Virus record (IMG/VR): IMGVR_UViG_3300032214_000715
Span: 1 to 64,000 of that record
Direction: 5' to 3' (one strand)
DNA length: 64,000 nucleotides
How positions within the stretch are numbered: the first letter of the stretch is position 1; each line of letters begins with the position of its first letter. Under the pieces are notes generated by a model that was not told the origin of the DNA, made no database searches, and worked only from the letters and a program-made list of their open reading frames with translations. The translations under genes and the position numbers were made by a program. This document shows, one piece after another, positions 1-64,000 of the stretch.

Positions 1-1
1 A

Positions 2-304
2 ACGGTAATCGATGATCGTAAGGATAGTAAGATTGTGGTGGTAAGTCACATGGCTCCATCTTACCAAAGTATCCACGAAAATTATCGTAATGATAAAATA
101 ATGAATGGCGCCTATTACACTGAACTAAGTGAATTCATTTTGGATCGTCCACAAATCAAAATATGGATCCATGGGCATGTCCATACTGATTTTGACTACC
201 AAGTTGGTGATTGTCGTGTGGTATGTAATCCTCGTGGTTATGTGGGATTTGAGCGTGACACACAGGAAAATGATCCATATCAACCATTATTGATAGAAGT
301 TTAA
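2..304 (+). CDS. Calcineurin-like metallophosphoesterase, C-terminal part (5' truncated by window edge)
   Basis: Frame open from base 2; VSHMAP and WIHGHVH motifs, VVCNPRGY tail. Confidence 0.85.
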   Translation, partial: TVIDDRKDSKIVVVSHMAPSYQSIHENYRNDKIMNGAYYTELSEFILDRPQIKIWIHGHVHTDFDYQVGDCRVVCNPRGYVGFERDTQENDPYQPLLIEV

Positions 305-314
305 CCAATTGACG

Positions 315-343
315 TTGACACTGTGTTACAACTATGTCATAAT
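315..343 (+). promoter_or_regulatory. Sigma70-type early promoter
   Basis: TTGACA-17 nt-CATAAT upstream of ORF 389. Confidence 0.7.
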
Positions 344-388
344 CAGTACACGTTGAGCAAACAACGATTTAATAAGAAGGAAATAAAA

Positions 389-655
389 ATGCAAACAACA
401 AAGACCAAGCAAGCTCGTCTACTAGAAACTCTAAAGAGCGGAGAGCAACTAACCGCAAAGCAAATCTCTTCACGATTTGGAATCGGCAACCCAACTGCCA
501 CCATTAGCGACCTTCGTTTGCGTAGCGGATATGCTATCTATGCTAATCCATATACCAACAGCGAAGGGCGTCGTGGCTTCAAGTATCGTCTTGGCACTCC
601 AAGTCGCGAGGTCGTGGCTGCTGGCTATCGTGCTCTTGCCAGTGAGCAAGTTTAA
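389..655 (+). CDS. Small winged-HTH DNA-binding protein
   Basis: LTAKQISSRFGIGNPTATISDLR helix-turn-helix pattern; AAGG SD before ATG 389. Confidence 0.6.
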   Translation: MQTTKTKQARLLETLKSGEQLTAKQISSRFGIGNPTATISDLRLRSGYAIYANPYTNSEGRRGFKYRLGTPSREVVAAGYRALASEQV

Positions 656-671
656 TATAGTGTAATACAAT

Positions 672-701
672 AAAAGGCAAGGCGTGGCTTTGCCTTTTTT
701 T
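672..701 (+). terminator. Rho-independent terminator
   Basis: AAAAGGCAAGGC-GTG-GCTTTGCC followed by T7. Confidence 0.8.
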
Positions 702-707
702 CTTATC

Positions 708-992
708 ATGAACAACGAACTATTATTGATCTTATCTGAAGAATGCGCCGAAGTGATTCAGGCTATTTCTAAATGCCAGCGATTTGGATTAGAAGGCAGT
801 AAGCCTGGAAAGCCTCTGACTAATCTTGAACATCTAGAAGAAGAACTGGGCGATCTACTATGTATGATTGATCTACTGCGCGATAGTGGTGTCGTATCAT
901 GGGGCAACATGGAAGTTGCCCGTCGTGCCAAGCGTGAAAAGCTAAGGTGCTGGAGTACGATTGATCAATCTATTCTAAATAATAATGCTTGA
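708..992 (+). CDS. mazG: MazG-like nucleotide pyrophosphohydrolase
   Basis: EECAEVIQA...EEELGDLL acidic motif. Confidence 0.75.
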   Translation: MNNELLLILSEECAEVIQAISKCQRFGLEGSKPGKPLTNLEHLEEELGDLLCMIDLLRDSGVVSWGNMEVARRAKREKLRCWSTIDQSILNNNA

Positions 993-1368
993 AGTATTCA
1001 TCTTTATTGTTGTAATGGTCGTCTGTTGGGTTGGCGGATACTTTTACGCACACTACGCAATCATTCAAGATATCAACAAGGTATCATCCACTCTGAAAAA
1101 TAAAATTCAACCGCATGAAAACGACAATGATGTCATTACTCGTGATGGAATGATGCTTGTTCATGAAATCATCAATGATGTACACTACTTCTTTGATAAG
1201 AAAGATAATAGTTTTATTTGTCAGGGTAGTAGTTTAGAAGATGCTGCTACGTCATTTAATTCTCGTATTAATGGACTCGTCGCGTGTTTCAAACACGTTG
1301 CTGATAATCAGTATTACTGTTTTATTGACGGGAATGTAGTTCCCGCTGATCAGGCGATTGAAGCATGA
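985..1368 (+). CDS. Membrane-anchored hypothetical protein
   Basis: Hydrophobic N-terminal helix; overlaps neighbours. Confidence 0.6.
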   Translation: MLEVFIFIVVMVVCWVGGYFYAHYAIIQDINKVSSTLKNKIQPHENDNDVITRDGMMLVHEIINDVHYFFDKKDNSFICQGSSLEDAATSFNSRINGLVACFKHVADNQYYCFIDGNVVPADQAIEA

Positions 1369-1583
1369 TTAACACTCCATGGGATCAATTGTTGCCTCGT
1401 GATAATTTCAAAATCTCACTAGATGAATATGAGCAGTTTAAGCGAGAATATGTTATATACGCTCTGGCTGATAAAAGATTTGGACAAGCGTTTTGTGAAA
1501 AATTTAATTTGAGCGGCACACTGTACTTCTTCAAAGATCAAAAAATTAGTGATCGTTGGATAAAAGATAATTACTTAGAATGA
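1365..1583 (+). CDS. Hypothetical protein
   Basis: ATGA-coupled ORF in operon. Confidence 0.6.
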   Translation: MINTPWDQLLPRDNFKISLDEYEQFKREYVIYALADKRFGQAFCEKFNLSGTLYFFKDQKISDRWIKDNYLE

Positions 1584-2098
1584 AGAAAAAGTTTATTGAC
1601 TACTACATGCGAATAGCGGAAGAAACTGCTAAACTAAGCAGTGCGATTAAACTTCAAGTTGGCAGCGTTATTGTTCGTCAGAATCAAATATTGGCCACTG
1701 GATATAATGGCATGCCCGCAGGTTGGGATAACAACTGCGAAGATAAAGTATGGGACAAAGGTGCAGGTGGTTGGCTAAGTCCCGAAGAGATTGAGGAACA
1801 GTATCCTTACGAAGGATGGCACGAAGGCGCAGGCCGCAATGTTCGATACGGATTAAAAACCAAACCAGAGGTGCTTCATTCAGAATCTAACGCTTTGATG
1901 AAGGTAGCACGTAGTACTGAAAGTAGTCAAGGTGCCACTTTATTCTGCACACATGCGCCGTGTTTACAATGTGCCAAGTTAATATATCAGAGCGGTATTA
2001 GCAAACTATACTATCGTGATACGTATCGTGAGTCTGACGGCGTTGAGTTTTTGAAACGGAGCGGCGTAGATGTTGAACAGTACACAAATCAGAGTTAA
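1580..2098 (+). CDS. dCMP deaminase
   Basis: GYNG, HSESNAL and PCLQC zinc-binding motifs. Confidence 0.92.
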   Translation: MKKKFIDYYMRIAEETAKLSSAIKLQVGSVIVRQNQILATGYNGMPAGWDNNCEDKVWDKGAGGWLSPEEIEEQYPYEGWHEGAGRNVRYGLKTKPEVLHSESNALMKVARSTESSQGATLFCTHAPCLQCAKLIYQSGISKLYYRDTYRESDGVEFLKRSGVDVEQYTNQS

Positions 2099-2288
2099 CG
2101 TAAATGTAAAATTTGGTAGTTTAAAATACGTCATGAATTGGTGTCGAGAAAACTGCAGTGGTGATTGGACTATAACAAATTACACACCCGATTTATTTTC
2201 TGGAGATTATAATCTCAACGATGATGTGTATGAGTTTACGTTTGAGAACGAACATGATGTACTAGCGTTTACTTTAAAATGGACATGA
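2070..2288 (+). CDS. Small hypothetical, FxLRW family
   Basis: WCRENC...FTFENEHDVLAFTLKWT. Confidence 0.65.
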   Translation: MLNSTQIRVNVNVKFGSLKYVMNWCRENCSGDWTITNYTPDLFSGDYNLNDDVYEFTFENEHDVLAFTLKWT

Positions 2289-2581
2289 AAACACTAAAAC
2301 TAACAAAAATGGATCGCAGACATAAGGGATACGGCAAATTTAACTATTTTGTTTCTGTTCCCTTTTCACACTCTCCGTTGTTAGCTGATCGTGAAGAGAT
2401 TTTTTGTAATTGGAGAATTTGGTGTTGGAATACCTGGGGTCCTAGTTGTGAGTTAGCGTATCATGATGGATATAAAACGTACAGTAGTAAAAATTGGTGT
2501 TGGGAAACAAGTGAATACGGAATGAGATTATATTTGGCTGACGAACTAGAAGCAAGTGCGTTTTCTCTACAATGGCTATGA
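2285..2581 (+). CDS. Small hypothetical, FxLRW family
   Basis: WCWNTWG...EASAFSLQWL; ATGA overlap. Confidence 0.65.
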   Translation: MKTLKLTKMDRRHKGYGKFNYFVSVPFSHSPLLADREEIFCNWRIWCWNTWGPSCELAYHDGYKTYSSKNWCWETSEYGMRLYLADELEASAFSLQWL

Positions 2582-2826
2582 TTACATACAGCATATCTCC
2601 CATCACCATTAATCAAGCACTTGAATTGATTGCTGTGTTACGAATTGATGGATTTAAACAAAGTGTAGACTGGGACTTTTCTTATATTCACGCAAGTGAA
2701 GAGTTTAGGGTTAGAACACCTCCAAAACTACATATCATGATTTACAATGAAAGCATGGCAATCTATTTCATGTTGAAACATGGCGATCTTCGCCCAACAG
2801 AAGTAAACGAAATTTTGGAAGAATAA
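2578..2826 (+). CDS. Small hypothetical, divergent FxLRW family
   Basis: IYNESMAIYFMLKHG; ATGA overlap. Confidence 0.55.
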   Translation: MITYSISPITINQALELIAVLRIDGFKQSVDWDFSYIHASEEFRVRTPPKLHIMIYNESMAIYFMLKHGDLRPTEVNEILEE

Positions 2827-2866
2827 GTCTTTTACTTTTATCTAAACTCGGAGTATAATTACTATT

Positions 2867-3730
2867 ATGGCACAAAGATCACATTATTGGAGTTGCAGCA
2901 AGTTCGCTGACTGGCTGCGTGGTACAGCAAAACCCGGCGCTCAAACTGGCAAAGGATGGAATGATTGGCACAAGATTGCTAAAAAGTCTCATCCTATTCG
3001 CTATTGGATCGCAGAAGAAGGGTTAGACAAAGTTCAAAACTTTATTTGGTATCCTGTGGATAAACTATATGATGTAAAATACTATATCAACAATCGTTGG
3101 GTGACCAAGACGCATCAACTTACCGCGCATTCACGTGATATCAAACCAGGCGAATGGCGTGATGTTGGCAACCGTTTTCTGCCCTGCTTGATGAATGAAC
3201 TAGTTGACTTCGTTGAGGTAGAAACTGCCTGGAGCAACGTTGCTTGGAGCAAGGAAGCACGACAAAAATACAACGCACCATTCTACTCATGGGGATGGTT
3301 CCGTTGGCGTACATGGCGTTGTCCAGAAGCAGGCATTGAACACCTCAAGTGGGCTATGACTTTGACCAACGAAGATTGGTTAGAAGACGATAAAAAACAC
3401 GAAGCAGTTCTTACTGGACAAGCTCTAGCCGCTAAAGAAATCTTTGAACTTTATACATGGTGGAAAGAAGTTTATCCAACTCGTAAGGATCCACATGATC
3501 TAAGTGGCTGGACTGCGTGGTGTAATCGTCGTCGCGAAAAACTCAAAGAAGAAGACGGCGAAGATTATCGTTGGACTGCTATGTTAAGTGGAGAAGATGA
3601 AACAGAAGAGGAACAAACAGAAACACGCCGCATTCTTGATCTTTGTCGTGAGATTGAAAAGCAACAAGAAGACGAGGATACAGAAATGATGATTAGATTG
3701 ATCAAGGTAAGGAATCATTTATGGACTTGA
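2867..3730 (+). CDS. Trp-rich hypothetical phage protein
   Basis: 287 aa ORF with upstream GGAG. Confidence 0.7.
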   Translation: MAQRSHYWSCSKFADWLRGTAKPGAQTGKGWNDWHKIAKKSHPIRYWIAEEGLDKVQNFIWYPVDKLYDVKYYINNRWVTKTHQLTAHSRDIKPGEWRDVGNRFLPCLMNELVDFVEVETAWSNVAWSKEARQKYNAPFYSWGWFRWRTWRCPEAGIEHLKWAMTLTNEDWLEDDKKHEAVLTGQALAAKEIFELYTWWKEVYPTRKDPHDLSGWTAWCNRRREKLKEEDGEDYRWTAMLSGEDETEEEQTETRRILDLCREIEKQQEDEDTEMMIRLIKVRNHLWT

Positions 3731-4053
3731 ACTATGAAAAACCAGCAGAAGGTATCCTAAAAACCAATGATTGGGGTAACTCAAAAGTATACAAAGTAGT
3801 TTGTCATTGCGGTAGTGACGGTCATGATCATGATGTTTGGGTAGAAGCAGACCGGTATGATGTAACTGTTACTATATACACTAACGTAAAAAGCAATTGG
3901 CGAGTAAATCGGTTCCGTCAAATTTGGGACTTGTTGACTAAAGGTTATTCACAACACAGTGTAGACATTTCTCTAACTCAACAACAGGCGTTTAATTATT
4001 CTCTGACTCTACAGGAAGCAATTAAAGACGTTGAGTCTTTTAGAAAACAATGA
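3721..4053 (+). CDS. Hypothetical protein
   Basis: 110 aa coupled ORF. Confidence 0.6.
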   Translation: MDLNYEKPAEGILKTNDWGNSKVYKVVCHCGSDGHDHDVWVEADRYDVTVTIYTNVKSNWRVNRFRQIWDLLTKGYSQHSVDISLTQQQAFNYSLTLQEAIKDVESFRKQ

Positions 4054-4062
4054 CTCTTCATA

Positions 4063-4284
4063 ATGGTCATCCGATCACCAGAACACGAAGTTATTTTTGG
4101 TAAGAAAAATCATCAGAGACAAATTGACTGGTGTACTGAAAAGTTTGGCAAACGATGGAGTGTAATAGATAATCGTGAAGGGACTTGGACCTGCTTTTGG
4201 GCAGGTGTAGATTCTCCTAGAAACTATCGTTGGTTATTTAAAGACGAAAAAGATTTGGTAATGTTTGTATTGAGGTGGATGTGA
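4063..4284 (+). CDS. Small hypothetical, FxLRW family
   Basis: WCTEKFG...FKDEKDLVMFVLRWM. Confidence 0.7.
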   Translation: MVIRSPEHEVIFGKKNHQRQIDWCTEKFGKRWSVIDNREGTWTCFWAGVDSPRNYRWLFKDEKDLVMFVLRWM

Positions 4285-4472
4285 TTACGATACGATATCC
4301 GGACGAACACGATTTTTTGATTGTGTATAAGTGGTGTCAAGATAACTGCCGCGGCAAATTCTATAGTGGAACAGATTGGGATATTCAACGCTGGCAATCA
4401 GACAACCAAAATCGTATATATCAATTTGATTCTGAAGAGGATGCAGCACTATTTGTATTGAGGTGGTCATGA
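4281..4472 (+). CDS. Small hypothetical, FxLRW family (GTG start)
   Basis: WCQDNC...FDSEEDAALFVLRWS; GTGA overlap. Confidence 0.7.
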   Translation: MITIRYPDEHDFLIVYKWCQDNCRGKFYSGTDWDIQRWQSDNQNRIYQFDSEEDAALFVLRWS

Positions 4473-4678
4473 ATAAATTAGAACGTGATTTGGATGACTT
4501 GATGTGGTTTGAACGTGGCACAGCACCATTTACAAAAGCGTTGACTCCTATGGAGTGGAATGATTTGGAAGACTGGTGTGATTCTAACTTCGGCGTCAAT
4601 AATTGGTTCATCGAAAAGAACAAGATTCATACCAGAAAAGCAGAGCACCTGACACTATTCTTGTTGAGGTGGTCATGA
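4469..4678 (+). CDS. Small hypothetical, FxLRW family
   Basis: WCDSNFG...HLTLFLLRWS. Confidence 0.7.
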   Translation: MNKLERDLDDLMWFERGTAPFTKALTPMEWNDLEDWCDSNFGVNNWFIEKNKIHTRKAEHLTLFLLRWS

Positions 4679-4983
4679 AAGCGAATTTTAGTTTTCTATA
4701 TCCTGGTGATCACCGTGATCCAGACACGGTTGCGGATGCTCATGCTGCGTGGATTGGAAGTCATGGAGAGGTAATATCCCTACCTCCAGAAATTCATCCG
4801 GTAAGAGCACCGGATGTACCTCCCGGATTCGAAAACTACTATCTTGTAGATGTAATTGGTAAAGAGTTTGTATGGTTGAACAAAACATTTCCTAAGGAGC
4901 GTTTCAAGTGGTATTGTTGGTATGAGTCAGTGTTTTTGGTACCACCAGAGATGGCTACATTTTTACGGTTGAAATGGTCATGA
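4675..4983 (+). CDS. Small hypothetical, FxLRW family
   Basis: Ends MATFLRLKWS; ATGA overlaps both sides. Confidence 0.65.
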   Translation: MKANFSFLYPGDHRDPDTVADAHAAWIGSHGEVISLPPEIHPVRAPDVPPGFENYYLVDVIGKEFVWLNKTFPKERFKWYCWYESVFLVPPEMATFLRLKWS

Positions 4984-5168
4984 AACTTAATCTAAAAAAC
5001 TTGCCAGCAATAAAATCTATGGAGATTGTTCAGTATTGTTGGGACAATCAAATTGAACCAAAAAAGTGTATGGATTTTGTATATTGGCGTGGAGACCTCG
5101 ATTTTGAATTTGATATTCCAGATGAACACATAACTTGGATGACATTGAAGGGATACTTCAATGAATAA
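4980..5168 (+). CDS. Small hypothetical, divergent FxLRW family
   Basis: YCWDN...IPDEHITWMTLKG. Confidence 0.55.
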   Translation: MKLNLKNLPAIKSMEIVQYCWDNQIEPKKCMDFVYWRGDLDFEFDIPDEHITWMTLKGYFNE

Positions 5169-5415
5169 GATTACCGTATATTGCGGCAATGGTGGCGACT
5201 ATGAATACGAGCGTGATCGTGTTCGGTGGAATATATGGATTGCTGAACATATTCCTGGATGCGGGAGAGTTGGTTATTATACCACAGAAGGATTTACGAT
5301 AACTCCACATAAAGAAGCCGATAAAGCCATCATTGAATTCGACAATCCACATAATGCTACCTTGTTTGCTCTCAAGGCGCCAGAATATATACATACAGAA
5401 TATGAATATGTTTGA
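5161..5415 (+). CDS. Small hypothetical, divergent FxLRW family
   Basis: IEFDNPHNATLFALK. Confidence 0.6.
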   Translation: MNKITVYCGNGGDYEYERDRVRWNIWIAEHIPGCGRVGYYTTEGFTITPHKEADKAIIEFDNPHNATLFALKAPEYIHTEYEYV

Positions 5416-5800
5416 CTACATCAAAGACAAATGGTTGACTTGGCGTACTGGTCTTAAGAAACAGGATCGAGAATTTAGCAAGTGGGTTGAAGAAACCGTT
5501 GTTCAAAATGCCCCGACGATTGAAAATATGTTTATGAACTTTAAGTTCATACTGCCAGTCTCTACACAGATATTTGATCACAATGAACCATTTGGTTGGG
5601 TGCCTAACGAAGAATTTCGCCAGTATATGTATCCTAATAGAGCAATAGGCGATTGTGCGGTCTATTATTTTGCCCGTGGTTATAGAGATCGTTGGGACGG
5701 TAGGTTTTATAAAGATGATATAAGTTGCGATCAAGACCAAGTGTTTGTAGCGACAAATAATGAACGAGATGCTATAATGATAGCGTTGAGGTGGGTATGA
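5408..5800 (+). CDS. Hypothetical, FxLRW family
   Basis: Ends NERDAIMIALRWV; start could be 5402. Confidence 0.65.
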   Translation: MFDYIKDKWLTWRTGLKKQDREFSKWVEETVVQNAPTIENMFMNFKFILPVSTQIFDHNEPFGWVPNEEFRQYMYPNRAIGDCAVYYFARGYRDRWDGRFYKDDISCDQDQVFVATNNERDAIMIALRWV

Positions 5801-5994
5801 AGTTATATGTAACTGATCCTCCAGTTCGCCGTGCTGCTAACGCATTGTTTGGCTCGGGTGCTATTGTCAATAGTGACACTATTTTTAAGTTTGAACAAGC
5901 CTACAACTGCCGTATAGAACAATTCGGAATACCCCTCAAAGTCTTCTTCAACAGTGAAAAGGACTTTACATTTTTTGTATTGAGGTGGTCATGA
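5797..5994 (+). CDS. Small hypothetical, FxLRW family
   Basis: Ends FNSEKDFTFFVLRWS. Confidence 0.7.
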   Translation: MKLYVTDPPVRRAANALFGSGAIVNSDTIFKFEQAYNCRIEQFGIPLKVFFNSEKDFTFFVLRWS

Positions 5995-6263
5995 TTAACT
6001 ACGATCCATGGGCCTCAACAAATTATAAGGCAAACATTCTAGGTATGTTAGCCGTACCTTCTAAGGTTTATCATGGCCGCAACGAATGCTTCTTCTATGG
6101 CCGAAATGGGCAAGAAATAAAGTATTGGATAAGAAGTATGTTTGGTGATACTGATGATTTAGTGTATGCTAATGGGGATATAGACGGAAGCAATGTTCAT
6201 GCAGATTGCGGAGCATTGATCACAGATGGGCAACTCACTATGACATTATTGAGGTGGTCATGA
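5991..6263 (+). CDS. Small hypothetical, FxLRW family
   Basis: Ends QLTMTLLRWS. Confidence 0.65.
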   Translation: MINYDPWASTNYKANILGMLAVPSKVYHGRNECFFYGRNGQEIKYWIRSMFGDTDDLVYANGDIDGSNVHADCGALITDGQLTMTLLRWS

Positions 6264-6508
6264 CTGTTACATATAAGGCTAACAGCATAGGAATCCAGTG
6301 TCCTGTATTACATAAAGTAGTGTACTACAAGGGTACCGACGGCATACAATCACAGTATTATCATAGTTATAAAGACTGTCTTGTTGATGAATGGTTGAAG
6401 GCAAACTGTAAGCATCCTTATTATCATGGACCAGGATACTTACCAGAAAAGTCAATTCAGTTTGAATGTGACGAAGAGGCCATGTTGTTTGCGTTGAGAT
6501 GGATATGA
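6260..6508 (+). CDS. Small hypothetical, FxLRW family
   Basis: WLKANC...FECDEEAMLFALRWI. Confidence 0.7.
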   Translation: MTVTYKANSIGIQCPVLHKVVYYKGTDGIQSQYYHSYKDCLVDEWLKANCKHPYYHGPGYLPEKSIQFECDEEAMLFALRWI

Positions 6509-6702
6509 AAAAGATTTACGAGTATAATACTAAGAATAGTAATGAAGCGGTGAACATTCTGAGATGGTTACGAACTAATGGCGTTCATGATGTTACTTAC
6601 AAAGTTCGTCAGGCAAATTATCATAAGTTATCAATTGAGTTTTTTGACGATAAGCTAGAACTAGCTTACACCATTCAATATGATTGGACCAAGCGTGAAT
6701 AA
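6505..6702 (+). CDS. Small hypothetical, divergent FxLRW family
   Basis: IEFFDDKLELAYTIQY; ATGA overlap. Confidence 0.55.
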   Translation: MKKIYEYNTKNSNEAVNILRWLRTNGVHDVTYKVRQANYHKLSIEFFDDKLELAYTIQYDWTKRE

Positions 6703-6720
6703 ATACAAAAAGGAAACACT

Positions 6721-6966
6721 ATGGCCCTACCATCAGTACCAGCATCATATCAATCATGGAACGATTACATCAAAACTAATGCTCCAGCGTTGGCAGCAGC
6801 ACAGAGCATAACATTACAACAGGCAAAAGCAAGCTTGAAACTATTGTATGTAGCAAAGCCAATTCGTGAGACAGCAGGACAGCCCTACTATAGAGCGTAC
6901 AATAAATTCACAACATGGGCTGCGAGAGCGTTATCACCTGATTCAGGCAGACCCTGGAAGCTTTAA
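6721..6966 (+). CDS. Late hypothetical protein (possible virion component)
   Basis: ATAAATA at 6699-6705, AAGG SD. Confidence 0.65.
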   Translation: MALPSVPASYQSWNDYIKTNAPALAAAQSITLQQAKASLKLLYVAKPIRETAGQPYYRAYNKFTTWAARALSPDSGRPWKL

Positions 6967-7050
6967 GCAGTACTGCCGATTATGAAGTACGGTGTGTAGT
7001 ATAGCTGTAGAAACATCGCTACATAACAATCGTAGTACAGTTCGTAGATA

Positions 7051-7407
7051 TTAATCATCGTGTCTTCTACGCATGTTCATACTGCTTACATCTTTTCTAA
7101 CTGTATGTAGTAACATAATAAAACCAGTAACAGCTAAGAAGAAATTAATCATTGTTTCTCCAATAATCCCAAATCTACTGTAAGAAAAAATAAATTGAGG
7201 CCCTAGTGTCCATTCGCAAGCTATTGACATAGCAACCAAGAAACACGAAACTCCCAAATACCATAGAGGAGTTCTAATCCAAATTGGTATCATTCTAGAA
7301 TGAATGGCTACATACAAGCTACTTACGAACGCTATTAGCAAACATACAAAGTTAATTTTTGTTGCCATTCCCTGTAGTGTAAAAAAGAAAATTATTAGCT
7401 CGCTCAT
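7051..7407 (-). CDS. Multi-pass membrane protein (possible holin partner)
   Basis: 3-4 hydrophobic segments, basic C-tail. Confidence 0.55.
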   Translation of the reverse strand: MSELIIFFFTLQGMATKINFVCLLIAFVSSLYVAIHSRMIPIWIRTPLWYLGVSCFLVAMSIACEWTLGPQFIFSYSRFGIIGETMINFFLAVTGFIMLLHTVRKDVSSMNMRRRHDD

Positions 7408-7775
7408 TTATTTTGCTCCGTTTTGGATTTTCCTTGTCTCAAATCATCAACTGCTGTTTTAAGATCACTGACTACTTCAACTATATCTTTATTTTGTCTG
7501 GCGGCAAAAAAATTAGCAACCATGCCCAATACACTGTAGGAAACGAATCCAATGATAAACCCTGCCATTAATTGTGTTTCCCAGTCAAGCGGCCACTCAA
7601 GTAGATGTAATAGCGGAGTACTAAAAATAAGAGCGCTACCGACGCTAGTTCCTCCACGAGTAAACGCTTCGCCTATTGTTTTTGGTCTAATAAAGGTCAA
7701 TATAACCGATCCGCCAATGAATCCGCCTATCATTGATGCTATTTTTGTTCCGATGTAGCTAGCTGGGTCAGCCAT
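7404..7775 (-). CDS. Holin-like membrane protein
   Basis: 3 TM segments (GGFIGGSVIL, ALIFSTPLL, AGFIIGFVSY) and charged C-terminus; start moved to MADP. Confidence 0.45.
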   Translation of the reverse strand: MADPASYIGTKIASMIGGFIGGSVILTFIRPKTIGEAFTRGGTSVGSALIFSTPLLHLLEWPLDWETQLMAGFIIGFVSYSVLGMVANFFAARQNKDIVEVVSDLKTAVDDLRQGKSKTEQNK

Positions 7776-7892
7776 AATAGTCCTATACTTTAGTATAGTA
7801 TTTAATAGTAGACTTTTATTAATAAAAGCAGCATATATTATAAGCAATATATTGAAAGTTATTGTGATAAATAGTACAGGAGAATGGTCATC

Positions 7893-8651
7893 ATGATAAT
7901 TAGAGACATTACAAATTATGAGCCCGCAATAGGAGACATACTTCAACTAGAGTGCGGTGATACGCTCGTTGAAGCTAGCATCAGTGACATAACTGATGAT
8001 GGTTATGTTGTTGAGATTATGAACGAAGGCGTGTTTGATAAACTTAAACAAAGAGTACAGAATATTGCCGGTGATCTTACACAACGAGTAGAGAAGCATG
8101 CTGGCAATACAGCAATGAAGTCTCTAGGTTATATATTTGGAATAGCAGCCTCACATCCAGACGGCTGGAATGTAGTTACAAAAGCACTAAAAGATGAAGA
8201 CAAATTAAAACTTCAAAGAGCAATTGATCAATTACAAACCGATCCAGAATGGGTTAATAATGAGCAACTTAAAAACGGAATGCGAGACGGAATCAGTGAT
8301 GCTCGTTCAGAGATGTCTAATCTAGACAGCAATATCAAAAACAAATTCTTCAATATTTCAAATTCAATGGAGTTTCTCAATATCAAAGAATCAACAGACG
8401 TAACGGAAGCTGAGTATCAGGGTCGTAAAGTGTCATTGGGCAAACCATTCTTAACACCAGATGGGCCCAAGAAGCGTAGTGTCTATGTTAAGAATCCCAA
8501 GGGCAATATAGTCAAGGTTAACTTTGGTGACAAGAACATGAAGATCAAGAAGAGCAACCCAAATCGTCGCAAGAGTTTTCGTGCCAGACATAATTGCGCG
8601 AATCCTGGGCCAAAGCACAAAGCTAGGTATTGGAGCTGTAAAGCTTGGTAA
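7893..8651 (+). CDS. Late protein with conserved basic C-terminal domain (RRKSFRARHNC...ARYWSC)
   Basis: Late promoter 7867-7873; internal xxE sites; C-terminal domain recalled from T4-like phages. Confidence 0.7.
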   Translation: MIIRDITNYEPAIGDILQLECGDTLVEASISDITDDGYVVEIMNEGVFDKLKQRVQNIAGDLTQRVEKHAGNTAMKSLGYIFGIAASHPDGWNVVTKALKDEDKLKLQRAIDQLQTDPEWVNNEQLKNGMRDGISDARSEMSNLDSNIKNKFFNISNSMEFLNIKESTDVTEAEYQGRKVSLGKPFLTPDGPKKRSVYVKNPKGNIVKVNFGDKNMKIKKSNPNRRKSFRARHNCANPGPKHKARYWSCKAW

Positions 8652-8654
8652 TAT

Positions 8655-9371
8655 ATGCGTATAAGCGAAATTCAACGACAACAGTCTGACACTCAACCGC
8701 TACACATGGAAGTTGATTATGAATCAGTGACTGGACTCAAGCCTGTGCCGCAGAATCCCGAGTACGCTTATACGATTGTCAACGTCAGTGATCAATTAAG
8801 TTTAGTTCAAGCCGACACTAGCGTTGAATTTTATCATGTAAAGAACGACGGCGCTCGATTCATAGGGTTTCTAAATCTTAGAAGAATCGCTCATCGCGGA
8901 TTGAAGAACCCAGTACAAGTTAGCAATGTCGCTTTAGATAGTGACTTTCGTAATCGCGGCGTAGGGTTGATGATGTATGGTGTGATATTGGGTCTTGGTC
9001 ACACTATAGTCGCTGATGATTCTCAAACATCCGAATCGCGCAAGCTGTGGGTACGTCTGTGGAACATGCCCGGAGTTACTGTACGTGGCATGATAGATGT
9101 GTTGAGTAGTTATGTTGACCCAGAGAAAGACAACTCATGGAACAATGAGGCTAAACAAATCAAGTCGCAACTCAAGCGCATAAAAGCACAACCACTTCAA
9201 GATTTTAATCGTAGGCGTGATCGTTATGGTGATGAATGGGAACGATACTCTTTTGAAGTCATGCCAAAGACCGACGGTAGTGAGTTGACTGCTCCCGGAA
9301 TATCAATCTACAGTCGCAATAGTTCATACGATGACTACGATCCTGTTGGTCTGTATGCTACTATGAATTGA
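8655..9371 (+). CDS. GNAT-fold acetyltransferase, capsid-targeting-like N-terminus
   Basis: VALDSDFRNRGVG acetyl-CoA motif A, SQT..SRKLW; MRISEI start. Confidence 0.7.
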   Translation: MRISEIQRQQSDTQPLHMEVDYESVTGLKPVPQNPEYAYTIVNVSDQLSLVQADTSVEFYHVKNDGARFIGFLNLRRIAHRGLKNPVQVSNVALDSDFRNRGVGLMMYGVILGLGHTIVADDSQTSESRKLWVRLWNMPGVTVRGMIDVLSSYVDPEKDNSWNNEAKQIKSQLKRIKAQPLQDFNRRRDRYGDEWERYSFEVMPKTDGSELTAPGISIYSRNSSYDDYDPVGLYATMN

Positions 9372-9426
9372 CTACTTGATTGCGTTAATAAATCTATACA
9401 GATAAATACTCATAGTACTATACACT

Positions 9427-10146
9427 ATGAGAGCCGATCAATTTATTACCGAAATAGAAGCACTGAGCAAGGACGAGTTTAATCCTCGGGCCGAACAGTT
9501 CAGAATTCAACATATATCCACTCAGTGGTTTGCTGATGCCAAGCCTCTAAAGTCACTGCCTGGGTACACTTACTATCTCAAGCCTGACTTCACTGGGTCT
9601 ATAGCAGTGTATATTTTTGATCCCAAGAATCCCGACATTTTCGTTGGAGAGTTAACCGCACACCCATACTGGGCTATGGATAACGCAGAGCGTAAATCAG
9701 TGTATGGGACTCCCACACTAATGGTACATCCGGATTATAAAAACCAGGGTATAGCAACAGAGCTTTATAAGTTAGTATTGCTGCCACCACCAGAGGGCGC
9801 GGGCATCACTCTACTATCAGACTCAGCGCAAACAAGTGGTGGCGCAGGAGTATGGGCATCATTAGCTAAAAAGATTCCAGGCGTGTCAGTAATTGGGTTG
9901 TTGAGAATGAGGAAACGAGACGAATACAGTGATACTGAACTAAAATTATATAATCATCTGTTTGGTGATTTGGGCGCCACCTATTATGCTCAGACCTTAC
10001 ACTATTACTTTTACTGGATTCCAGTTAGGAAAATGGGCCGTCGTTTAGAGAACGCCGTTAAAGACTCACTTGTAAAAATTTATCCCAAGGCTCATCACAG
10101 AATGTACGATAGCTTTTTAATGGCGCGATGGATGAGTGAACAATGA
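9427..10146 (+). CDS. GNAT-fold acetyltransferase, capsid-targeting-like N-terminus
   Basis: VHPDYKNQGIAT motif A, SDSAQTSGGAGVW; MRADQFITE; late promoter 9402-9408. Confidence 0.72.
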   Translation: MRADQFITEIEALSKDEFNPRAEQFRIQHISTQWFADAKPLKSLPGYTYYLKPDFTGSIAVYIFDPKNPDIFVGELTAHPYWAMDNAERKSVYGTPTLMVHPDYKNQGIATELYKLVLLPPPEGAGITLLSDSAQTSGGAGVWASLAKKIPGVSVIGLLRMRKRDEYSDTELKLYNHLFGDLGATYYAQTLHYYFYWIPVRKMGRRLENAVKDSLVKIYPKAHHRMYDSFLMARWMSEQ

Positions 10147-10793
10147 AAATACACGACATAATCAACGAAATACGTTGGACAAAAACTAATGAGCCATATA
10201 GTTCTATGGTCAGTAGAATGGCCAACATTAACAAATATGAAACACTTGGAAGCGGTGAATACGGACATGTGTTTAAGCATCCTAGCATGGATCGCGCAGT
10301 CATCAAATTGTTTGCCAATGATCGTGGGTACGCTGAGTACTTGCGTTGGATGGCTCAAAATCAACAAAACAGTTATGTGCCAAAAATTATTCCCTACGAA
10401 GACGGTAGCATTATAAAACCATATAAGCAAGTTATGAAAACCGCTGATGGTATTTTAAGTTCTCGCATAGGTATGATTCAATTGCGTAAATTAGAACCTA
10501 TATCTACTGCTCAATTATTTGAATTAAAAAAATACATATTCAATTTTTTGAATCCAGACAACAAAACTCGTATAAGCGTTCGCACACATTTCTTGTTTGA
10601 TATACGAGAAAATGATTTAGAACAGATTCAACAAAATAGTCGCGAAGCAGATCCTGATTTAAGTAATCTATTCACGGAGTTACTTCGCATGTATCGTCGT
10701 TGGGGTGGTCTAGATATACACAATCAAAATTTGATGTGGGATCCAGAAACAAATCATGTAGTATTCATTGATGTATTGAGCGTAAGCAAATGA
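10143..10793 (+). CDS. Ser/Thr protein kinase-like
   Basis: LGSGEYG P-loop, VIK, DIHNQN catalytic loop, FID; MKIHDIINE. Confidence 0.75.
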   Translation: MKIHDIINEIRWTKTNEPYSSMVSRMANINKYETLGSGEYGHVFKHPSMDRAVIKLFANDRGYAEYLRWMAQNQQNSYVPKIIPYEDGSIIKPYKQVMKTADGILSSRIGMIQLRKLEPISTAQLFELKKYIFNFLNPDNKTRISVRTHFLFDIRENDLEQIQQNSREADPDLSNLFTELLRMYRRWGGLDIHNQNLMWDPETNHVVFIDVLSVSK

Positions 10794-11419
10794 AAATTCT
10801 AGACATTATTACCTACGAGACTGACATAGATCCACTATTCATTACTAAAAATGTATTAGACGAGAGCACCGATATATCTTCAGAATTACAGCAATTAATT
10901 GATACCTCAATAATGAATGGTAACAAAATGGCAAGTTCAAGAACTCTCAAGTATCAATTATATGTTCCTCGTGTTGCTAAAGTAAATGAAGATATTAAAC
11001 CCAATGCTGAATTATGGACCAGTACTGCTGAGTTTCGTGGCGACAATGATTATACCAGTGCCTGGGCAGAATGGTGTTACTATAATATGCCCCAGTGGTT
11101 AGCTAAACGTGGTAAATTATATCAGGTTCAACCTGGCGCACGAGTATTATATATAGGTAGCGATGCGGTTGCTAAAAAGGTAGCACGAATACTAGGACAC
11201 GAATTTGCTGGCAGTAAATATACTATTCTACAATATCCTTGGGAAAAATTATCGGAACATTTTGATGCTATCAGATATCCAGCAAGATTAAAAAATCGAT
11301 TTACCAGTAGAATGAATAATATACTAATGAGTTTATGGGACGTAGAGTCTACTGCTTGGTTCAGAACTGATAAATTAAAACTGTTAAATGAAGTAGATAT
11401 AAAAACAAGAGAGTGGTAA
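10790..11419 (+). CDS. Hypothetical internal-head-like protein
   Basis: MKILDIITYE...VLDE N-terminus. Confidence 0.6.
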   Translation: MKILDIITYETDIDPLFITKNVLDESTDISSELQQLIDTSIMNGNKMASSRTLKYQLYVPRVAKVNEDIKPNAELWTSTAEFRGDNDYTSAWAEWCYYNMPQWLAKRGKLYQVQPGARVLYIGSDAVAKKVARILGHEFAGSKYTILQYPWEKLSEHFDAIRYPARLKNRFTSRMNNILMSLWDVESTAWFRTDKLKLLNEVDIKTREW

Positions 11420-12892
11420 ATGAGAGCAAATCAATTTTTGTTAGAATATAGTAGACAGATAACTGCTCAACAGTTAGGCAACAAGATATTGAATGCCATG
11501 GTCAATACCGTTGAGGGAGATATTCCCGATAATGACGTTGGTCTGGCTAGAGCTGCGTGGATATTAGGTGCCGCAAATAATCCAAGCGCGTATCGAGCTT
11601 ATAATTCGCGACTTTCAAAAGGCACTGCTATGTATCTGTTTGGCAAAATTTATATTATAAACAACGTTAATGATGCTATTCCATTAGCAGAAGAAATAAA
11701 ACCAAAAGTCATTGATTACATACTGAACTATATAGAAAGCAATGATCCCACACCAAATCATCAATACACACAATGGATGGCACGTGCGTGGGCCAATGAA
11801 AATGGCGATTGGAGATTAGAAGATTTAAATCGTAATGACATATTAACTGCCTTTCATGTCGGTAAAAGCAGTAGAAAGATTAAAGCGGAACATCTTGACA
11901 TTAACAAATTTAAAACTTATCGCGAGCTTGAGAAAACAATGCGCGAAAATTATGATATTAATGAGTTGCTAGGTAATAAAGCAACTCCAAATCAAATGGG
12001 TAAATTTGAAATCATACATAAAGATTCAGATGTCACACTAGTAAAATTAATAGATTTTCGTTCCAGCGAATACTGGGGCGAAAAATACGGTCCAAAAGAA
12101 AGACGAGCAGTATGGTGTACGCTACAGCCAAATAAATTCAATGAATATAACAGTAAGGGTCCGCTGTATGTTATAAAACCCAATCAAGAAGAATATGTGG
12201 GTGAAAAATATCAACTACATTTTCCAACTAGTCAGTTTATGGATGTAGAAGACGAGCCAGTTGATTTAGTAGTACTGCTAAAACAAAAATACCCACAACT
12301 TGAAGAAGTATTTAAAAAAATAGAGCCGGAAATAAAAGATTATGTATTTTTTGCTCCAGATGATGTTCTACTGGAATTATGGAGCAAGATATACAATATA
12401 GCAGACATGTATTATGATAAGATACTAGATGAGTGGATAGAAACAGATTATGATTATCAGAATTTAGTAGAGCCACGAGCAAAACAATTGGGATATGTTA
12501 CCGATAGTGGTGAAGTTGATTGGAATAAAATACCAAGAACTAGCAAACTTCATTATTCTAAGCATGAAAGACAGGCTGCGACGATGTTGGATGATCTTAA
12601 GACTATAAAAATCACTCGTGCTTCAGCTATAAGAAACATGGCAGCACGACTTCTTGAAACTGTTGATTATGAAGAAGAATTAACATTAAGTATATTACCT
12701 AGATTGGCCTCTGACACAATTACTTATAGTAATGTATATGGATCACGAATATCCAGTTTCTTGGGTGATTATGTGTATGTTGAGAAAATGCCAAAAGATG
12801 ATTCTTCCAAACGAAGTCAAGAAATAAAACGATCAATAAATCCCGATATGATTGTTGGCGATTGGTTTGTTAAATCAACTAGAGATTTATAA
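11420..12892 (+). CDS. WCT-domain family protein 1
   Basis: MRANQFLLEY; DPTPN..Y..W, WCT, GPLY, EKYQLHF, QFMD. Confidence 0.75.
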   Translation: MRANQFLLEYSRQITAQQLGNKILNAMVNTVEGDIPDNDVGLARAAWILGAANNPSAYRAYNSRLSKGTAMYLFGKIYIINNVNDAIPLAEEIKPKVIDYILNYIESNDPTPNHQYTQWMARAWANENGDWRLEDLNRNDILTAFHVGKSSRKIKAEHLDINKFKTYRELEKTMRENYDINELLGNKATPNQMGKFEIIHKDSDVTLVKLIDFRSSEYWGEKYGPKERRAVWCTLQPNKFNEYNSKGPLYVIKPNQEEYVGEKYQLHFPTSQFMDVEDEPVDLVVLLKQKYPQLEEVFKKIEPEIKDYVFFAPDDVLLELWSKIYNIADMYYDKILDEWIETDYDYQNLVEPRAKQLGYVTDSGEVDWNKIPRTSKLHYSKHERQAATMLDDLKTIKITRASAIRNMAARLLETVDYEEELTLSILPRLASDTITYSNVYGSRISSFLGDYVYVEKMPKDDSSKRSQEIKRSINPDMIVGDWFVKSTRDL

Positions 12893-12893
12893 T

Positions 12894-13931
12894 ATGAGAG
12901 CTACACAGTTTATAACAGAAGCCGCCACTGATATTGTGTATCATTATATGAATACATACGATGCCATTAGAACTCTGCGTGATAATCATTATTCATTAGA
13001 AAGTAGTACTGGTTTAGATGTTGAAGAAAAAATGATGCCAAAGAATAAGCACTGGTATCTAGCAACTACACGCAGCAAAGTAGGTGATTATCATATACAA
13101 AAAGCAGGTACCAGTGGAGCAATATTTGTATTGAATGGTCGTTGGTTAAATCAAAATTACGAAACTAGACCAGTAGATTATTGGTCACCAGTCTGGAATT
13201 ATAAATCATTTCTAAAGAAGGGAGTATGGAGTAAAGAAATATCAGCGTCTAGTAAACGAAGTATGTGGCAAGATAAACCCTATAGTGGTAGTGAAGCCGA
13301 AGATCGCGTATTCAGCGATACTCACGCTATACCGCTGCGTGGTAGTACACTAGAAATACACGTATTTGTAATATCTACGGTACATAAACCATTTTCTGAT
13401 ACTACAAAAAAGTCATTACAATTATCTACCTATTATGATAAAGAATCATTAGGCGCAAGAGCGGCCGAAGTTAGAGAAATATTGAGGTGGGGGCAAAAAC
13501 GAGATATACCCGTGTATCTGTATGATAATAAACAGGATTGGATAACACAGCGACCCAATAATCGTATTGACCCCAACAGTGAATATGGGCGCAAATTATT
13601 ATCTGGTAAACCCGCAAAATCTTATATTAGAACGCCATACGTATCAGATTATTATAATAATGCCCCATATTGGATTGAATTGATTGAAAAGAATCCTGCT
13701 ACTGATAAATTAAGTGAACCTGCTGATAAACTGCGATACAATATACTATATTATTGGGATACCTTTAAATCATTTCAAACAAATGTTATGGGTAATGCTG
13801 CTCGTAATCCTGAATCACCAGATTATCCTGGTGTAATAGAAATCAATAAATTTTTATCACAAAAGCGACTACCAGATATTAAATCACTACAAGAATTCTT
13901 AAAGCGTAAATGGTCCAGCTATAAACACTAA
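12894..13931 (+). CDS. Possible ADP-ribosyltransferase-fold protein
   Basis: MRATQFITE; VYHY, YLATTRS, EAEDRV spacing resembles ART catalytic strands (function tentative). Confidence 0.45.
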   Translation: MRATQFITEAATDIVYHYMNTYDAIRTLRDNHYSLESSTGLDVEEKMMPKNKHWYLATTRSKVGDYHIQKAGTSGAIFVLNGRWLNQNYETRPVDYWSPVWNYKSFLKKGVWSKEISASSKRSMWQDKPYSGSEAEDRVFSDTHAIPLRGSTLEIHVFVISTVHKPFSDTTKKSLQLSTYYDKESLGARAAEVREILRWGQKRDIPVYLYDNKQDWITQRPNNRIDPNSEYGRKLLSGKPAKSYIRTPYVSDYYNNAPYWIELIEKNPATDKLSEPADKLRYNILYYWDTFKSFQTNVMGNAARNPESPDYPGVIEINKFLSQKRLPDIKSLQEFLKRKWSSYKH

Positions 13932-13949
13932 GATGATAAATACTAAATT

Positions 13950-16103
13950 ATGCGTGTAAAAGAATACTATTCAAATAAATCAGTACTACTTGAGTACAAT
14001 CGCTCAATTACGGCAAGACATTATGGTGCCAAATTAATTAGAGCACTATTAAATACTGAGTATGGTAAGAAAACATTAGCCTCATACGGTACAAATGAAA
14101 AAGAATTACTTGATAAATTAAGCACAGATCAGAATTTACAAACGGCAGTATTGGCTCCGTTTGAAGAAATGGACCCTACCAGCAATAAAGAATTTACACC
14201 TTGGATAATCAATAAGTTTGTAAATAATGAATTACCCAGTATTGATGGGACTGATATTGCGACTTATATTAAAAAATTATTAACTAACTTTGCTTGGGCT
14301 CGGGGTAAAAAACTATTATCACAAACAGATATTAATCGTTATTCATACGCAGAATTAGTAAGTAAATGTGATTTCTATCCTGAGATAGCGGATACCAAAG
14401 TATTGTATAACGGTCCGGAAGGTCAATTTGTAATACCAAATACCGTAAAGGCAAGTATGGAATTACAAAAGATTGGAACTGTAACTAGTTGGTGTACTGC
14501 TGACAGTCGTGCTCCTAGACATTATCCTGGATACACCAGTCGTGGTCCCTTATATGTTTGGATTGATCATACTGGCGACAAAGTTCAATTTCATTTTCCC
14601 GATGGTCAGTTTCAAAAAGAAAATAATATGAGTATTAGGCCCGAAGAACTTGAAACTCTATTAAATAGCAGACCGCAATTTGCTAAAGTGTTTATGCCAA
14701 TACTAACACGAGAGTTTGTTAATCGCCCAGAACTTTCTAGATTATTACCACAGAGCATAATTAAGAAAATTAGTGAGCGAGTAAATCTAGATTGGGCTAG
14801 AGTTATTAAAGGCAATCCAGAAATAATTCTGACCCTACCATCATATGTAATTACTCGTGAAATGCTTGAAGTAGCAATTGATTCTGACGCAATGCTTTTA
14901 TTAAGAGTTCCATCACAATTAGTAGATCGTGAATTATTAGAATTAGCTATTCTACACAAAGCATATAAAGTAGATTTATTCGTAGAGAGATTTCCAAAAC
15001 TTGTAGACAATAAATTATTATTTGATCTGATGAAGGAGGATTATACTGTAGCTAAAGCCTTATCTCCACTATATTGGAATCAAGAGTTGGTAACTGCTGC
15101 TGTAAATGCTGTGCCAGAATATATTAAATATGTTCCGATACAGTATGTTAATAAAGAACTGTTATTAAAAGCCGGGCATTATGATCCAAATTTATTTTTA
15201 ATATCAGAATTTAAAGAATATATGACACCCGCGGTTGCCATGGGTATTGTGAAGGAAAACGGTCTAAGACATTTTGACAAAATACCAGAACGATTAGTAA
15301 ATAAGACGTTATTGGCAACTGCGTTAAAGTATTCTGAATCAAGATTAGATAGAGATGGACAACCAAGTGCTTATGTAAATCGTGAATTTCTCACTAAAGC
15401 ATATCAAGCATATCCCGACTTATTTACTGATGATGTAATTAAAATTGGTATCAAATATAACTCGGCTATGCTTAGAATAATGCCCGATGATAGAAAAACT
15501 TTAGAGGTATGTACCACGGCAGTTAAAAAGAATCCTACAAATATTGCTTATGTGCCGGAAGAATTTAGACCTAAATTATGGGTGTTGGCATTGACAATGG
15601 AGCCAGATTTGATAGTTCATAACGAGTCACATCAATATATTACCAAAGAAGTAGCACACGCTATGATAAAACGAGATGGCGGTCAAATTCTGAATCCAGT
15701 GATACCAAAAGAGTTTAAAACTCTACCGATGTATAGATTGGCTGCTATTAGTACGCCCAGTATAAACTCTCAAGTAAGAATATCAGATGCTATAAAAGAA
15801 CAAAGAAAATCAGCAAATATATTTGCTGATGTTGATTCAGAAAAATACCCAACACTAAGTGCGGTATATCAAAAGTACGGTAATAAAAACTGGCCACACG
15901 GCGAAAACTCATTATTAACCCGAGTACCAATTAATTTATTTGATAGTCTCAGAGCAGATTTAAGTAAATTCTCTCGTGATATTGGCGGTCGTTATAAAGT
16001 AATGTGGCGTGGTAAACGTGCCGAAAGAAGAGCACATACTAAACGAGAGGAAGCAGTGGCATTCTCAATTTATGCCTCTATGAGTCACCTTTACAAAAGA
16101 TAA
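13950..16103 (+). CDS. WCT-domain family protein 2 with DUF4116-like repeats
   Basis: VLLEY; DPTSNKEF..W, WCTA, GPLY; repeats like TAVKKNPTNIAYVP; late promoter 13936-13942. Confidence 0.75.
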   Translation: MRVKEYYSNKSVLLEYNRSITARHYGAKLIRALLNTEYGKKTLASYGTNEKELLDKLSTDQNLQTAVLAPFEEMDPTSNKEFTPWIINKFVNNELPSIDGTDIATYIKKLLTNFAWARGKKLLSQTDINRYSYAELVSKCDFYPEIADTKVLYNGPEGQFVIPNTVKASMELQKIGTVTSWCTADSRAPRHYPGYTSRGPLYVWIDHTGDKVQFHFPDGQFQKENNMSIRPEELETLLNSRPQFAKVFMPILTREFVNRPELSRLLPQSIIKKISERVNLDWARVIKGNPEIILTLPSYVITREMLEVAIDSDAMLLLRVPSQLVDRELLELAILHKAYKVDLFVERFPKLVDNKLLFDLMKEDYTVAKALSPLYWNQELVTAAVNAVPEYIKYVPIQYVNKELLLKAGHYDPNLFLISEFKEYMTPAVAMGIVKENGLRHFDKIPERLVNKTLLATALKYSESRLDRDGQPSAYVNREFLTKAYQAYPDLFTDDVIKIGIKYNSAMLRIMPDDRKTLEVCTTAVKKNPTNIAYVPEEFRPKLWVLALTMEPDLIVHNESHQYITKEVAHAMIKRDGGQILNPVIPKEFKTLPMYRLAAISTPSINSQVRISDAIKEQRKSANIFADVDSEKYPTLSAVYQKYGNKNWPHGENSLLTRVPINLFDSLRADLSKFSRDIGGRYKVMWRGKRAERRAHTKREEAVAFSIYASMSHLYKR

Positions 16104-16105
16104 TT

Positions 16106-17461
16106 ATGAGATACAGTGAATTATTACTTGAATATCAGCAGACAGTTACTGTGCGTAATTATGGAGATGCTCTATTTGATAAATTCTTACGGCACGAATC
16201 TGATACTACAAAAATCAATATATTGAAACACGTACATAGCGATGCTCAATTTGAATTAATACTAAATCGTACAAAACTTAATCAAGAATTAATTGCTCGT
16301 AAAACTGAAATTGTTGGCGCGATTGTAGGAATAATTGAAGATGCTGATCCTACACCAAATAAACAATATGTAGTATGGTTAATCAGAATGTATATCAAAG
16401 ATAATCATACAGAAAAATTAGAAGATGTAGCTAGTACTATCAGTGATTATCTTAAAGATTTTGTTAATTTAAATAGTCGTGGTATTATACCCAGCCCACA
16501 AAATGATATTAATAGATATCGGAGTTTTGATGAGTTTTCTTTTGAAGTAGTATCATTACGCACAGAGTATAAAGACAAATTAAAAATACAAACTGATTTG
16601 AAAAATAGTCAAAGTCGTGTGTATTACGAAGATGAATTACTTAAAGTAATTGTGCCGTTTAATATGGAAGCCGCGATTAAGTATGGACAATATGTAAATG
16701 GTGCTACTGGTCGCTCTGAGCCAAATCAACATACTAAATGGTGTACGGCTGCCACCAAGGCTAATAATTATTTTCAAGACTATCATGATAGTGGTCCACT
16801 GTATATAGTATTCCCTAAACAACCCGAATATGAGGGAGAAAAATATCAGATACATCCTGCTACTGGTGAGTTTATGGATCCAACAAATAAACCGGCTGAT
16901 TCAAGAAAAGTATTTGATAGATTTCCCGAGTTTGCTGATACTATAATAGATGATGAGCCCGATCTAAAAAATATGATAGGGTTAACTGACGATAAAACAT
17001 TAATTGAAATATTTGACGCTTGTGTGCGAATGGCTCAGGTATCTATTGAAAATATACATAGCAATGATTCTGATGCTGAAGAGTATGGTTCTCAGTATGA
17101 TGTGTTGTACAGAGCGTTATTCTATCTATACAGTGATAAAGTTCCACACAGTACCGTACTCAATCAAATAAAACAAAAAACTGCTGATTCTAGAATTTAC
17201 AGTGTACTTCAAATGTCAGTCATAGTCAGAGACATGATTACTATTATAATAATGAAATCCACTGGTAATACCAGTAAAGATATTCAATCTCAATTCGGTG
17301 ATCTATTAGATTTAATAGAAATGGATGTCAAGGTATTAGTTAATAATCCAGACGATGATTCACAAATTCGCAAAATAACACCGATTGATAGTGAAGAAGT
17401 GGGTAATTATATAGTAGCAGCAATTGTTGGTATGGGTAATTACTTGAATCGTGACTATTAA
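16106..17461 (+). CDS. WCT-domain family protein 3
   Basis: MRYSELLLEY; DPTPNKQY..W, WCTA, GPLY, EKYQIH, EFMD. Confidence 0.75.
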   Translation: MRYSELLLEYQQTVTVRNYGDALFDKFLRHESDTTKINILKHVHSDAQFELILNRTKLNQELIARKTEIVGAIVGIIEDADPTPNKQYVVWLIRMYIKDNHTEKLEDVASTISDYLKDFVNLNSRGIIPSPQNDINRYRSFDEFSFEVVSLRTEYKDKLKIQTDLKNSQSRVYYEDELLKVIVPFNMEAAIKYGQYVNGATGRSEPNQHTKWCTAATKANNYFQDYHDSGPLYIVFPKQPEYEGEKYQIHPATGEFMDPTNKPADSRKVFDRFPEFADTIIDDEPDLKNMIGLTDDKTLIEIFDACVRMAQVSIENIHSNDSDAEEYGSQYDVLYRALFYLYSDKVPHSTVLNQIKQKTADSRIYSVLQMSVIVRDMITIIIMKSTGNTSKDIQSQFGDLLDLIEMDVKVLVNNPDDDSQIRKITPIDSEEVGNYIVAAIVGMGNYLNRDY

Positions 17462-17478
17462 AATTACTAAATACTAAT

Positions 17479-19770
17479 ATGCGTGCGTCGGAATTTTATA
17501 GATCAGTATTACTTGAATATAATCGTGATGTTACCAAGCGTCAATTTGGTAATAAATTATTGGCGGCGTGGGAGCGTGGTGCTGATTTAGGCAATGATTC
17601 ACATGCTGCTGGACATATTCTGAAACTATACGGACCAGATGAAACTCCCGAGAATATAGTAAATAAAATACTGTCAATAATAGAGCGCAGTGACCCTACA
17701 TATACTCAAGGAGGCGGAGGGTTATATGTGCCCTGGTTAGCTCGCGAATATGCTGCTGGTAATATCAAAAGATTAGAAGACTTATTTGGTTGGAAACAAT
17801 TATTAGCCGATTTTCATCGCTATAAAGTGCGTGGTAATTTCCCACAACAATATAAAGATATTGGTAAATTAACTGCTACAAGTGGTATCAGTGAGTATGG
17901 ATTGGCTGATGTGTTGGAGAAATATTCAGGTAATGTCACAACTGAATTCAGTAATACCTATCGCAGTACAGTAACCGAATTAGTTAAGCGTGGCGAAGCA
18001 ACAGAATTATATAGCGACAATAATGTCATATTGGTGAGACCATTAACAGAATCAGCCTCTAAACAATTAGGCTCGCCAAGATGGTGTACTGCGTGGGAGA
18101 AAAATAATCGTTTTCATTTCTACAATAACGCAGGTCCACTTTACATACTATTACCCTTACACCCAACTCATCGCACTGAAAGATATCAGATACATTTTGA
18201 ATCTAGACAAATAATGAATGAGCACGATAATGAGGTGTCACTCAGTATTATTTTCAAACGATTCCCAGAATTACAGAAGGTATTTAATCAAATAGTACCA
18301 GATCAGATAGACTATATTTCTACAATTCCGCACGCCACGGTAATGAAATTATTTCAGGCATGCTGTAAATTAATTACAACGCCCGAGGCAACAAATGTAA
18401 TTGAATTAGGTATAGACGATGATTCAAATACTCCAGTCAAATATTATATAGATGATATTGAAAATTTGTTATCAGATTTTGCCGATAATTTTGATGAAGA
18501 GTATATGGAAGCAATGATAACTGAAGGATTAGGAATAGATACTCATATATCTGATTTACCAAGATTAATTGGTGCTATGTTAGCTAACAACTTCTATGCC
18601 GATAGAGCTATCAATGGAAGAGAATCTCTATTAACAGGAGAATTACTAGAGCCATATATTAAGTGGATCAATGAACATATTGAAATCAGTAGAAAAGATG
18701 CCAATTTATCAGCCGAGATTCGCAGCACTATTCGCAAATCTATTAATGTTGATCGTTGGATGGCATATATGTCTATTCCGAAAAAAACATATAAATTACG
18801 AGAATCAATATTAACAGAAGATCCAGAACGAAGAAGAGAATATGTATATACCAAATACTTTGACAAGTTATTTAATAAAGCGACTAATGACGACACTGAT
18901 TTATATATGTTCTTCAATGAGCGTGGGGATGATGTCAGTGACGAATATTTTGATTTCTTCACTCGCGAGTGGTACAAACCAGGAGTAGTAGAGAAAATAA
19001 TTCAGATACTGGTAGATAGTGATCCAACTCGTGAGTTAATATATATTGACTGGTTAGCTCGTCAATACTTAAATGAAACTATTCCTAGTCTAGAAGATGT
19101 TTATTCTTATGAGAATCCTCTTAGACAGTATCAACGATATAAGAACTCACCCGATTTCCCACAAGAATACAAAGATATCAATCGTTTAAATGGTTCCAAC
19201 TTCATGGAGTTAATGACAAAATGGTATAAACCTCCAGAAAACAAAAACCCAGGAAAAACTTTAGTCGTAGACGATAACGAACTATATACTGCTATGGTAC
19301 CATTAGATGAACCGGGTTCTCAAAAACTAGGGTTGGGTACTAACTGGTGTACGGCATATACTCAAGCACCGTGTAGATATGTTGATTACAGTGAGCGCGG
19401 TGAATTAATAGTATTGATACCTAAGAAACCAGCACAAGCCGGAGAAAAGTATCAGATACATTTAAGACTAAGACTAAGAAAATCAGATTCTGGTATTCGT
19501 GGATGGCAAGTTATTACAGACATGGGAGATTTTAACGAATATTTCGGTAAAGATAGTGAAATTGCTTTGGGCGAGTGTAGCACTCAAACAAATCATGATA
19601 TCAGATTTCGTGGAATAGTTAATAGATTTGGTGCTGGTCCAGTACTTAATACTCTAAACAAACTAGGTGCTCTACAAGCCACTGGAAAATATAAGTCTCA
19701 TGCTAATCAAAATATCTCAGATATTGCTGAGTTATATGGTCAATTATATGAATATGATTGGAAAGACTGA
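17479..19770 (+). CDS. WCT-domain family protein 4 (two domain copies)
   Basis: VLLEY; WCTA twice, EKYQIH/ERYQIH; internal LRESILTE; CTAAATA 17467-17473. Confidence 0.75.
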   Translation: MRASEFYRSVLLEYNRDVTKRQFGNKLLAAWERGADLGNDSHAAGHILKLYGPDETPENIVNKILSIIERSDPTYTQGGGGLYVPWLAREYAAGNIKRLEDLFGWKQLLADFHRYKVRGNFPQQYKDIGKLTATSGISEYGLADVLEKYSGNVTTEFSNTYRSTVTELVKRGEATELYSDNNVILVRPLTESASKQLGSPRWCTAWEKNNRFHFYNNAGPLYILLPLHPTHRTERYQIHFESRQIMNEHDNEVSLSIIFKRFPELQKVFNQIVPDQIDYISTIPHATVMKLFQACCKLITTPEATNVIELGIDDDSNTPVKYYIDDIENLLSDFADNFDEEYMEAMITEGLGIDTHISDLPRLIGAMLANNFYADRAINGRESLLTGELLEPYIKWINEHIEISRKDANLSAEIRSTIRKSINVDRWMAYMSIPKKTYKLRESILTEDPERRREYVYTKYFDKLFNKATNDDTDLYMFFNERGDDVSDEYFDFFTREWYKPGVVEKIIQILVDSDPTRELIYIDWLARQYLNETIPSLEDVYSYENPLRQYQRYKNSPDFPQEYKDINRLNGSNFMELMTKWYKPPENKNPGKTLVVDDNELYTAMVPLDEPGSQKLGLGTNWCTAYTQAPCRYVDYSERGELIVLIPKKPAQAGEKYQIHLRLRLRKSDSGIRGWQVITDMGDFNEYFGKDSEIALGECSTQTNHDIRFRGIVNRFGAGPVLNTLNKLGALQATGKYKSHANQNISDIAELYGQLYEYDWKD

Positions 19771-19772
19771 CA

Positions 19773-20447
19773 ATGAGAGTCAAAGACTTATTAGAATATG
19801 ACAGTGATAGTCCAGCCGGCAAACAGATAATGGACATATTGTCTGATAACGGATATGAATTATTAGGCAGCGGTGTAGATAAATCAGTATGGGCAAAAAC
19901 TGAAGACAATGTTGTTGGTATATTGATGCCGTCATCAAAAAAGATAGATGATGCTATGAAGAGCTTTTTAGTTCTGTATAACTTGGCAAAAGAATTTCCC
20001 AATAATAAACATTTGCCACGATATGTTAAGTTTAGAGATGAATCGGGTAAAGAATCGCACTATAGTGAATTTACTGTAGCGGGACGAAAATTCATACAAT
20101 TTGGTATGGAACGATTAATATCAATTGACTGGAATAGCGATCTTATGAATGTTTTATATCAAGTAAGAAACTTTGCTCAATTTCGTCATCATATGCGTTG
20201 GCCCGAAATATGGACTAGATTATGTGGTATGTCTAAGTATTTAAAATCTAAAGAGATTAAATCTCGTTTAGAAGATGTAGAGATATCATTCAAAGAGTTA
20301 TACGATACTATGAAATTAATTATTGATCGTGGTATGGCGGCTGACTTATATATTGATAGATTTGAAAATAATATAATGATGCGTAAAGATGGTACTCCAG
20401 TAATAGTTGACCCATATTACTACACTTCAGTTAATAGACCCAAGTAA
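19773..20447 (+). CDS. Ser/Thr protein kinase-like
   Basis: MRVKDLLEY; LGSG, DRFENNIM, VIVDPY. Confidence 0.7.
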   Translation: MRVKDLLEYDSDSPAGKQIMDILSDNGYELLGSGVDKSVWAKTEDNVVGILMPSSKKIDDAMKSFLVLYNLAKEFPNNKHLPRYVKFRDESGKESHYSEFTVAGRKFIQFGMERLISIDWNSDLMNVLYQVRNFAQFRHHMRWPEIWTRLCGMSKYLKSKEIKSRLEDVEISFKELYDTMKLIIDRGMAADLYIDRFENNIMMRKDGTPVIVDPYYYTSVNRPK

Positions 20448-20450
20448 ATT

Positions 20451-21914
20451 ATGAGAGCAGATCAGTTTATATTATTAGAGTATGATGCCAAGAAAACGAT
20501 ACAGGCACTGGGCAATAAATTATTAATTGCTCTGGCTAAAACTCACCCATTTTTTATACCTGATCATCTATATGGCGCAAGTGTATTAGCAGCAACGGCA
20601 TTTTTTCCAGCAAAATATGATCAGGGTCGTGATATTGTGATGGATATTGTTGGTAAAATGGCGGCATTTAGTTCATTAAATGCTCCCGAAGTACTTGAAA
20701 AATTCAAAGAGCCAATATTAATCGCATTGTTGAAAGAGATAGAAGAAAAAGATCCAACCGCACACAAAGAATATACTCCGTGGTTAGCCCGGGTATGGGC
20801 CGCGGCTGGTCAGCCGAACTCTACTGAGGGAAGTCTTAAACTTGAAGATTTAAATCGTGGTAATGTCTTGGGCGCTTTTGATATAGGTAAGCGTAAAAGA
20901 AAGATTAAACCAGAACACAGTGATATTGGTAGATATCGCAGTTACGCGGAGTTTGAAAACACAATTAAATCAAATTACAATATATATAATTTACTGGGCG
21001 TGGAAGACCCAGATGAAGATCCAGGTAATTATGAGGTTGTTTATAATGACGGCAGTATTGTGCGTGTAATTGTTCCGCTAGATAAACAAGCTGCTTGTTA
21101 TTGGGGGAAAAATACTGAGTGGTGTACTGCTACTCGCACTGGAAAAAATTATTATGACTACTATAGTAGTCGTGGCAAACTATACATAATACTACCATAT
21201 AACCCAAAATATCCCGAAGAAAAATATCAATTACATTTTGAAACTGAACAATTCAAAGATGAAAATGATGATGATGTAGATTTGTCAGCAATACTACGCA
21301 AGTATCCTGGATTAGAAGAATTCTTTGTCAGACAAATCCCCCAATTAAAAAAATACATGGCGTTTATTAAAGATGACACACTGACTGAAATTATAAAAGT
21401 AATACTACCAGTGGCACTTGATACGGCATGGGAGATTGTAAATGAGTGGGAATCAAATGATGAGTACTGGTATTCATGGCGAGCAGAACAAGCAATTGAA
21501 TTGGGATATGTCACTGATGATGGAGATATAGATTGGGATCGTGTAAATGAAGATGATCGTCTAAATGATTATACTAGATATAGTGATGAAGCTCGTAGAT
21601 TTATTAATGATGTAAAAAGTATCGGCAACTTAACTGGTAAAACAATTAAAAAATTAACCACCGAGTATGTAGAAAGCGGGCATGCTGAAGAATCTATGCC
21701 AACGATAAGTTTATTACCATATATATTAATCTATTACGTAAATGGATTCAAGAATGGTGATAATGGTGATTCTTTACGCTCAGTGTTTTTTAAGTTTTCT
21801 TTCTATGAGTCTGATTACTATAATACTGTCAGTGTTAATCGTGAATTAAAAAAATATATTCAAAAAATAGGCGAAGTTGATGATATTTCCATTATGGCAA
21901 GAACCAACATATAA
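20451..21914 (+). CDS. WCT-domain family protein 5 (closest to 11420)
   Basis: MRADQFILLEY; LEDLNR, KIKPEH.DI, WCTA, EKYQLHF. Confidence 0.75.
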   Translation: MRADQFILLEYDAKKTIQALGNKLLIALAKTHPFFIPDHLYGASVLAATAFFPAKYDQGRDIVMDIVGKMAAFSSLNAPEVLEKFKEPILIALLKEIEEKDPTAHKEYTPWLARVWAAAGQPNSTEGSLKLEDLNRGNVLGAFDIGKRKRKIKPEHSDIGRYRSYAEFENTIKSNYNIYNLLGVEDPDEDPGNYEVVYNDGSIVRVIVPLDKQAACYWGKNTEWCTATRTGKNYYDYYSSRGKLYIILPYNPKYPEEKYQLHFETEQFKDENDDDVDLSAILRKYPGLEEFFVRQIPQLKKYMAFIKDDTLTEIIKVILPVALDTAWEIVNEWESNDEYWYSWRAEQAIELGYVTDDGDIDWDRVNEDDRLNDYTRYSDEARRFINDVKSIGNLTGKTIKKLTTEYVESGHAEESMPTISLLPYILIYYVNGFKNGDNGDSLRSVFFKFSFYESDYYNTVSVNRELKKYIQKIGEVDDISIMARTNI

Positions 21915-21928
21915 CGATAAATATTACT

Positions 21929-22360
21929 ATGAAAATACTACTATCACTATTACTAGCAATATCTGTTTTATCAGCAACTGCCGCAGAAAAATCCGGCGTG
22001 GCATATAACTATAAAGTCACTAGAGTCGTTGATGGTGACACCGTTGGATTTGAAGCATCGTTTTTACCTGTCCCTCTCAAAAAAGAGTTAAGCGTCAGAG
22101 TGTATGGTGTTGATACTCCAGAAAAGGGACATCGTGCTAAGTGTGACGCAGAAAACAAGCGTGGATTAGAAGCAACTGCGTTTACTAAAAAAATGATAAC
22201 CTCGGCCAAAAGAACACAGATTGTTATCATTGATTGGGACAAATACGGTGGGCGTGTATTGGGCGATGTTCTAATAGATGGAATCAGTTTGCGTTCTATG
22301 TTGATTAGCAGCGGATATGCTAGACCGTATTTTGGCGAAGCAAAACAAAGCTGGTGTTAA
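21929..22360 (+). CDS. Secreted thermonuclease (SNase-like)
   Basis: Signal peptide; VVDGDT, RVYGVDTPE, DKYGGRVL; late promoter 21917-21923. Confidence 0.9.
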   Translation: MKILLSLLLAISVLSATAAEKSGVAYNYKVTRVVDGDTVGFEASFLPVPLKKELSVRVYGVDTPEKGHRAKCDAENKRGLEATAFTKKMITSAKRTQIVIIDWDKYGGRVLGDVLIDGISLRSMLISSGYARPYFGEAKQSWC

Positions 22361-22380
22361 TATACTAGGAAAAATATATC

Positions 22381-22890
22381 ATGAAGAAAAAATTAGATGA
22401 GAATAAAATTGTTGGTAGTTTTTTTGGAATACCAGTTTCAAAAAAACAACTGAATGAATTTGCTAATCTATCTAAGTCAGCGATCACAGATGACGATGTT
22501 GTTATTGACAGACCGGATCAAGTCACCGATGTAAGTTCAGCCAGAAATGAACTACTAAGAATAATGAAGTTGGCTGGGCAAGGCGGTTCTCAAAATAAAC
22601 CCGCTGGTTGGAATCTAGTATTATACAACGATGATATTACTCCGGGAGAAGCAGTTATTGACGGGCTTAAAAGTGTCATGAACATGAGTGGGGCTGCGAT
22701 ATCAAGAGTTATACATGACTGTACTCTTAAGGGTCACGCAGTTCTTGGAACATATGCAATAGAAGACAAAGCACTCAGATTAAGAGATTCACTGAAACAA
22801 GCAATAGACAGTAATCGTGAACATGTCGGTGGAAATAATACTAACGGGCCCTGGGATGTAAAGATAGAAGTGCTTAAAGCAGGCGACTAA
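22381..22890 (+). CDS. ClpS-like domain protein with N-terminal extension
   Basis: LVLYNDDITPGEAVI..L...H..G.AV matches ClpS core. Confidence 0.6.
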   Translation: MKKKLDENKIVGSFFGIPVSKKQLNEFANLSKSAITDDDVVIDRPDQVTDVSSARNELLRIMKLAGQGGSQNKPAGWNLVLYNDDITPGEAVIDGLKSVMNMSGAAISRVIHDCTLKGHAVLGTYAIEDKALRLRDSLKQAIDSNREHVGGNNTNGPWDVKIEVLKAGD

Positions 22891-22891
22891 T

Positions 22892-23356
22892 GTGAAAATT
22901 TTTGATATTCTCAATGAGATAGCCAATAATCCTTATCCAGTTGAGTTGGCAAAAGATACTGGTGACACTATCAATTACAAATTTGTCACTGACAGTGGTG
23001 TAGATTATTGGGTTAGTTTTAGAACAGAAAAAAATAAAGATAAGCGTGGTGCTTGGTTGGTGGTAACAGCGGGCAAACCAACAGGGCTAAAAGACAAAAA
23101 CTATAAAAACAAAACAGGAATTACTGGTACTGGCGATCAATTTCGTGTATTCGCATCTATAGGAAATGCCATCAATCAATATGTTAATTCCTCTCATCAA
23201 CCAGACTTTATTACATTTACAGCAAGAGAAGAATCACGCGTCAAATTGTACAATTTGATTACTAGAAATATCAGTGATTATGTCAGTGGATGGACTCGCG
23301 GAAAAGTAATAAGAACTCCCAAATACACTTTATACACTGTAGTAAAGCAAAAATAG
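22892..23356 (+). CDS. Hypothetical internal-head-like protein (GTG start)
   Basis: MKIFDILNE N-terminus. Confidence 0.6.
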   Translation: MKIFDILNEIANNPYPVELAKDTGDTINYKFVTDSGVDYWVSFRTEKNKDKRGAWLVVTAGKPTGLKDKNYKNKTGITGTGDQFRVFASIGNAINQYVNSSHQPDFITFTAREESRVKLYNLITRNISDYVSGWTRGKVIRTPKYTLYTVVKQK

Positions 23357-23476
23357 ATAAATACTAATAGCACACTACCTTGGGACTTTTTAGTCACGGT
23401 GTGTTCAGAGCGGCTGCTGCTATTTCTACTCTTATCGCCATTCGTGTAGAATAAAGTGAGCACTAATTTATGTATT

Positions 23477-24112
23477 ATGCTGTCAAAAGAAATTATAAAT
23501 GAGATGGATAGAAGAAATTTTCTAGGGGCAACTTTAGGAACAGTCGCCGGTGTCGGACAAGCACAGGCAGCACCCTATGTGAATTTTGATAATATGACTA
23601 CTCAACAGCATAACTTTTATAGAGAAAAAATCTCTGATCTTCAATGGAGAGCATCAAGAATATTAGGAAATCTTAAAGAGACATTAGCCTCCAAAAATGC
23701 AGCAGCCTATAAAAAAATAGAAAATAAAAAAGTGACGGTGTTTTACTATAAGTGGCTAGCAGGCGTTACAGAAAAGGGTTTAGAACTGGACGTTACTGTT
23801 TTTTGGGATTTGCCAGACGATAGTATTGCTTGTACACTCGGGCATGAATTGGCACACATTGTGCTAGGGCACAATTCAAATGTAAATAATAAGCAGGAAG
23901 AACACGCCGCCGATTTATGGGGAGCAAAATTGGCGCAACAAGCAGGATACTCAGTAGAAGAGGCATTACGAGGTGTTTATGAGGCCGGGGGACAGTATGG
24001 CAAGGGAAGCGCTAGTCATCCGAGTTATACTGAAAGAGTATTACATCTTAGAAAAAATGGATATCCATTAAAAATCAATGGAACATTTCATCCAGAAACA
24101 ATAAAAAAATAA
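23477..24112 (+). CDS. M48-family zinc metallopeptidase with Tat-like signal
   Basis: HELAH, E..AD..G, SHP..R motifs; IINE then MDRRNFLG...AQAA. Confidence 0.78.
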   Translation: MLSKEIINEMDRRNFLGATLGTVAGVGQAQAAPYVNFDNMTTQQHNFYREKISDLQWRASRILGNLKETLASKNAAAYKKIENKKVTVFYYKWLAGVTEKGLELDVTVFWDLPDDSIACTLGHELAHIVLGHNSNVNNKQEEHAADLWGAKLAQQAGYSVEEALRGVYEAGGQYGKGSASHPSYTERVLHLRKNGYPLKINGTFHPETIKK

Positions 24113-24144
24113 CGAACATAAAGTGAGTACTAATATCAAGTATT

Positions 24145-25509
24145 ATGCGTGTAAATGAAATAGAACGATATCCGGCCGATTCTGATAACAACGATATACA
24201 AGCTAATCGTGAGTCTATGGTATCCGAAGCAGAAACTAGAACCAAAGCCGCAGATATAAAATCAAATCGTGTTCATCTAATCGTGTTTGATATAGATGAC
24301 ACCTTATTTCATACCACGGCAAAGATCAATGTTATAAAGCCAGACGGTACTAAACTTAGTTTAACTAATCAACAATACAACAACTACGTTTCTGAACCCG
24401 GTGATAAATTTGACTTTGAAGAGTTTAAGGACGCGGAAAAGTTTAGTCGCGAAAGTGATCCTATCCGTCCAATGATAGCAAAGCTAAAAGCAATACTAAA
24501 CAACTCACGAACTAGCAAAATCATTATGCTTACCGCACGTAGTGATTTTGACGATAGAGATAAATTTCTAGAAACGTTTGCCAGATACGGCATAGATATG
24601 AGTCGCGTACACGTACATCGTGCTGGTAACTTGAATCACCCAAATAGTCCAGCAGAAAAAAAGGCAGTGTTTATTAGAAACTATCTGAATACTAATAAGT
24701 ATGATCGCGTTACAATGTACGATGATAGTATGAAGAATCTACGTGTATTCTCTGAATTAAAGAGTGAGTATCCGAACGTACAATTTTCTCCCTACTTCGT
24801 AGATCATCACGGAAGAATTAAGTTAATTCGTGAGTCTATGGTATCCGAAGCAGAAACTAGAACCAAAGCCGCAAAAGAAATCAACAAGACTTTCAAAGAA
24901 AGTGGCTACAAAAAATTAGGTAGTGGCGCAGAAGCAACTGTATGGGCAAAAGATGAGCATAGCGTTATAAAAATAATTATGCCAGAAGATCGCTCAAGTA
25001 TGGATTCTGCTGTGCGTACATTTAAGAAGTTCTATGAATTTTGTATTAAAAATGCGGAGCAGTCAAATTTGCCACGATTCGTACAAGTTACCAAAAACGG
25101 ACACGTGGAAACATTTACTGCTGCCAATCGTGAATTTACTATGATCGGCATGGAACGTCTAAAGCCTCTAAAAGAGGGTAGCTTCAGTCAAGCGCTAATA
25201 TGGATGATGAGCGATCTTGTCACTCACGGAAAAAGATGGAACGAAGCACACAAATTAATGACTAAGCCATCAACATGGAAACACTGGGACGGTCCACCAA
25301 CCGTAAAAGAGTTAGTAGCTAAAATAAAAAATCTTGATGATCTAACTTATGCCAAGTTTGATGTGCTATATACTCTAATGCTGCTATTGTACAAGCGAGG
25401 CAAGCTAGACAAAGTTGGTTGGGATTTACACACAGAGAATGTCATGCAGCGTTCTGACGGAACACTGGTTATAGTTGATCCATGGTTTGCCAGTGAGATG
25501 AAAGATTAA
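24145..25509 (+). CDS. HAD phosphatase / protein kinase fusion
   Basis: FDIDDTL, LTAR, YDD (HAD); LGSGAE, VIK, DLHTEN, IVDPW (kinase). Confidence 0.8.
   Translation: MRVNEIERYPADSDNNDIQANRESMVSEAETRTKAADIKSNRVHLIVFDIDDTLFHTTAKINVIKPDGTKLSLTNQQYNNYVSEPGDKFDFEEFKDAEKFSRESDPIRPMIAKLKAILNNSRTSKIIMLTARSDFDDRDKFLETFARYGIDMSRVHVHRAGNLNHPNSPAEKKAVFIRNYLNTNKYDRVTMYDDSMKNLRVFSELKSEYPNVQFSPYFVDHHGRIKLIRESMVSEAETRTKAAKEINKTFKESGYKKLGSGAEATVWAKDEHSVIKIIMPEDRSSMDSAVRTFKKFYEFCIKNAEQSNLPRFVQVTKNGHVETFTAANREFTMIGMERLKPLKEGSFSQALIWMMSDLVTHGKRWNEAHKLMTKPSTWKHWDGPPTVKELVAKIKNLDDLTYAKFDVLYTLMLLLYKRGKLDKVGWDLHTENVMQRSDGTLVIVDPWFASEMKD
24207..24873 (+). repeat. 46-bp perfect direct repeat flanking the HAD domain
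   Basis: TCGTGAGTCTATGGTATCCGAAGCAGAAACTAGAACCAAAGCCGCA at 24207-24252 and 24828-24873. Confidence 0.92.
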
Positions 25510-25835
25510 CTCTTTGGCACAAAACTGCTGCCACACCCGCAACTAGTTTCTGCGTTTGGATTATCAACGACGAATTTCTTTTCCCACAATTCATCTACAT
25601 AATCAACTTTGGCGCCCTCTAAGTACTGAGCACTTATGGGATCAATTACCACTCTAGCAGAGTCAGCATTCAATAGAAAATCATCTTCACTGAAATCTTC
25701 GTCCAACACGAATTGATAACTTAAACCAGCACATCCTCCACCACGCACTGCTATGCGTATGCGAGTATCGTTGTTGTTGGTTTCTAACAATACATCAGTT
25801 ATCTTTGCTCGGGCACTGTCTGTAAAATTTATCAT
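25506..25835 (-). CDS. iscA: A-type Fe-S carrier (IscA/ErpA/HesB family)
   Basis: GGGCAG and CGCGSSF motifs. Confidence 0.9.
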   Translation of the reverse strand: MINFTDSARAKITDVLLETNNNDTRIRIAVRGGGCAGLSYQFVLDEDFSEDDFLLNADSARVVIDPISAQYLEGAKVDYVDELWEKKFVVDNPNAETSCGCGSSFVPKS

Positions 25836-26392
25836 TTGTATCCCTGACCCCATCTTGTGTTCAGTACATTCCAATCCATTATTCGCCAGATGTTGTCAAG
25901 ATATCGTTGCTTATTAGAACCATAATCATGTTGATAGGCATGCTCCCATAAATCTATCAGAATTAGAATGTCATTTCTAACTTGATGATTATTTATGATT
26001 TTAATAGAACCATCACGTGATAGATATATCCATCCGCTACCGTGTAGCTTCATTGCTTCTGTTTCTATAGCATCTTTGAACCCATCAAAACTTTTGAATT
26101 TAGTTTTTATCAGATTTCCAATTGGACCGTTGGGCACATTATTCATTCTAGCTGGTCTAAATTGCTGAAAATACACATTGTGTAACCAGGCACCAGCATA
26201 GTTGAATACGGAATCGCCCTGTCTGTTATTGAAGCGATCAGCATAGCCATGAGCAAGTTTCTCGTAGTGTAGCTTCATCAATGATGAAGATAACACCGGA
26301 GCAAATTGACTGATGCTATGTGCCAACTTAACAATCTCAACTTTGTCTTGAGAGTTAAGTTTTGATTCAACTAAATCTATAATATCACGCAT
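25832..26392 (-). CDS. sod: Fe/Mn superoxide dismutase
   Basis: LHY, LHN, DLWEHAY ligands; GSGW; start moved to MRDIIDLVE, late promoter 26398-26404. Confidence 0.88.
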   Translation of the reverse strand: MRDIIDLVESKLNSQDKVEIVKLAHSISQFAPVLSSSLMKLHYEKLAHGYADRFNNRQGDSVFNYAGAWLHNVYFQQFRPARMNNVPNGPIGNLIKTKFKSFDGFKDAIETEAMKLHGSGWIYLSRDGSIKIINNHQVRNDILILIDLWEHAYQHDYGSNKQRYLDNIWRIMDWNVLNTRWGQGYK

Positions 26393-26420
26393 AAATGTAT
26401 TTATCATGCGTGATCACGAA

Positions 26421-26639
26421 TCACAGTCGTTTCACAATTCGTCCCTTGCTCAAATCGTAGGGTGAAAATTCTAGTTCTACTGCGTCTCCGAGTAGAATTC
26501 TAATTTCATGCTGTCTCATACGCCCGCTAATATGCCCAATAACTATTTGATTATTGTTTCCTAGCTTAACGCGAAACATTGCGTTAGGTAGTACATCTGT
26601 TACTGTACCTTCAAGTTTGATTACATCTGTTTTTGCCAT
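26421..26639 (-). CDS. infA: Translation initiation factor IF-1
   Basis: [26 protein letters not shown]...[10 protein letters not shown]. Confidence 0.95.
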
Positions 26640-26641
26640 AA

Positions 26642-27016
26642 TTAATTCCGTCGCATAGTTGCGATTTCCAATGCCTCCTGATCCGAAAAAATTGGAACTG
26701 CGTTACTCTTGTGCATGGTTCCAATGCCAACGAGTTTTGTGCCCGTATACTGTTGTGTGATTTTTGACGATACTGCCCCGACAGTCCAAGAATTAAGACT
26801 CGTGGGACGTTCTGTAGTACGAATTGATGATTTTGCCACAGTGGGTAGTTCCACCACTGTAGATGATTGCTTAGACTTATCAGTTACACCCCACTTGGAC
26901 TTGAGAGATTCCCAGTCACGCTGTAGTTGTTCGTGATTGCGCTTAGCCTCAGCACTTGCGAATTTTACTTTGCGCTTGGTTCTGCCAGTGGTCGTAAGAC
27001 CTCGTACTAGACTCAT
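26642..27016 (-). CDS. Hypothetical phage protein
   Basis: [19 protein letters not shown] tail; early promoter upstream. Confidence 0.65.
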
Positions 27017-27047
27017 AGAGTTGACACCGTTTTGCTACGATTTATAC

Positions 27048-27076
27048 AGTATAATACAAAGATCATTATTTGTCAA
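27048..27076 (-). promoter_or_regulatory. Sigma70-type early promoter
   Basis: TTGACA-17-TATACT. Confidence 0.8.
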
Positions 27077-27465
27077 GTTTTGAGTATGTTGTAGATTTTT
27101 TCTTTTTCAATAATTTCAGCCTCTAGTTCCATATACATTTTACGCAATCCACGAAGATTTTCCCATTTTTCTTCTAGTTCTTTGTTCGGGTGTAGTATCG
27201 CTAGACGATCTTCTATTTTTTTCAAAGACTCTGCGATATCTTTTCCGCCCACTTTGAGACTTCCTGATATTTCAGCATTACCGCTAACTGAAAGCTCAGA
27301 ATGATTGGGGCTAGTAAAAGTATCCCATGTATTATTGGTCACATAGACACGATTGGAATAAATTCCTGTATTCACACTGTGATTGTAATAATCCGCGGGT
27401 GAGCCAGTAGTTGTAGTTCCTAAAGTTATAGTGTCAGTGTAATTGGTTGACATATTATCGTTCAT
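27073..27465 (-). CDS. Hypothetical protein
   Basis: Thr-rich N-terminus, coiled C-terminus. Confidence 0.6.
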   Translation of the reverse strand: MNDNMSTNYTDTITLGTTTTGSPADYYNHSVNTGIYSNRVYVTNNTWDTFTSPNHSELSVSGNAEISGSLKVGGKDIAESLKKIEDRLAILHPNKELEEKWENLRGLRKMYMELEAEIIEKEKIYNILKT

Positions 27466-27648
27466 TTATGAATTCGTTTTTGAAAGATACCAGGCCCCGT
27501 TTTCTCCTGGTTGCCAATCTAGAGTGTCGCCCTCTTTCCAGTTCAGCTTTTCAAGTAACTCTGGTGGAAGAGGTAGAATAACGTCTCCAGTCTCAGTGTC
27601 TTCCTGAGCAGTTACTTCATAGGTAATTTTTTCGTTGTGTGTAGTCAT
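27466..27648 (-). CDS. AbrB/MazE-like DNA-binding protein
   Basis: LPLPPELLEKLNWKEGDTL swapped-hairpin signature. Confidence 0.7.
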   Translation of the reverse strand: MTTHNEKITYEVTAQEDTETGDVILPLPPELLEKLNWKEGDTLDWQPGENGAWYLSKTNS

Positions 27649-27938
27649 TTTTTCGTTGATTTTTGTCGCATTTGTTTTTCAAGCAAATTGAGTTCTCGTT
27701 CACGAATAGCAAGCTCGGCTTGTTTTGTCTTTATTCCCTCGGCATATGCTAATCCTAATAGTCGTCCAAGTTCAAACAAGTTATCGTAATTACTACTTCT
27801 GACCGAATTGCCCGAATTTGCTGAATACACCGATCTAGAAGATTCTCGCACAGTTCTTTGGATTCTACACGTGTTACAGTGAATTTGTCCTCCAGCCGGC
27901 ATTTCGGAATTACAACTAGAGCATCTATATTTGTACAT
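27645..27938 (-). CDS. Hypothetical protein with CxxC pairs
   Basis: CSSC and CNTC; promoter upstream. Confidence 0.55.
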   Translation of the reverse strand: MYKYRCSSCNSEMPAGGQIHCNTCRIQRTVRESSRSVYSANSGNSVRSSNYDNLFELGRLLGLAYAEGIKTKQAELAIRERELNLLEKQMRQKSTKK

Positions 27939-27968
27939 AATTAATATAAAATTGTTACTATAATCTAT

Positions 27969-27997
27969 AGTATATTATATAAAAAACTAAATGTCAA
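27969..27997 (-). promoter_or_regulatory. Sigma70-type early promoter
   Basis: TTGACA-17-TATACT. Confidence 0.75.
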
Positions 27998-27999
27998 GT

Positions 28000-29553
28000 T
28001 TATCGGCGTTCTCTTCCAGCGCCCCCACGAGCACGAGCACCCTTGGTGACTTCAAGTTCCTCTCCTGGTGCTCTAATATCTGGCTCTACATCGTTAGAGT
28101 TTGGTACTTCATCCGTATCATCTTCTGGAGCGACTTTAGCATTTCCGCGTAAAATCTTGAATGTAAAGTTTCCTTTTATTCCCTTGCTAGCGTAGTTTTT
28201 TTGAGCACTTAAAACAACTCCGCTAATACTGGTACCAGGATAAACAGTATCAAATCTTTCAAGAATCCACTTTCCATTTTTTTCTTTTGCTTTAGTGTAC
28301 ACTTGAACCAGCGCACCGTTATTTAGAATGTCGGACGCGGCGTCACTGAAATTTGTCTTTTCGTTAACTTGATCTGCTGCTTTATGAGCTACCGCAGCAA
28401 TCAAGTGATAAAACATACTAGTACTTTCAGGTGTTTTTGTTCCGCGACTCTGCGCCAGTGTTATAAGAGATGCGGTTAATCCAGCTTTCTTCAGTTGTTC
28501 TTTGCTATTAATATCAACCGGGCCTGAATTTTTTAGTCCTCGTATGATATCAGCCTCTTCTTTTGTAATGACGTCAAATTTAACACCAAGATAAAGAGGG
28601 GCATTACTCTGACCCTGCTTTTGAAGCTCCTTGATCATTTCAATTACGTCTTTGTACTTGCTAAGTAGTTTTTTACCACGATCAGTTTCTGCCAATTCGT
28701 TAACACTATCAACCAGATTCTTGGCACTGGCCTCAGCGCCCTTGTCGCCTTTACTACTGACCTTGACGTACTTACCATCAGCGGTATCTAGAATACTATC
28801 ACTTAGACCGGCATTTTTTGCCGCATCAAAATTTATTCTAGTTGATGCGAATCCAGCGCCACCAAGAAAAATTTCCGCCGCTTCCCCGGCATTGCCTTCG
28901 TATAGACCCTTGTGTAGTGCTATTGGTTGTAGTATCTCACAAAAGTAATCACGAAACGCAGTAAAACTTTGACCTTCAGGAGCATCAAATTCAAACGGAA
29001 GCGGTTGACCAAGAGCAACATGATGCGCAGCATGATATAGCGGGCTATCAGTTCCTAACTTTTTGGCAAGTTGATTCATTATCTCAGAAATAGATAGACC
29101 ATCTCTTTTTTCTAACAAATCCTGCGGAGTCAACCCAGCCTGGGTTTTTGCGGCTGCTTTCCCGGCAAATTGATATCGTCCTAACACTGTGTTGGATATA
29201 TAATTTTCTGATGAGATTGGTTTAATTTCTTGTAGATAGGTTCCAACTGCCAACTGAGTGCCGTCGTCTTTACTGAACGTGGCAATACCAAAACCACCAG
29301 ATTTTGGTCCACGCTTATTTTCCCACTGTACTGGAATCTCTAGTTCAGCTTCAATTTTTGTCACAGCATTGAGTAAATCTTCTGGTGAAAATTTACCGCC
29401 CTCTTGTGGATAAAACTGTAGATCATTAAATATCAGAGTTTCGTTCGTTTGCGCATCAGTAAACACAGCGCCAGACTTGCGTCCAGCAAGCCCTGTGCTT
29501 TCAGTAAGCATATTTACTTTGTTAAGTATATTTCGTATTGCTATTGGATCCAA
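28000..29553 (-). CDS. Late hypothetical, probable virion protein (TTG start)
   Basis: Late promoter 29575-29581, GAGG SD, NMLTES cleavage-like motif. Confidence 0.65.
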   Translation of the reverse strand: MDPIAIRNILNKVNMLTESTGLAGRKSGAVFTDAQTNETLIFNDLQFYPQEGGKFSPEDLLNAVTKIEAELEIPVQWENKRGPKSGGFGIATFSKDDGTQLAVGTYLQEIKPISSENYISNTVLGRYQFAGKAAAKTQAGLTPQDLLEKRDGLSISEIMNQLAKKLGTDSPLYHAAHHVALGQPLPFEFDAPEGQSFTAFRDYFCEILQPIALHKGLYEGNAGEAAEIFLGGAGFASTRINFDAAKNAGLSDSILDTADGKYVKVSSKGDKGAEASAKNLVDSVNELAETDRGKKLLSKYKDVIEMIKELQKQGQSNAPLYLGVKFDVITKEEADIIRGLKNSGPVDINSKEQLKKAGLTASLITLAQSRGTKTPESTSMFYHLIAAVAHKAADQVNEKTNFSDAASDILNNGALVQVYTKAKEKNGKWILERFDTVYPGTSISGVVLSAQKNYASKGIKGNFTFKILRGNAKVAPEDDTDEVPNSNDVEPDIRAPGEELEVTKGARARGGAGRERR

Positions 29554-29582
29554 GATAGTTACCTCTGTATCTAATATTTATC

Positions 29583-29652
29583 ATAAATAAAGTGTAGTTC
29601 GCGAATGTTGGAATTCCAACTACTCTATAACTGATAGGAGTCACAGCAAATG
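29583..29652 (+). promoter_or_regulatory. Late promoter plus structured leader of GIY-YIG gene (copy 1)
   Basis: ATAAATA; GTAGTT/AACTAC stem; GAAT/ATTC inner stem; GGAG; CAGCAAATG. Confidence 0.7.
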
Positions 29653-30462
29653 TATTTAGCATACGTGTATAGACTTACACACAAAATTAATGGGCATTTT
29701 TATATAGGATATCGATGTAGAAACATAAAACTCAAACTTCTTCCAGAAGATGATTTGGGAGTAGTATACTTTACTTCGTCAAAATATATTAATAAAACCA
29801 ATTTTTCTGAATATCACGCTGAGATATTATTTAAATCAACTTCTTCAAATGAAGCATATGATTTTGAAAATAAACTCATACAGGAATCTTGGAATAATCC
29901 CTTATTACTGAATAGAAGTTTTCAACAAAACGGAAATCTTAGATTCAAAATAACAGAGGACGGGTCTAACAAGCTGAGTAAACTAAATAAAAATAAAAAA
30001 TGGTATAACAACGGCGTCAAAGAAATTTATTCTCACTATAAACCAGATAATTTTGAAGAAGGGAGACTTAAAAATCCATTTCCAAAAAATAAAGGGTGGA
30101 CAAAAAATTATAATTGGTATAATAACGGGAACAAAGAAATACTTCTCGAAAAAGACAAAGTTCCTCCTTTCGGATTTATTAAAGGAAAATTACCTGCCAC
30201 AGAAGATACTAATAAAAAAATTAGTATCACTATGAAACAAATTGCCCCAGCAAAAGGAAAAAAATGGTATACTAACGGAAAACAGTCTGTTTTGACACAC
30301 AAGTGCCCACATGGGTGGAATCCAGGACACTCGCATGGATCAGGAAATTCTCATTTAAATAGAGATTACAGCGGCTATCATTGGTATACAGACGGAAAGA
30401 ACACTATAAGGGCACGAGAGTGCCCAGAAGGATTTTCATTAGGAAGAAAAGTTAAATTCTAG
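29650..30462 (+). CDS. GIY-YIG homing endonuclease-like with KWYxxG repeats
   Basis: [18 protein letters not shown]; five KWYNNG/WYTDG repeats; antisense to neighbours. Confidence 0.8.
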
Positions 30463-31036
30463 AATTAATTACTTTGTCGGCTAATCCAAAATTAACTGAT
30501 GACTGAGCGTCCATATAGTTATCTCTAGTCATTGCTTGCTTTAATTCTTCTACACTTTTTCCGGTATTTTTTGAATATATATCTATAAGTGTATTATTCA
30601 GTCTAATCATTTCTTCCATTTGAATTTCTGCATCCCACACTGTTCCACGCGACCCGCCAGAAACAGAATGAATCATGTGTCTTGCTCGCGGCAATATAAA
30701 TCTTTTACTTTTGACGCCAGCACTCGCAAGTAAACTACCCATTGAGCAAACGCTTCCGATAGCTATGGTACTTACGTCGCAACTTATAAAATCCATAGTG
30801 TCCAATATAGCCAATCCAGCTGTAACAGACCCACCGGGACTATTAATATAGAGATGAATATCCTTATTGGAATCTTCGCTTTCTAGAAACAATAATTGAG
30901 CTACAATTAAATTTGCCATTTGATCATTAACTTCGCCTTCTAATAAAATAACTCTGTCTTTTAGAAGACGACTATAGATATCCATAGCCCTTTCGCCTTT
31001 TGAAGTGTTCTCAATTACCATTGGTACTAGTGCCAT
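30452..31036 (-). CDS. clpP: ATP-dependent Clp protease proteolytic subunit
   Basis: [21 protein letters not shown] (Ser), MIH, RDNY. Confidence 0.95.
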
Positions 31037-31641
31037 TATTTAACCTTTCTTGTTGTTGAGTTTGTAATCATTTGTGTGGGTGTGGATATCATATCGCACA
31101 CTTTAAATTTTAGTGCCTCTTCGGCGCTAAGCCAACGATCTTGCGCCGGCAATAAGTATTCTTTTATCACATCATCGTCCGCTTCAGTACAAAGACGATA
31201 ATTTTCTATCATCCTTGTGTGAGTCAACTCATATTCACGCATAGTAGCAAAAAGCTCGTGTAGTTTTCCTTCGTTATACCAACTAAATTGATGAGATAGT
31301 ATGCTTGTATTTGGAGTTAGTGTTCTACGACCCTTTGTACCGTTCATAAAAATAAGTAATCCACAACTAGCAATCTGCCCTAGACCTACTGTTTTAATCG
31401 GTATGTTGCTGTTTCTCATTACATCAATCAGAGCAAAAGTAGTTTGTAATTCTCCGCCCTCGCTACAGATCAGTAACTGTAACTCAGTCTTTTTTTTCTT
31501 AGAAACGTAGTTTTCGTACAGAATCCATTCAATAACCGGCTTTATTGACTCGTCATTTACTTCGCCCATAAACACGTATATTCCGGAATTATTCAATGCT
31601 TCAGAATGCGTGCTATCAGTGTCTTCTTGTTCAGTTGCCAT
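31036..31641 (-). CDS. clpP: Second, divergent ClpP paralog
   Basis: ICSEGG, IASCG (Ser), [13 protein letters not shown]. Confidence 0.85.
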
Positions 31642-31745
31642 AGTGTAATCCTTTGTGTATACTACATTAAAAATTTATCACGGTCAAGCGATAAGGAAAA
31701 TTTTTACTTACAGTCGTACCAATAAATATTACTGAGGAGAACATT

Positions 31746-31994
31746 ATGTTTAAGAAAATAAAAGAATTCTTTTTTGGGAAAGCAGAGCAAAAACCAGAAC
31801 AAGAGAAGATAGTACCGCCTATGATCAACGATCAAATCACCGATTCTGTTACTCAAGCAAATCCAAAGAGACCGCGTAGACCAAGAGCATTAAAAAATTC
31901 AGAAGTAAAATCTTCTCAATCAAAAAGTACCGCTCCAGCTATAAAAGCAGTTGCTTCAAAGACAGCAAAGAAAACTACAACGAATAAAAAATAA
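31746..31994 (+). CDS. Late basic hypothetical protein
   Basis: ATAAATA 31722-31728, GAGGAG SD; Lys/Ala-rich tail. Confidence 0.6.
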   Translation: MFKKIKEFFFGKAEQKPEQEKIVPPMINDQITDSVTQANPKRPRRPRALKNSEVKSSQSKSTAPAIKAVASKTAKKTTTNKK

Positions 31995-32695
31995 TGAAAA
32001 CTTCACTGGCAATAGACTTTATAAGTGATTTGAACTTGGATCACGATGATGTGTTTGACTGGTCCGACAAGCCTACTAGCTTATTTTGTGTTGTTGCCGG
32101 CGGAATAAGTTACAGTATTGAAAAAGTAAAAGAAGTACTAGATCATTTAAGTAAGCATTATCGTGGTATATTTTACATTGATGGAGCGCTAGAACACGAG
32201 TTGATTCCGGAATATGAAAGTAACATAGAGCAAATTAAGACTATCTGCGATAACATCAACAATGTGGTATTCTTACACAATCACGTTGTTGTTCTAAATG
32301 GGGTCGCGTTTGTTGCGTGTAATGGATGGTTTAGAAACAATCCTAATATTCAAACATCCGATGACATCGCGCTAGTATCAAGTCTAAAAATAGAAGATAT
32401 TGGCTATTTAACTAACACTATAAAAAATCTACAAAGTCACAGTGAGACCAAGCAAATAGTTGTTATTACAAGTTCAATACCGTCAGAGGAATTTTTATAC
32501 AAGTCCGAACACGAACTACAGGATAAAGTTGATCCAATAATAGCATTGCTAAACGATACCTCAAGTAAAGTAAAAACTTGGCTATTTGGCGGATCAAATT
32601 TATCGGTAGACGTTAAATTGAATAGCAGACGTTATGTTAATAACTCATTTAATTCTGCTCAGCCGTACTGGCCAAAAAGAATTGAAATAGATTAA
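31994..32695 (+). CDS. Degenerate metallophosphoesterase-fold protein
   Basis: ISDLNL (SDLH variant), AGGI, GALEHE in place of GNHE, WLFG. Confidence 0.6.
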   Translation: MKTSLAIDFISDLNLDHDDVFDWSDKPTSLFCVVAGGISYSIEKVKEVLDHLSKHYRGIFYIDGALEHELIPEYESNIEQIKTICDNINNVVFLHNHVVVLNGVAFVACNGWFRNNPNIQTSDDIALVSSLKIEDIGYLTNTIKNLQSHSETKQIVVITSSIPSEEFLYKSEHELQDKVDPIIALLNDTSSKVKTWLFGGSNLSVDVKLNSRRYVNNSFNSAQPYWPKRIEID

Positions 32696-32997
32696 GCTTC
32701 GCTTTCTATTTTAATTTGTAATGGATACCCTTGATTTCTTGCTTCAACTGTAACTTCTATTCCTTTTTGCTCGGCAATTTCGTAAGGAAGTACAGCCACT
32801 ACGGCACTACCACTGGTATGAATGTTTTCTGTTACTTTAATCGCCGAGTCACTAGTGTAATCAAAGTGAGACATTAAACTTTCTACTACAAATTCCATAG
32901 TAGTTATATCATCATTTACATAGATAATCTTAAACAGAGAAGGCTCTGAAATTTTTAGATTGGGTTTAATTTTTGTTTTGGTTTCTGTGTTTGCCAT
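32692..32997 (-). CDS. clpS: ClpS adaptor protein
   Basis: YVNDDITTMEFVV...IHTSGSAVV...AEQK. Confidence 0.88.
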   Translation of the reverse strand: MANTETKTKIKPNLKISEPSLFKIIYVNDDITTMEFVVESLMSHFDYTSDSAIKVTENIHTSGSAVVAVLPYEIAEQKGIEVTVEARNQGYPLQIKIESEA

Positions 32998-33044
32998 ATT
33001 GTGTTCCTATACACAGTGAGATATCTCACTGTGTATTTATTATA

Positions 33045-33479
33045 TTACTTAACGTAAGTTATAGCAATAGATTTTGGTCGGCTTTCTTCTGGAATTACAC
33101 GCTCCAAATGAATACTAAGAATTCCATTCTCTTGTGTGGCATCACGCACTTCTACGTGATCAGCAAGAGTCCAACTACGTACAAAATCACGACTGCTCAA
33201 ACCACGATGTACATAATCATAATGATCGTTACCAGTTTGTTTTCCTTCAATAGTTAGTTGCTGCTGCTTCACAGTAATGTTAATATCCCCCTGCTTAAAA
33301 CCAGCCACTGCTAATTCAATGAGCCAATTGTTTTCATCGGTTTTGATGATGTTAAAAGGGGGATAATTAGTTTGATTCGCACGTACAGCTTCTTCAAAGT
33401 GATCAAACATACGATCAAAGCCTACACCAAAGCGATGTAGTTGTGGAATATCAATAGAACGAACTTGTAGATTTGTCAT
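33045..33479 (-). CDS. Small heat shock protein Hsp20 (IbpA-like)
   Basis: GVGFDRMF, NYPPFNI, LAVAGF, HRGLSSRDF, NGILSI. Confidence 0.92.
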   Translation of the reverse strand: MTNLQVRSIDIPQLHRFGVGFDRMFDHFEEAVRANQTNYPPFNIIKTDENNWLIELAVAGFKQGDINITVKQQQLTIEGKQTGNDHYDYVHRGLSSRDFVRSWTLADHVEVRDATQENGILSIHLERVIPEESRPKSIAITYVK

Positions 33480-33614
33480 TTTATTTCTCCTATAAGCAAG
33501 AATGACTTTTGAACCGTAACCCTCTAGGGCGTTACTAATGTAGTGTGACTCATTCACACTACATTCTTATTTATCTTAACATACACTACGCAAAATAGTA
33601 TACTATTTTGGTAA

Positions 33615-33821
33615 TTAGTACATCTTTTTTGGAAGTTCCTGACTATCTAGATATTTTTTCCAGCGATTACGAGCTTTGCTCTTTGCTACTTTTTTATCTA
33701 TGCTGGGCTTTACATAAAATTCACGTTCTCGTAGTGTTTGTAGCAAACCACTATCGGCTACTTTCTTTTTGAACTTACGCATCGCAATTTCGAAATTGTC
33801 TTTTGTATTAACTACCTTCAT
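33615..33821 (-). CDS. rpsU: Ribosomal protein S21
   Basis: FEIAMRKFKKKV..SG....REFYVKPS. Confidence 0.88.
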   Translation of the reverse strand: MKVVNTKDNFEIAMRKFKKKVADSGLLQTLREREFYVKPSIDKKVAKSKARNRWKKYLDSQELPKKMY

Positions 33822-35032
33822 TGTTTCTCCAACAAAAACTTAGCGTCTTGTACTAATTCCGCTGTTATATTTATACTCTTTATCTTTTCTTTAAGATAAC
33901 TCTGTATATTGTACATATGAGGCAAAAGCACTCTTTCTATTTCACTGTGTAAGCCTCTTGCCCCAGTTTTTAGAGATAAACAATTTTCTGCTATAAGTTC
34001 TATAGCATTGTTATCAAATGAAAGTGATATTCCATCTAACTGAAATAGATACTTGTATTGATCAATATAGCTATTTTTTACATTTAACAAAATTTGAATC
34101 AATTGTTCTTTTGTCAATTCTCCAATAGACACTCTGCTGGTAAATCTTCCAGTAAATTCCGGTATCATTCCAAATTTAGTCAAGTCATCAGGAGTAACTA
34201 GTGGTAAATAATCCTGTTCTTTTACGTCAGCTTTTATTTTTGCTCCAAAGCCAATACTGTTTCCATCTACTCGTTTAGCTATGATTTCATTTAATCCAAC
34301 GAATGCTCCTCCGGCAATAAAGAGAATATTAGTAGTATCCACTTCTATCATATCGCTATTTGGGTTTTTTCGCTTGCTGCCCTGTGGCACTCTACACATA
34401 GTGCCTTCTACTAATTTAAGCAGTGCTTGTTGAACACCCTCACCGCTAACGTCACGTGTGATACTGGCACTTTCACTTTTACGAGCAACTTTGTCGATTT
34501 CGTCTATAAATACTATACCACGTTGAGCCTTGTCAACGTCTCCATCGGCGGCAGCCAATAGTCTAACAATCATACTTTCAACATCGTCGCCAACATAGCC
34601 AGCTTCAGTTAAGCTAGTAGCATCGGCCACGACAAATGGAACATCCAGATACTCGGCAACCGTTTTTGCTAACAATGTTTTTCCACTGCCAGTGGGTCCC
34701 AATACAAGAACATTACTTTTTTGTATTTTGATGTTTGAATCTTTATTGTTGATTCTCTTGTAATGATTGCTCACGGCAACACTTAGTATCATTTTGGCGT
34801 GTTCTTGCCCAATAACATAACGATCCAAGAACGATTTGATATCATCTGGATACAAACTCGTCTTTACATTTTGTAAATCGTTGATGCTATCGGACTCATC
34901 CAATAGTAACTCATTACATAGTTCAACGCAGTCATTACATATGGCTGTTTTTTCACCTACGATTAGCTTTTTTACTACACTCTTGTGTTTACCACAAAAG
35001 GAGCATTCTTGGAAATAAAGTACTTCGCTCAT
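33818..35032 (-). CDS. clpX: ClpX ATPase
   Basis: CSFC zinc domain, [23 protein letters not shown] loop, GARGL. Confidence 0.97.
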
Positions 35033-35057
35033 TAATTTAGTTGTAATATACAGATAT

Positions 35058-36566
35058 TTAGTTATTTTTTAAGTAATTTGATATTTCAGCTTGTTCGCCA
35101 TCGGTCAAGTACTCTAGCTTGTATTTGTTTGCTTCTAACTGAGAAATCAAGTACATAATGTATTTTACACTATGTGTGTAATCAGTCACTACTTTTTTAT
35201 CAATGCTTACCCATTTTTTAGAATCAAACACGTACACCTTATTTGGAACACTATCTGTTCTTATATAAAACTCTCCATTAAACGCTTCCTTAGGAAACTC
35301 AGTTCCAAAATTTACAATAGTCGTATTTTTGCTTGAGTTCTTAAATACCAAATCAGGTCTAATAGCTTTCAGCGCGTTTATACTGGTTAATTTTCCATTA
35401 TAGTGAACATAGGACTGATCTTCATAAAATTTAATTTTTTCAACAGTATTACTAGTATCCTCACTGTTAGTCTCGATTACTATTGTAGTTGGTAGCAGAT
35501 TGTAACGAGTACTGTAATTATCAGCACGATAATCGGCGACGTTATGCGGAACATCATCTTCATTCGATGAGTGCTTAAACACTTGTGGACCTACTGGTTC
35601 AACACCCGGTGGATGTCTAGTGTCTGGAGTTTTAAATAAATATTTGTGTTTACTCAAATCAAACTGATCTTTTATCGCATCTGATAAATTTTCTGCTGTG
35701 ACTGGCTCAACACCGTCATTTAACGCTTTTTGCTCTATATCATCTGTCGTTTCAGTCACCTCATCAGTCATCACAGCTTGTTGTGGTTTCTTTTCTTCTC
35801 GTTCCCATTTTAGACTGTTATTTGCGGCCAAAATTAATATGATGGCAAGCGGATCAAACACAATAACTATCATAATAATTACCCAGCGAACCGCTCTTTC
35901 AAGTAAATTTGTATCGGGATTATCACCGTATATCAGCGCTGCGATATATTTAATTGGCCCAACTTCTGCCTCTACTTTGCGCTGACTTGCTGATATTGGT
36001 GCTCGTTCCTCGTTGAGTTTAGCAATTATTGTTTGTGCCTCGCCAATTTCCTTTTGTAGCTTTGTTCTTTCTGCTGACTGTTGACGGCGAATTTGTACAG
36101 AACGTTCAGCACTCTGCTCACTATCACTGCGAGACATTCTTTGATTTACTTGCTCGTCCATCTGCTGTAATGCGCGACGAGCAGTATCTATATTATCACG
36201 CTGTGTTTTAATTTTTTCATCAATCAACGCAACTTTTGCCGCTACATCTCCGCTAACTAATCCGGTGTCACTGTGTGCTTTTGAAAGTAATCCAAAAATT
36301 CCCATACTGGTTAAAAATGCCAGCGCAATAACCGCTGCGGTAAGATAAAGCTTGATGCTCCAAGCGGCACGATTCCAATATTTGTGTAGCCATACTGTAG
36401 TAGTAATTTTGGCTATCTCTAAAATTGCTCCCATTACTATGATTGGGATAACTGCTCCGGCAAATATCGCAGTCAAACCAATTACACTGTAATAAGCGGC
36501 AATAGCACTGATACACAGTGCTATAAATAGTACAAATCTACTAAAGGTAAAAAAATTATTAAGCAT
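35058..36566 (-). CDS. Membrane protein with long coiled coil
   Basis: 3 N-terminal TM, coiled coil, TM pair; CTAAATA 36573-36579. Confidence 0.7.
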   Translation of the reverse strand: MLNNFFTFSRFVLFIALCISAIAAYYSVIGLTAIFAGAVIPIIVMGAILEIAKITTTVWLHKYWNRAAWSIKLYLTAAVIALAFLTSMGIFGLLSKAHSDTGLVSGDVAAKVALIDEKIKTQRDNIDTARRALQQMDEQVNQRMSRSDSEQSAERSVQIRRQQSAERTKLQKEIGEAQTIIAKLNEERAPISASQRKVEAEVGPIKYIAALIYGDNPDTNLLERAVRWVIIMIVIVFDPLAIILILAANNSLKWEREEKKPQQAVMTDEVTETTDDIEQKALNDGVEPVTAENLSDAIKDQFDLSKHKYLFKTPDTRHPPGVEPVGPQVFKHSSNEDDVPHNVADYRADNYSTRYNLLPTTIVIETNSEDTSNTVEKIKFYEDQSYVHYNGKLTSINALKAIRPDLVFKNSSKNTTIVNFGTEFPKEAFNGEFYIRTDSVPNKVYVFDSKKWVSIDKKVVTDYTHSVKYIMYLISQLEANKYKLEYLTDGEQAEISNYLKNN

Positions 36567-36606
36567 AGATAGTATTTAGCGACAAGATGTCGCTCAAAAC
36601 ACTAGA

Positions 36607-37056
36607 CTACTTTACTAGACTATACACAAGCATGAATTGCTCATATGCTTTCTTTACTTCAGGATGTTGTAGCTTTTTATTGGCCTCAACGATTAAAGCA
36701 TCTACTCCAGCTTCGGCTGCTTCTCTGGCACTTGGCCATTCTAATTGTTTTGCGCTTTTTCCGAATACTTCAACTAAATTATCCCACGCTTGTTTTTGTT
36801 CGGGCGTGAGTAGTGTTTTAGATTCACGATGTCTTAGAGAAGTAGCTTGAACTAATACTCCACTAATAGCATCAGTGGCAAACGTTCCAGCCGCAATTAA
36901 TGGAGCAAATTCTGGATCAATATTATAGCGTGTGATCTTATGCCCAGGCTCACTTACAACAATGTGTGTGCCCTTTTGATAGGCATCCATCAACTGATCG
37001 TCATACTCCTTGACCGGAATATATTTACGACCTTCTTTTCTGTAAAAAGTAGTCAT
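36607..37056 (-). CDS. Hypothetical protein
   Basis: 149 aa ORF in coupled operon. Confidence 0.65.
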   Translation of the reverse strand: MTTFYRKEGRKYIPVKEYDDQLMDAYQKGTHIVVSEPGHKITRYNIDPEFAPLIAAGTFATDAISGVLVQATSLRHRESKTLLTPEQKQAWDNLVEVFGKSAKQLEWPSAREAAEAGVDALIVEANKKLQHPEVKKAYEQFMLVYSLVK

Positions 37057-37277
37057 ACAACTTTGCCTAATACTTCGTAAATGTAACTATCTAACTCAGC
37101 ATCAAAGGACTTGCCTATACGGCGCAGTTCATAAATTCTCATTAGCAGTTCATTATCACCGTCAACGTTTTGTCCACGATTTTCTAATTCTTCAACTAAA
37201 TCAGCAGTATCGATATCCGCCAAATCAATGTCTACAGTGACATAGGTTTCAACAGGTATGGTTCGTTTGTATCTCAT
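37053..37277 (-). CDS. Hypothetical protein
   Basis: Coupled ORF. Confidence 0.6.
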   Translation of the reverse strand: MRYKRTIPVETYVTVDIDLADIDTADLVEELENRGQNVDGDNELLMRIYELRRIGKSFDAELDSYIYEVLGKVV

Positions 37278-37279
37278 GA

Positions 37280-37558
37280 TTACCTCGCCAGAATTTCTAC
37301 AATTTTCTTTGAATCAACAACATCAATTACTTCTTTGGTATCCTTGACTACCATTTCTAGTTCAACGATTTCCCATTCACCTAAGTCTACGTGTCTGCTG
37401 TACCGACCGTACTGACAATTCATAACACCAGTTAAGAATGCCCTAAGTCGTCCCATTTTTTGAAAGATACGCCCAGTGCCATCATATGAAAGATAGTGTG
37501 GGGTACCCTTCACAAAAAGGCCTGTTTCTTTATGCCGAATTTTGTAGTAAACAGTCAT
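37280..37558 (-). CDS. Hypothetical protein
   Basis: Coupled ORF. Confidence 0.6.
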   Translation of the reverse strand: MTVYYKIRHKETGLFVKGTPHYLSYDGTGRIFQKMGRLRAFLTGVMNCQYGRYSRHVDLGEWEIVELEMVVKDTKEVIDVVDSKKIVEILAR

Positions 37559-37842
37559 CAGTCATACTCAACATGATGAATCATCTTTTCGCCCATCCAA
37601 GGGCTACCACTCTCTGGACGATAGTGTGTACCATCTCCGTGTTCTTCTAATGACTTACTCATGCGAGTGAATTCCTCACGGGTGATTTCATGACCAGTGA
37701 TAATCTGTTCACCTAAACTCATTTGACTGAATTCTTCGGCTTCTTCCATAGCTACAGTATCATAAGCATGATCTAGACTCTTACAGTCAATCACGTACTT
37801 GTGACGAAATGTGTGAATAGTTTCAACTACAAATAATGGCAT
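37558..37842 (-). CDS. Hypothetical protein
   Basis: Coupled ORF. Confidence 0.6.
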   Translation of the reverse strand: MPLFVVETIHTFRHKYVIDCKSLDHAYDTVAMEEAEEFSQMSLGEQIITGHEITREEFTRMSKSLEEHGDGTHYRPESGSPWMGEKMIHHVEYD

Positions 37843-37844
37843 GG

Positions 37845-38438
37845 TTATTCCTCTTCTGTTTCTTCAATATGATGTAGTGAGAAGTCACCGTACTTGCCAG
37901 ACCAGTCACCGCCGTAGTTTTCAATGTCTACGCCATTATATTCTACACTGGTGATAACTTCGCAGTTCTCGACTTCTGTTACTTTAAACTTTAGTAATTT
38001 AGGATCAAACTTTTCAATTTCAATTTCACCATGGAAGTATAGTCCCTTACCTCCTTGTTCCCAGTATACGTAGTATCCAGGCTTTAGATCATCAATGAAC
38101 GTTGACTCAATACACTCCATATTTTCATCGGTGCCATCTTCCTCATTCAGGAACGCTGAGATTTCATCATTGAAAATTTCAGTTTCGCCTTCCTTGATAA
38201 CTAGCGTACTATAGTTGGCGTCAGCTCCATATGCTTCTGCTTCACTAGAATAGTCATTGTAATACCATTCAAACCGCGCATCTTCGGGAACTTCTTCTGA
38301 ATCATAGTCAATATTTTGATTTAGCGCTTCGCCCAAATCAGCTTCACGCTCAGACCAATATTCGTATTGTTCTTTGGTAATCTCACCAATACCGACTTCG
38401 TATCCGCGACTATAAATTTCAATTTTATACTTATTCAT
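37845..38438 (-). CDS. Acidic hypothetical protein
   Basis: 197 aa, Glu/Asp rich. Confidence 0.65.
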   Translation of the reverse strand: MNKYKIEIYSRGYEVGIGEITKEQYEYWSEREADLGEALNQNIDYDSEEVPEDARFEWYYNDYSSEAEAYGADANYSTLVIKEGETEIFNDEISAFLNEEDGTDENMECIESTFIDDLKPGYYVYWEQGGKGLYFHGEIEIEKFDPKLLKFKVTEVENCEVITSVEYNGVDIENYGGDWSGKYGDFSLHHIEETEEE

Positions 38439-38712
38439 CGTTATCTCCTAGTTCGTAAGTTACATCAAACCCGCCCTTACGACTTGTCCACCAGTCATCA
38501 TAGACAGGATTCCATTCTAGATCAACATCGTTATTAATAGCGTCAGTTACGATATCATCAATGTCTGCTTCACCGTTTTCAAGAGCAACGAGAAATTTCT
38601 CTAGTTCTTCTTCTGGTAGATCAGGATAAATCTCTGACAATAAATCAATATCAAAATTTAGTTCAAACTGACTATCCACTTGGTGCCATTCGTGCTTTAC
38701 TACAGTTACCAT
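38431..38712 (-). CDS. Acidic hypothetical protein
   Basis: Coupled ORF. Confidence 0.6.
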   Translation of the reverse strand: MVTVVKHEWHQVDSQFELNFDIDLLSEIYPDLPEEELEKFLVALENGEADIDDIVTDAINNDVDLEWNPVYDDWWTSRKGGFDVTYELGDNDE

Positions 38713-38713
38713 T

Positions 38714-38953
38714 TTACTTCTCCAGTTTGTTGCGTAGTGCTTCTAGATTATTGTTGATGTTGATCATTAGAGCGATATAGCCACATGTTAGAATGCCTAC
38801 ACCAATAATTGTAAGAGACTCAAATACTGCGCCTAGAAAGTTCTCAGTAAGAAGATCAACGAATTTAAAAATTGCCAGGAAAGCAAAGATGCCAGCTAAA
38901 ACCTTGTTTAAGTGATCCAAGCTTTCTACGATTGTTGTATTGAATTTGCCCAA
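38714..38953 (-). CDS. Two-TM membrane protein (TTG start)
   Basis: Two hydrophobic helices; GGAG SD. Confidence 0.55.
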   Translation of the reverse strand: MGKFNTTIVESLDHLNKVLAGIFAFLAIFKFVDLLTENFLGAVFESLTIIGVGILTCGYIALMININNNLEALRNKLEK

Positions 38954-39044
38954 GATGTACTCCTGATGTTAAGTTGTTATTATATGATCTTGTTGATATA
39001 GAAGCAATAATTTTGGATTAATGACAGCATTCAAACATCAATCA

Positions 39045-39245
39045 TTATTTTAACCCAAAGTGTTCTTTAATTTCTTTAGCAGTTGCTGTATCACCTTTGA
39101 ACACAGCAATCTTTACGCATTCAAACAGAATTAAGTCGGCGAACTTTTCAATATTCTCATAACCAACCAATGCTCGTTCCCTCGGTGCACCACCAATAGG
39201 AACTGCCCTAGCCTGTTCGGCAAGTTCTCTAACTAGTCCGTTCAT
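39045..39245 (-). CDS. MNERIKE-family paralog
   Basis: ELAEQA, KFADLILFEC, IKEHFGLK. Confidence 0.75.
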   Translation of the reverse strand: MNGLVRELAEQARAVPIGGAPRERALVGYENIEKFADLILFECVKIAVFKGDTATAKEIKEHFGLK

Positions 39246-39619
39246 CGTGGATCCATTCCGCCATCACTGACCACATCGCTATAAGTAGCACCGCCGCCTT
39301 CTTGAAGTTTCTTCTTTAGACGACGGATTTCAGCCTTGAGATTACGATTCTCATAGTCTGCCCAACCGGCACGTTCCTGCATCTCTGTCATTTGCTTGAC
39401 GAAGTCTCGATCACTTGGTGTTAGGTCTTCTTCAGGTGTGATGATGAATTTACCATGATCCCAATCAAAGCCCATCTGGATATTTTTTACCTTAACAGTA
39501 GGTAGTCCACCAACAGTAGAGTATGGCAGTTTGATCTTAATCACCACTTCGGGGTCTTCGTAGTGACCATCACGGTGGTGGCAATCAACAATGTGCTTTA
39601 GTTCACTTAGTTTCATCAT
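39242..39619 (-). CDS. Hypothetical protein
   Basis: 125 aa coupled ORF after GGGAGTTGA junction. Confidence 0.6.
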   Translation of the reverse strand: MMKLSELKHIVDCHHRDGHYEDPEVVIKIKLPYSTVGGLPTVKVKNIQMGFDWDHGKFIITPEEDLTPSDRDFVKQMTEMQERAGWADYENRNLKAEIRRLKKKLQEGGGATYSDVVSDGGMDPR

Positions 39620-39921
39620 TCAACTCCCGTTCTTCTTACGTTGTTGGATATAGTATTCATCCATCTTCTTTTTCCATTCTTCGGGTGTAGGATCACGAAA
39701 GTATCCTTGTGGCTTACTTGAACCACGCCCGCTTTTGAAACTATTGTATGCTGTTCTAAAACTCACGATTCAACTCCTATTCAACACTGCCTGTAGAGCA
39801 TAGACAGCATCGTGTGTAGTAAAGAGTATAACATCATTTTCAATTACTGTATAGAGGTTAGGTTCTACCTCATTGGCTTCATTTACCCGCTTTTCAACTT
39901 TTAGAACTATAGTTTCAGTTT

Positions 39922-40155
39922 TCACGATTCAACTCCAAAAAATGTTTTATGTAAGGCTTCGAGATAATCGTCTGTGCCCATATGCGAATTGCCATTGTCA
40001 ATCTTACTATAGATGCCAGCACATTCTTTCACAATCAACTCGGCGAGTTTTTCCGCAAACGCATATAATTCAGGGTTGGCAGAAATTTTCCTGTTGACTG
40101 TTTCTTCTGCCATAAACTTTGCCTGATTCGCAAGTTCCTTAATTCGTTCGTTCAT
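39922..40155 (-). CDS. MNERIKE-family paralog
   Basis: MNERIKELA, LAELIVKEC, FFGVES. Confidence 0.8.
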   Translation of the reverse strand: MNERIKELANQAKFMAEETVNRKISANPELYAFAEKLAELIVKECAGIYSKIDNGNSHMGTDDYLEALHKTFFGVES

Positions 40156-40273
40156 TTTGTTATCCTATATCCTACATACCAGAGATCAATACGGAAAAAC
40201 CAATTGCCTTTATTTTTACCAAAGCCGATTCGTAGCATACGGTCATCTTTGTCTAGTAAGATTTTTGTCAACA

Positions 40274-40492
40274 TTATAAGAACAGACCTTTTCTGTCTAC
40301 GCCAGTTTCATAGTATTCTTTTGCGGCCCCACTGTAATACATTACCTCTCCACATTGAGCACACTTATAGCGATGTAGGTCCAAGTCCACTGTGGTACTA
40401 ACAGTTTCAGACTCCCACTCACCTTCAGTTTCTTCACCAAAGCAATTTGTGGTTACCCATGTCTGTTTGGTTCTACTATGTGAGCAAGTCAT
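40274..40492 (-). CDS. Zn-ribbon hypothetical protein
   Basis: CAQC motif. Confidence 0.55.
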   Translation of the reverse strand: MTCSHSRTKQTWVTTNCFGEETEGEWESETVSTTVDLDLHRYKCAQCGEVMYYSGAAKEYYETGVDRKGLFL

Positions 40493-40770
40493 TCTTTAAC
40501 TCCGAAATGTTGTTTCAATCGTTCTACACACACATCCTGTCCATCAATAAAGGCCTTGTCTATTGCGCTGGCCTGCTCATACAGAATATCCGATTCTCCG
40601 CCTGGCCAACAAACCATAATACATTCCCGAACAATCAACTCGGCGAACTTTTCAATTCTGTCATCCCATAGTTCCACAGTTTCAACATGCTGTGGAGGAT
40701 TTGACATTAGATTTCTAGTGCTAATATGAGCACCGGCCTCTTTAGCAAGTTTCCTAATTCGTTCGTTCAT
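40489..40770 (-). CDS. MNERIKE-family paralog
   Basis: MNERIRKLA, KFAELIVREC, HFGVKE. Confidence 0.8.
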   Translation of the reverse strand: MNERIRKLAKEAGAHISTRNLMSNPPQHVETVELWDDRIEKFAELIVRECIMVCWPGGESDILYEQASAIDKAFIDGQDVCVERLKQHFGVKE

Positions 40771-40872
40771 TTGCAATCTCTTTTAATCTAAGGACAAAAT
40801 CTGTTTGTTCGTATTCACCATAAACATTAACGAGCCTTGAGGCTAACCATAGTAGAAATTCTTTATCACTCA

Positions 40873-41061
40873 TTATTCAACTCCAAAGTATTCCTTGATC
40901 ATTGGTCCAGGATATTCACCACCGTCGTGGGCATAGTTGCCAATCATAACACACTTTTTGATAATCAACTCGGCGAATTTATCCTGCCACTTGTCTCGGT
41001 CAAACGCTGGACTAAATTCCTGAGTAGCCTGTTTAGCCAGTTCTTTAATTCGTTCGTTCAT
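40873..41061 (-). CDS. MNERIKE-family paralog
   Basis: MNERIKELA, KFAELII, YFGVE. Confidence 0.8.
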   Translation of the reverse strand: MNERIKELAKQATQEFSPAFDRDKWQDKFAELIIKKCVMIGNYAHDGGEYPGPMIKEYFGVE

Positions 41062-41062
41062 A

Positions 41063-41257
41063 TCAATCATCCCTACAATTACAATCACCAGTGCCGAAAC
41101 GAAGTTCTCCGCAATATGGACAACCTATACGATAATGTGGATCTAACTCGTTGAGAACACGATAGTATTCTGTTGTGCCAACAGGGCCGCCGCAATCCAT
41201 AGCAATTGCTACATGTGAGTAGCCTTTACTCAACAGTTCCTTAATTCGTTCGTTCAT
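41063..41257 (-). CDS. Chimeric ORF: MNERIKEL N-terminus plus Zn-finger
   Basis: MNERIKELL then CPYC...CNC. Confidence 0.65.
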   Translation of the reverse strand: MNERIKELLSKGYSHVAIAMDCGGPVGTTEYYRVLNELDPHYRIGCPYCGELRFGTGDCNCRDD

Positions 41258-41430
41258 AATGTTAGACCGCCCTTCTTTTCAAGACTTGCTTGATGCTCTT
41301 GTGGACTACGATTTACACACAACCCACCATCGTAAAGCAGGGGTTGTCCACACCAAGCTAACCATTCTAACCCACTCGGAGTAAATTTAGTTCCTGTGAC
41401 ATTCCAAGCCCGCCTGAATTGTTCGTTCAT
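41254..41430 (-). CDS. 58-aa ORF starting MNEQ (below ORF-track cutoff)
   Basis: Own translation MNEQFRRAWNV...KGGLTL; ATGA overlaps both ends. Confidence 0.55.
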   Translation of the reverse strand: MNEQFRRAWNVTGTKFTPSGLEWLAWCGQPLLYDGGLCVNRSPQEHQASLEKKGGLTL

Positions 41431-41750
41431 ACCATACTCCTTCCAATCTCAGCCGCAGCCCTGACGATGGCGCGGCGTGTGGCGGCATATCCATCTTCGC
41501 CGCACTTTTCCCAGTCCTCTCTTGAGTAGCGCAGGGTGTAGAAGGGTAGGCATTTCACCGCCAGCCTGAAAGCATCGCCGTCGTCGGTGAGGGGGTTCCA
41601 AAGCGTTGGGTAGTCACTTGTTCTAGTCGGATGCCTTGACCTAAGATAGAACTCGAAAGCCGAAGGGAACAAAGGAAATCGTTTTTCAATGAAATCGTAC
41701 TTAGCCGCCTTCGCAGCGTATTCCAGCAGTTCTCTATCTGTATCAATCAT
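41427..41750 (-). CDS. Hypothetical protein, higher GC
   Basis: WNPLTDDGDAFRLAV; ends RAAAEIGRSMV. Confidence 0.65.
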   Translation of the reverse strand: MIDTDRELLEYAAKAAKYDFIEKRFPLFPSAFEFYLRSRHPTRTSDYPTLWNPLTDDGDAFRLAVKCLPFYTLRYSREDWEKCGEDGYAATRRAIVRAAAEIGRSMV

Positions 41751-41751
41751 T

Positions 41752-41946
41752 TTACTTACTCTGAATACAACGGTATTCGTTAGTTTTGAGACTCAATTGC
41801 CTAGCAGCATCATCGCACATTTCTCGTGCTGTCTTTTTGCCCATACGACCCTCTTCCATATGGAACTCCCCAATAGGTCGCCAATCGTACTTACAGACAG
41901 CAGGCACACAGGCAATCACGGTCCAAATTACAAGAATGTAGGTCAT
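41752..41946 (-). CDS. Small secreted/membrane hypothetical
   Basis: Hydrophobic N-terminus, Cys pairs. Confidence 0.55.
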   Translation of the reverse strand: MTYILVIWTVIACVPAVCKYDWRPIGEFHMEEGRMGKKTAREMCDDAARQLSLKTNEYRCIQSK

Positions 41947-42186
41947 GGTTCAATTACCTTTCCACTTACTATAGATCCAACTTGTTAATAAAGTCACGCC
42001 GGATGCTACCATAATAATACCAACAATTCCAACGGTTGCTATTAAAATGTCTATTAGAGCGCCAGCCACTTCACTCACCTCTCCACGCACTATAAATCAT
42101 CTGATAAGCACAATAGGGAATCATAAGTGTGACTCCAGTAATGGCCAATAGCCAAACGGTTATAAACACATCCATCAAAATGTTAA

Positions 42187-42321
42187 TCATTTCAGTGATC
42201 TCCTAAATTCTCTGTAAGCATCATATAGCAAGGGAATTACCAGTGACAGGAACATAGCCATAGAACCCAGCAATATAATTATCATGACTAATTGTACCAC
42301 AAAAATAAAAATGCTTTCCAT
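42187..42321 (-). CDS. Small single-TM peptide
   Basis: MESIFIFVVQLVMIIILL; coupled to upstream stop. Confidence 0.45.
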   Translation of the reverse strand: MESIFIFVVQLVMIIILLGSMAMFLSLVIPLLYDAYREFRRSLK

Positions 42322-42545
42322 TATTTTACTCCAAAATGTTCCCGAATCGCACCTTCTGCAATTCGCAATCCATCTTCCCATTCATCTTTAGAATTCATAG
42401 ATTCGTTTTGAATTGCTTGAATACATTCCTGAATAATTAGTTCAGCAAACATTTTATGATCGACCAAACGCTGGCTGTCACCACGATACCAGTAATCATG
42501 GACTTCTGAAGCCTGCTCTAATAGTTCTTGGAGTCTTTCGTTCAT
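42321..42545 (-). CDS. MNERIKE-family paralog
   Basis: MNERLQELL, MFAELIIQEC, HFGVK. Confidence 0.8.
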   Translation of the reverse strand: MNERLQELLEQASEVHDYWYRGDSQRLVDHKMFAELIIQECIQAIQNESMNSKDEWEDGLRIAEGAIREHFGVK

Positions 42546-42790
42546 AGTCCCAGTACCTTTCGTTCTTGCTCAGTAAGTTTAGCAAGGGCACGTTTACGGA
42601 GTTCACCGTTTTTGTATTCTTCCAGTTCTGTCAGATCATCCAAGATAACAATCTCTCGCTCGTAGATTTCGTCAAACTTGTTTTTGGCTTTCCAAGCATC
42701 CGCAGCTTCCTTAGTTGCCACATAGTACAGATGGTTGTGACGTTCGCCGCCGTCCCACACTTGAATGTCCCAGCATTTGATGATTTTCAT
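42542..42790 (-). CDS. Hypothetical protein
   Basis: MKIIKCWDIQ; ends ALAKLTEQERKVLGL. Confidence 0.6.
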   Translation of the reverse strand: MKIIKCWDIQVWDGGERHNHLYYVATKEAADAWKAKNKFDEIYEREIVILDDLTELEEYKNGELRKRALAKLTEQERKVLGL

Positions 42791-43044
42791 TCCGAAACTC
42801 CGAAACGCCACTTGATCATTTGACTGAATGTTAGTTGAGCATTAGTCCAAATCTTACCCTCATTATCGGTCTTTGCCTTTGTTAGATTAACCACGAGGTC
42901 TTTTTCAACAATATCAATACATTCCCTAACAATCAACTCGGCGAACTTTCTTTGTGCTTTAGTAAGGCCAGTGGGATCAAATCCGTTATATTCTGCTGAA
43001 ATGATTCCAGCCTCAACAGCAAGTTCTTTAATTCGTTCGTTCAT
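42787..43044 (-). CDS. MNERIKE-family paralog
   Basis: MNERIKELA, KFAELIVREC, RFGVSE. Confidence 0.8.
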   Translation of the reverse strand: MNERIKELAVEAGIISAEYNGFDPTGLTKAQRKFAELIVRECIDIVEKDLVVNLTKAKTDNEGKIWTNAQLTFSQMIKWRFGVSE

Positions 43045-43049
43045 CGTCT

Positions 43050-43105
43050 GCTCCTGATTTCTAACTTAGTGAATATAGTATAACAGGAAACGAAATTATT
43101 GTCAA
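43050..43105 (-). promoter_or_regulatory. Early promoter/RBS cassette copy 1
   Basis: TTGACA-17-TATACT...GGAG; 50/56 identical to 48230-48285. Confidence 0.85.
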
Positions 43106-43112
43106 GTGCTGG

Positions 43113-43583
43113 TCATTTATTACCCTGGGATACGCTACTAGCAGAACTAGAACTACTTGAACCAGAACCTGACGAAACCAATTGTAGTAGTCTAGCAGTT
43201 CCACTAGCATCGCTTTGTTGAAAGATTGCGACAAGTTTTGATTGTAGTGTTTGACCAGTATTGTCACGCCAACTGACAACCACTTGAATGTTCTTGTGTT
43301 GAGCGTTTGGTTGTGACACTGTATATCTTACACTATAAGTAGCAGATTTTCCCAGTGTGTCGGGCAAAGTTTTTTCACCTACTCCAAGTTCTGGGTCAGT
43401 CCAAGACCGTGTTCGTAGATTTTCAATAACACCTTGAGCAATGAATCCTGCTTCAGATTGTTGTTTAGCCGCTGAACTTGCGGTAAATTGAATACCCTGT
43501 AGTCTAGTCAGAGCCAACAGCCCGCCGCCGATTATGATCGTTGCGATCATAATATCAATTAGTCCTACTCCACGCTGATTCAT
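43113..43583 (-). CDS. Type IV pilin-like protein (PilV-like minor pilin)
   Basis: MNQRG/VGLIDIMIATIIIGGGLLAL prepilin class III signal; A...A...IENLR helix. Confidence 0.75.
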   Translation of the reverse strand: MNQRGVGLIDIMIATIIIGGGLLALTRLQGIQFTASSAAKQQSEAGFIAQGVIENLRTRSWTDPELGVGEKTLPDTLGKSATYSVRYTVSQPNAQHKNIQVVVSWRDNTGQTLQSKLVAIFQQSDASGTARLLQLVSSGSGSSSSSSASSVSQGNK

Positions 43584-43777
43584 TCTGAAACTCCGAAATG
43601 TTTTTTAGCAGCATTCCAACCATAGCAGAAGGCTTCCCATTCTGCTTCGTCATACCCTAGTGCTTCATGGTTTCTGGGCCTATCTCTGAGGTCTGCGGTT
43701 TCTTTAACATATTCTTCGAACATGTCTACTTGTTCTTTAGTATCCCATTCCCAACCTGGTTCGCCGTATCCCATCAC
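43580..43777 (-). CDS. Chimeric ORF with family C-terminus only
   Basis: Unrelated N-terminus, ends KKHFGVSE. Confidence 0.65.
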   Translation of the reverse strand: MMGYGEPGWEWDTKEQVDMFEEYVKETADLRDRPRNHEALGYDEAEWEAFCYGWNAAKKHFGVSE

Positions 43778-44019
43778 TTGACTCCGAAATGTTCTTTAAT
43801 CAATTGCGCCGTTTCCCATAGTGGGTCTGCTTCATGATATGAATATTCTTTGCGATTGACAATAGCCAAACATTCCCTAATAATCAAGTTAGCGAATCGT
43901 TGGGCACTGGCTTCACCTTGCCAATATACGGTAGGAGGATTACCATCAAGTGCAGGATCACCATCGTAGTGGCGAGTTCCGTGGGCTTGGCGATATAGTT
44001 CTTTCAATCTTTCGTTCAT
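43774..44019 (-). CDS. MNERIKE-family paralog
   Basis: MNERLKELY, RFANLIIREC, IKEHFGVK. Confidence 0.8.
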   Translation of the reverse strand: MNERLKELYRQAHGTRHYDGDPALDGNPPTVYWQGEASAQRFANLIIRECLAIVNRKEYSYHEADPLWETAQLIKEHFGVK

Positions 44020-44396
44020 ACTGTCTCCAATTCATCAATTTTTTCGTATGCGACAACCGCTGGTAGTAGTAAAATTGCGGCTGGGTCTTCACTTAGAACT
44101 GCCCATACTCGCAATTTATCACTAGACATATCTAGGTATTTGGCAGCATCATCATATGCGATTAGTGCTAGGATCGCATCCCGAGCCGCATTCCAAACCG
44201 CAGCCCTCGCCGCAGCCCGCCCCGTCAGCGCCAGAGCCGCATCCCAAGCCGCAATCCGAGCCGCATCATAAGCCGCATCATAAGCCGCATCATAAGCCGC
44301 ATCCCAAGCCGCATCCCAAACTTCGGGATGTGATTTTGAAGACTCCAACACGCGATCAATATGTGTCGCATTTGGCAAATGACTCCAGGCGTTCAT
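44016..44396 (-). CDS. Ala-rich protein with (W/Y)DAA tandem repeats
   Basis: 12-bp tandem units GCGGCTT(GG/AT)GAT, about 44236-44318. Confidence 0.7.
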   Translation of the reverse strand: MNAWSHLPNATHIDRVLESSKSHPEVWDAAWDAAYDAAYDAAYDAARIAAWDAALALTGRAAARAAVWNAARDAILALIAYDDAAKYLDMSSDKLRVWAVLSEDPAAILLLPAVVAYEKIDELETV

Positions 44397-44632
44397 TTTA
44401 CAAACCTACCGTCCTCTTCAATGTAAATATCAAAATGTGATTCAATATTGCTGGCAATAGCAAGTCCTGGTCCAGACAGTTTAGGTTTGTCATACTCGTA
44501 TGCGATATTGATACATTCCCTGATCAACAACTCGGCGAACTTTAGTTGAATGCGTTCATAGTAATCTGCACAGTCGGAATCAACTATTTCGTCCTGCGCC
44601 TGTTCGTAAAGTTTTATAATTCGTTCGTTCAT
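44393..44632 (-). CDS. MNERIKE-family paralog
   Basis: MNERIIKLY, KFAELLIREC; ends GRFVK. Confidence 0.78.
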   Translation of the reverse strand: MNERIIKLYEQAQDEIVDSDCADYYERIQLKFAELLIRECINIAYEYDKPKLSGPGLAIASNIESHFDIYIEEDGRFVK

Positions 44633-44645
44633 TATCAACTTTCTG

Positions 44646-44978
44646 TTAAGTATTCTCAGTTTGGCACTGCCCGTCTGGACCATAGGTACAAGCATAGACA
44701 GCAGAACTATCAGTTAGTGGCTGCTCAAAGATACGGTAGAAACAATATTGCTCCCCTTCTGTGTCAAAGAAGAACATACTACCATTGACCAACCCTGCCA
44801 TGATATTATAGAACTCATCAGTCTCACCGTAAAGGGCTTTGACTTCTGCCATGATAAACTTCCAAATTTCGTCATCTTCGGGTTTATCGTACTCTAACCC
44901 ATTGCCTACATAAACAGCAGGTTTACCCATTTGCTTCACAGCAAGACTTTGAATTTCATTCCATTGACAAACTTTCAT
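44646..44978 (-). CDS. Hypothetical protein
   Basis: Starts in ATGA overlap after FGVEE. Confidence 0.6.
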   Translation of the reverse strand: MKVCQWNEIQSLAVKQMGKPAVYVGNGLEYDKPEDDEIWKFIMAEVKALYGETDEFYNIMAGLVNGSMFFFDTEGEQYCFYRIFEQPLTDSSAVYACTYGPDGQCQTENT

Positions 44979-45232
44979 TCCTCAACTCCGAAATGTTGTT
45001 TAATGTTATCAATACATTTTTTTACGCCCCTATTATGTGCGTTAGAATGCGTACCGACTGTACCGACAAAATTAACATTACATTGCTCAACACATTCTGC
45101 CACAATGAGTTCGGCGAACTTTTTTCGGTCAAATACTGTCCGGATAGTGCTCAATCCACCAGCATTCATATCAAAGTCGCAAGGCACCTTTACCCAACAT
45201 TGGGATTCAAGTTCTTTAATTCGTTCGTTCAT
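44975..45232 (-). CDS. MNERIKE-family paralog
   Basis: MNERIKELE, KFAELIVAEC, IKQHFGVEE. Confidence 0.8.
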   Translation of the reverse strand: MNERIKELESQCWVKVPCDFDMNAGGLSTIRTVFDRKKFAELIVAECVEQCNVNFVGTVGTHSNAHNRGVKKCIDNIKQHFGVEE

Positions 45233-45468
45233 ACCATACCCTTTCCAATCTCTGCTGCGCGGATGTGCCAGGCGCACCATGAGGCTCCGACGCCGCGTTC
45301 GAGTCCAGAGTTCCGATGAGCGATCTTGTCGCACTCCTTCGCGCACTGCTCCCGCTCATCAGCCCGGACAAGGGCGGCGAAGCGTTCAAGTTGCCTGTCG
45401 AAATAGACGTCGGTGTGTTTTGCGGAAAACCCAGCCTGCTTGGCAAGTTGTCGAATTTGTTCGTTCAT
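45229..45468 (-). CDS. MNEQ-start paralog, higher GC
   Basis: FAALVRADEREQCA; ends RAAEIGKGMV like 41427. Confidence 0.72.
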   Translation of the reverse strand: MNEQIRQLAKQAGFSAKHTDVYFDRQLERFAALVRADEREQCAKECDKIAHRNSGLERGVGASWCAWHIRAAEIGKGMV

Positions 45469-45698
45469 TCCGAAACTCCGAAATGTCTGGCAATATGCTC
45501 TGCGGCGGTTAATTTGGTTTGGGGGTGTGGATAATTTACTGTGACTGCCATACATTCACTGATCAACAACTCGGCAAACTTTTCAAATTCTGAATACGAA
45601 ACAAACCGAGCCATTCCTCTCGGATCGCCATCTAATATAGCCATTCTACCGAAACGTATATTAGCCTGTTCGGCAAGTAGTTTAATTCGTTCGTTCAT
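45465..45698 (-). CDS. MNERIKE-family paralog
   Basis: MNERIKLLA, KFAELLISEC, HFGVSE. Confidence 0.8.
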   Translation of the reverse strand: MNERIKLLAEQANIRFGRMAILDGDPRGMARFVSYSEFEKFAELLISECMAVTVNYPHPQTKLTAAEHIARHFGVSE

Positions 45699-45719
45699 TC
45701 TTTAACTCCGAGATGTTGT

Positions 45720-45959
45720 TTAATCAATCCCCACTTGACGAGTACAGCCTTTGCCACATTGTTCTTGCCAACTGGTAGAACCTTGACAGTTGGTAAAGTA
45801 GCGAATGATGCCACCGTCACTGAATCGATAGACAGTACAGCCTTCGTGAGTAAACAGTTTATCCACTACAAACTCTTTGCCTACAGCAGTGCTGGTTTCA
45901 GCAGGCTTGCTACAGCCCGCCAACAGGGTGATAGCGAGGATAGTCAATACAGTTTTCAT
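45720..45959 (-). CDS. Small lipoprotein
   Basis: MKTVLTILAITLLAGC lipobox. Confidence 0.75.
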   Translation of the reverse strand: MKTVLTILAITLLAGCSKPAETSTAVGKEFVVDKLFTHEGCTVYRFSDGGIIRYFTNCQGSTSWQEQCGKGCTRQVGID

Positions 45960-46207
45960 TCTTCAACTCCAAAATGTGTTTTGATCATTGTAGCACAACT
46001 ATCAGCCGTTGCTTTAGTTTTGCGAGCCATTTCACCTGTGTTGGTGATTGTAGCCATATTAGCAACAAACTCACACTTGCCTACGCATTCTGCCACAATC
46101 AACTCAGCGAACTTTTCAAACTGCTGACTATATGAAAAAGTACCATCTTGCTCATAATGAAGTTCAAACCCAGCCTGTTCGGCTAGTTCCTTGATTCGTT
46201 CGTTCAT
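45956..46207 (-). CDS. MNERIKE-family paralog
   Basis: MNERIKELAEQAG, KFAELIVAEC, HFGVEE. Confidence 0.8.
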   Translation of the reverse strand: MNERIKELAEQAGFELHYEQDGTFSYSQQFEKFAELIVAECVGKCEFVANMATITNTGEMARKTKATADSCATMIKTHFGVEE

Positions 46208-46359
46208 TTTACAAACCTTCCCCAAATGAATTTCAGCGATAGACCATCCATAAATGCCTGCTTGAACGGTGTTAGAGGTGCCCAAATAATGTAGCCAATT
46301 ACAAGACCTTCAAGCCAAGCAATGACAACAAAGATAGCAATGGTTAGATCACTCATCAT
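46204..46359 (-). CDS. 51-aa membrane peptide ending GRFVK (below cutoff)
   Basis: Own translation MMSDLTIAIFVVIAW...FIWGRFVK; ATGA overlaps. Confidence 0.5.
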   Translation of the reverse strand: MMSDLTIAIFVVIAWLEGLVIGYIIWAPLTPFKQAFMDGLSLKFIWGRFVK

Positions 46360-46601
46360 TCAACCTCGAACAACAGATGCTCACCTTGACTACGGATGCG
46401 AACAACCTTACGACCTTCGATTCGATAACCAATACCAATAAAAGGTCCACCGCTGGGGTCAACAAACCCTAGATTGTCGTAGTCAATACGCTCTTGACCT
46501 TCTTGACCACCATAACGCCAGTATTGTAGATCACCGATAATGGTGTAAGTGTTGTCACTAATCTTTACGAATTGGTATTCAACACCATTACGATTACGCA
46601 T
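46356..46601 (-). CDS. Hypothetical protein
   Basis: MRNRNGVEYQF; FVDPSGGPFI. Confidence 0.6.
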   Translation of the reverse strand: MRNRNGVEYQFVKISDNTYTIIGDLQYWRYGGQEGQERIDYDNLGFVDPSGGPFIGIGYRIEGRKVVRIRSQGEHLLFEVE

Positions 46602-46842
46602 TTTCAACTCCAAATCTTTCTTGAATTTTCGTAACACAGTCTCTACGGAATGCGTCTTCAATTTGATTCCTGTAATCAATGTAACCAGGAGGCAAGTTTT
46701 CTACAATGTGTGTACATTCACGTACAACGTATTTCGCGAATTTCACTAATTCTGCATTAGTGAAGGTCCAACTTTGTAGCGTAGGTTGATCCTTCAACAC
46801 CTCTAACGCAAGGTCAAAAATAATGTCGTTTTCCTTGTCCAT
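46594..46842 (-). CDS. Divergent MNERIKE-family paralog
   Basis: KFAKYVVREC, RFGVENA. Confidence 0.7.
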   Translation of the reverse strand: MDKENDIIFDLALEVLKDQPTLQSWTFTNAELVKFAKYVVRECTHIVENLPPGYIDYRNQIEDAFRRDCVTKIQERFGVENA

Positions 46843-47213
46843 TATACTTCCTTCATTTCATCAACGTGCTTACACTTGTGCCTAAACTGGTAGCCGGGAC
46901 AAGAACAGGACCAACCCTTGCCAAACTTGCTAAGAAAATACTTCTTACCGTTACTACCTGACACTTCGATAACTTGACCTACAGGCTTTTCTACAGACTT
47001 AGGAAAATATACTTCGTCACTCTCACCCTTCTTGGGGAGGACAACAAACTTGCGACCTTTAGAGTCAAAGTTCATGGGCTTGCTGAACTTGATCAGTGCC
47101 TTAGTACCAGTCTTGATATAACCTACCATCTTACGCTTGTCGTCAGTAAGGTAGTAAACGTGATTAGGGACGTAGCTAGCGTCCCATTCTGTGACTTCTT
47201 GAAAGTATTTCAT
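46842..47213 (-). CDS. SWIM zinc-finger protein
   Basis: WSCSCPGYQFRHKCKH. Confidence 0.75.
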   Translation of the reverse strand: MKYFQEVTEWDASYVPNHVYYLTDDKRKMVGYIKTGTKALIKFSKPMNFDSKGRKFVVLPKKGESDEVYFPKSVEKPVGQVIEVSGSNGKKYFLSKFGKGWSCSCPGYQFRHKCKHVDEMKEV

Positions 47214-47214
47214 C

Positions 47215-47628
47215 TCACGCAGCCTTCTTAAAGTAGTCGAAGGGCAGACCGTTCTTGTAGCAGAGGAACTCATCATCCCCGTCCGTGCCGTCTGCCTCGT
47301 GAATCCAACGCAGTGCGGTCTCGCGAGTCTTTGCCCCCAATGCGATCATCTCTCCAATCCGTGCTTCGAAGTCCACAGCCGCAGCCTTCTCATTCTCACG
47401 GCGCCGTGCCTCCTCGCGCTCAATCACAGTGCCCAAGTAGGTGATCTCACGCTGGAAATCCTCTGCGGTGAAGTGTGACACCTCCTGCCCGCGTGGACGG
47501 AAACCAAACGCATCCTTGTAGGCATCCCACCAGATGGTGTGAAGCTGCTCAACATCGCTCATCTGCTCCCAAGAAGGGAACTCTTCGGTTTGAGTGGCCA
47601 GGGCTTGGGACAGTGTGACTTGAGACAT
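47215..47628 (-). CDS. Early hypothetical protein, higher GC
   Basis: WDAYKDAFGFRPR; promoter cassette upstream. Confidence 0.7.
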   Translation of the reverse strand: MSQVTLSQALATQTEEFPSWEQMSDVEQLHTIWWDAYKDAFGFRPRGQEVSHFTAEDFQREITYLGTVIEREEARRRENEKAAAVDFEARIGEMIALGAKTRETALRWIHEADGTDGDDEFLCYKNGLPFDYFKKAA

Positions 47629-47633
47629 TTCTT

Positions 47634-47686
47634 ACTCCGTTTTCTGACTATGAATACAGTATATCAAATACCGTATTATTTGTCAA
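47634..47686 (-). promoter_or_regulatory. Early promoter/RBS cassette copy 2 (diverged)
   Basis: TTGACA-17-TATACTGTATTCATAGTCAGAAAACGGAG. Confidence 0.8.
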
Positions 47687-47694
47687 ATTTTGGT

Positions 47695-47937
47695 TCAGTA
47701 TTCTGCTACAAGTTCACCATTGGTGTTTTCAGAGACAAATACCTTACAGTAGGTCAATCCCTGCCCGGCAAGATCAATATCTTGATAACCAATTTGATAG
47801 CAGAAATGACCACTATTTGTGATTCCTAGAAATTCACTTCTGATAACATGATCATTAGCGTAGCGTTTACGCAACAGTGATTCCAGTGTAATAGTATCAA
47901 TCCAAGCGCCTTTGCGTATAGATTCTGCGGAAATCAT
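47695..47937 (-). CDS. Hypothetical protein
   Basis: GGAG SD, 80 aa. Confidence 0.55.
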   Translation of the reverse strand: MISAESIRKGAWIDTITLESLLRKRYANDHVIRSEFLGITNSGHFCYQIGYQDIDLAGQGLTYCKVFVSENTNGELVAEY

Positions 47938-47951
47938 AAAACTCTCCTAAA

Positions 47952-48224
47952 TCAGTGAAGATCAATCTGAACTTGACGAAACCCAGCTACATCCTTGACT
48001 AGTCCAGTGGGGATAGGCTTACTCTGACTCTTAGCCATGTAACGATCATACGCCAATCGCTCAAGTGCGGTCCATACGGCCACTCGGGCATCACGTGTAG
48101 CGAACAGATCCGACATTTGCTGAATGGTAATCGTCATACCAACTTCTTCACCGCTGTTGGCAGTCAGAATGAAACGAAACTTTTGTGAATTCTTGAAACC
48201 GTCAACAATAGTCTTAGTACGCAT
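47952..48224 (-). CDS. Early hypothetical protein
   Basis: Downstream of promoter cassette. Confidence 0.6.
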   Translation of the reverse strand: MRTKTIVDGFKNSQKFRFILTANSGEEVGMTITIQQMSDLFATRDARVAVWTALERLAYDRYMAKSQSKPIPTGLVKDVAGFRQVQIDLH

Positions 48225-48229
48225 TTGTC

Positions 48230-48285
48230 GCTCCTGTTTTCTAACTCAGTGAATGCAGTATATCAGGAAACGAATTTATTGTCAA
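48230..48285 (-). promoter_or_regulatory. Early promoter/RBS cassette copy 3
   Basis: TTGACA-17-TATACT...GGAG. Confidence 0.85.
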
Positions 48286-49037
48286 ACTATTTGTAACTCT
48301 TTTGATAAGTCTGGAATATCAAAAATCCATTGTTCAAGCATGTATTCGCTATAGTAGTCAAATGGCATGTAAAAGTAGCCCGCATCGCCCCAGTTTTTCC
48401 CAAAACTGTTCTCAACGATAAACACTTTTTTGGAACTGTCGTATCCAACTAATAACACCGCGTGACCTTCTGATGATCCTACATCTTCGGTTATTATTGA
48501 ACGCTCTTCGGTCAAATCGTAAAATGATTCAAAAACTTCAATGCCAGAAACAACAGGATAATAATTATTTATGGCATCTATTGCGTCCGCGATACTGACC
48601 AATCGTTCATATTTAGTAATTTGTCTATGTTTTGCCTCAGCGTATGCTTCATCGCTTGGTTTAGCAAACAAATTGTTTAATGTATATGGCCAAATAGATT
48701 CTTTACACACTCCGTATGTTTTTAAGCCACGCAGACCACTTTTGATGCTGGCCCCACTGTCCCAAGTTACAGTGTCTTCGTATATTCGTGCGTTGTAATA
48801 TACAAACATTCTACTAAGTTCGGTATAGTGTTCTGGATATAAACGTTGAGTCATTAATTCATACGCACTCACCAACGCATTTCCGGTACAACTGCCAACT
48901 TGTTGTTGATTCTCAATCAACATTCCCCATTGACGCAAATCAATCGCATCGGCGGATTGTTTTCCAGAATTAGAATATATGTAATTGTTAATATCCGGAT
49001 CGCTGCTCTTGTATCTTGAAGTTTTTAAAATATTCAT
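48282..49037 (-). CDS. Papain-like cysteine protease (C1A)
   Basis: NQQQVGSCTG (Cys), GHAVLLVGY (His), ENSFG..WG..GY (Asn). Confidence 0.92.
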   Translation of the reverse strand: MNILKTSRYKSSDPDINNYIYSNSGKQSADAIDLRQWGMLIENQQQVGSCTGNALVSAYELMTQRLYPEHYTELSRMFVYYNARIYEDTVTWDSGASIKSGLRGLKTYGVCKESIWPYTLNNLFAKPSDEAYAEAKHRQITKYERLVSIADAIDAINNYYPVVSGIEVFESFYDLTEERSIITEDVGSSEGHAVLLVGYDSSKKVFIVENSFGKNWGDAGYFYMPFDYYSEYMLEQWIFDIPDLSKELQIV

Positions 49038-49091
49038 CGGTCACTCGCTCTCTATGCTACTTGAATGTGAAAGATATGACATGTTGTCTTC

Positions 49092-49754
49092 CTATGATTT
49101 GTTATTTCTTCTCAACGAATCTAGAATGTTAGTTATTATTCTCGTTGACGTTGGAGTTCTGTTCTCTATCTCATTGGCAACTTTTAGACGAGTGTATGCT
49201 AACAAATTATCAGGAAGATTGAAGTTCTTCATGCCAGGAATTTTTTCACTATCATTTTCAAGTGCTTCAATCTGAGATACATTTGGTTTAACTTCAGCTT
49301 GTTTATTCTCTACTGTTTCTGTTTTATTTTCTGTTGGCGGAAGTTCTTTAACTTCTTCCTTAACTTCTTCCTTAACTTCTTCCTTAACTTCTGTAACTGG
49401 CTCGGCAACTGTATTCGTAGAGATGTCTTCAGTATTTTTAAGTTCTTCTTTCGGTTCTTCTTTTACTGATTCCTTCGGCTCTTCTATGATAGGTTCAATC
49501 ATTGGTTTTAATTTTTCTTCTTTTGATGTTTGAGCATCAACGAATTCCATTAGGCTACGAGCCTTTTCCAAAATTAGCGTTTCTGTTGGGAATGGAGGGA
49601 ATGAAGGATGTTCTAACTTTGTTCTACTAATCATCCATGCCTTCTCACTTTCAATTATCCACCGATTATGATCTTGCGCTTTCTTATCGTGATACTCAAG
49701 CATCAACAGTTCTTTTGCTATTTCTAGCATCTTAACATTAATATCTTTACTCAT
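49092..49754 (-). CDS. Hypothetical protein with EEVK low-complexity repeats
   Basis: 12-bp tandem units around 49346-49392. Confidence 0.6.
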   Translation of the reverse strand: MSKDINVKMLEIAKELLMLEYHDKKAQDHNRWIIESEKAWMISRTKLEHPSFPPFPTETLILEKARSLMEFVDAQTSKEEKLKPMIEPIIEEPKESVKEEPKEELKNTEDISTNTVAEPVTEVKEEVKEEVKEEVKELPPTENKTETVENKQAEVKPNVSQIEALENDSEKIPGMKNFNLPDNLLAYTRLKVANEIENRTPTSTRIITNILDSLRRNNKS

Positions 49755-49999
49755 GGGTATCTACGTCTTTCTGCTCTTAATTGATTTACGATAGAGTTTT
49801 GTTGAACATCATACATATAACCGAAATTGCTTATATTTTGGCTTACATTTGATAATTGACTATCATATATGTAGTTATTGTATGGATATGGATTATAGTA
49901 TGGACGATAGTATGGATATGGATTATAGTATGGACGATAATAATTATCATATCTACGTCTAAACATAACATCAGTATAGTAGTCGCCTAATCTTTTCAT
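49751..49999 (-). CDS. Tyr/Pro/Asn-rich small protein
   Basis: YYRPYYNPYP x2 (30-bp tandem duplication 49880-49939); GGAG SD. Confidence 0.6.
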   Translation of the reverse strand: MKRLGDYYTDVMFRRRYDNYYRPYYNPYPYYRPYYNPYPYNNYIYDSQLSNVSQNISNFGYMYDVQQNSIVNQLRAERRRYP

Positions 50000-50009
50000 A
50001 ATAATTCTC

Positions 50010-50597
50010 CTAGATAATGTGAAATGAGTTGTCGCGATAAAGTAGCGAGGCACTTTCGCATGACGCACTCATTGCGTATTCGTTATGAAATACGAATGTA
50101 ATATTGCGATTGCTTGATGAGTTCTCTTCTTTTACTACAAGAGCTTTACAATCTTTAATATTTCCGGGAAGTGTAAAAGTAACCGATCCATCACTAGTAA
50201 CGCCAATATAATAATCATCCATCGTAGCAGTGCGGTCTTGTGATACCAGAATTGTCTTGCTCCTCCGATTACACTTTCCAGTCGGGCCAATAAATTCTGA
50301 AGACTCTGATTCTCCACGAGTGCCAGTTTTTCCAGATGAGTCACTCTCTTCACTATATCCTTGTGAATCATCATTTCCAGATGGAGTAGCCGATCCTCTA
50401 TATCTCTGTGAACCTGTTGATCTAGTCGGTTCGGTAGGTTCAGTGGGTTCTGAGAGAGATTTGTATCCATTATTATCTCCTTGATTTATTATAACGGTGT
50501 CGTTTTCGAGATCATCGTTAATGCCATTGTCGGCGAGGATGTCGGCTTGAACTACGCCTAAACTTGAAGTAGTTGCTATTAGAAATAAGTATGTCAT
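50010..50597 (-). CDS. Fibre-like paralog with decayed collagen segment
   Basis: ATTSSLGVVQ; xPT triplets; YYIGV...FTLP...VVKEE domain. Confidence 0.55.
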   Translation of the reverse strand: MTYLFLIATTSSLGVVQADILADNGINDDLENDTVIINQGDNNGYKSLSEPTEPTEPTRSTGSQRYRGSATPSGNDDSQGYSEESDSSGKTGTRGESESSEFIGPTGKCNRRSKTILVSQDRTATMDDYYIGVTSDGSVTFTLPGNIKDCKALVVKEENSSSNRNITFVFHNEYAMSASCESASLLYRDNSFHII

Positions 50598-51073
50598 AGT
50601 ATATTCCAACGTGTTCCATCAAACACCACAATCATACCAGACTCGCTACCTAAAGTTTTAAAAGCAGCGCCGTCAAGAGTTTGCCCGCCCGATCCTTGAA
50701 CTTTAATATTTCCACGAGATTGATTTTTTACATAATAAACTCTACCAAGAATACCTGTAGGTAGAGTAATGGTTATGTTATTATTAGTAGCACCTACATA
50801 ATAATCATCATCGGTAATTGTGTAATTTGTGCTAGTTAATTTAACTTTGACCTTTTCACAGCAATCATCGTCTCCACCAGTGGCACTTAATACACCACTT
50901 GGAGTAATAGACAACCCACTACCAACCTGAACTACGCCCAAGCCAGTGGTAGTTGCTATAGCAGCATCCAATGTGACAGGAACAATACCTGCCGGCTGAA
51001 TCACACTTGGTGGGGGATTTTGTTTTAACGCAGTCCCCGCCAAGACGGTCTGTGGTTGTCTATTGTAAGCCAT
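50594..51073 (-). CDS. Fibre-like protein
   Basis: ATTTGLGVVQVGSGLSITPSGVLS; ITLPTG..G.VYYVKN...DGTRW. Confidence 0.65.
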   Translation of the reverse strand: MAYNRQPQTVLAGTALKQNPPPSVIQPAGIVPVTLDAAIATTTGLGVVQVGSGLSITPSGVLSATGGDDDCCEKVKVKLTSTNYTITDDDYYVGATNNNITITLPTGILGRVYYVKNQSRGNIKVQGSGGQTLDGAAFKTLGSESGMIVVFDGTRWNIL

Positions 51074-51074
51074 A

Positions 51075-51476
51075 TTATAAAATCAACCACTGTGTACCGT
51101 TATACACAAATGTCAATGATCCGTATGGTGCGTTGATAACAGCAGTTGCTGCCCCATCGATTGTGCCAGCAGTTGGTGTAATAGTAATAGGAGTTGCCGG
51201 AGCAGCCAATCCTAAACCATCTTTGATTGTGAACTCTTGACCCAGTACACCAGCTGGTAATGTTACTGCTACAGCAACTGGTCCGGGAACTGCTACATCA
51301 ATTATATTATCGGTTGCGGCTACTACTGTAATAGGAGTTGCCACTGCGGTTCTAATATCTACGATTGTAGCGCCACTCGAACTGATGGTAATAGTAGTAG
51401 CACCTGTAGCGGTTGTTGGTGTTACTGAGATGCCTGCTCCCGCGGCGATTGATAATGAGTTATTTGTATATGACAT
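51075..51476 (-). CDS. Fibre-like protein
   Basis: VTLPAGVLGQEFTIKDG...IDG...GSLTFVYNGTQW. Confidence 0.65.
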   Translation of the reverse strand: MSYTNNSLSIAAGAGISVTPTTATGATTITISSSGATIVDIRTAVATPITVVAATDNIIDVAVPGPVAVAVTLPAGVLGQEFTIKDGLGLAAPATPITITPTAGTIDGAATAVINAPYGSLTFVYNGTQWLIL

Positions 51477-51495
51477 TTAGTTTCTCCTTTTATGT

Positions 51496-52059
51496 TTATA
51501 CTTGTAATAGTGTCACTCTGACACTAACTCCCGATGGTATTGCTGGCGGACCTACTTGTGCGGGTACCGCCAGCAATTGAACATTTGTCGAATCGCTTAC
51601 CCAAGCAATTTGTAAATACTGTCCTGCTGTCATTGTCAATGTATAATTTGCTGCCAATAAACTGGTTGGCGTAGCATTGCTTATAAAAGTACTTGCGGTA
51701 CTGTTGGCAACGTCTGCTCCATTTAATCTTACCCAAAGTCGTATTTCAGCATTGGTAGCGCCACCTGTTAATTTTTCCATCTGCATGACATAAGTGAAAG
51801 TATAGTTTCCATTTTTACTCACTGTAAAATCTGTACCACCTACTACTGTCACGCCTTGACTTAATGTTGTGCCGTTTGCGGTTATGATGTTTATAGCATT
51901 GGCAACAGGATTAGTTTGTGTTGTCGTGCTAAAAAAATATCCAACATCTAATGCGGTCGTGGGATCAACGCTGACTATGCCATTTGAGACACTCAGTCCA
52001 GTGCCGGCGCGCATAATGCCCCAGTTGGAACTTGTCGCGAATGGCTCCTTGTAAGCCAT
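51496..52059 (-). CDS. Fibre-like protein with beta-sandwich (BclA/C1q-like) C-terminus
   Basis: GTGLSVSNGIVS; NGNYTFTY..Q...IRLWVRLNG. Confidence 0.55.
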   Translation of the reverse strand: MAYKEPFATSSNWGIMRAGTGLSVSNGIVSVDPTTALDVGYFFSTTTQTNPVANAINIITANGTTLSQGVTVVGGTDFTVSKNGNYTFTYVMQMEKLTGGATNAEIRLWVRLNGADVANSTASTFISNATPTSLLAANYTLTMTAGQYLQIAWVSDSTNVQLLAVPAQVGPPAIPSGVSVRVTLLQV

Positions 52060-52607
52060 CACACTATACTCCAATTAGTTCCGTTGAATACTAATTGTAA
52101 GCTACCAAAATTAGTGTTAATCGTAGCTGCGCCGCCATCAACTAGTTGTCCACCTGTACCTTGTACAGTAATTGGATTATTTGCCGCATCGCCAAAACAA
52201 TCTTTAACTATGTAAACTGTGCCTAATATTCCAGTTGGTAGAGTAATTGTAACTGGAGCATTGGTCAACACACATAAAAAATAATCGGTGCTTAGTGCTG
52301 TATACGTTGCGGTGGCAACATCAGTTACTGTTACTGGGCTAGGATTTCCTGATGGTCCTGGAGGACCTGATGGTCCTGGAGGACCTGATGGTCCCGGAGG
52401 ACCTGGTGGACCTGGTGGACCTGGTGGGCCTGGAGGGCATTCGCAATTTTCTCCTTGTATTACTTGTCTGACGTTAATAATATCATCACCTCCAGTTTGA
52501 AACTGTTCGGCATAATTTATCGCCTGTACGGCATAAGAAACTTCACTGGATCTTAATTGTTCCATTAAAGTTCTTAGTTCTATTAATCGTCTGTCTAATG
52601 AATCCAT
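52059..52607 (-). CDS. Collagen-like (GPP/GPS) fibre protein
   Basis: About 9 perfect G-P-P/S triplets then TITLPTG..G.VYIVKD domain. Confidence 0.75.
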   Translation of the reverse strand: MDSLDRRLIELRTLMEQLRSSEVSYAVQAINYAEQFQTGGDDIINVRQVIQGENCECPPGPPGPPGPPGPPGPSGPPGPSGPPGPSGNPSPVTVTDVATATYTALSTDYFLCVLTNAPVTITLPTGILGTVYIVKDCFGDAANNPITVQGTGGQLVDGGAATINTNFGSLQLVFNGTNWSIV

Positions 52608-52622
52608 TTACGATCTCCAAGC

Positions 52623-52648
52623 AAAAAAGGCGGGCATTTGCCCGCCTT
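52623..52648 (-). terminator. Rho-independent terminator inside the fibre operon
   Basis: AAGGCGGGC-AAAT-GCCCGCC-T6 on minus strand. Confidence 0.85.
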
Positions 52649-52658
52649 GAAGCTCACT

Positions 52659-53348
52659 TTAGCGAACGTTGTTTGATGTTGAAGTTTGTCCAACACCAGC
52701 CATTGTGCCAAAGTTTACCATTCCTTGACGAGTCTCTTGTAGTTGACTCTGGAATGCCTGTAGCTGACTGTTTAGAGCCTGCCACTGACCTTGGTCATAA
52801 CGGCCGCGCCAATGACGACCATCATCGAGAGCGGCAACCAATTCGGTATTACGCTCAATCAGATTACGATTCAACCCATCATCGTTGAGTCTATTGATCA
52901 ACTCGCGTGTTTTTTCTGCTTGTCCGTCAATCTTATCGCTTAGATAAGTTGACTGTCTAGCCAAATCTACTTGCGTCTTGAGTGCGTTGATCTCAGCGTC
53001 CTTAGCTGCGCCCATGAATCCGGCGACCATTGCCTGCTGTGCGGAGATGACTTGAGCACGGATGTCTTGCGTGTCGCGAGCAACGTCAAAGAAACGAGCG
53101 TCTAGACGATCTGCGTTGCGATCTACATCCGCTGTGATTCTTGATGTTGAATCAGTGATGCGACTGTTGATGTCGAAGCGTGCGTCCTTGAGAGAACCCT
53201 GCGTGTTATAGTCGCCTTTTAGACCTTCTTTGACGATTTCGTTTGTGTGCTCAACTGCCTCACGACGAATGTCGCTTAGACTTGCTGCTGTCTGTTCCGG
53301 ATAATTGTTTACAAAACCAGTAACAGTACCTGATACGATGTCTGCCAT
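52659..53348 (-). CDS. Coiled-coil hypothetical protein, higher GC
   Basis: AGGAG SD; helical heptads. Confidence 0.65.
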   Translation of the reverse strand: MADIVSGTVTGFVNNYPEQTAASLSDIRREAVEHTNEIVKEGLKGDYNTQGSLKDARFDINSRITDSTSRITADVDRNADRLDARFFDVARDTQDIRAQVISAQQAMVAGFMGAAKDAEINALKTQVDLARQSTYLSDKIDGQAEKTRELINRLNDDGLNRNLIERNTELVAALDDGRHWRGRYDQGQWQALNSQLQAFQSQLQETRQGMVNFGTMAGVGQTSTSNNVR

Positions 53349-53459
53349 AATTTTTTCTCCTAATAAAAAAATATGAGAGATTTTTACGTCTCTCATAACT
53401 ACTTACTAGAAGAAAAAGGCAGGTAAGTACTACTTGGGTTTATACTGTACTAAATAATT

Positions 53460-54194
53460 TTACATCAGACTGATGTTTTCTTTTTGTGTTTCTTTAGAAA
53501 ATACCGCTAACTGAGTTCTGTTACGAACTTTGTGCTTCTTTAGCAATGCGCTCATGTGTAATTTAACAGTGCTCTCACTTATGTTTAACATCTTGGCAAT
53601 AATCTTGTTACTGACGCCGCGATTGGCCACAAGATTAAAAATCTGACGCTGACGAGGAGTCAGATTAATAGTATTTTTAGATTCGTTGCTTTTTTTCTTT
53701 CGTGACAAAATTTCTTGTACTTGCGAAGGAATCGTAGTATCATTATTAATGATTGCTCGTAAAGACTTTGCGATTTCATCGTCACTAAACCCATCACCTG
53801 TTCTCAGACCAATGAATGAAACCATTGGCAAAGACATTACTTCTTTAATGTACTCGGCGGGTGTTTTTGTTCCCACCAAAATAACAATTTTTGTCTTACG
53901 TTGAACAAAAGCTCCGTTTTCGTCGCGAACTAGCGTACAAGTAAGAAGCGTGTTGATCGTATTAAGTAGAGCAAAAATATCAACATTGTTGACATGATAT
54001 AGCTGCTCCAAGTCAACACTGATATAATCACAGTAAAAATCTTCTTTGCTAAGTAGCGGTAACAGTTCCTTTACTCCGTCTAAAGAAACAAATTCTATTG
54101 GAAATTCTTTTACTAATTTGTCATGTAGACATTGCCCTTGACTAGGATTAATGTCTGGGCAAATTGTAATCATAATTTTGTTATCTTGTGTCAT
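53460..54194 (-). CDS. LuxR-family transcriptional regulator with receiver-like N-domain
   Basis: LTPRQRQIF...SNKIIAKMLNISESTVKLHMS...RNRTQLA. Confidence 0.88.
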   Translation of the reverse strand: MTQDNKIMITICPDINPSQGQCLHDKLVKEFPIEFVSLDGVKELLPLLSKEDFYCDYISVDLEQLYHVNNVDIFALLNTINTLLTCTLVRDENGAFVQRKTKIVILVGTKTPAEYIKEVMSLPMVSFIGLRTGDGFSDDEIAKSLRAIINNDTTIPSQVQEILSRKKKSNESKNTINLTPRQRQIFNLVANRGVSNKIIAKMLNISESTVKLHMSALLKKHKVRNRTQLAVFSKETQKENISLM

Positions 54195-54358
54195 GCTGTA
54201 CTCCCTTGTTTTGTGATGTGCTAAGTATATATGATTATTGTCACTGTGACTAGATATGCCCTGGTACAATATAGACTACAGTAGTAGTACTATTTTTGAC
54301 CAAAAGTAATCTGGTGGCTTATTTTAGTTACGAATAACTGAAGAAAAATTATATAGCG

Positions 54359-55207
54359 TTAGCTAATAGCCAAGCGTTGTTTGATTTCTGGGATTGCGTC
54401 ATCTACGTCAGGTGAATAAATCGCAATGATGTTTAGTAATTCATTTCTGACTTGAACTTGCTGTGATATTGGAATATTTCTGAATGCTTGTGATAGAGTT
54501 GGATTGGATCTAAAGAGTCTCACCAGATCAGGCTCATATTTTTTAAGAGTAGCAGAAGACAGTTTAGTTGAACCCGTGTTCGCTGTAGCAGTCGCTTGAG
54601 TGGGCGTAGAAACGGGATAGCTATCGCGTGGGTTAACTTCAACCGCAACGTTGCTAGTGTCTTCTGGATACACTGAGCGTAAATATTCTGCCAAATTCTT
54701 AAACTCATAGGGCATACTTCTTAAGTTTTTACCGTTTATATACACGTGTACATATCCATAGTCGCGAATCAATCGCTTGATAAGCGTGAATAATCGTTGT
54801 GATAGTGGGCTATTACCTAATCGCTCTACTTGACCATATGGCTCAACCAAATCAATGTTTTCAATACCAGATTTTGACCAATAAGCCCAGACATTTTGTT
54901 CTTTGCTTAGTGGATCTTTTCGCGTAGTGAAGTTAAGATAAACGCCCTGTTCGTCATCGTCAGATACCGCGTATTTTGCTAATTCTGGATCAGCAAGAAA
55001 GCCAGTAGGCTCCTCTTTTTTTGGAACTTCAATCGGTTTTAGCTGCTGTGCTACTTTTTGTTGACGCAGCGTTGCTCTTAACTTGTCCTGATTTACGGTA
55101 CTTGCTCGCGTAGTAGCAGAAGCAAGTTTTCTAGCCGCCAAAACTTCTTTTCGTTGTCTGACTTTTTCTGCCTTGCTTACTTCAACTATAATCTGATTAA
55201 TTTTCAT
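54359..55207 (-). CDS. Late protein with capsid-targeting-like N-terminus
   Basis: MKINQIIVE; ATAAATA 55229-55235. Confidence 0.6.
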   Translation of the reverse strand: MKINQIIVEVSKAEKVRQRKEVLAARKLASATTRASTVNQDKLRATLRQQKVAQQLKPIEVPKKEEPTGFLADPELAKYAVSDDDEQGVYLNFTTRKDPLSKEQNVWAYWSKSGIENIDLVEPYGQVERLGNSPLSQRLFTLIKRLIRDYGYVHVYINGKNLRSMPYEFKNLAEYLRSVYPEDTSNVAVEVNPRDSYPVSTPTQATATANTGSTKLSSATLKKYEPDLVRLFRSNPTLSQAFRNIPISQQVQVRNELLNIIAIYSPDVDDAIPEIKQRLAIS

Positions 55208-55234
55208 AATAAATATCCTGCTATTAGATATTTA

Positions 55235-55456
55235 TTATTTTAATTTATTAATTACTTCGTTGGCCTCTTCTAAAGAACTCGTAGTCACTACTTCATCTAT
55301 GTAATTTACTATCAACAGTTCCTGTAGAGCTACCGCCAGAGTGTGATCGGACTTACTTAATGATAGCTTCCAAAGTTCCAATTCTAGAGCATCGGGTATA
55401 TTCCACATGATGTCTAGCATTTCAATTTGTTTTGTAGTTAATCCAGTTATTATCAT
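55235..55456 (-). CDS. Hypothetical protein
   Basis: MIITGLTTKQIEMLDIMW. Confidence 0.55.
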   Translation of the reverse strand: MIITGLTTKQIEMLDIMWNIPDALELELWKLSLSKSDHTLAVALQELLIVNYIDEVVTTSSLEEANEVINKLK

Positions 55457-55491
55457 TGTTTTCTTACTAGTTGTATACACCACAATCTGAA

Positions 55492-55782
55492 TTAATGTAG
55501 TGTCTCGGTAAGTGGTAGAGCGAAATCATCAACCGCCTTCTTTAAATCTTCTATTTCCCATCCACTATCTACTAGAATTTCTATTAGTCTTGTAAATAAT
55601 GTAAAAGAGGCCATGCCCTGAACATAGTTTTCGTCACGATTATCAAAGTCAAAACTTTGTAATTTTGGCAATACGTCGTCTTCTAAGAATTCATCTACGA
55701 TATTACTGGTATAGTCAAATTCCCAATCTTCGTAAACAGCATCGTCTACATCCGCGCTAACTTCATTTGTTTCGTTTTTCAT
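55492..55782 (-). CDS. Acidic hypothetical protein
   Basis: AGGAG SD; late promoter about 55807. Confidence 0.6.
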   Translation of the reverse strand: MKNETNEVSADVDDAVYEDWEFDYTSNIVDEFLEDDVLPKLQSFDFDNRDENYVQGMASFTLFTRLIEILVDSGWEIEDLKKAVDDFALPLTETLH

Positions 55783-55858
55783 ATTTGCTCCTATAGTAGA
55801 CTTAAGTATTTATCTACTATAGCACAACTAGCAAGCCGAGTCACTATATTTAGTAGTG

Positions 55859-56290
55859 TTATTTGTACCGATAATTTATAGAGTCTACGTTTTCTCTGAA
55901 AATCACCGCGCCGTTTTTTAGATGAAATCTGCGAGCCATCTCTGTTTTTGGACTTAGTGTTACAAAAGTGTTTATGGTATTGAATTTTTCAGTGATGGCA
56001 GACAAACATTCACGCAACAATTGTGCTCCAGCGCCCGGGCAGTAACTCCATATGGTATAGAAAACCGCGGTAGTTGGACACGATGATGTTAGGATTAAAT
56101 CATTTACAGATTCTGGAATAAAATCGTGAAGACTTATACACACCATACTAGTTGGTCGTTGATTCTCAACTAAAGTGGCTATAAATCTATTTTCAGTAAC
56201 ACGAAATTCTCTTGAAATTTCTGGACGAACTGGGTCATCCTTAATGTATTCAATCAATGAGTCGGCGGTAGAGGTAATTAAATGTAGCAT
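55859..56290 (-). CDS. Hypothetical, possible GNAT-like fold
   Basis: FYTIWSY..GAG..LL, TLSP, RFHLKNG. Confidence 0.5.
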   Translation of the reverse strand: MLHLITSTADSLIEYIKDDPVRPEISREFRVTENRFIATLVENQRPTSMVCISLHDFIPESVNDLILTSSCPTTAVFYTIWSYCPGAGAQLLRECLSAITEKFNTINTFVTLSPKTEMARRFHLKNGAVIFRENVDSINYRYK

Positions 56291-56405
56291 AATAACCGTA
56301 TTTATGACGTAAAGTTAAAAATAGCATTTTATATAAAAAAATAGAGACTATATCAACTTAGAATCAATACTGTAACAGGAGTTTGATTTATTGTCAAGTA
56401 ATAAT

Positions 56406-56477
56406 GATAAATAAAGGTGTAGGTCACGGAATTGGCGTTCCCACCTACTCTAATGCTTACAAGGAGCAATCAGCATG
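56406..56477 (+). promoter_or_regulatory. Late promoter plus structured leader of GIY-YIG gene (copy 2)
   Basis: ATAAATA; GTAGGT/ACCTAC stem; GGAAT/GTTCC inner; TGCT/AGCA over GGAG. Confidence 0.7.
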
Positions 56478-57347
56478 TTTATTTATTACGTTTACGCATA
56501 CCTCAGAAAAGATGGCACACCCTACTACATTGGTAAGGGTAAAGGTTACAGGGCGTGGATAGATCACCGTAAAAAGAAGAATGGAAAACTTATTGGAGTA
56601 TCAACACCAACAGACAGAAGTCGAATAGTTCTTCTAGAGACTAATCTGAGTGAAGTTGGAGCATTGGCGTTGGAGCGTAGATACATCATTTGGTATGGAC
56701 GCAAAGACAACAAGACAGGAATCCTTAGAAACCTTACCAATGGTGGTGAAGGATTGTCAGGAATAGTTAGAGATCCTGTAAAATTTATGGGGGAAAAGAA
56801 TGGAATGTATGGTAAAAATCATACAGAGAAAGTTCGCACTGAGCACTCTCAAAGAATGCTTGGGAACAAGAATGGGTGTGGATGGGAACCTACTCCCGAG
56901 CAGCTTGCCAAGATGAGGCATCGTGCAAAAAACAGAGAACAGAAAGTCTGTCCTCATTGTGGAAAGAGTGTCAGCGGATCAAATTACACACGTTGGCATG
57001 GTGACAACTGTAGAGTTATTTTAGATCCAGTATTACTGGAGAAACGTGGATCAAAGTTTAGAAAAGAAAAGATAAAGTGCTTATATTGCGATGGTGAATT
57101 TATACCATGTAGGTATCATGAACTGCACGGGGAAAATTGTTCTAAAAGTCCTTCTAAAATTGCCACGCGAGAAGAGAATAGAAGAAGATCGTTAGACTTG
57201 AGACCAGAGTATACATGTGAATACTGTAGTATAAAGACAAAGACCCGCACCAACTACACGAGATGGCACGGGCCTAATTGCAAGGACAGTATCAGATGTC
57301 GTAGCGAGGAATCATTACTGCCTTCCTCATTACAAATTCTGGGGTGA
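56475..57347 (+). CDS. GIY-YIG-like homing endonuclease with CxxC-NYxRWHGxxC zinc repeats
   Basis: [18 protein letters not shown]; NLTNGGEG; three C-terminal Zn repeats. Confidence 0.8.
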
Positions 57348-58719
57348 ACTGCTCACTGTCTCCACTCAGCACTGCACTAGCGATAGCAGGTGAGAACCCA
57401 CTAACCAGTGCAACACCGCTCTCATCAAACTTGGCAGGTGCATGTCCTGAATGGTTTAGGTTCCAGAAAACGATGCGGGGCACTTGATAACCTGCTTCTT
57501 CGTATTGACGAGCGATCATTTGCATGGCACTCTCGGATACGCTTACAGACTGGTCAAAATTCATGTCACTTAGGATCACCAGAGTTCCTGGCATCTCAGA
57601 CTGACCTACGCCAGCATTGACTGCGGTTCTCAGGATCAACTCCATGGCCGCGTTCAAGTTGGTGTTCATGCCCCAATCACTCCTAGTCATCTGAGCGATC
57701 TTCTCGGTGATAGTGCCCTTCAAACGCAGCAGTTCCGGTTGTGCGCTGAAGGTCAGAAAACAGTCCTTGAATACGCCACTGTTCTTGTCAGCGAAGTACA
57801 GACCAAGACTCACAGCAACATCCATGCAAGACAACTCGCTCTTACTGTTACGACCACCGACCTTACAGGTCATACTGCCACTAACGTCTACTAGAGGCAG
57901 AACACTAGCGTCACCGATGAAGTCGGGCAGTGCAGCCCACTGTGCTTCAATCACCGCGATCTCATCAGCAGAGACTTCACTCTCACGCATCCAAGTGTCG
58001 ATAGGGGTGATGTGACCCTTCAACACATCATAGGGGTATACTGCGCTGGCCGAAATTTTTACACCGTCCTCACCCTTGATCAGAGACTGGACATACTCAC
58101 TGTACTTGGCTGTGTTGCGACCAAAAGCCTTCTTGTAACGTGCGTGAGCAACACTAGGAACATGGCTGAAGTTGATGTTGTCCCAGTCCTTGGCGCACAT
58201 CTGGGACTCCACGACCTTAGTCAGACCGACCAACATCTTGCGGTAAGCCTTAGGGCTCAGACCCATGAAGACGCGCAGTTCCAGTGCCAGCGGACCCTGA
58301 CGAGGCATCCACTTCGCGCACAGTCCGTTTCCAGACTTCAGCGCATCACTGATCATGGTGTATGCTACCTGCTTGAGTTCAGGTGTCATTACGACCAACA
58401 GATCGTCCCAACGGCCCAACTCAGGCAACTTGGTCATAAGACGCATTGCGTCCTGTGGGTAGTACTGCTCCATGTGAAGCAGAATGTCCCGAACCAGTTG
58501 TCGTTCGCCGCTACCACCACGAGCATCACGGATCCACTGTACCACGCGCAGTGTCAGTTCGCTGTCCTGCACGTATGCAGCTACGAACTTAGGCACAATG
58601 CCAACACCACGGGTAGCGCCGTAGAACAGGTCTATCACAGCGTTAGCGGTAGCCACACGTGCTACCATACCGTTCTCGGTAACGGTCAGTTGATTGTCGA
58701 TTGCTTGTGCGAATGTCAT
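57292..58719 (-). CDS. DUF2828-type vWA protein, Ro60/TROVE-related
   Basis: [44 protein letters not shown]. Confidence 0.85.
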
Positions 58720-58734
58720 TTATTTTTTCCTTTC

Positions 58735-58823
58735 AACAGATTAGTTATCATTGGTCCTATCACGGTCTCCAGCCAGATTCGGGCTTTTTTATAGTGATTA
58801 AAATTGGTTGCTGGATCTAATCT
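58735..58823 (-). ncRNA. Y-RNA-like element A
   Basis: AGAUUAG-AUC-CAGCAA...CUAAUCU-GUU. Confidence 0.6.
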
Positions 58824-58872
58824 AAGAACTTATTATATGTTACTTACTATTTTTAGTCTACAAATTCGGATA

Positions 58873-58989
58873 AACTGTATACGTTTCTTGCCTGCTGCTC
58901 TGCCGACTGAGCTACATCTCACATTTGAGAGATGGAAGGACTCGAACCTTCGACACACTGGGTGATTTAATCGTTGCTGTATGTATACA
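58873..58989 (-). ncRNA. YrlA-like Y RNA (circularly permuted tRNA mimic), element B
   Basis: UGUAUAC-AUA-CAGCAA; T arm GAAGG-UUCGAGU-CCUUC; looped acceptor CAUCUC/GAGAUG; D arm GCUC-AGUCGGCA-GAGC; GUAUACA-GUU. Confidence 0.75.
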
Positions 58990-59129
58990 AAAATATAACA
59001 GGATGATCGATACGGGTATTTTATTTCTCTGCTTGCCCCTTACACTAAAGGATTTTGTATCACAAGCACAGTCTAAATCGTTTAGACCCGATCCTAGTAT
59101 CTTGACTAGACACAAAGTTGGCTAACCCC

Positions 59130-59187
59130 AACAGGACGATTAGTTGACTAATCAGTTCAGAGTATTTTAAATTGCCGAAATCATCCT
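59130..59187 (-). ncRNA. Y-RNA-like element C (alternative distal 3' partner at 58997-59007)
   Basis: AGGAUGAU-UU-CGGCAA...AUCGUCCU-GUU. Confidence 0.55.
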
Positions 59188-59195
59188 AATCAAAT

Positions 59196-59348
59196 AACGG
59201 GATAGTTGTTGCCTTCTTTTATTCAAGTGAGAAATGCTAGACTCACCTCGACCGGATAAACATAAAACGCTTCACAGGTTGCCCTCTGCAAGATATGTCT
59301 ACTTTGCCCAGTCCATCCATAATTTTATGAATTTGCTGTACCTATCCC
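59196..59348 (-). ncRNA. Y-RNA-like element D
   Basis: GGGAUAG-GUA-CAGCAA...CUAUCCC-GUU. Confidence 0.6.
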
Positions 59349-59381
59349 AAATCTCTTTGTTGTTACGATAGATGTATTATG

Positions 59382-59594
59382 TCATCGTTTACTATTCATT
59401 TCAAGCATTTTGGATGACTTGCTTTCTTTGACCTTGACCAAATTGGCAAGATTCATCCAAACTAAACGCTGATTGTCCGGGCGATGAACCTCAACGAAGT
59501 CCACGCCATCTACACGCCTACGATTATCAAAATTCTCGCATACCCATACTTCACCGGTACGTGGATTAGATAGAGTCACTGACTTTGCCTTCAT
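59382..59594 (-). CDS. Hypothetical protein
   Basis: AAGGAG SD; MKAKSVTLSNPRTGEVW. Confidence 0.55.
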   Translation of the reverse strand: MKAKSVTLSNPRTGEVWVCENFDNRRRVDGVDFVEVHRPDNQRLVWMNLANLVKVKESKSSKMLEMNSKR

Positions 59595-59604
59595 AGTTTT
59601 CTCC

Positions 59605-60090
59605 TTACGCTGTCTGACGACGAGATTCCAAACTTTTGAATTGATCCGCAGCATACGATGCCGCAAAAGCACGAGGTTTCACAAATGGAATTACTCCACA
59701 CATGCCCTTAACGTAACCAATGGCTTCATTGATAACGAGATTGCTATTGTGAAACTCACTTGGATTTAGGTCCAAGTGAACTTCTACCTCAAATGGCACT
59801 TCCTTGGCTAGTTCTAGATAAAGATTGGCTACACGATATACTTCATTCATTAATCGCATGCGTGGCTTATCCGCACGTTGATCGTAGTCACGTTCACGAT
59901 CCACTGCGCCGAAAATCTTACAACCATTATTGCCGTTTACGTGAATAACTACAGCGGTAATATAATCAGCATACCAGACATTGTTATGCTGTAGGCGTTC
60001 ACTGTCACAGCCAATATAAATTTTAGTGTTGTCGGACAGATTTTCACAAAACGTCACAACTTCATCAATGTCAATATGCTTCTTATACAT
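59605..60090 (-). CDS. RNase H-like YkuK (DUF458) family protein
   Basis: IYIGCDS, RLMNEV, EVHLDLNP, KP.AFAAS.AAD. Confidence 0.8.
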   Translation of the reverse strand: MYKKHIDIDEVVTFCENLSDNTKIYIGCDSERLQHNNVWYADYITAVVIHVNGNNGCKIFGAVDRERDYDQRADKPRMRLMNEVYRVANLYLELAKEVPFEVEVHLDLNPSEFHNSNLVINEAIGYVKGMCGVIPFVKPRAFAASYAADQFKSLESRRQTA

Positions 60091-60101
60091 TTTAGTCTCC
60101 T

Positions 60102-60389
60102 TTAAAAAACATCATGCCTCTTTGGTTTATTTCTTTCACTTCTATCTTTGATTTTACCTAGATACTCTCGCCCAACTGCGCCAGACTCAATATCATCAAA
60201 TACAATCTTAGTGGGAATACTTTTTAGCTTGCGCTGCTCCAAATACGTAGACACGTTCATGTCACTGTACTTCATAGCATCGTCTTCTTGCTTACGCACA
60301 CGATGTATTTCCCTCAATCGCTCACTGGCAACTAGAATCAAATCGAATCTGTTGCCGATGCGATCACACATTTTATCAAAATCATTCAT
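60102..60389 (-). CDS. rpoZ: RNA polymerase omega subunit (RpoZ) homolog
   Basis: IGNRFDLILVASERLREI matches RpoZ N-terminal signature; TTGACA-16-TATAAT promoter 60415-60442. Confidence 0.65.
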   Translation of the reverse strand: MNDFDKMCDRIGNRFDLILVASERLREIHRVRKQEDDAMKYSDMNVSTYLEQRKLKSIPTKIVFDDIESGAVGREYLGKIKDRSERNKPKRHDVF

Positions 60390-60472
60390 TATTAGTCCTA
60401 TCAAAGTTATTATAATTATACACAAGCATCAACCGATGTCAAGCAGTATTTTACTATTTACTAAATAATAGT

Positions 60473-60637
60473 ATGGCATCACGCACTGTATACACGCTAA
60501 ACGGTCTTACTTTTCACGTAAGCATAAGTGATATGAGCACTTATTGTATTATAATACTTGATCGTTACACTGGTGACGTTGATATTAAGTACTTCAGTGA
60601 TTGGTATGAAGCACTAATGTACATTAAAGAATTTTAA
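60473..60637 (+). CDS. 54-aa late ORF (below cutoff)
   Basis: CTAAATA 60461-60467; MASRTVYTLNG...MYIKEF. Confidence 0.4.
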   Translation: MASRTVYTLNGLTFHVSISDMSTYCIIILDRYTGDVDIKYFSDWYEALMYIKEF

Positions 60638-60825
60638 TTAGCAATTAATTCTCTAAGCTTAAGCAATTGTGTCGGCGTCAGCACCATTTCAAACCGCATT
60701 TCTGTATTGTCATTCCATTGAGTGTAAAAACGCAAATGTTGAAATTCGGGACCGACCGAAATTGGCTGAGTCAACTCAGCATATACACGATAATTTCCAT
60801 TTTCACTAATTAGAACTTTGCTCAT
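60634..60825 (-). CDS. Hypothetical protein
   Basis: AAGG SD; downstream of tRNA. Confidence 0.55.
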   Translation of the reverse strand: MSKVLISENGNYRVYAELTQPISVGPEFQHLRFYTQWNDNTEMRFEMVLTPTQLLKLRELIAN

Positions 60826-60841
60826 ATTATACCTTTATGTT

Positions 60842-60931
60842 TGGCGGATAGTGTGAGATTCGAACTCACGATAGAATTTCTCCTATGACGGTTTAGTAGA
60901 CCGTTGGTTTCAGCCGCTCACCCAACTATCC
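60842..60931 (-). tRNA. tRNA-Ser, anticodon ACU, class II
   Basis: GGATAGT/ACTATCC acceptor, G73-CCA, ACGGT-CTACTAA-ACCGT, long variable arm, GTGAG-TTCGAAT-CTCAC. Confidence 0.9.
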
Positions 60932-60974
60932 TTTAGATATATTTACTACGCGAGACAAACGCTAAAATATTTTA

Positions 60975-61577
60975 CTACACAGTTTGTTGACGCTGTTCTA
61001 ACTTTTTGCGAAGCATGGTATGAATGCCAGGATTCACTCTGAGTACATCAGCCATAAGTTTATGCCTAATAAAATTCCTAGTATAACGAGTATCGTTATT
61101 AGAATGATCCTCAATCCACTTAACATTTTTGCGTCTCGCCCAATCTTCTAATTCATACTTTCTATTTAATAGAAATGGTCTGATAACGTTGCCACGACGA
61201 TATGGGATCAAGCTACTGGTTCCATGTAAACTACTCCACACCCAAGTCTCAGCTACATCATCTAAATGATGAGCAGTGACTACAGTATCAAATTGATTTA
61301 GAAAATTATATCGTTCCTCACGCCAATGTTCTTCTGGACTTTGCTCACGATCACGATGAACTTTTGTCATTTCACCAATATGTAATGCTACATTATTTTT
61401 TGAGCAAAAATCAGTTAAAAACTCCTGAGCACGATTACTGTTTTCGGTGTTATGATTAAAGAAAGCAGCATCGACGTTATGATTTCGTTGTAAGAAATCT
61501 AACAATACCATACTGTCAATGCCACCACTAAGTGCCACGGTCAACTTTCTGGGCAATGATCCTAAAACTTTGATCAT
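60975..61577 (-). CDS. tilS: tRNA(Ile)-lysidine synthase, catalytic domain only
   Basis: ALSGGIDS PP-loop, AHHLDD.AET, IRPFL, ED.SN....TRNFIRH. Confidence 0.9.
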   Translation of the reverse strand: MIKVLGSLPRKLTVALSGGIDSMVLLDFLQRNHNVDAAFFNHNTENSNRAQEFLTDFCSKNNVALHIGEMTKVHRDREQSPEEHWREERYNFLNQFDTVVTAHHLDDVAETWVWSSLHGTSSLIPYRRGNVIRPFLLNRKYELEDWARRKNVKWIEDHSNNDTRYTRNFIRHKLMADVLRVNPGIHTMLRKKLEQRQQTV

Positions 61578-61658
61578 ACTACATCACAACACTGTTTCCA
61601 TTACAGAATTTAAGTATAACATAATAAAAGAAAAACGCAAGAACTATCTTGTTCAAAT

Positions 61659-61730
61659 GATAAATAAAAGTGTCAGTCGCGATACGTCAATATCCACTGA
61701 CTCTAACGCTTTTTGGGAGCATCAGCAATG
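61659..61730 (+). promoter_or_regulatory. Late promoter plus structured leader of GIY-YIG gene (copy 3)
   Basis: ATAAATA; GTCAGT/ACTGAC stem; GATA/TATC inner; GCT/AGC over GGAG; CAGCAATG. Confidence 0.7.
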
Positions 61731-62339
61731 TATTTACACTATATCATCTATCGTGTCCAACATAAAAATGGACACTACTATATTGGACGACACGCTACAA
61801 ATAATCTCAACGATGATTATATTGGTAGCGGCACTTGGTCCAGAAGCATAAAAAATCCAAACAATGTTAGCAGAATCATTTTGGAAGTTTGCCAAAATGA
61901 ACAGCACTACATTGAGCGAGAACAATACTATTTGGATTTACATTTTGGCAAGCCTGGATGTATGAACCAAAGTAATAGGGCTACAGGATTTCCCTGCGGT
62001 GAAGCACACCATATGAAACAGCCCAAAAATAGACTCAAACATTCTATTCGCCAAAAGTCTTTAGGTAGTAATCATCATTTTAATACTCCAGAGAATCGCG
62101 AGCGTATGCGTATCAACAACCCCGGATCATTCCCAGAGAATCGTGCTCGTGCCTCTAAACAACTATTAGAAAACAATCCAATGTATGATCCTGTAGCATT
62201 AGCAAAGATAAGCGGTGAAAATCATTGGACAAAAAACAATGCCCACTTAAAAACTTGTGAGCATTGTAGTATTGCCGACATATCCAAATCGAACTACACC
62301 CGATGGCACGGTCCCAAATGTAAGTCTATTACATTGTAG
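61728..62339 (+). CDS. GIY-YIG homing endonuclease-like
   Basis: IIYRVQHKNGHYYIGRH, YIGSG, E.E..Y; C-terminal CEHC...[10 protein letters not shown]. Confidence 0.8.
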   Translation: MYLHYIIYRVQHKNGHYYIGRHATNNLNDDYIGSGTWSRSIKNPNNVSRIILEVCQNEQHYIEREQYYLDLHFGKPGCMNQSNRATGFPCGEAHHMKQPKNRLKHSIRQKSLGSNHHFNTPENRERMRINNPGSFPENRARASKQLLENNPMYDPVALAKISGENHWTKNNAHLKTCEHCSIADISKSNYTRWHGPKCKSITL

Positions 62340-62931
62340 GACCGTTTCCACTCTTAAAGCCCACAGAGCCACCTTGTTCCGTAATCCTCTTTAAGGCATC
62401 CTCAAAAAGGATAGGAGCAAAGTCTGTTTGTTCAACACAGGCACACCAGTATCTTGGATCTATCTCATCGCTGTATAAGATTTCACCAGTTCGGGCATCG
62501 ACACCTCTCGCCTTCATAACTCTGTTGGCGTGTAAGTGTCCGTGTATGTTACACGCCATCCTACCAAGGCTTGCTTCGTGGACAGGAATATGACTTAAAA
62601 TAAGTCCATTCATCACATGGTAGGCACGTAATTCTCTAAAGTACTGCCTGTACTCGTCATCACGAAAGATGTCGTGATTACCACGAATCAATACCTTGTC
62701 GCCGTTTAAGCGGGCTAATGTCTTTAAACTCTTACGATTGATAACCACATCGCCTAGGTGATATACCTTATCACTAGGTTTAACCCGTTCGTTCCAAGCC
62801 TTAACCATGTACTCGTCCATTTCTTCAGCGCAACTAAATGGGCGCAGTGAGCTACCATCTTCGCGCTTAAATACGGTACATGTCTTTTCGTGCCCGAAAT
62901 GCGTATCACTAATTAACCATACTGCTGGCAT
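62329..62931 (-). CDS. Calcineurin-like metallophosphoesterase
   Basis: SDTHFGH, HLGD, GNHD, SHIP, HGHLH. Confidence 0.9.
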   Translation of the reverse strand: MPAVWLISDTHFGHEKTCTVFKREDGSSLRPFSCAEEMDEYMVKAWNERVKPSDKVYHLGDVVINRKSLKTLARLNGDKVLIRGNHDIFRDDEYRQYFRELRAYHVMNGLILSHIPVHEASLGRMACNIHGHLHANRVMKARGVDARTGEILYSDEIDPRYWCACVEQTDFAPILFEDALKRITEQGGSVGFKSGNGPTM

Positions 62932-63096
62932 ATTATTCTCCTAACTTGTTAGAATTCAGTGATATCGGGAATTAATTTATCGTATAAGAAATTGAAACGA
63001 TAGAATCGCAATCATCATTACCACTAGAATATGACCTACATTCTGCCAGAATGTAAAGTCTTTACTATAAAACCACTCTAAAATAGACTTCATATT

Positions 63097-63564
63097 TTAC
63101 CTAAAACTCAGTGCTGTAGTACAAATCTTGTGAAAATTTTCTGTATCCTCTTTATACAGATCATGTGCGAATTGAATAAGTTTAAGTTTTTTCTCAATAT
63201 CTTCCTGTTTCTTGTTCTTAGAACGTTCAACGTATGTAGGACTAAGAGTTTCTTTAAAATGCTTCATGTTTCCGGCGTGATTAGTCCACTCTAGATTAGA
63301 AACATCATTATTTGACTTGTTACCATCAATATGATTGACAACATTATATCCTGGCGGGGGCCCCTTCAAAAATGTCATAGCAACGAGACGATGAACTGAA
63401 ATCGTTACTGTTTTGCCGTTTACTGACAGCCCAACTTTGCGATACCCTTGCCAGTAACTGCCATTAATTTCAACTGGTTCGCCTCCTCGTTTAGAGGAAA
63501 ATACTTTTCCACTATTAGTGACAAAGTAACCTGGAAAATTTTTGATTTCTACTGCGTCTTTCAT
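63097..63564 (-). CDS. NUMOD4-HNH endonuclease
   Basis: YFVTNSGKVFS, VHRLVA, NHIDGNKSNNDVSNLEW. Confidence 0.88.
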   Translation of the reverse strand: MKDAVEIKNFPGYFVTNSGKVFSSKRGGEPVEINGSYWQGYRKVGLSVNGKTVTISVHRLVAMTFLKGPPPGYNVVNHIDGNKSNNDVSNLEWTNHAGNMKHFKETLSPTYVERSKNKKQEDIEKKLKLIQFAHDLYKEDTENFHKICTTALSFR

Positions 63565-63573
63565 TATTGTTCC

Positions 63574-63792
63574 TTAATAAATCCCAAGAATTCGTAGTTC
63601 ATCAGCGGTGAGTAGTGATTGTAGCCTACTTACCAATATCTTACGATTTTCTTTGTATTCTCGCCAATGAGCATCAATTTGAACCCAACGTTTCTTGCTC
63701 ACTGTTTTGTTGTATCGTGCGATCTCCTCATCAATCTCTTGAAGTTTGCGCGTTGCGCCAGACTTTGGAGTGCTTTCGTCATCAGTTGTCAT
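63574..63792 (-). CDS. Hypothetical protein
   Basis: 72 aa ORF. Confidence 0.55.
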   Translation of the reverse strand: MTTDDESTPKSGATRKLQEIDEEIARYNKTVSKKRWVQIDAHWREYKENRKILVSRLQSLLTADELRILGIY

Positions 63793-63804
63793 GATTTTTC
63801 TTGA

Positions 63805-63999
63805 TTATTTTGTAAGAAGATAGGGCTTGTTCCACTTGCCGACCTTTACATCAACGTAGTAAGCAATGTCAAAGTGATCAACCATAGTATCACTGTTGTC
63901 ATACCAACCAGCCGACTTGAGAGCCCGAAAAGCCTCAGCCAGAAAATTCTTGGCACTGCCAGAAAAATGCTCCTGAAACCAATATGGATTCACATCAAT
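63805..63999 (-). CDS. Hypothetical protein, C-terminal part (probably starts beyond window)
   Basis: DHFDIAYYVDVKVGKWNKPY; frame open to window end. Confidence 0.6.
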   Translation of the reverse strand: MDVNPYWFQEHFSGSAKNFLAEAFRALKSAGWYDNSDTMVDHFDIAYYVDVKVGKWNKPYLLTK

Positions 64000-64000
64000 A

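What the first reader, a model, noticed from the sequence alone, without database searches (positions are those of the whole stretch)
23477..24112. Capsid-targeting leader stacked on a twin-arginine signal in an M48 peptidase
Seen: MLSKEIINE, then MDRRNFLG-ATLGTVAGVG-QAQA/A, then an HELAH peptidase. Inference: removal of the leader in the prohead unmasks a Tat signal, so the ejected folded enzyme could be exported to the periplasm by host Tat. This would be a two-step route from capsid to envelope. A plain start at the MDRR ATG (23504) is the simpler alternative.
Basis: partly seen in the sequence, partly recalled or inferred. Interest (0 to 1): 0.6.

Follow-up and report, generated by a model that had tools for sequence, protein, structure and literature searches.

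The report
Head-packaging leader stacked on Tat signal
A giant T4-like phage encodes a small zinc protease that carries two address labels in a row, one like those that load proteins into the phage head and one for export across the bacterial inner membrane; this suggests, but does not prove, that an injected phage enzyme is sent on to the cell envelope.

Summary
ORF 23477-24112 (+) reads MLSKEIINE, then MDRRNFLGATLGTVAGVGQAQA|AP, then an M48-like zinc peptidase (HELAH, EEHAAD, SHPSYTER).

The stack is not a chance second ATG. A HMMER search of 1.84 billion representatives found 81 homologues, 28 with the same build.
- The twin arginines are invariant, on a par with the near-invariant catalytic residues.
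- In 26 of 28, a [LIVMF]-x-E motif ends 2-3 residues before RR (shuffles: mean 3.2, maximum 11).
- In about nine, the RR signal and peptidase lie inside larger proteins rather than at the N-terminus of a leader, always behind such a motif.
- At least 13 further homologues keep the leader but lack the RR signal, so the two are separate modules.

The leader resembles T4's capsid-targeting sequence (MKTYQEFIAE|A). About 27 genes of this phage start with it. The same phage encodes T4-type portal, gp21-like prohead protease and gp23 capsid protein.

A plain start at 23504 is therefore disfavoured. Packaging, cleavage at E9 and Tat export after ejection remain inferred; no tool could test them. I found no description of this combination.

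The parts
23356..23370 (+). Late-promoter-like motif GATAAATACTAATAG, about 107 nt upstream of the ATG. It has the same ATAAATAC core as the motifs in front of tail, fibre and many leader-bearing genes.
   Evidence: Read and picked up as repeat D3. Genome-wide, the motif lies 11-31 nt before many ATGs. It is enriched before leader genes: 10 of 27 against 33 of 279 (p = 0.0015). Its function is inferred from the T4 late-promoter consensus (own knowledge).
23450..23484 (+). A 5' element shared only with the next gene (copy at 24117-24152): ATAAAGTGAG[C/T]ACTAAT, 6-7 nt, then GTATTATGC. It ends on the start codon. Its function is unknown.
   Evidence: It has exactly two copies in 239 kb; the alignment is. 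In both copies the ATG lies in the same register.
23477..23503 (+). Leader MLSKEIINE (residues 1-9). It is a candidate capsid-targeting propeptide ending in I-N-E, with predicted cleavage E9|M10.
   Evidence: The same kind of N-terminus opens about 27 genes of this genome and the homologues. T4 IPIII and IPII begin MKTYQEFIAE|A. The T4 protease cuts after Glu in I/L-x-E.
23504..23569 (+). Twin-arginine signal peptide MDRRNFLGATLGTVAGVGQAQA (residues 10-31). It has RR at 12-13, a Gly/Ala/Thr-rich h-region, and A-Q-A with predicted signal-peptidase cleavage A31|A32.
   Evidence: TAT_signal and TIGR01409 are the top hits, just under their cut-offs. R12 and R13 are invariant and L16 nearly so in 28 homologues. 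Homologue segments score above the cut-off: P0010 at 31.9 bits and internal P0031 at 27.5 bits. The region is disordered in the AF2 model.
23570..24109 (+). Mature M48-like zinc metallopeptidase domain (residues 32-211). It carries H123-E124-x-x-H127, E142 and D146 (EEHAAD), and the motif H181-P182 ... R187.
   Evidence: PF01435 scores 33.5 bits. These residues are near-invariant. The AF2 mean pLDDT is 81.9, and blocks from residue 41 on average 76 or more. The best structural matches are E. coli BepA (Z 10.9, rmsd 4.2, 144 aligned) and the M48 protein 3c37 (Z 10.0).
24110..24112 (+). Stop codon TAA
8655..25509 (+). Tandem array of at least 14 co-oriented genes whose products begin with the same kind of leader (MRADQFITE, MKIHDIINE, MRATQFITE, MRYSELLLE, MKIFDILNE, MLSKEIINE, MRVNEIE and others). 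The peptidase gene is one member. The array is interrupted by a Sec-signal nuclease gene and a ClpS-like gene.
   Evidence: A syntenic array in a relative has the same leaders, with the peptidase module fused into a 783-aa protein (L009).

Best explanation
The gene encodes a precursor of three parts: a T4-type capsid-targeting propeptide (residues 1-9), a twin-arginine signal peptide (residues 10-31), and a small M48-like zinc protease.

The proposed route has five steps.
1. The gene is expressed late, together with head and tail genes.
2. The leader docks the precursor to the scaffolding core of the prohead.
3. The phage's gp21-like serine protease cuts after I-N-E9. This removes the acidic leader and leaves M-D-R-R... 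as the new N-terminus.
4. The protein is ejected with the DNA into the next host's cytoplasm, where it refolds and binds zinc.
5. The host Tat system exports it, and signal peptidase cuts at AQA|A. It then acts as a protease in the periplasm within minutes of infection.

I take its most likely role to be remodelling or destroying envelope proteins, for example to exclude superinfecting phages or to disarm an envelope-located defence.

Shown here: the three modules, their conservation, the position of the cleavage motif, the internal copies in larger proteins, and the T4-type head genes in the same phage.
Inferred: late expression, packaging, the cleavage itself, ejection, Tat export, and the substrate.
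For: - The window is the start of a 239-kb phage record. A 341-kb assembly that is identical over the 11,197 nt of overlap compared carries T4-type portal, Peptidase_S77, a scaffold-like protein and Gp23 just beyond the record's end. Its protease matches the T4 gp21 structure 5JBL at E 3.6e-15.
- The record also has a T4-type large terminase and weaker, sub-threshold gp32-like and UvsX-like matches.
- T4 internal proteins begin MKTYQEFIAE|A, read from NC_000866. Their 10-19-residue propeptides target the core and are cut after Glu in motifs such as ITE-6, LTE-619 and LIE-9 (PMC9026906, PMC5694885). Leaders here read MRAREFINE, MRATQFITE and MLSKEIINE.
- The leader motif is enriched at N-termini (p = 3.5e-9). 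It is associated with the late-promoter-like motif (p = 0.0015).
- The 28 aligned sequences that share the build have 23-46% identity to the window protein. RR is invariant; H123, E124, H127, E142 and D146 are near-invariant.
- [LIVMF]-x-E ends 2-3 residues before RR in 26 of 28. In 2000 shuffles the mean was 3.2 and the maximum 11.
- About nine homologues carry the RR signal and peptidase inside larger proteins of 339-1217 aa, behind L-x-E, V-x-E or M-x-E. One of these sits in an array syntenic to the window's.
- At least 13 homologues have the leader and no RR signal.
- TAT_signal is the top hit in 9 of 10 homologue segments and exceeds the cut-off in two.
- The net charge of the 20 residues before RR, counted with RR, ranges from -5 to +3, mostly near zero. 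After the predicted cut it is +1 to +2 plus a free amino group. Tat n-regions normally carry net positive charge (PMC13673990).
- The fold is closest to the periplasmic M48 protease BepA.
Against: - There is no virion proteome, no transcript map and no cultured relative. Nothing similar was found in 50,697 phage records.
- The window's own Tat scores are just below both curated cut-offs.
- A 9-residue N-terminal extension is within the normal range of Tat n-regions (own knowledge, e.g. TorA). The unprocessed precursor could therefore be exported from the producing cell without ever entering a head.
- In the shortest homologues (MRIDEIT-RR, MKINEII-RR) the leader cannot be told apart from an ordinary n-region.
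- The homologues are related by descent, so the 26 of 28 count does not represent independent events.
- The gene lies among auxiliary genes (nuclease, ClpS-like, SOD, IscA, IF-1), not in the head module.
- The host is unknown. IF-1 points only weakly to Gammaproteobacteria, so the presence of Tat in the host is assumed.
Confidence: 0.42

Rival explanations
1. This is an ordinary Tat-exported periplasmic protease made during infection and never packaged. Translation starts at 23477, and the whole of residues 1-31 acts as one Tat signal peptide with an 11-residue n-region. The MRxxEFIxE-type N-terminus shared by many genes of this phage lineage would then serve some other purpose, such as efficient initiation on short-leader or leaderless late mRNAs, or a common regulatory tag. 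The enzyme acts in the periplasm of the producing cell, for example in superinfection exclusion or in preparing lysis.
For: - The length of the n-region is within the range of known Tat substrates (own knowledge).
- Several leader genes have the promoter-like motif only 11-15 nt before the ATG, with no Shine-Dalgarno sequence.
- The gene sits among auxiliary genes, next to a Sec-signal nuclease that also points to periplasmic activity in the producing cell.
- The shortest homologues look like plain Tat signals.
Against: - It does not explain why the RR signal lies inside larger proteins of 339-1217 aa, always behind [LIVM]-x-E.
- It does not explain why the same leader heads homologues with no RR signal.
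- It does not explain why the leader resembles the T4 CTS in a phage with a gp21-type protease.
- Conservation is at the amino-acid level, with synonymous differences among leaders such as CGT/CGC and GTA/GTT. That argues against a purely nucleotide-level signal.
Confidence: 0.28
2. The protein is packaged and ejected as proposed, but the RR-hydrophobic segment is not used for Tat export. It could act as a membrane anchor or as a contact with the prohead core or the inner membrane. The protease would then work on the cytoplasmic side, or process the neighbouring polyproteins, as proposed for metallopeptidase domains of polyvalent proteins.
For: - Iyer et al. 2017 proposed that metallopeptidase domains in packaged polyvalent proteins release other domains or attack host proteins (PMC5512222).
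- Homologues without any RR signal exist, so the enzyme can presumably work without export.
- Internal hydrophobic segments can be anchors.
Against: - The segment matches the Tat consensus in detail: RR-x-F-L-[KRG]-G, a weakly hydrophobic Gly/Ala-rich h-region, and A-x-A. TAT_signal is its best Pfam match in 9 of 10 homologues.
- The h-region is too short and too weakly hydrophobic for a typical transmembrane helix (sequence).
- The closest folds are periplasmic or membrane M48 enzymes.
Confidence: 0.15
3. Translation starts at the MDRR ATG (23504), or at the GTG at 23456, and the nine upstream codons are not part of the protein.
For: - One public gene call uses 23504 (202 aa).
- Neither ATG has a good Shine-Dalgarno sequence.
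Against: - Most homologues have no Met at the equivalent place and begin with the leader.
- The leader is a genome-wide N-terminal motif.
- The ATG at 23477 sits in the same register of the shared 5' element as the start of the next gene. Its GTATT-ATG context resembles other leader genes.
- A start at the GTG would bury the motif, which is strictly N-terminal everywhere else.
Confidence: 0.06

Closest known systems
T4 internal proteins IPI, IPII, IPIII and Alt with their capsid-targeting sequences (CTS)
   Same: - A short N-terminal propeptide (6-19 aa in T4, 9 aa here) that ends in I/L-x-E.
- Near-identical core wording: T4 MKTYQEFIAE against MRAREFINE, MRATQFITE and MLSKEIINE here.
- The same type of head genes, including a gp21-like S77 protease.
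- One leader placed in front of many unrelated cargo proteins.

   Different: - No T4 cargo is known to carry a second, export-type address behind the CTS.
- The cargo here is a periplasm-type protease.
- About 27 genes carry the leader, against a handful in T4.
- Packaging is not shown here.
Bacterial Tat substrates (e.g. TorA, SufI, AmiA/AmiC; own knowledge, and review PMC13673990)
   Same: An RR-x-F-L motif, a weakly hydrophobic h-region, and an A-x-A cleavage site. The profiles PF10518 and TIGR01409 are the best hits.
   Different: - It is phage-encoded.
- It is preceded by an acidic leader ending in a protease motif 2-3 residues before RR.
- In about nine homologues the signal is internal to a large protein.
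- The recent Tat review mentions no phage-delivered substrate.
Periplasmic and outer-membrane M48 proteases of bacteria (BepA/YfgC, LoiP, YcaL)
   Same: - HExxH plus a downstream Glu ligand, and a C-terminal HP....R motif.
- BepA is the best structural match (Z 10.9).
- The predicted periplasmic location.
- More distant homologues in the search carry Sec or lipoprotein signals.
   Different: - It is much smaller (about 180 aa mature) and has no TPR domain.
- Sequence identity is only 16-17%.
- It is routed by Tat instead of Sec/Lol.
Polyvalent proteins of phages and conjugative elements (Iyer et al. 2017, PMC5512222)
   Same: - Multi-domain effector chains predicted to be packaged in the head, injected and cut into domains.
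- The neighbour gene has a weak, below-threshold match to Kinase-PolyVal.
- Homologues of the peptidase sit inside such chains.
   Different: That paper does not mention signal peptides, Tat, M48 or the periplasm. Here the junctions carry a T4-type L-x-E motif, and one domain has its own export signal.
Ejection proteins of phiKZ and SPN3US giant phages with long propeptides
   Same: Head-packaged proteins that a gp21-related protease processes after Glu and that are then ejected into the host (PMC5694885).
   Different: They have a different cleavage motif (S/A/G-x-E), much longer propeptides (over 100 aa), and no export signals described.

Membership tests
Peptidase family M48 | A match to the family profile above the curated threshold | tested here: met
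   PF01435 scores 33.5 bits against a cut-off of 20.3, but only over the C-terminal part of the profile (positions 135-184 of 186). PHROG 87 'metallo-protease' scores E 3.3e-7.
Peptidase family M48 | HExxH zinc site, a third Glu ligand downstream in an E..AD helix, and a C-terminal HP....R motif | tested here: met
   H123, E124, H127, E142, D146, P182 and R187 are near-invariant in 28 homologues. These residues are visible.
Peptidase family M48 | Fold of the catalytic domain like solved M48 enzymes | tested here: met
   VIA-align gives BepA 6sar Z 10.9 (rmsd 4.2, 144 aligned) and 3c37 Z 10.0 (rmsd 3.1, 133 aligned). These are followed by neprilysin, PepO and the minigluzincins. Foldseek E-values are only 0.013-0.02, so this is a distant member.
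Peptidase family M48 | Proteolytic activity | not testable with these tools
   Needs an enzyme assay.
Twin-arginine (Tat) signal peptide | Consensus S/T-R-R-x-F-L-K at the n/h boundary | tested here: met
   The window reads D-R-R-N-F-L-G. RR is invariant and L16 near-invariant.
Twin-arginine (Tat) signal peptide | Profile score above the curated cut-off | tested here: inconclusive
   The window scores 18.6 against 22.7 (PF10518) and 15.9 against 16.7 (TIGR01409). Homologues P0010 (31.9) and P0031 (27.5) pass, and seven others are top hits below the cut-off.
Twin-arginine (Tat) signal peptide | A weakly hydrophobic h-region followed by an A-x-A signal-peptidase site | tested here: met
   The h-region is GATLGTVAGVG, followed by A-Q-A|A. 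Equivalent AQA|G, AEA|G and ANA|N sites occur in homologues.
Twin-arginine (Tat) signal peptide | N-terminal position with a positively charged n-region | tested here: inconclusive
   In the window protein the net charge of the residues before RR, counted with RR, is 0. After the predicted cut it is +1 plus a free N-terminus. In about nine homologues the signal is internal.
Twin-arginine (Tat) signal peptide | Tat-dependent export | not testable with these tools
   Needs fractionation in tat+ and tatC strains, and an RR-to-KK variant.
T4-type capsid-targeting sequence (CTS) | An N-terminal propeptide of about 6-19 residues ending in I/L-x-E | tested here: met
   The window has MLSKEIINE, 9 residues ending I-N-E. 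T4 references were read from NC_000866 and the literature.
T4-type capsid-targeting sequence (CTS) | The phage encodes a gp21-type (S77) prohead protease and a T4-type scaffold/core | tested here: met
   Peptidase_S77, Portal_T4, Gp23 and a coiled-coil 366-aa protein lie on the 341-kb assembly of the same phage. The protease matches 5JBL at E 3.6e-15. None of these lies in the 239-kb record itself.
T4-type capsid-targeting sequence (CTS) | The same leader shared by several otherwise unrelated proteins of the phage | tested here: met
   About 27 genes carry it, with enrichment p = 3.5e-9. The cargo includes kinase-like, HAD, GNAT-like, SLT-like and DUF6267 domains.
T4-type capsid-targeting sequence (CTS) | Presence of the cargo in virions, with the propeptide removed | not testable with these tools
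   There is no cultured phage and no proteome.

The most novel reading that the evidence does not exclude
A lineage of uncultivated T4-type giant phages uses proteolysis in the prohead to create Tat signal peptides. Effector modules are made either with an acidic head-targeting leader or as links of a polyprotein. The gp21-like protease cuts 2-3 residues before the twin arginines. After ejection into a new host, the freed enzyme is exported by the host's own Tat system. This would be a virion-to-cytoplasm-to-periplasm route for a pre-made protein, which has not been described for any phage.
Probability: 0.4. Interest if true: 0.85.

Novelty: new variant of a known kind. Interest (0 to 1): 0.74.

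Why it matters
Proteins injected by phages are known to act in the cytoplasm, against restriction enzymes or RNA polymerase, or to form the DNA conduit. A pre-made enzyme that is injected and then handed to the host's Tat export machinery would reach the envelope before any phage gene is expressed. That would be a new kind of early host takeover or superinfection block.

It would also give a natural example of a Tat signal that becomes active only after proteolysis, including Tat signals buried inside polyproteins.

The idea can be tested directly with the existing T4 CTS packaging system and E. coli tat mutants. The about 27 leader-bearing genes would then give a ready catalogue of likely ejected effectors in a giant phage lineage with no cultured member.

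Tried and rejected
- DNA and protein searches of 50,697 phage records with the gene found nothing.
- A pattern scan of IMG/VR found no relative.
- The word-based protein search returned only the gene itself. For that reason I used the exhaustive HMMER search.
- The near-identical copies (a Logan contig and the ENA contig) show no nucleotide difference, so they give no codon-level test of the leader.
- The 15-nt core of the shared 5' element is not a general promoter: it has only two copies in 239 kb and none in the relative's array.
- The 5' region has no significant RNA fold (z = 0.77) and no Rfam match.
- The sigma-70 and terminator scan was at chance level.
- I rejected the GTG at 23456 as the start because the motif is strictly N-terminal in all relatives.
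- The cultured jumbo phage RsoM2USA shares another domain with a homologue, but its 41-kb region shows no clear leader pattern. No proteome could therefore be borrowed from it.
- The phage encodes no TatA.
- Host inference from IF-1 was indecisive: 60-68% identity, mostly to Gammaproteobacteria.
- Literature searches for twin-arginine together with ejection proteins, polyvalent proteins or capsid targeting returned nothing.

Full report
WHAT IS THERE

The window is the first 64 kb of a 239,163-bp phage record from a metagenome, estimated at 68% complete. The ORF at 23477-24112 (+) reads M1-LSKEIINE9, then M10-DRRNFLGATLGTVAGVGQAQA31 | A32-PY..., then a domain with H123-E-L-A-H127, E141-E142-H-A-A-D146 and S-H-P182-S-Y-T-E-R187.

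Pfam places the domain in Peptidase_M48 (33.5 bits against a cut-off of 20.3). An AlphaFold model built on 28 homologues has mean pLDDT 81.9. Residues 1-29 have pLDDT below 50, and the folded domain begins at about residue 36. The model aligns best with the periplasmic M48 protease BepA (Z 10.9, rmsd 4.2, 144 residues) and the M48 protein 3c37 (Z 10.0).

The two Tat profiles are the best hits for the N-terminus, just below their cut-offs: 18.6 against 22.7, and 15.9 against 16.7. This is the only TAT_signal-like site in a six-frame scan of the whole record.

WHAT KIND OF PHAGE

The record carries a T4-type large terminase, plus weaker, sub-threshold gp32-like and UvsX-like matches. An ATAAATAC motif like the T4 late promoter sits 11-31 nt before many ATGs, mostly of large structural genes.

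The head genes are missing from the record. A 341,154-bp ENA assembly is identical to the record over the 11,197 nt of overlap compared. It continues past the record's end with Portal_T4, a 73-aa protein starting MLLLEF, an acidic 287-aa protein, Peptidase_S77, a coiled-coil 366-aa protein and Gp23. The protease matches the solved T4 gp21 (5JBL) at E 3.6e-15.

The N-termini of these head proteins are dense in L-L-E, I-L-E and L-A-E motifs. This is the kind of site that T4 gp21 cuts: after Glu, as in ITE-6, LTE-619 and LIE-9.

THE LEADER IS A RECURRENT MODULE

About 27 predicted genes of this genome begin M-[RKL]-x-x-[EQD]-[FILVY]-[ILFT]-x-E, for example MRAREFINE, MRATQFITE, MRADQFITE, MKIHDIINE, MRVNEIILE, MLSRELILE and MLSKEIINE. 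A loose form of the motif starts 24 of 306 genes, against 9 of 956 internal Met positions (p = 3.5e-9).

At least 14 of these genes form a tandem array at 8655-25509 that includes the peptidase gene. Others lie beside the terminase. Leaders differ by synonymous codons, so the constraint is on the peptide.

Leader genes have the late-promoter-like motif within 40 nt more often than other genes do: 10 of 27 against 33 of 279 (p = 0.0015). The peptidase gene has a good copy of the motif at 23356-23370.

I read the T4 internal proteins from NC_000866. IPIII and IPII begin MKTYQEFIAE|A, and IPI begins MKTFKEF...ITE|A. The literature states four things:
- These 10-19-residue propeptides target proteins to the scaffolding core.
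- IPIII residues 4 and 7 matter for targeting, and residues 8 and 10 for processing.
- gp21 removes the propeptide.
- The CTS can carry foreign proteins into heads and on into infected cells.

The resemblance of wording, length and terminal I/L-x-E, in a phage with the same protease family, makes a CTS-like role the best reading of the leader.

THE STACK IS CONSERVED

Only the exhaustive HMMER search found relatives: 81 at E up to 0.001. Twenty-eight of them have an RR signal between whatever precedes it and the peptidase. In the alignment of the window protein with 27 of them (23-46% identity to it), R12 and R13 are invariant. L16, H123, E124, H127, E142, D146, P182 and R187 are near-invariant. 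TAT_signal is the best Pfam hit for 9 of 10 homologue segments and passes the cut-off in two.

- A [LIVMF]-x-E motif ends exactly 2 or 3 residues before RR in 26 of 28. Shuffling the upstream 20 residues gives a mean of 3.2 and a maximum of 11 in 2000 trials. A cut there would leave an n-region of 2-3 residues.
- In about nine homologues (339-1217 aa) the RR signal and peptidase lie inside a larger protein, again behind L-x-E, V-x-E or M-x-E. Recurrent G-V-A-E linkers lie elsewhere in the chain. One of these, a 783-aa protein starting MRAGQFITE, lies in an array syntenic with the window's: the same leaders, and the same nuclease, ClpS-like and DUF6934 genes. An internal Tat signal can become N-terminal only by proteolysis.
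- At least 13 homologues keep the leader but have no RR signal. The leader is therefore not merely the n-region of the Tat signal, and the two are separable modules. More distant homologues are bacterial proteins with Sec or lipoprotein signals, which fits a periplasmic ancestry for the enzyme.

WHICH START CODON

- Most homologues have no Met at the position of M10.
- The upstream neighbour of the best homologue's ATG is ATAAATAC-AAT (L008).
- The ATG at 23477 lies in the same register of a 34-nt element as the start of the next gene.
- Its GTATT-ATG context is typical of leader genes.

I conclude that translation starts at 23477. Public gene calls are split between 202 and 211 aa.

MECHANISM AND ITS WEAK POINTS

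The chain I consider most likely is: late expression, docking to the core by the leader, cleavage after E9, ejection with the DNA, refolding, Tat export, and cleavage at A31|A32. The result would be a periplasmic protease acting very early in infection.

Packaged T4 cargo is known to be ejected and to refold in the recipient cell. The shift in charge on cleavage, from about 0 to positive, fits the positive n-region expected of Tat signals.

Against the chain:
- Nothing here shows packaging, cleavage or export.
- A 9-residue extension does not by itself block a Tat signal, so the precursor might be exported in the producing cell.
- The homologues are not independent samples.
- The gene lies among auxiliary genes.
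- The host is unknown.

I put the full chain at about 0.4. The separate probabilities are higher: that the leader is part of the protein about 0.9, that the RR segment is a working Tat signal about 0.75, and that the leader is a CTS-like propeptide about 0.65.

COMPARISON WITH WHAT IS KNOWN

The parts are known: the T4 CTS, Tat signals, M48 proteases, and polyvalent packaged effectors. I did not find the combination described.
- The polyvalent-protein paper does not mention signal peptides, Tat, M48 or the periplasm.
- A 2026 Tat review lists no phage-delivered substrate.
- Three full-text searches that combined these terms found no paper.

I therefore class it as a new variant of a known kind, namely CTS-targeted head cargo. 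If the delivery experiment works, it would amount to a new route.

No other genetic code was used, and no sequence was altered.

Noticed in passing
window 24145-25509 (+); repeats at 24207-24252 and 24828-24873: The next gene encodes leader + HAD-phosphatase-like + kinase-like modules. A perfect 46-nt direct repeat encodes the same linker (RESMVSEAETRTKAA, containing V-S-E) in front of each module. It looks like a two-link polyprotein with identical putative cleavage linkers.
   Followed up: partly
window 23450-23484 and 24117-24152 (+): A 34-nt element, ATAAAGTGAG[C/T]ACTAAT...GTATTATGC, occurs only in front of these two adjacent genes in 239 kb and ends on their start codons. It is not a general promoter. 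It may be a recombination or regulatory cassette like the conserved 5' regions of T4 internal-protein genes.
   Followed up: partly
window 11420-21914 (+): genes at 11420, 13950, 16106, 17479, 19773, 20451: A paralogous family whose leaders end ...L-L-E-Y. A cut after that Glu would expose an N-terminal Tyr, a classical N-degron residue. The phage also encodes a ClpS-like adaptor (22381-22890), ClpX (33818-35032) and two ClpP paralogues (30452-31641). A link between the two is pure speculation.
   Followed up: no
window 21929-22360 (+): A staphylococcal-nuclease homologue with a classical Sec-type signal peptide (MKILLSLLLAISVLSATAAE) sits inside the leader-gene array and is conserved in the syntenic relative. 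It is a second phage enzyme apparently aimed at the periplasm.
   Followed up: partly
G000 233035-233811 (-) = L004:13035-13811: A leader-bearing protein (MRVNEIILE...) next to the terminase gene. It has a hydrophobic segment (LGAAALATGFALGGG) right after the leader and a weak SLT lytic-transglycosylase match (E 0.009). It may be a second case of a head-targeting leader followed by an envelope-directed segment.
   Followed up: partly
whole record, e.g. window 13936-13952 and 17465-17481; G000 233811, 130433, 75049: In several genes the ATAAATAC promoter-like motif starts only 11-15 nt before the ATG, with no Shine-Dalgarno sequence. This suggests leaderless or nearly leaderless late mRNAs.
   Followed up: no
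window 39922-46207 (-): A run of about nine small genes whose products all begin MNERIKELA (or a close variant). Many are preceded by a conserved ...CATTTCGGAGT... upstream sequence. This is a second N-terminal-motif gene family of unknown role.
   Followed up: no
window upstream of 47952-48224 (-) and 42787-43044 (-); also G000 66136, 67965, 137807, 221319, 222975: A conserved element of about 30 nt, (T)ATTCACTGAGTTAGA.AAC.GGAGC, lies directly upstream of many small genes. It is probably another promoter class together with its ribosome-binding site.
   Followed up: no
window 25506-26639 (-): Host-like auxiliary genes lie next to the finding: an IscA/HesB-type Fe-S assembly protein, an Fe/Mn superoxide dismutase and translation initiation factor IF-1. 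IF-1 is 60-68% identical, mostly to gammaproteobacterial IF-1.
   Followed up: partly
window 60842-60931 (-): The single tRNA in the window is called tRNA-Ser with anticodon ACT, which is unusual for a bacterial-type Ser tRNA.
   Followed up: no
L010 (JGI 3300032247 contig, 7.6 kb): One polyprotein homologue (leader, other domains, internal RR signal, peptidase) sits beside CsgG, curlin-repeat and FecR-like genes. This contig may be bacterial, or from a phage that carries curli-like genes.
   Followed up: no

What the first reader, a model, noticed from the sequence alone, without database searches (positions are those of the whole stretch)
29583..61730. Conserved covarying RNA leader in front of three dispersed GIY-YIG endonuclease genes
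Seen at 29583, 56406 and 61659: ATAAATA-AA(A/G)GTG, an outer stem that covaries (GTAGTT/AACTAC, GTAGGT/ACCTAC, GTCAGT/ACTGAC), a C(G/A)CG linker, an inner covarying hairpin, CTCTA, a small hairpin covering GGAG, then CAGC(A)(A)ATG. The proteins themselves are quite divergent. Known: T4 I-TevI uses an RBS-hiding hairpin, but there the late promoter bypasses it, whereas here the whole structure is transcribed. Inference: a cis-regulatory RNA (autorepression site or switch) or the functional end of a mobile element, possibly an RNA cofactor of the nuclease.
Basis: partly seen in the sequence, partly recalled or inferred. Interest (0 to 1): 0.7.

Follow-up and report, generated by a model that had tools for sequence, protein, structure and literature searches.

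The report
Antisense RNA module on phage homing-endonuclease genes
The repeated covarying "leader" in front of the endonuclease genes is real and widespread in uncultured freshwater phages, but its base-pairing is preserved on the opposite strand, so it most likely encodes a small antisense RNA that restrains these selfish nuclease genes.

Summary
An ~85-nt module sits in front of three GIY-YIG genes in the window. A fourth copy lies outside it, before an HNH gene. More than 200 distinct copies occur in IMG/VR contigs, 1-13 per jumbo genome, before GIY-YIG, HNH and Vsr-like genes. Two hairpins covary strongly, and no Rfam family matches.

The interpretation needs changing. Non-Watson-Crick cells are almost all A.C on the mRNA strand (about 140 variable ones, against 2 G.U). 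These are G.U wobbles on the complementary strand. The same 19 pairs are 89.4% standard on the sense alignment and 98.0% on the antisense one. RNAalifold gives -13.0 and -21.4 kcal/mol. The antisense fold is the more stable in 188 of 194 copies.

A second late-promoter core, TAAATA, lies on the antisense strand. It reads TATTTA in codons 2-4, in three reading frames. It sits 5 nt from the structure, mirroring the sense promoter.

Best reading: face-to-face late promoters yield the nuclease mRNA and a ~65-70-nt antisense RNA. That RNA has an anti-Shine-Dalgarno hairpin and a terminator-like hairpin, resembling IS10 RNA-OUT and IS200 art200. No transcript data were available. Dassa et al. 2009 had already noted hairpins plus TATAAATA here.

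The parts
29583..29589 (+). Copy 1: sense late-type promoter core (cATAAATA). The first paired G (29594) lies 4 nt after TAAATA.
29594..29623 (-). It has 11 pairs, and the two invariant C residues (G on the antisense strand) are bulged. On the - strand it is followed by CAC-UUUAUUUAU.
29625..29646 (-). On the antisense strand the loop carries the anti-Shine-Dalgarno CCU; on the sense strand it holds AGGAG.
29653..29658 (-). Copy 1: TATTTA in codons 2-3, which reads TAAATA on the - strand. This is the proposed antisense late promoter, 5 nt from CAGC (29644-29647).
29583..29647 (-). Copy 1: predicted antisense RNA, about 65 nt. It folds as two hairpins at -14.2 kcal/mol (z = -2.8).
29650..30462 (+). 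Copy 1: GIY-YIG homing-endonuclease gene (270 aa). Its 3' end overlaps the convergent ClpP gene (30452-31036, -) by 11 nt.
56407..56413 (+). Copy 2: sense late-type promoter core (gATAAATA). The first paired G is at 56419.
56419..56448 (-). Copy 2: hairpin B. A56426 opposite C56442 is an A.C mismatch on the sense strand and a G.U pair on the antisense strand.
56450..56473 (-). Copy 2: hairpin A, with the Shine-Dalgarno AAGGAG on the sense strand.
56480..56485 (-). Copy 2: TATTTA, forming a full ATAAATA on the - strand at 56480-56486. It lies 5 nt from CAGC (56471-56474).
56407..56474 (-). Copy 2: predicted antisense RNA, about 68 nt, folding at -15.7 kcal/mol.
56475..57347 (+). Copy 2: GIY-YIG homing-endonuclease gene (290 aa). 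Its 3' end overlaps the convergent gene 57292-58719 (-) by 56 nt.
61660..61666 (+). Copy 3: sense late-type promoter core. The first paired G is at 61672.
61672..61701 (-). Copy 3: hairpin B.
61703..61725 (-). Copy 3: hairpin A. C61707 opposite A61721 is a C.A mismatch on the sense strand and a G.U pair on the antisense strand.
61731..61736 (-). Copy 3: TATTTA in codons 2-3, 4 nt from CAGC (61723-61726).
61660..61726 (-). Copy 3: predicted antisense RNA, about 67 nt, folding at -19.2 kcal/mol (z = -3.0).
61728..62339 (+). Copy 3: GIY-YIG homing-endonuclease gene (203 aa; the real start is the ATG at 61728). Its 3' end overlaps the convergent metallophosphatase gene by 11 nt.

Best explanation
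The module is a portable expression-and-control cassette for free-standing homing-endonuclease genes. It is built from two face-to-face T4-type late promoters about 70 bp apart.

The left promoter (ATAAATA) starts the nuclease mRNA at the foot of the first hairpin. The right one is the complement of the TATTTA embedded in codons 2-4. It fires outward and would make a 65-70-nt antisense RNA with these parts:
- A 5' end at the G opposite the last C of CAGC.
- Hairpin A: 8 pairs and a 7-nt loop carrying the anti-Shine-Dalgarno CCUU.
- One unpaired base.
- Hairpin B: 11 pairs with two invariant bulged G.
- A U-rich tail, CAC-UUUUAUUUAU, which is the complement of the sense promoter. The tail would terminate the RNA.

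This RNA is fully complementary to the mRNA's 5' UTR from +1 to just before the AUG. By pairing, probably loop to loop first, it would block the ribosome-binding site and/or trigger cleavage. That would keep a potentially toxic nuclease low late in infection. Copies in one genome share long identical stretches, so some repression in trans is possible.

Shown by computation: the structure, its covariation, its strand bias, both promoter-like hexamers with fixed spacing, the late-gene association of the motif, and the link to several nuclease families.

Inferred, not shown: that the antisense strand is transcribed from its own promoter, that hairpin B terminates, and that the effect is repression of translation.
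For: 1. Strand of the structure.
- On 216 unique copies, hairpin B has 74 A.C or C.A cells and 1 G.U.
- Hairpin A has 68 variable A.C cells, plus an invariant A51.C69 (111/111 copies), against 1 G.U.
- A.C on the sense strand is G.U on the antisense strand.
- The same 19 pairs form standard pairs in 89.4% of cells on sense alignment A3 and 98.0% on antisense alignment A4.
- RNAalifold predicts 13 pairs at -13.0 kcal/mol on the sense alignment. On the antisense alignment it predicts all 19 pairs unaided, at -21.4.
- The antisense minimum free energy is lower in 188 of 194 copies, mean -17.9 against -12.6 kcal/mol.
- All four copies of this genome fold into the two-hairpin antisense shape.

2. 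Antisense promoter.
- TATTTA follows CAGC by 4-6 nt in 85 of 93 copies found through a 5' anchor. It falls in three reading frames relative to the ATG: 58, 15 and 12 copies.
- Among 114 true copies found through a core anchor that touches neither promoter, 102 have both TAAATA hexamers. The spacing is 5 nt in 97 (sense) and 87 (antisense).
- Both sides show T at -1 and G at +1.
- In the 'MSS' variants the ATG moves upstream of CAGC, yet CAGC-N5-TATTTA is kept.

3. Promoter identity.
- ATAAATA lies upstream, co-oriented, of 54 of 281 genes of this genome, and 60 of 101 occurrences are intergenic.
- The genes it precedes include tail sheath, baseplate wedge and hub, tail-fibre-like and virion structural genes.
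- Many other contigs carrying the module encode T4 Gp23, Gp20, terminase, UvsY and UvsW.

4. Terminator-like tail. There are 6-8 U among the 10 nt at positions 3-12 after hairpin B in 103 of 115 core-anchored copies.

5. Independence from neighbours. The A.C excess holds whether the upstream gene is co-directional (18:0) or divergent (74:1).

6. Trans potential. Non-cognate antisense/leader duplexes score -38 to -65 kcal/mol, against -20 +/- 4 for shuffles. Copies 2 and 4 share 14 identical nt across the Shine-Dalgarno and CAGC.

7. Precedent. art200 lies opposite the IS200 tnpA 5' UTR (PMC4513863). CfrI is an antisense RNA over a homing-endonuclease gene in cyanophage S-PM2 (PMC2984593).
Against: - No transcript evidence. 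No RNA run was listed for this phage or for a common relative, and no cultured phage carries the module.
- The hexamer pair never varies, so covariation cannot separate 'promoter' from 'pairing partner of the sense promoter'.
- TATTTAT also encodes the Ile-Tyr of the GIY motif in the commonest frame, which could explain part of its conservation.
- The base after TATTTA is T in only 72% of unbiased copies, so a full ATAAATA is not universal.
- Hairpin B is separated from the U-run by 2 nt, and the run is interrupted. The simple terminator scan did not call it, because the stem is bulged.
- Both promoters are of the same temporal class, so the logic of the regulation rests on relative strengths that cannot be read from sequence.
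- In about 70% of divergent contexts no separate TAAATA was seen before the neighbouring gene. The outward promoter might therefore serve that gene instead (ORF starts there were called crudely).
- z-scores for single antisense RNAs are modest: -0.6 to -3.0.
Confidence: 0.5

Rival explanations
1. Sense-strand cis-regulatory leader. In this reading the mRNA's own 5' UTR is the functional RNA. The 5'-terminal hairpin stabilises the late transcript. The small hairpin tunes access to the Shine-Dalgarno sequence. In read-through transcripts from upstream promoters, the promoter sequence UAAAUA pairs with UAUUUA after the AUG (helix P1). That closes a three-way junction and silences translation. It would be an extended version of the I-TevI/mobE design.
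For: - The sense promoter sits so that +1 falls at the foot of the hairpin.
- The large hairpin pairs in 96% of cells on the sense strand too.
- P1 complementarity is perfect and near-universal.
- The known T4/Aeh1 paradigm is of this kind (PMC2988022). Dassa et al. read these hairpins this way.
- The loops of the sense hairpin often read YUGG.
Against: - There is a near-total lack of G.U pairs and about 140 variable A.C cells on the sense strand.
- The small hairpin pairs in only 79.7% of cells on the sense strand, against 99.1% on the antisense strand.
- P1 is six A-U pairs. It appears in the minimum-energy fold of read-through RNA in only 38 of 132 copies, with a median pair probability of 0.04.
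- In most loci the upstream gene is divergent, so there is no obvious sense read-through to silence.
Confidence: 0.2
2. An element serving the flanking host genes on the opposite strand. Here the cassette carries a terminator (hairpin B plus the U-run) for opposite-strand transcripts that run antisense through the nuclease gene. It may also carry an outward-facing late promoter that restores expression of the neighbouring gene cut off by the insertion. The hairpins would then be that transcript's 3' end or 5' leader.
For: - The upstream neighbour is divergent in 109-115 loci and co-directional in 40-60, including all three window copies.
- Only 31 of 104 divergent neighbours show their own TAAATA in the gap.
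- The tail after hairpin B is U-rich.
- T4 endonuclease genes are known to embed promoters for downstream host genes (PMC2988022).
Against: - The antisense-strand constraint is just as strong in co-directional loci, where no gene is served (A.C 18 against G.U 0).
- A terminator alone does not explain the covarying hairpin A or the fixed CAGC-N5-TATTTA unit.
- In this genome the neighbours have their own ATAAATA promoters next to the module, at 29575-29581(-) and 56299-56305(-).
- A terminator directly downstream of a promoter meant to drive a neighbouring gene works against that purpose.
Confidence: 0.17
3. A DNA-level element. In this reading the conserved ~85 bp act as a homology block or a single-strand DNA hairpin. 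They would let endonuclease cassettes recombine, shuffle promoters or move between sites, much like a mobile regulatory cassette or the end of an element. On this view the RNA folding is incidental.
For: - The same module heads unrelated nuclease families and occurs in both T4-like and jumbo phages. This implies modular exchange.
- Truncated remnants exist that end inside hairpin A (L011, L062 and L071:1135).
- G.T is the most tolerated DNA mismatch, so a bottom-strand DNA hairpin would give the same asymmetry.
Against: - Stems diverge by compensatory changes while structure is kept. This lowers homology, the opposite of what recombination needs.
- There is no matching module at the 3' end, because the gene ends overlap the neighbours.
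- No recombinase or transposase is associated.
- Both promoter hexamers and the Shine-Dalgarno sequence sit at functional distances.
Confidence: 0.08
4. An RNA partner of the nuclease itself: either an autorepression site bound by the protein, or a guide or cofactor RNA.
For: - I-TevI represses its own late promoter by binding an operator (PMC2988022).
- The bulged nucleotides are invariant, which suggests recognition by some factor.
Against: - One conserved RNA precedes GIY-YIG, HNH, HNH_3, Vsr-like/DUF559 and other proteins with different DNA-binding parts.
- The three window proteins are only 16-23% identical to each other.
- Stems and loops vary freely by covariation, so there is no copy-specific match to a protein or target.
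Confidence: 0.03

Closest known systems
IS10 RNA-OUT/RNA-IN and IS200 art200/tnpA: cis-encoded antisense RNAs of mobile-element genes (PMC4513863; IS10 details from my own knowledge)
   Same: - A selfish element's gene has an outward-facing promoter at its 5' end.
- That promoter makes a short, stably folded antisense RNA of about 70-90 nt, complementary to the 5' UTR and Shine-Dalgarno region of the mRNA.
- The two promoters face each other.
- The antisense stems carry bulges.
- Action in trans among copies is possible.
   Different: - Here the gene is a homing endonuclease in lytic phages, not a transposase.
- Both promoters are T4-type late promoters.
- The antisense tail is the complement of the sense promoter.
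- The RNA has two hairpins.
- Expression and function are untested, and there is no sequence relationship.
Late promoter embedded in a hairpin that hides the ribosome-binding site: T4 I-TevI, I-TevII, I-TevIII and segB, and Aeh1 mobE (PMC2988022)
   Same: - Free-standing or intron-borne endonuclease genes carry a TATAAATA-type late promoter and RNA structure immediately upstream.
- The likely purpose is to restrict nuclease synthesis.
   Different: - There, the promoter lies inside the 5' arm, so late transcripts lack the inhibitory hairpin. Here both covarying hairpins lie downstream of the promoter.
- The only promoter-containing helix here (P1) is weak.
- The structure is selected on the other strand.
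- The covariance model finds nothing in T4 or Aeh1.
Hairpins and motifs in the 5' UTRs of free-standing endonuclease genes of 'fractured genes' from GOS metagenomes (Dassa et al. 2009, PMC2677866)
   Same: - The source is aquatic metagenomes, including freshwater Lake Gatun.
- The genes are GIY-YIG and Vsr-like.
- A hairpin lies upstream of the start in 15 of 16 loci, and TATAAATA in 10.
[quoted passage not shown]
- The endonuclease 3' ends overlap the neighbouring gene.
- This is very probably the same or a sister element.
   Different: - Identity could not be checked, because the figures and supplement are not held.
- They read it as a sense-strand translational hairpin.
- They reported no covariation statistics, strand analysis or antisense promoter.
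- No intein domains were seen among the top families next to the copies I sampled.
CfrI antisense RNA of cyanophage S-PM2 (Millard et al. 2010, as described in PMC2984593)
   Same: It is an antisense RNA overlapping a free-standing homing-endonuclease gene in a T4-like aquatic phage, co-expressed with that gene.
   Different: - CfrI is about 225 nt and also links to psbA.
- Its function is unknown.
- The model R1 finds no match in S-PM2.
Rfam freshwater-2 RNA (RF02980)
   Same: - It is found in the same kind of phage contig: L051:3490-3567, 66 bits.
- It is likewise preceded by a GATAAATA promoter and followed by a Shine-Dalgarno sequence and start codon.
   Different: - It has a different sequence and fold, with three hairpins.
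- Its downstream gene in L051 is not an endonuclease.
- It does not match any copy of the module, even at E<=1.

Membership tests
T4-type late-promoter / RBS-sequestering hairpin (I-TevI, segB, Aeh1 mobE) | The late promoter lies within the 5' arm of the inhibitory hairpin, so late transcripts cannot form it. | tested here: not met
   TAAATA ends 5 nt upstream of the first paired base of the covarying hairpins. The only helix using the promoter (P1) is six A-U pairs and is present in the minimum-energy fold in 38 of 132 copies.
T4-type late-promoter / RBS-sequestering hairpin (I-TevI, segB, Aeh1 mobE) | A stable hairpin sequesters the Shine-Dalgarno sequence on the mRNA strand. | tested here: inconclusive
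   On the sense strand only the last two bases of GGAG are in the stem. Hairpin A pairs in 79.7% of sense cells, with frequent C.A and an invariant A.C. Sense folds are weak, at -10 to -16 kcal/mol.
T4-type late-promoter / RBS-sequestering hairpin (I-TevI, segB, Aeh1 mobE) | Sequence or structure homology to the characterised examples. | tested here: not met
   The covariance model R1 finds no match at E<=1 in T4, Aeh1, S-CRM01 or P-SSM2, nor in S-PM2.
Cis-encoded antisense RNA regulators of mobile-element genes (IS10 RNA-OUT, IS200 art200) | A promoter on the opposite strand, at or inside the 5' end of the gene, facing outward. | tested here: met
   This was tested as a sequence motif only. 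TAAATA lies on the antisense strand 4-6 nt from the structure in 85 of 93 and 102 of 114 copies, in three reading frames. The same hexamer marks late structural genes of this phage. Activity was not tested.
Cis-encoded antisense RNA regulators of mobile-element genes (IS10 RNA-OUT, IS200 art200) | The antisense transcript itself is a stable, conserved stem-loop RNA. | tested here: met
   98.0% standard pairs on the antisense alignment, with 15 covarying pairs. RNAalifold recovers all 19 pairs. A.C greatly outnumbers G.U on the sense strand. The antisense fold is more stable in 188 of 194 copies.
Cis-encoded antisense RNA regulators of mobile-element genes (IS10 RNA-OUT, IS200 art200) | The antisense RNA is detectable in vivo and lowers translation of the element's gene. 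| not testable with these tools
   No RNA run was listed, and no cultured carrier was found.
Intrinsic (Rho-independent) terminator, antisense orientation | A G+C-containing hairpin followed directly by a U-run. | tested here: inconclusive
   Hairpin B has 11 pairs. It is followed after 2 nt by a tail with 6-8 U among 10 nt in 103 of 115 copies. The run is interrupted, and the simple scanner did not call it.
Any Rfam 15 family | A match to a curated covariance model. | tested here: not met
   Gathering scan of the window: only a tRNA. Scan at E<=1 of six loci on both strands: nothing at any copy.
GIY-YIG homing endonucleases (the three window genes) | An N-terminal GIY...YIG motif plus the conserved Glu and Asn of the catalytic domain. 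| tested here: met
   Y7, Y18, G20, E67 and N86 are invariant in the 25-sequence alignment. The profile hits PDB GIY-YIG proteins at E=0.0025, then I-TevI and UvrC. Pfam GIY-YIG is weak, at E=0.0013, for copy 3 only. All three match PHROG homing-endonuclease families.
PeSL-type mobile regulatory cassettes of T4-like phages (promoter-early stem-loop; recalled from memory, not checked in a paper here) | An early promoter plus a stem-loop repeated on both sides of shuffled genes. | tested here: not met
   The promoter is of the late type. The module occurs only at the 5' side of the gene, and the 3' ends overlap neighbours.

The most novel reading that the evidence does not exclude
Homing-endonuclease genes of several unrelated nuclease families share one portable control module of the RNA-IN/RNA-OUT type, in freshwater T4-like and jumbo phages. 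Two face-to-face late promoters bracket a 57-nt overlap. The resulting small antisense RNA represses its own gene and also, through the conserved Shine-Dalgarno/CAGC block, the other copies in the genome (up to 13). That would give copy-number control of selfish nucleases within a virus. It would be the first conserved antisense-RNA regulator family for homing endonucleases, and a new structured phage sRNA class.
Probability: 0.3. Interest if true: 0.8.

Novelty: new variant of a known kind. Interest (0 to 1): 0.66.

Why it matters
Homing endonucleases are the commonest selfish genes of large phages. How they are kept harmless is known mainly from a few T4 and Aeh1 cases, all of which use mRNA hairpins.

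If the antisense reading is right, a large uncultured group of freshwater phages solved the problem as bacterial insertion sequences do. They would use a small antisense RNA, packaged in a cassette that can be put in front of any nuclease gene.

It would also add a widespread, strongly covarying RNA family that is absent from Rfam. It illustrates a method point as well: wobble asymmetry can overturn the assumed strand of a 'leader'. Finally, it explains why the first codons of these genes are frozen at the DNA level.

The compact bidirectional late-promoter/terminator design could be useful for engineering T4-type phages.

Tried and rejected
- **Pseudoknots or long-range partners for CAGC.** A mutual-information scan of 93 sequences gave only the nested helices. 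CAGC instead extends hairpin A by pairing with the CUA of CTCTA.
- **P1 (promoter:TATTTA) as the main explanation.** It is thermodynamically weak and never varies. I kept it only inside a rival.
- **Rfam.** No family matches. freshwater-2 is a different neighbouring motif.
- **Identity with CfrI of S-PM2, or with the T4/Aeh1 hairpins.** The covariance model finds nothing.
- **Cultured carriers.**
  - blastn of a consensus-like copy against 50,697 phage records found none.
  - The model found nothing in Atu_ph07, Phosso, PA5oct, SCTP-2 or Vibrio phage 2.275.O.
- **Transcript evidence.** Only DNA runs hold the window, and no RNA run was listed for a common relative.
- **Empty-site allele.**
  - The nearest relative of the PP-loop gene next to copy 3 (67% identity, L235) has no module. 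Its gene order differs, so no clean boundary could be drawn.
  - The megablast of the window region against phages found nothing.
- **Simple terminator scan.** It does not call hairpin B, because the stem is bulged.
- **Gp23 in this genome.** No match, but the record is only 68% complete and the control was silent.
- **Dassa et al. motifs.** Their figures and supplement are not held, so identity could not be verified.

Full report
**What is there**

The window is the first 64 kb of a 239,163-bp IMG/VR virus record (G000). The record is 39.8% G+C and estimated 68% complete. At 29583, 56407 and 61660 (+ strand) the same ~85-nt module precedes ORFs of 270, 290 and 203 aa.

All three genes lie on the + strand inside runs of - strand genes. 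Their 3' ends overlap the convergent neighbour by 11, 56 and 11 nt.

The diagnostic 12-13-mer occurs 3 times against 0.06 expected. A fourth copy lies at G000:219342-219426, in front of an HNH-type ORF.

The three window proteins are GIY-YIG nucleases:
- A profile of their N-domains with relatives has invariant Y7, Y18, G20, E67 and N86.
- The profile hits PDB GIY-YIG proteins (E=0.0025), then I-TevI and UvrC.
- All three match PHROG homing-endonuclease families.

**How widespread it is**

I ran three exact-pattern scans of IMG/VR, each anchored on a different part of the module. Together they gave 219 distinct copies.

- With the 3' anchor, nearly all hits carried the whole module.
- With the core anchor, 114 of 137 unique hits were true copies and the rest were chance matches in coding DNA.
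- Jumbo contigs carry 1, 4, 7, 8 and 13 copies, and G000 carries 4.
- Of 120 downstream ORFs: 28 have NUMOD3, 10 HNH_3, 10 HNH, 5 SegE_GIY-YIG, 3 HNH_5, 2 GIY-YIG, and 1 each DUF559 (Vsr-like) and I-TevI DNA-binding domain.

So the module belongs to free-standing homing-endonuclease genes in general, not to one protein family.

Flanking genes in co-directional loci include T4 Gp23, Gp20, large terminase, UvsY, UvsW, a baseplate protein and ribonucleotide reductase. G000's own tail sheath is closest to the jumbo phages Atu_ph07 (35.6%), Phosso and PA5oct. DNA runs that share parts of the window are freshwater, lake or river metagenomes.

**The structure is real**

Mutual information on 93 sequences picks out only nested helices. 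I built a 56-sequence seed alignment (A3). On it:
- 15 of 19 pairs show changes on both sides.
- 0 of 500 column shuffles reach the observed covariation.
- Sliding the partner by 1-3 columns drops pairing to 22-47%.
- RNAalifold recovers the helices independently.

The large hairpin is continuous: 6 outer pairs, a bulged C, one G-C pair (A-U in some copies), a second bulged C, then 4 inner pairs. That explains why those two blocks are conserved. There is one compensatory U-A case.

**Which strand folds**

This is the main finding. Where a pair is not Watson-Crick, it is almost always A.C on the mRNA strand.

| Region | A.C or C.A cells | G.U cells |
|---|---|---|
| Large hairpin (216 copies) | 74 | 1 |
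| Small hairpin, variable positions | 68 | 1 |
| Small hairpin, invariant A51.C69 | 111 of 111 | - |

A.C on one strand is G.U on the other. The parser I used to find stems allowed G.U and penalised A.C, so any bias runs the other way.

Further comparisons of the two strands:
- Counted by the tool on the same 19 pairs, standard pairs make up 89.4% of cells on the sense alignment and 98.0% on the reverse-complement alignment A4. For the small hairpin alone the figures are 79.7% and 99.1%.
- RNAalifold on A4 predicts all 19 pairs unaided at -21.4 kcal/mol. On the sense alignment it predicts 13 pairs at -13.0.
- The antisense core folds better than the sense core in 188 of 194 copies, with means of -17.9 and -12.6 kcal/mol.
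- The four copies of this genome fold as two adjacent hairpins on the antisense strand: -14.2, -15.7, -19.2 and -14.6 kcal/mol.

A strand-specific mutation bias is a poor alternative. Both G-to-A and T-to-C changes on the sense strand are tolerated in stems, while C-to-T and A-to-G are not. That pattern matches selection for antisense G.U pairs.

**A second promoter**

ATAAATA is a general, oriented motif of this phage:
- 60 of its 101 occurrences are intergenic, although only 11% of the genome is non-coding.
- It lies within 80 nt upstream of 54 of 281 genes, usually 15-26 nt before the start.
- Genes it precedes include tail sheath, baseplate wedge and hub, tail-fibre-like and virion structural proteins.

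It is therefore a late-type promoter of the T4 TATAAATA kind. This inference comes from the motif, the late genes and the T4-like carriers. I did not look for the gp55 homologue.

In the module, TAAATA ends 5 nt before the first paired G. So the mRNA would start at the foot of the large hairpin.

On the other side, MAFFT aligns an almost invariant TATTTA just after the start codon. Among copies found through the 5' anchor, 85 of 93 have it 4-6 nt after CAGC. It falls in three different reading frames: 58, 15 and 12 copies. It is therefore a nucleotide-level element, not a protein one. TATTTA is TAAATA on the antisense strand.

In the core-anchored set, which is unbiased for both ends, 102 of 114 copies have both hexamers. 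The spacer is 5 nt in 97 (sense) and 87 (antisense). Both sides have T at -1 and G at +1. In the variant class whose proteins start MSS..., the ATG lies upstream of CAGC inside the hairpin. Even there, CAGC-N5-TATTTA is kept (rows L075, L116, L049 and L010).

**Model**

Two face-to-face late promoters bracket a 57-nt overlap. The outward one would give an RNA of 65-70 nt with these parts:
- One to three free bases at the 5' end.
- Hairpin A, whose loop holds CCUU, the complement of the Shine-Dalgarno sequence.
- One unpaired base.
- Hairpin B, with two invariant bulged G.
- A tail, CAC-UUUUAUUUAU.

The tail has 6-8 U among 10 nt in 103 of 115 unbiased copies. So hairpin B looks like an intrinsic terminator, and its U-run is the complement of the sense promoter.

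The RNA is complementary to the whole 5' UTR of the nuclease mRNA. On the mRNA strand, hairpin A is weakened by A.C mismatches. The ribosome-binding site would thus stay usable until the antisense RNA pairs with it.

This is how IS10 RNA-OUT and IS200 art200 work (PMC4513863; IS10 details from my own knowledge). An antisense RNA over a homing-endonuclease gene, CfrI, is known in cyanophage S-PM2 (PMC2984593). From my own knowledge, bulges in antisense stems are a known requirement for fast pairing in the CopA system.

Copies within G000 could cross-react. Non-cognate duplexes score -38 to -65 kcal/mol against -20 +/- 4 for shuffles, and copies 2 and 4 share 14 identical bases over the Shine-Dalgarno/CAGC block.

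**What is not shown**

No transcript data could be found, and no cultured phage has the module. The antisense promoter, termination at hairpin B and the repressive effect are all inferences.

The hexamer pair is invariant, so covariation cannot tell a promoter from a pairing partner. The alternative helix (P1) between the two hexamers in read-through mRNA is weak: it appears in 38 of 132 minimum-energy folds, with a median probability of 0.04.

The upstream gene is divergent in about two thirds of loci. Only 31 of 104 such neighbours show their own TAAATA in the gap (with crudely called starts). So the outward promoter or the terminator might serve the host genes instead. Against that, the antisense-strand constraint is equally strict in co-directional loci (18 A.C against 0 G.U). 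In G000, moreover, the neighbours have their own promoters.

**Comparison with what is known**

- The T4/Aeh1 design places the late promoter inside a stable hairpin that hides the ribosome-binding site (PMC2988022). That defining feature is not met here.
- Dassa et al. 2009 saw hairpins in 15 of 16 5' UTRs of GIY-YIG and Vsr-like genes from ocean and Lake Gatun metagenomes. They found TATAAATA in ten of them, and two MEME motifs that complement each other (PMC2677866). That is very probably this element or a close relative. They interpreted it as a sense hairpin. I could not see their figure.
- Rfam has no matching family.

**Verdict**

The interpretation as an mRNA leader is only partly supported. 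The best-supported reading is a portable antisense-RNA control cassette for homing-endonuclease genes. I rate it a new variant of a known kind of regulation. I am about 85% confident that the structure is selected on the antisense strand. My confidence in the full mechanism is about 0.5.

Noticed in passing
G000:C1:219342-219426 (outside the window; locus L004:1498-1582): A fourth copy of the module lies in this genome, in front of an HNH-type endonuclease ORF (216 aa, ...IHHIDGD...). This shows that the module is not specific to GIY-YIG genes.
   Followed up: yes
L051:3490-3567 (-): A contig that carries the module also has an Rfam freshwater-2 RNA (RF02980, 66 bits, above the gathering score). 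It is directly preceded by a GATAAATA late-type promoter and followed by AAAGGAA-N-ATG of an ORF that is not an endonuclease (MGRPLKIAKAQ...). So freshwater-2 appears to be a late-gene 5' leader of the same phage group.
   Followed up: partly
window 30452-30462, 57292-57347, 62329-62339: The 3' ends of all three endonuclease genes overlap the 3' ends of the convergent neighbour genes (ClpP, a DUF2828/DUF7788 RNA-binding-like protein, and a metallophosphatase) by 11, 56 and 11 nt. Dassa et al. 2009 reported 6-69-bp overlaps for similar genes.
   Followed up: no
window, whole genome G000: ATAAATA is a general, strongly oriented promoter-like motif. It lies upstream of 54 of 281 genes, usually 15-26 nt before the start codon. 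Those genes include tail sheath, baseplate and tail-fibre genes. The window as a whole shows no enrichment (25 occurrences against 26 expected), because it is mostly a block of small - strand genes.
   Followed up: yes
window 60842-60931 (-) and 60975-61577 (-): A tRNA-Ser (anticodon ACT, 90 nt) lies directly downstream of a PP-loop ATPase gene of the TilS / tRNA-modifying type.
   Followed up: no
window 60415-60442 (-): There is a perfect sigma-70 consensus promoter (TTGACA-16-TATAAT, 12 of 12 matches) in front of the small - strand ORF 60102-60425. It is probably an early promoter read by the host polymerase.
   Followed up: no
window 30452-31036 (-), 33818-35032 (-), 57292-58719 (-): The phage encodes a ClpP protease (E=4e-70) and an AAA+ ATPase that matches ATP-dependent-protease families. 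It also encodes a 475-aa DUF2828/DUF7788 protein that PHROGs calls an RNA-binding protein.
   Followed up: no
L185:2852 and 4361, L155:10167, L159:2460, L214:1203: Nine of 102 copies found through the 3' anchor lack the sense TAAATA but keep both hairpins. Several instead have ATGACAACAA or GTCAA(A/T) upstream. A GTCAAT block about 10 nt upstream of the promoter also recurs in copies that do have TAAATA. This may be another promoter class.
   Followed up: no
L075, L116, L049, L010, L098: In one variant class the start codon lies inside hairpin A (GACAU pairs with AUGUC), and the protein begins MSS. The Ser-Ser codons spell the conserved CAGC, and CAGC-N5-TATTTA is retained downstream.
   Followed up: partly
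L324-L327: In 185,579 species genomes the module occurs only four times, all on contigs of uncultured MAGs. Three are binned as Bacteroidota (Mucilaginibacter, Bacteroides, Bacteroidetes) and one as a proteobacterium. These are probably mis-binned phage fragments and give at most a weak host hint.
   Followed up: no
L011:698-797, L062:10987-11086, L071:1134-1233, L030:3818-3917: Some copies are truncated. They keep the promoter and large hairpin but lose the Shine-Dalgarno/CAGC part and have no endonuclease ORF. They look like remnants after gene loss or recombination inside hairpin A.
   Followed up: no

Follow-up and report, generated by a model that had tools for sequence, protein, structure and literature searches.

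In a freshwater jumbo phage, a run of small early genes shares conserved start, middle and end sequences that are best explained, with fairly good confidence, as recombination joints, the end sequence being also the ribosome-binding site of the next gene, so that genes and half-genes would be swapped between phages and stay translatable. The idea resembles the linker shuffling already known from phages; however, neither this form of it nor the very large gene family involved has been described. The analysed window is a stretch of 64,000 nucleotides (positions 1 to 64,000 of the IMG/VR record IMGVR_UViG_3300032214_000715), in which the array occupies positions 39045-46842, all on the minus strand. 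It holds 12 full and 5 partial members of one small-protein family (62-93 aa) with three anchors, MNERIKELA, KFAELIVxEC and HFGV(E)E-stop, and unrelated genes lie between them. All the evidence is computational, without any expression, ribosome-profiling or recombination experiment.

The initial annotation had described about 15 small paralogs keeping three anchors around hypervariable segments, with the GGAG of the FGV codons as the Shine-Dalgarno (SD) site of the next gene, ORFs carrying a single anchor, and unrelated pilin, lipoprotein and AAWDAA genes in between, and this observation was confirmed. The word ATGAACGAACGAATT occurs 10 times in the 239-kb record, always on the minus strand, with 8 copies in the region (starts at 40155, 40770, 41061, 41257, 43044, 44632, 45232 and 45698), whereas about 0.0004 would be expected by chance, and CATTTCGGAGTT occurs 7 times, all on the minus strand. 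A repeat search returned three direct-repeat families in register: the N-anchor (13 copies in the array), the central anchor (11) and the C-anchor (11-12). As a correction to the earlier description, three more family copies lie outside the window, at 85109-86149 of the same record. The features of the region, together with the promoter that heads it, are as follows:

39045-39245 (minus): family member, 66 aa (MNGLVRELA / KFADLILFEC / HFGLK-stop), last of the array, with no coupled downstream gene
39922-40155 (minus): family member, 77 aa; its C-anchor (FFGVES, GTGA) couples to the 51-aa gene at 39770-39925, and its stop is the downstream end of the 99.3% block shared with the relatives L082-L089
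40489-40770 (minus): family member, 93 aa; HFGVKE-ATGA couples to the 72-aa CxxC protein at 40274-40492
40873-41061 (minus): family member, 62 aa; its FGV codons (40887) are the upstream end of the 966-bp block shared with relatives
41063-41257 (minus): 64-aa ORF with the N-anchor only, flanked by two N-anchor repeats; it sits elsewhere in relatives (L082 5932-6132, 96.5% identity)
41254-41430 (minus): 58-aa ORF with only a partial N-anchor (MNEQ), preceded by the type-2 junction ...IGRSMV-ATGA
42321-42545 (minus): family member, 74 aa
42787-43044 (minus): family member, 85 aa, first gene after the internal promoter; RFGVSE-ATGA couples to the 82-aa gene at 42542-42790
43077-43105 (minus): sigma-70-like promoter (TTGACA, 17 nt, TGnTATACT) with a conserved leader, one copy of a cassette found 33 times in the genome
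43113-43583 (minus): cargo, PilV-like minor-pilin protein, 156 aa, starting in the ATGA of the preceding C-anchor
43580-43777 (minus): 65-aa ORF with the C-anchor only, found at 99-100% identity inside metagenome contigs whose flanks are unlike the window
43774-44019 (minus): family member, 81 aa; its N-half is shared with a gene of the contig L079, its C-half is not
44016-44396 (minus): cargo, AAWDAA-repeat protein, 126 aa, with a 12-nt periodic repeat
44393-44632 (minus): family member, 79 aa, with a degenerate C-anchor and the type-3 junction (GRFVK-ATGA); its C-half recurs fused to a different N-half in L082/L084/L086, with the switch at KFAEL (44540)
44646-44978 (minus): cargo, 110-aa protein with no family hit, starting in the ATGA of the preceding C-anchor
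44975-45232 (minus): family member, 85 aa; its N-half is nearly identical to the paralog at 85109-85339, its C-half is unrelated
45229-45468 (minus): 79-aa ORF with the N-anchor and a variant centre (RFAALV), ending in the type-2 junction
45465-45698 (minus): family member, 77 aa
45695-45721 (minus): non-coding remnant of a C-anchor (reads KQHLGVKE-stop) downstream of the lipoprotein gene, supplying GGAG and ATGA to the next gene
45720-45959 (minus): cargo, lipoprotein, 79 aa (LAGC lipobox, borderline DUF4884 hit), a cassette bounded by GGAGTT on both sides, which follows a different anchor in the relatives L094/L097
45956-46207 (minus): family member, 83 aa, the one modelled with AlphaFold2
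46594-46842 (minus): family member, 82 aa, with a degenerate N-anchor (MDKEND)
47658-47686 (minus): sigma-70-like promoter that heads the roughly 4.5-kb unit running into the array

Regarding the cargo genes, the AAWDAA-repeat protein was confirmed, while the pilin annotated initially is PilV-like but scores 40.2 bits against the NCBIfam TIGR02523 cut-off of 52.2; the match nevertheless covers profile positions 1-128 of 139, and no Pfam hit was found, so its membership of the type IV minor pilins PilV is neither established nor excluded by this score. The paralogs themselves belong to a very large and unannotated family, comprising 8065 clusters at 50% identity and forming arrays of up to 14 copies in other viral contigs. 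Seven paralogs had no Pfam hit above cut-off and no PHROG hit, the 120 listed homologues all lack Pfam domains and are named hypothetical, and the ESM Atlas neighbours are all unnamed viral clusters. The AlphaFold2 model (pLDDT 87.6) places the three anchors on three predicted helices; however, no informative fold match was found and the analysis assigned no function to the proteins. It was also proposed initially that the paralogs may be anti-defence or host-binding proteins, which is not supported but only untested.

The C-anchor has the geometry of a translational coupling site. In the array, 10 of 13 C-anchors are followed by an overlapped start (ATGA, GTGA or TAATG), with a constant spacing of 7 nt between GGAG and the start codon, and GGAG, 7 nt and then ATG were found at 12 junctions; coupling itself was not measured. 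Among 205 family ORFs from about 80 viral contigs, the Gly codon of FGV is GGA in 94% and GGG in 5%, compared to 28% GGA among Gly codons elsewhere in the same genes, while the third position of the neighbouring Phe codon is nearly free (53% TTC, 47% TTT). The stop codon is TGA in 80%, and the overlap is ATGA in 75%, with a further 5% GTGA/TTGA and 10% TAATG. The overlapped start opens an ORF of at least 40 codons in 144 of 164 cases. In addition, non-GGA codons make up 4% where a coupled ORF exists and 16% where none is found (Fisher p = 0.024), although C-anchors at the end of an operon still mostly use GGA. Regarding transcription, only one strong promoter lies inside the array (43105), others being located at 47686 and 48285, and terminator-like sites are no more frequent than in shuffled sequence; in this view, inserted genes would need a ribosome-binding site but no promoter.

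The N- and central anchors also keep their synonymous sites against the local codon bias, as seen for CGA (Arg, 88% in the anchor against 18% in the background), AAC (Asn, 84% against 37%), CTT (Leu, 74% against 17%), AAG (Lys, 81% against 34%), GCC (Ala, 72% against 21%) and GAG (Glu, 77% against 26%). However, this conservation is only moderate at the central anchor (66-86%) and could reflect instead an unknown RNA- or DNA-level signal. Anchor identity within a contig equals that between contigs (0.77 against 0.76-0.77).

Two outcomes had been named in advance as fatal to the recombination reading, namely a static array content and breakpoints falling at random in relatives rather than at anchors, and neither was observed. 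Relatives from independent freshwater assemblies, which are metagenome contigs and not isolates, carry different gene content and order, and 19 of 22 distinct homology-block ends lie in anchors that cover 14% of the region, the other 3 lying at ATGA gene junctions. Since family members are related by descent and block ends are partly shared events, the binomial p-values are overstated; moreover, local alignments tend to run into conserved anchors, which sharpens the apparent clustering, and selection for intact genes after random breakage would also enrich breakpoints there, as the anchors lie at gene ends and at one conserved protein position. A 966-bp block at 99.3% identity, shared with L082-L089, runs from one FGV (40887) to the next C-anchor stop (39922), and L094 and L097 join window blocks from 44.4, 45.9, 39.9 and 42.3 kb in a different order. 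A cargo gene also moves between anchors, as the lipoprotein gene follows a different C-anchor in L094 and L097 than in the window, with the crossover upstream of it lying within GGAGTT. Near-identical modules bounded by anchors were found, as well, inside freshwater metagenome contigs whose flanks are unlike the window.

The N- and C-halves reassort across the family: 18 gene pairs have one half at least 70% identical and the other below 30%, while only 4 pairs have both halves at least 70% identical, and the gene of the viral contig L052 is an exact chimera of two adjacent genes of the contig L042, joined at KFAELIV. In addition, 42 unrelated, non-family ORFs end in the grafted GGAGTTGAAGAATGA tail (...GVEE-stop). 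Of 165 members, 152 have their best match in another contig and not in their own, as do 13 of 16 in this genome, so they are not recent tandem duplicates.

Taken together, the region is interpreted as an early, polycistronic, hyperplastic segment built around a very large, unannotated family of small proteins predicted to be helical. In this interpretation, the gene-to-gene junction is a conserved nucleotide module, GGAG, a 7-nt spacer and an ATGA stop/start overlap, often followed by ACGAACGAATT, in which the last codons of one gene (FGVEE-stop) are the SD site of the next one and the first codons of many genes (MNERI) are the other half of the module, while a third conserved stretch (KFAELIVxEC) lies in mid-gene. 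These three short stretches would serve as sites of homologous recombination within and between co-infecting phages, probably through the phage's own RecA/UvsX-like enzyme, a RecA-like gene being located at 225351-226106. Exchange at the C- or N-anchors would move whole genes, including unrelated cargo, into an operon with a ready ribosome-binding site, whereas exchange at the central anchor would recombine N- and C-halves into new chimeric proteins. The sequence comparisons demonstrate the conservation of the anchors, the synonymous-site constraint, the coupling geometry, the position of breakpoints at anchors and the reassortment of halves, whereas actual translational coupling, homologous recombination as the enzymatic route and a role of the family in early host takeover or counter-defence are inferences drawn from them. 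The reading first put forward, of anchors acting as short homology arms and portable translation-coupling sites in an integrase-free cassette array, is thus supported; the junction as a portable translation signal rests on the synonymous-site statistics and the grafted tails, but the claim that any inserted cargo is expressed at once has no expression data behind it, and the analysis does not separate anchors selected for shuffling from anchors merely used by it. The absence of an integrase holds for the 239 kb available, which is 68% of the genome, where no tyrosine or serine recombinase and no reverse transcriptase were found.

An ordinary tandem paralog family, arisen by local duplication and divergence, with termini conserved because the protein needs them, ATGA overlaps as normal gene packing and incidental shuffling, is considered unlikely. 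The mapping of the anchors to the three predicted helices makes it plausible that the protein needs them, ATGA overlaps are common in phages, and one pair of paralogs in this genome is 62% identical to each other. However, synonymous sites in all three anchors are conserved against the genes' own codon bias, most members are closest to a gene in another contig, unrelated ORFs carry the grafted tail, halves reassort independently, and the GGAGTTGA motif recurs in another reading frame at non-family junctions, at 39777 and 39627.

It is similarly doubtful that the anchors are recognition sites for a dedicated enzyme, such as a site-specific recombinase, a homing endonuclease or another targeted diversity system, although the nucleotide consensus is the same in all contigs and not genome-specific, as expected for a recognition site, and the central and C-anchors share a loosely similar core (TTCG..GAGTTGA..GAATG). 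Against this reading, the enzyme searches were negative, which is weak evidence in a record only 68% complete, crossovers occur at three different anchors and at varying points within them, and no large gene is consistently linked to the arrays, though this was seen only informally. Even less likely is an artefact in which metagenome assemblers joined different phages at the short repeated anchors. The relatives are all short contigs of 1-8.5 kb and the anchors are repeats of 15-30 nt; nevertheless, the L082-type arrangement recurs in at least seven assemblies from different samples and pipelines (JGI and ENA), the L094 arrangement recurs in L097 from another archive, the window's own order is matched at 100% by Logan contigs, and chimeric genes such as the L052 gene lie in long viral contigs (114 kb). 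The exact repeats are also shorter than typical final assembly k-mers.

Comparing the array with known systems, a diversity-generating retroelement was not supported, as no RVT_1 match was found in the 239 kb available and the variable segments differ in length and in their whole sequence. The T4 internal-protein (IP) locus also holds small, highly variable phage proteins in a plastic locus, sharing a conserved N-terminal decapeptide with an (I/L)xE motif for capsid targeting, a resemblance that was not tested; here, with no virion data existing, the centre and the C-terminus are conserved as well, the N-anchor is modelled as part of the fold, and the genes lie behind sigma-70-type early promoters. 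In integron gene-cassette arrays, promoterless cassettes of unrelated genes likewise lie in one orientation, are expressed from an upstream promoter and vary between relatives. However, no PF00589 or PF00239 match was found in the 239-kb record, which is 68% complete, most genes overlap by 4 nt, which leaves no room for attC-type structured sites, and the joints are direct repeats in coding sequence, used by homology.

[quoted passage not shown] In the PeSL (promoter-early stem-loop) cassettes of T4-type phages (Arbiol et al. 2010, PMC2839356; Comeau et al. 2014, PMC4122927), short conserved regulatory modules are repeated through a hyperplastic region of small non-essential genes, recombination between them inserts, deletes and replaces the flanked genes, the moved gene brings or finds its expression signal, and exchange lands in acceptable places. 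The array shares with them the changes between close relatives bounded by the repeated element, as the lipoprotein and 64-aa cassettes occupy different positions in relatives. The genome, in which no T4-type capsid or portal gene was detected, has in the promoter-leader cassette repeated 33 times a nearer PeSL analogue, although no stem-loop was looked for in it. PeSLs are intergenic, about 100 bp long, and carry transcription signals (a promoter plus a terminator), neither of which is held by the anchors; instead, the joints described here are 15-30 nt long, lie inside coding sequence, at the start, middle and end of a paralog family, and carry a translation signal (SD plus a stop/start overlap), while a mid-gene anchor also shuffles protein halves.

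The initial annotation's observation was confirmed by the analysis of the region 39045-46842 of the window, where all genes lie on the minus strand and are tightly packed. The exact 15-mer ATGAACGAACGAATT occurs 10 times in the 239-kb record, always on the minus strand and with eight copies in the region, while CATTTCGGAGTT occurs 7 times, also all on the minus strand. In addition, a repeat search recovered three direct-repeat families in register: the N-anchor, the central anchor (11 copies) and the C-anchor (11-12 copies). Twelve genes were counted with all three anchors, besides partial forms, which comprise two ORFs with only the N-anchor, one with the N-anchor and a variant centre, one with only the C-anchor and one non-coding C-anchor remnant. 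Unrelated genes lie between them, namely a PilV-like protein, a lipoprotein with a LAGC lipobox, an AAWDAA-repeat protein and several small proteins with no family hit. Three further paralogs lie outside the window, at 85109-86149 of the same record, where they cluster with an unrelated 84-aa CxxC protein that ends in NGVEE-stop; the paralog at 85109-85339 shares its N-half with the window gene 44975-45232 but not its C-half.

Regarding the context, the window is the first 64 kb of this linear IMG/VR virus record, which comes from freshwater and is estimated to be 68% complete. Searches for a T4-type affiliation gave no Gp23 or T4-portal match, although the record is incomplete and the named control genomes hold no phage. 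The surrounding features are as follows:

30452-31641, two ClpP-like genes, part of a phage-encoded proteostasis set spanning 30452-35032
about 32692-32997, ClpS, of the same set
33045-33557, HSP20, of the same set
about 33615-33821, ribosomal protein S21, of the same set
33818-35032, ClpX-like ATPase, of the same set
41950-42320, minus strand, a stretch of about 370 nt left empty by one gene caller, holding two or three short hydrophobic ORFs of 39-46 aa that are also called in the relative L094, a contig from another sample
43113-43583, minus strand, phage-encoded PilV-like minor pilin, whose match covers nearly the whole TIGR02523 profile but scores 40 bits, below the cut-off of 52; it hints at a host with type IV pili
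53460-54269 and 48282-49037, both minus strand, a GerE/sigma-70 region-4-like protein and a papain-like (C1) peptidase, just upstream of the array
60842-60931, minus strand, a 90-nt tRNA-Ser called by ARAGORN with anticodon ACT, which is unusual for Ser

Strong sigma-70-like promoters with an extended -10 lie on the minus strand at 48285, 47686 and 43105 (48257-48285, 47658-47686 and 43077-43105). They belong to a conserved promoter-leader cassette (TTGACAATAAAT..TGnTATACT, then a leader GTATTCA..GTTAGAAAACAGGAGC and ATG) that is present 33 times in the record, always on the minus strand, the 30 further copies including those at 64297, 67696, 68258, 84528, 86653, 138211 and 223721. This cassette is the genome's nearer analogue of T4-type early-promoter cassettes, but no stem-loop was looked for in it. 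About 18 genes (47628 to 43113) lie between the promoters at 47686 and 43105; the array is therefore polycistronic and probably early, the timing being an inference.

The family is very large and undescribed, as a profile of the 12 paralogs finds 8065 clusters (50%-identity representatives) at E <= 0.001 and 1069 at E <= 1e-10. The listed homologues have no Pfam domain and no informative name, searches of Pfam and PHROGs with the paralogs gave nothing, and the ESM Atlas neighbours are all unnamed viral clusters. GenBank phages hold essentially none: a DNA search with the whole region gave only a 47-nt chance-level hit and a tblastn with one member gave a single weak hit, so no cultured relative is available. 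Literature searches for a description of this family, or of arrays with conserved termini, found nothing relevant. Meanwhile, at least 153 stretches in IMG/VR encode relatives, with arrays reaching 14 copies within 20 kb, and the same MNERIKELA / KFAELIVREC / HFGVEE-stop pattern recurs in them.

As seen in the sequence, the C-anchor doubles as the ribosome-binding site of the next gene. In the array, GGAG is followed after exactly 7 nt by ATG or GTG at 12 junctions, and each of these starts opens an ORF of 39-156 codons. When 205 non-identical family ORFs from about 80 contigs were examined, the Gly codon of FGV was GGA in 193, GGG in 11 and GGT in 1, whereas GGA is 28% of Gly codons elsewhere in the same genes, and the adjacent Phe third position is nearly free (108 TTC, 97 TTT). 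The stop is TGA in 80%, and 153 ORFs end in an ATGA overlap, 11 in GTGA/TTGA and 21 in TAATG, the overlapped start opening at least 40 codons in 144 of 164 cases. Non-GGA codons make up 4% where a coupled ORF follows and 16% where none is found (p = 0.024). Moreover, the same GGAGTTGA word also serves junctions of non-family genes in another reading frame, at 39777 and 39627. The unit under selection is therefore a nucleotide signal, not only a peptide.

The other two anchors are also conserved at the nucleotide level, and the central anchor thus keeps codons that are minor in these genes.

Codon use in the N- and central anchors compared with the background (anchor; codon; in anchor; background)
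N-anchor; AAC (Asn); 84%; 37%
N-anchor; CGA (Arg); 88%; 18%
N-anchor; CTT (Leu); 74%; 17%
Central; AAG (Lys); 81%; 34%
Central; TTC (Phe); 67%; 25%
Central; GCC (Ala); 72%; 21%
Central; GAG (Glu); 77%; 26%
Central; TTG (Leu); 72%; 29%

Comparing their consensus sequences, the central anchor (AAGTTCGCCGAGTTGATTGTTCGGGAATGT) and the C-anchor (CATTTCGGAGTTGAAGAATGA) share TTCG..GAGTTGA..GAATG in different reading frames, which could be chance or a trace of common origin and was not tested statistically.

Exact-protein look-ups gave contigs from other samples that share blocks with the window (L082-L090, L094 and L097), and in these close relatives the breakpoints fall at the anchors. A 966-bp block at 99.2-99.3% identity is common to L082-L084 and L086-L089, with shorter versions at 98.5-98.9% in L085 and L090; it runs from the FGV codons of the 62-aa gene (40887) to the stop of the 77-aa gene (39922), and everything outside it differs. 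In L085 the block stops in the N-anchor (40130), then the N-half of the 77-aa gene reappears fused to another C-half, with the switch at KEC (40020). An L082 gene combines a different N-half with the C-half of the 79-aa gene, with the switch at KFAEL (44540), and the 64-aa gene, flanked by two N-anchors in the window, sits elsewhere in L082. L094 and L097 place the lipoprotein gene after the 65-aa gene instead of the 83-aa gene, then continuing with blocks that lie at 39.9 and 42.3 kb in the window. At the upstream lipoprotein joint, L094 matches one window context up to CATTTCGGAGTT and the other from GGAGTTGAAGAATGA onward, and the crossover is therefore within GGAGTT; downstream, identity ends at the GGAGTT of the non-coding anchor remnant. 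Of 22 distinct internal block ends, 19 lie within 1 nt of predefined anchors that cover 14% of the region (nominal P = 6e-14), and the other 3 are at ATGA gene junctions. Freshwater metagenome contigs add near-identical modules bounded by anchors, with unlike flanks, at 43579-43797, 45693-45977, 40621-40887, 41058-41234 and 44390-44543. Only such long, near-identical pieces were used, as most joints in the metagenome alignments had sides of 20-35 nt that come from other family members matching only the anchors, and these were not counted as recombination events.

The same process runs through the whole family. Among 125 three-anchor genes (7750 pairs), 18 pairs have one half at least 70% identical and the other below 30%, whereas only 4 pairs have both halves at least 70% identical. 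Considering two viral contigs, L052 and L042, one L052 gene (8795-9035) is an exact chimera of two adjacent L042 genes (9065-9577), with the N-half of the downstream gene joined to the C-half of the upstream one at KFAELIV, an order expected from unequal crossing-over or from a circle excised between two central anchors. Furthermore, 42 ORFs with no relation to the family end in ...GVEE-stop, ...GVKE-stop or similar, which is the grafted junction, often followed by ACGAACGAATT, while N-anchor grafts on unrelated proteins are rarer, about 3 in 120. The HFGV junction is not the only portable one, as two other types, ...AAEIG(R/K)(S/G)MV-ATGA (41421-41456 and 45223-45258) and ...GRFVK-ATGA (44390-44410 and 46201-46221), are each shared by unrelated genes and followed by ATGAACG.

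Random breakpoints and static array content had been named at the outset as observations that would speak against the initial annotation, and neither was seen in the relatives. Its mechanistic reading, in which the anchors act as short homology arms and portable translation-coupling sites, is supported. The simplest reading is general homologous recombination at short conserved stretches, and a RecA/UvsX-like gene is present. The anchor conservation, the breakpoints and the reassorted halves come directly from sequence comparison, whereas the recombination route is a reading of these data, and neither translation nor recombination was measured. Selection for intact genes after random breakage would also favour these positions, alignments run into conserved anchors, and neither the events nor the sequences are independent, so that the p-values are nominal.

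Other explanations fit the data less well. Concerted evolution within a genome was rejected, because anchor identity within a contig equals that between contigs (0.77 against 0.76-0.77), indicating one consensus for the whole family and not homogenisation genome by genome. The arrays are not recent local duplications, as 152 of 165 members in multi-copy contigs have their best protein match in another contig. Diversity-generating retroelement or integron mechanisms were also rejected, since no integrase, resolvase or reverse transcriptase is found in the available 239 kb and the expected site anatomy is lacking. The sequencing runs found are short-read assemblies. Assembly chimeras are unlikely, because the same arrangements recur in several independent assemblies.

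Concerning the proteins, AlphaFold2 with 100 homologues gives a confident model (pLDDT 87.6), with a short N-terminal helix (residues 3-11), a variable loop (12-26) and a helical hairpin (27-55 and 58-79). Each anchor therefore sits in a predicted helix, and the variable parts are the loop and the helix surfaces. Cys41 is invariant, whereas Glu40, His78, Phe79, Gly80 and Val81 are nearly invariant. No solved or annotated fold matches the model, as the PDB search gave nothing below E = 2 and BFVD gave only the family's own uncharacterised members, and no function could be assigned. Early promoters, small size, restriction to viruses and reassorting halves fit a host-takeover or counter-defence role, but this is inference only.

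A more far-reaching possibility, not excluded by the evidence but considered rather unlikely, is that the anchors are not just conserved protein ends that recombination happens to use. They would form a pan-phage exchange standard, a nucleotide module of SD, stop/start overlap and conserved first codons plus a mid-gene joint, kept at synonymous sites across thousands of freshwater phage lineages. In this view, the module would persist because it lets any phage in the pool take up, express and recombine early genes and half-genes, and exchange might run through excised mini-circles that each carry a complete chimeric gene with its own ribosome-binding site. That would amount to a combinatorial diversity system, for a counter-defence or host-takeover protein family, that needs no dedicated enzyme.

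These findings bear on phage evolution in more than one way. The last residues of a protein family can be fixed partly by the needs of the neighbouring gene's ribosome-binding site, a constraint that has been overlooked. The analysis also points to an unstudied, virus-only protein family of at least 8000 clusters with no annotation and with freely reassorting halves, a pattern typical of proteins in an arms race. In practical terms, the junction is a natural, compact and portable coupling element.

Modular evolution of phages through short homologous linkers has been proposed for a long time, but clear examples are few, and it has been noted that most mosaic joints show no such sequence (PMC3029335). 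Here the linkers are explicit, numerous and testable, and they would also work as the translation signal, explaining how a promoterless gene without its own RBS can work wherever it lands. The kind of process is known. General homologous recombination at short conserved stretches has been proposed for the PeSL (promoter-early stem-loop) cassettes of T4-type phages (PMC2839356), whose mini-circles were examined by outward-facing PCR, and for lambdoid boundary sequences. Compared to this linker- or PeSL-type modular shuffling, the form is new, having coding anchors, a translation signal rather than a transcription signal, an extra mid-gene joint and a very large unannotated family.
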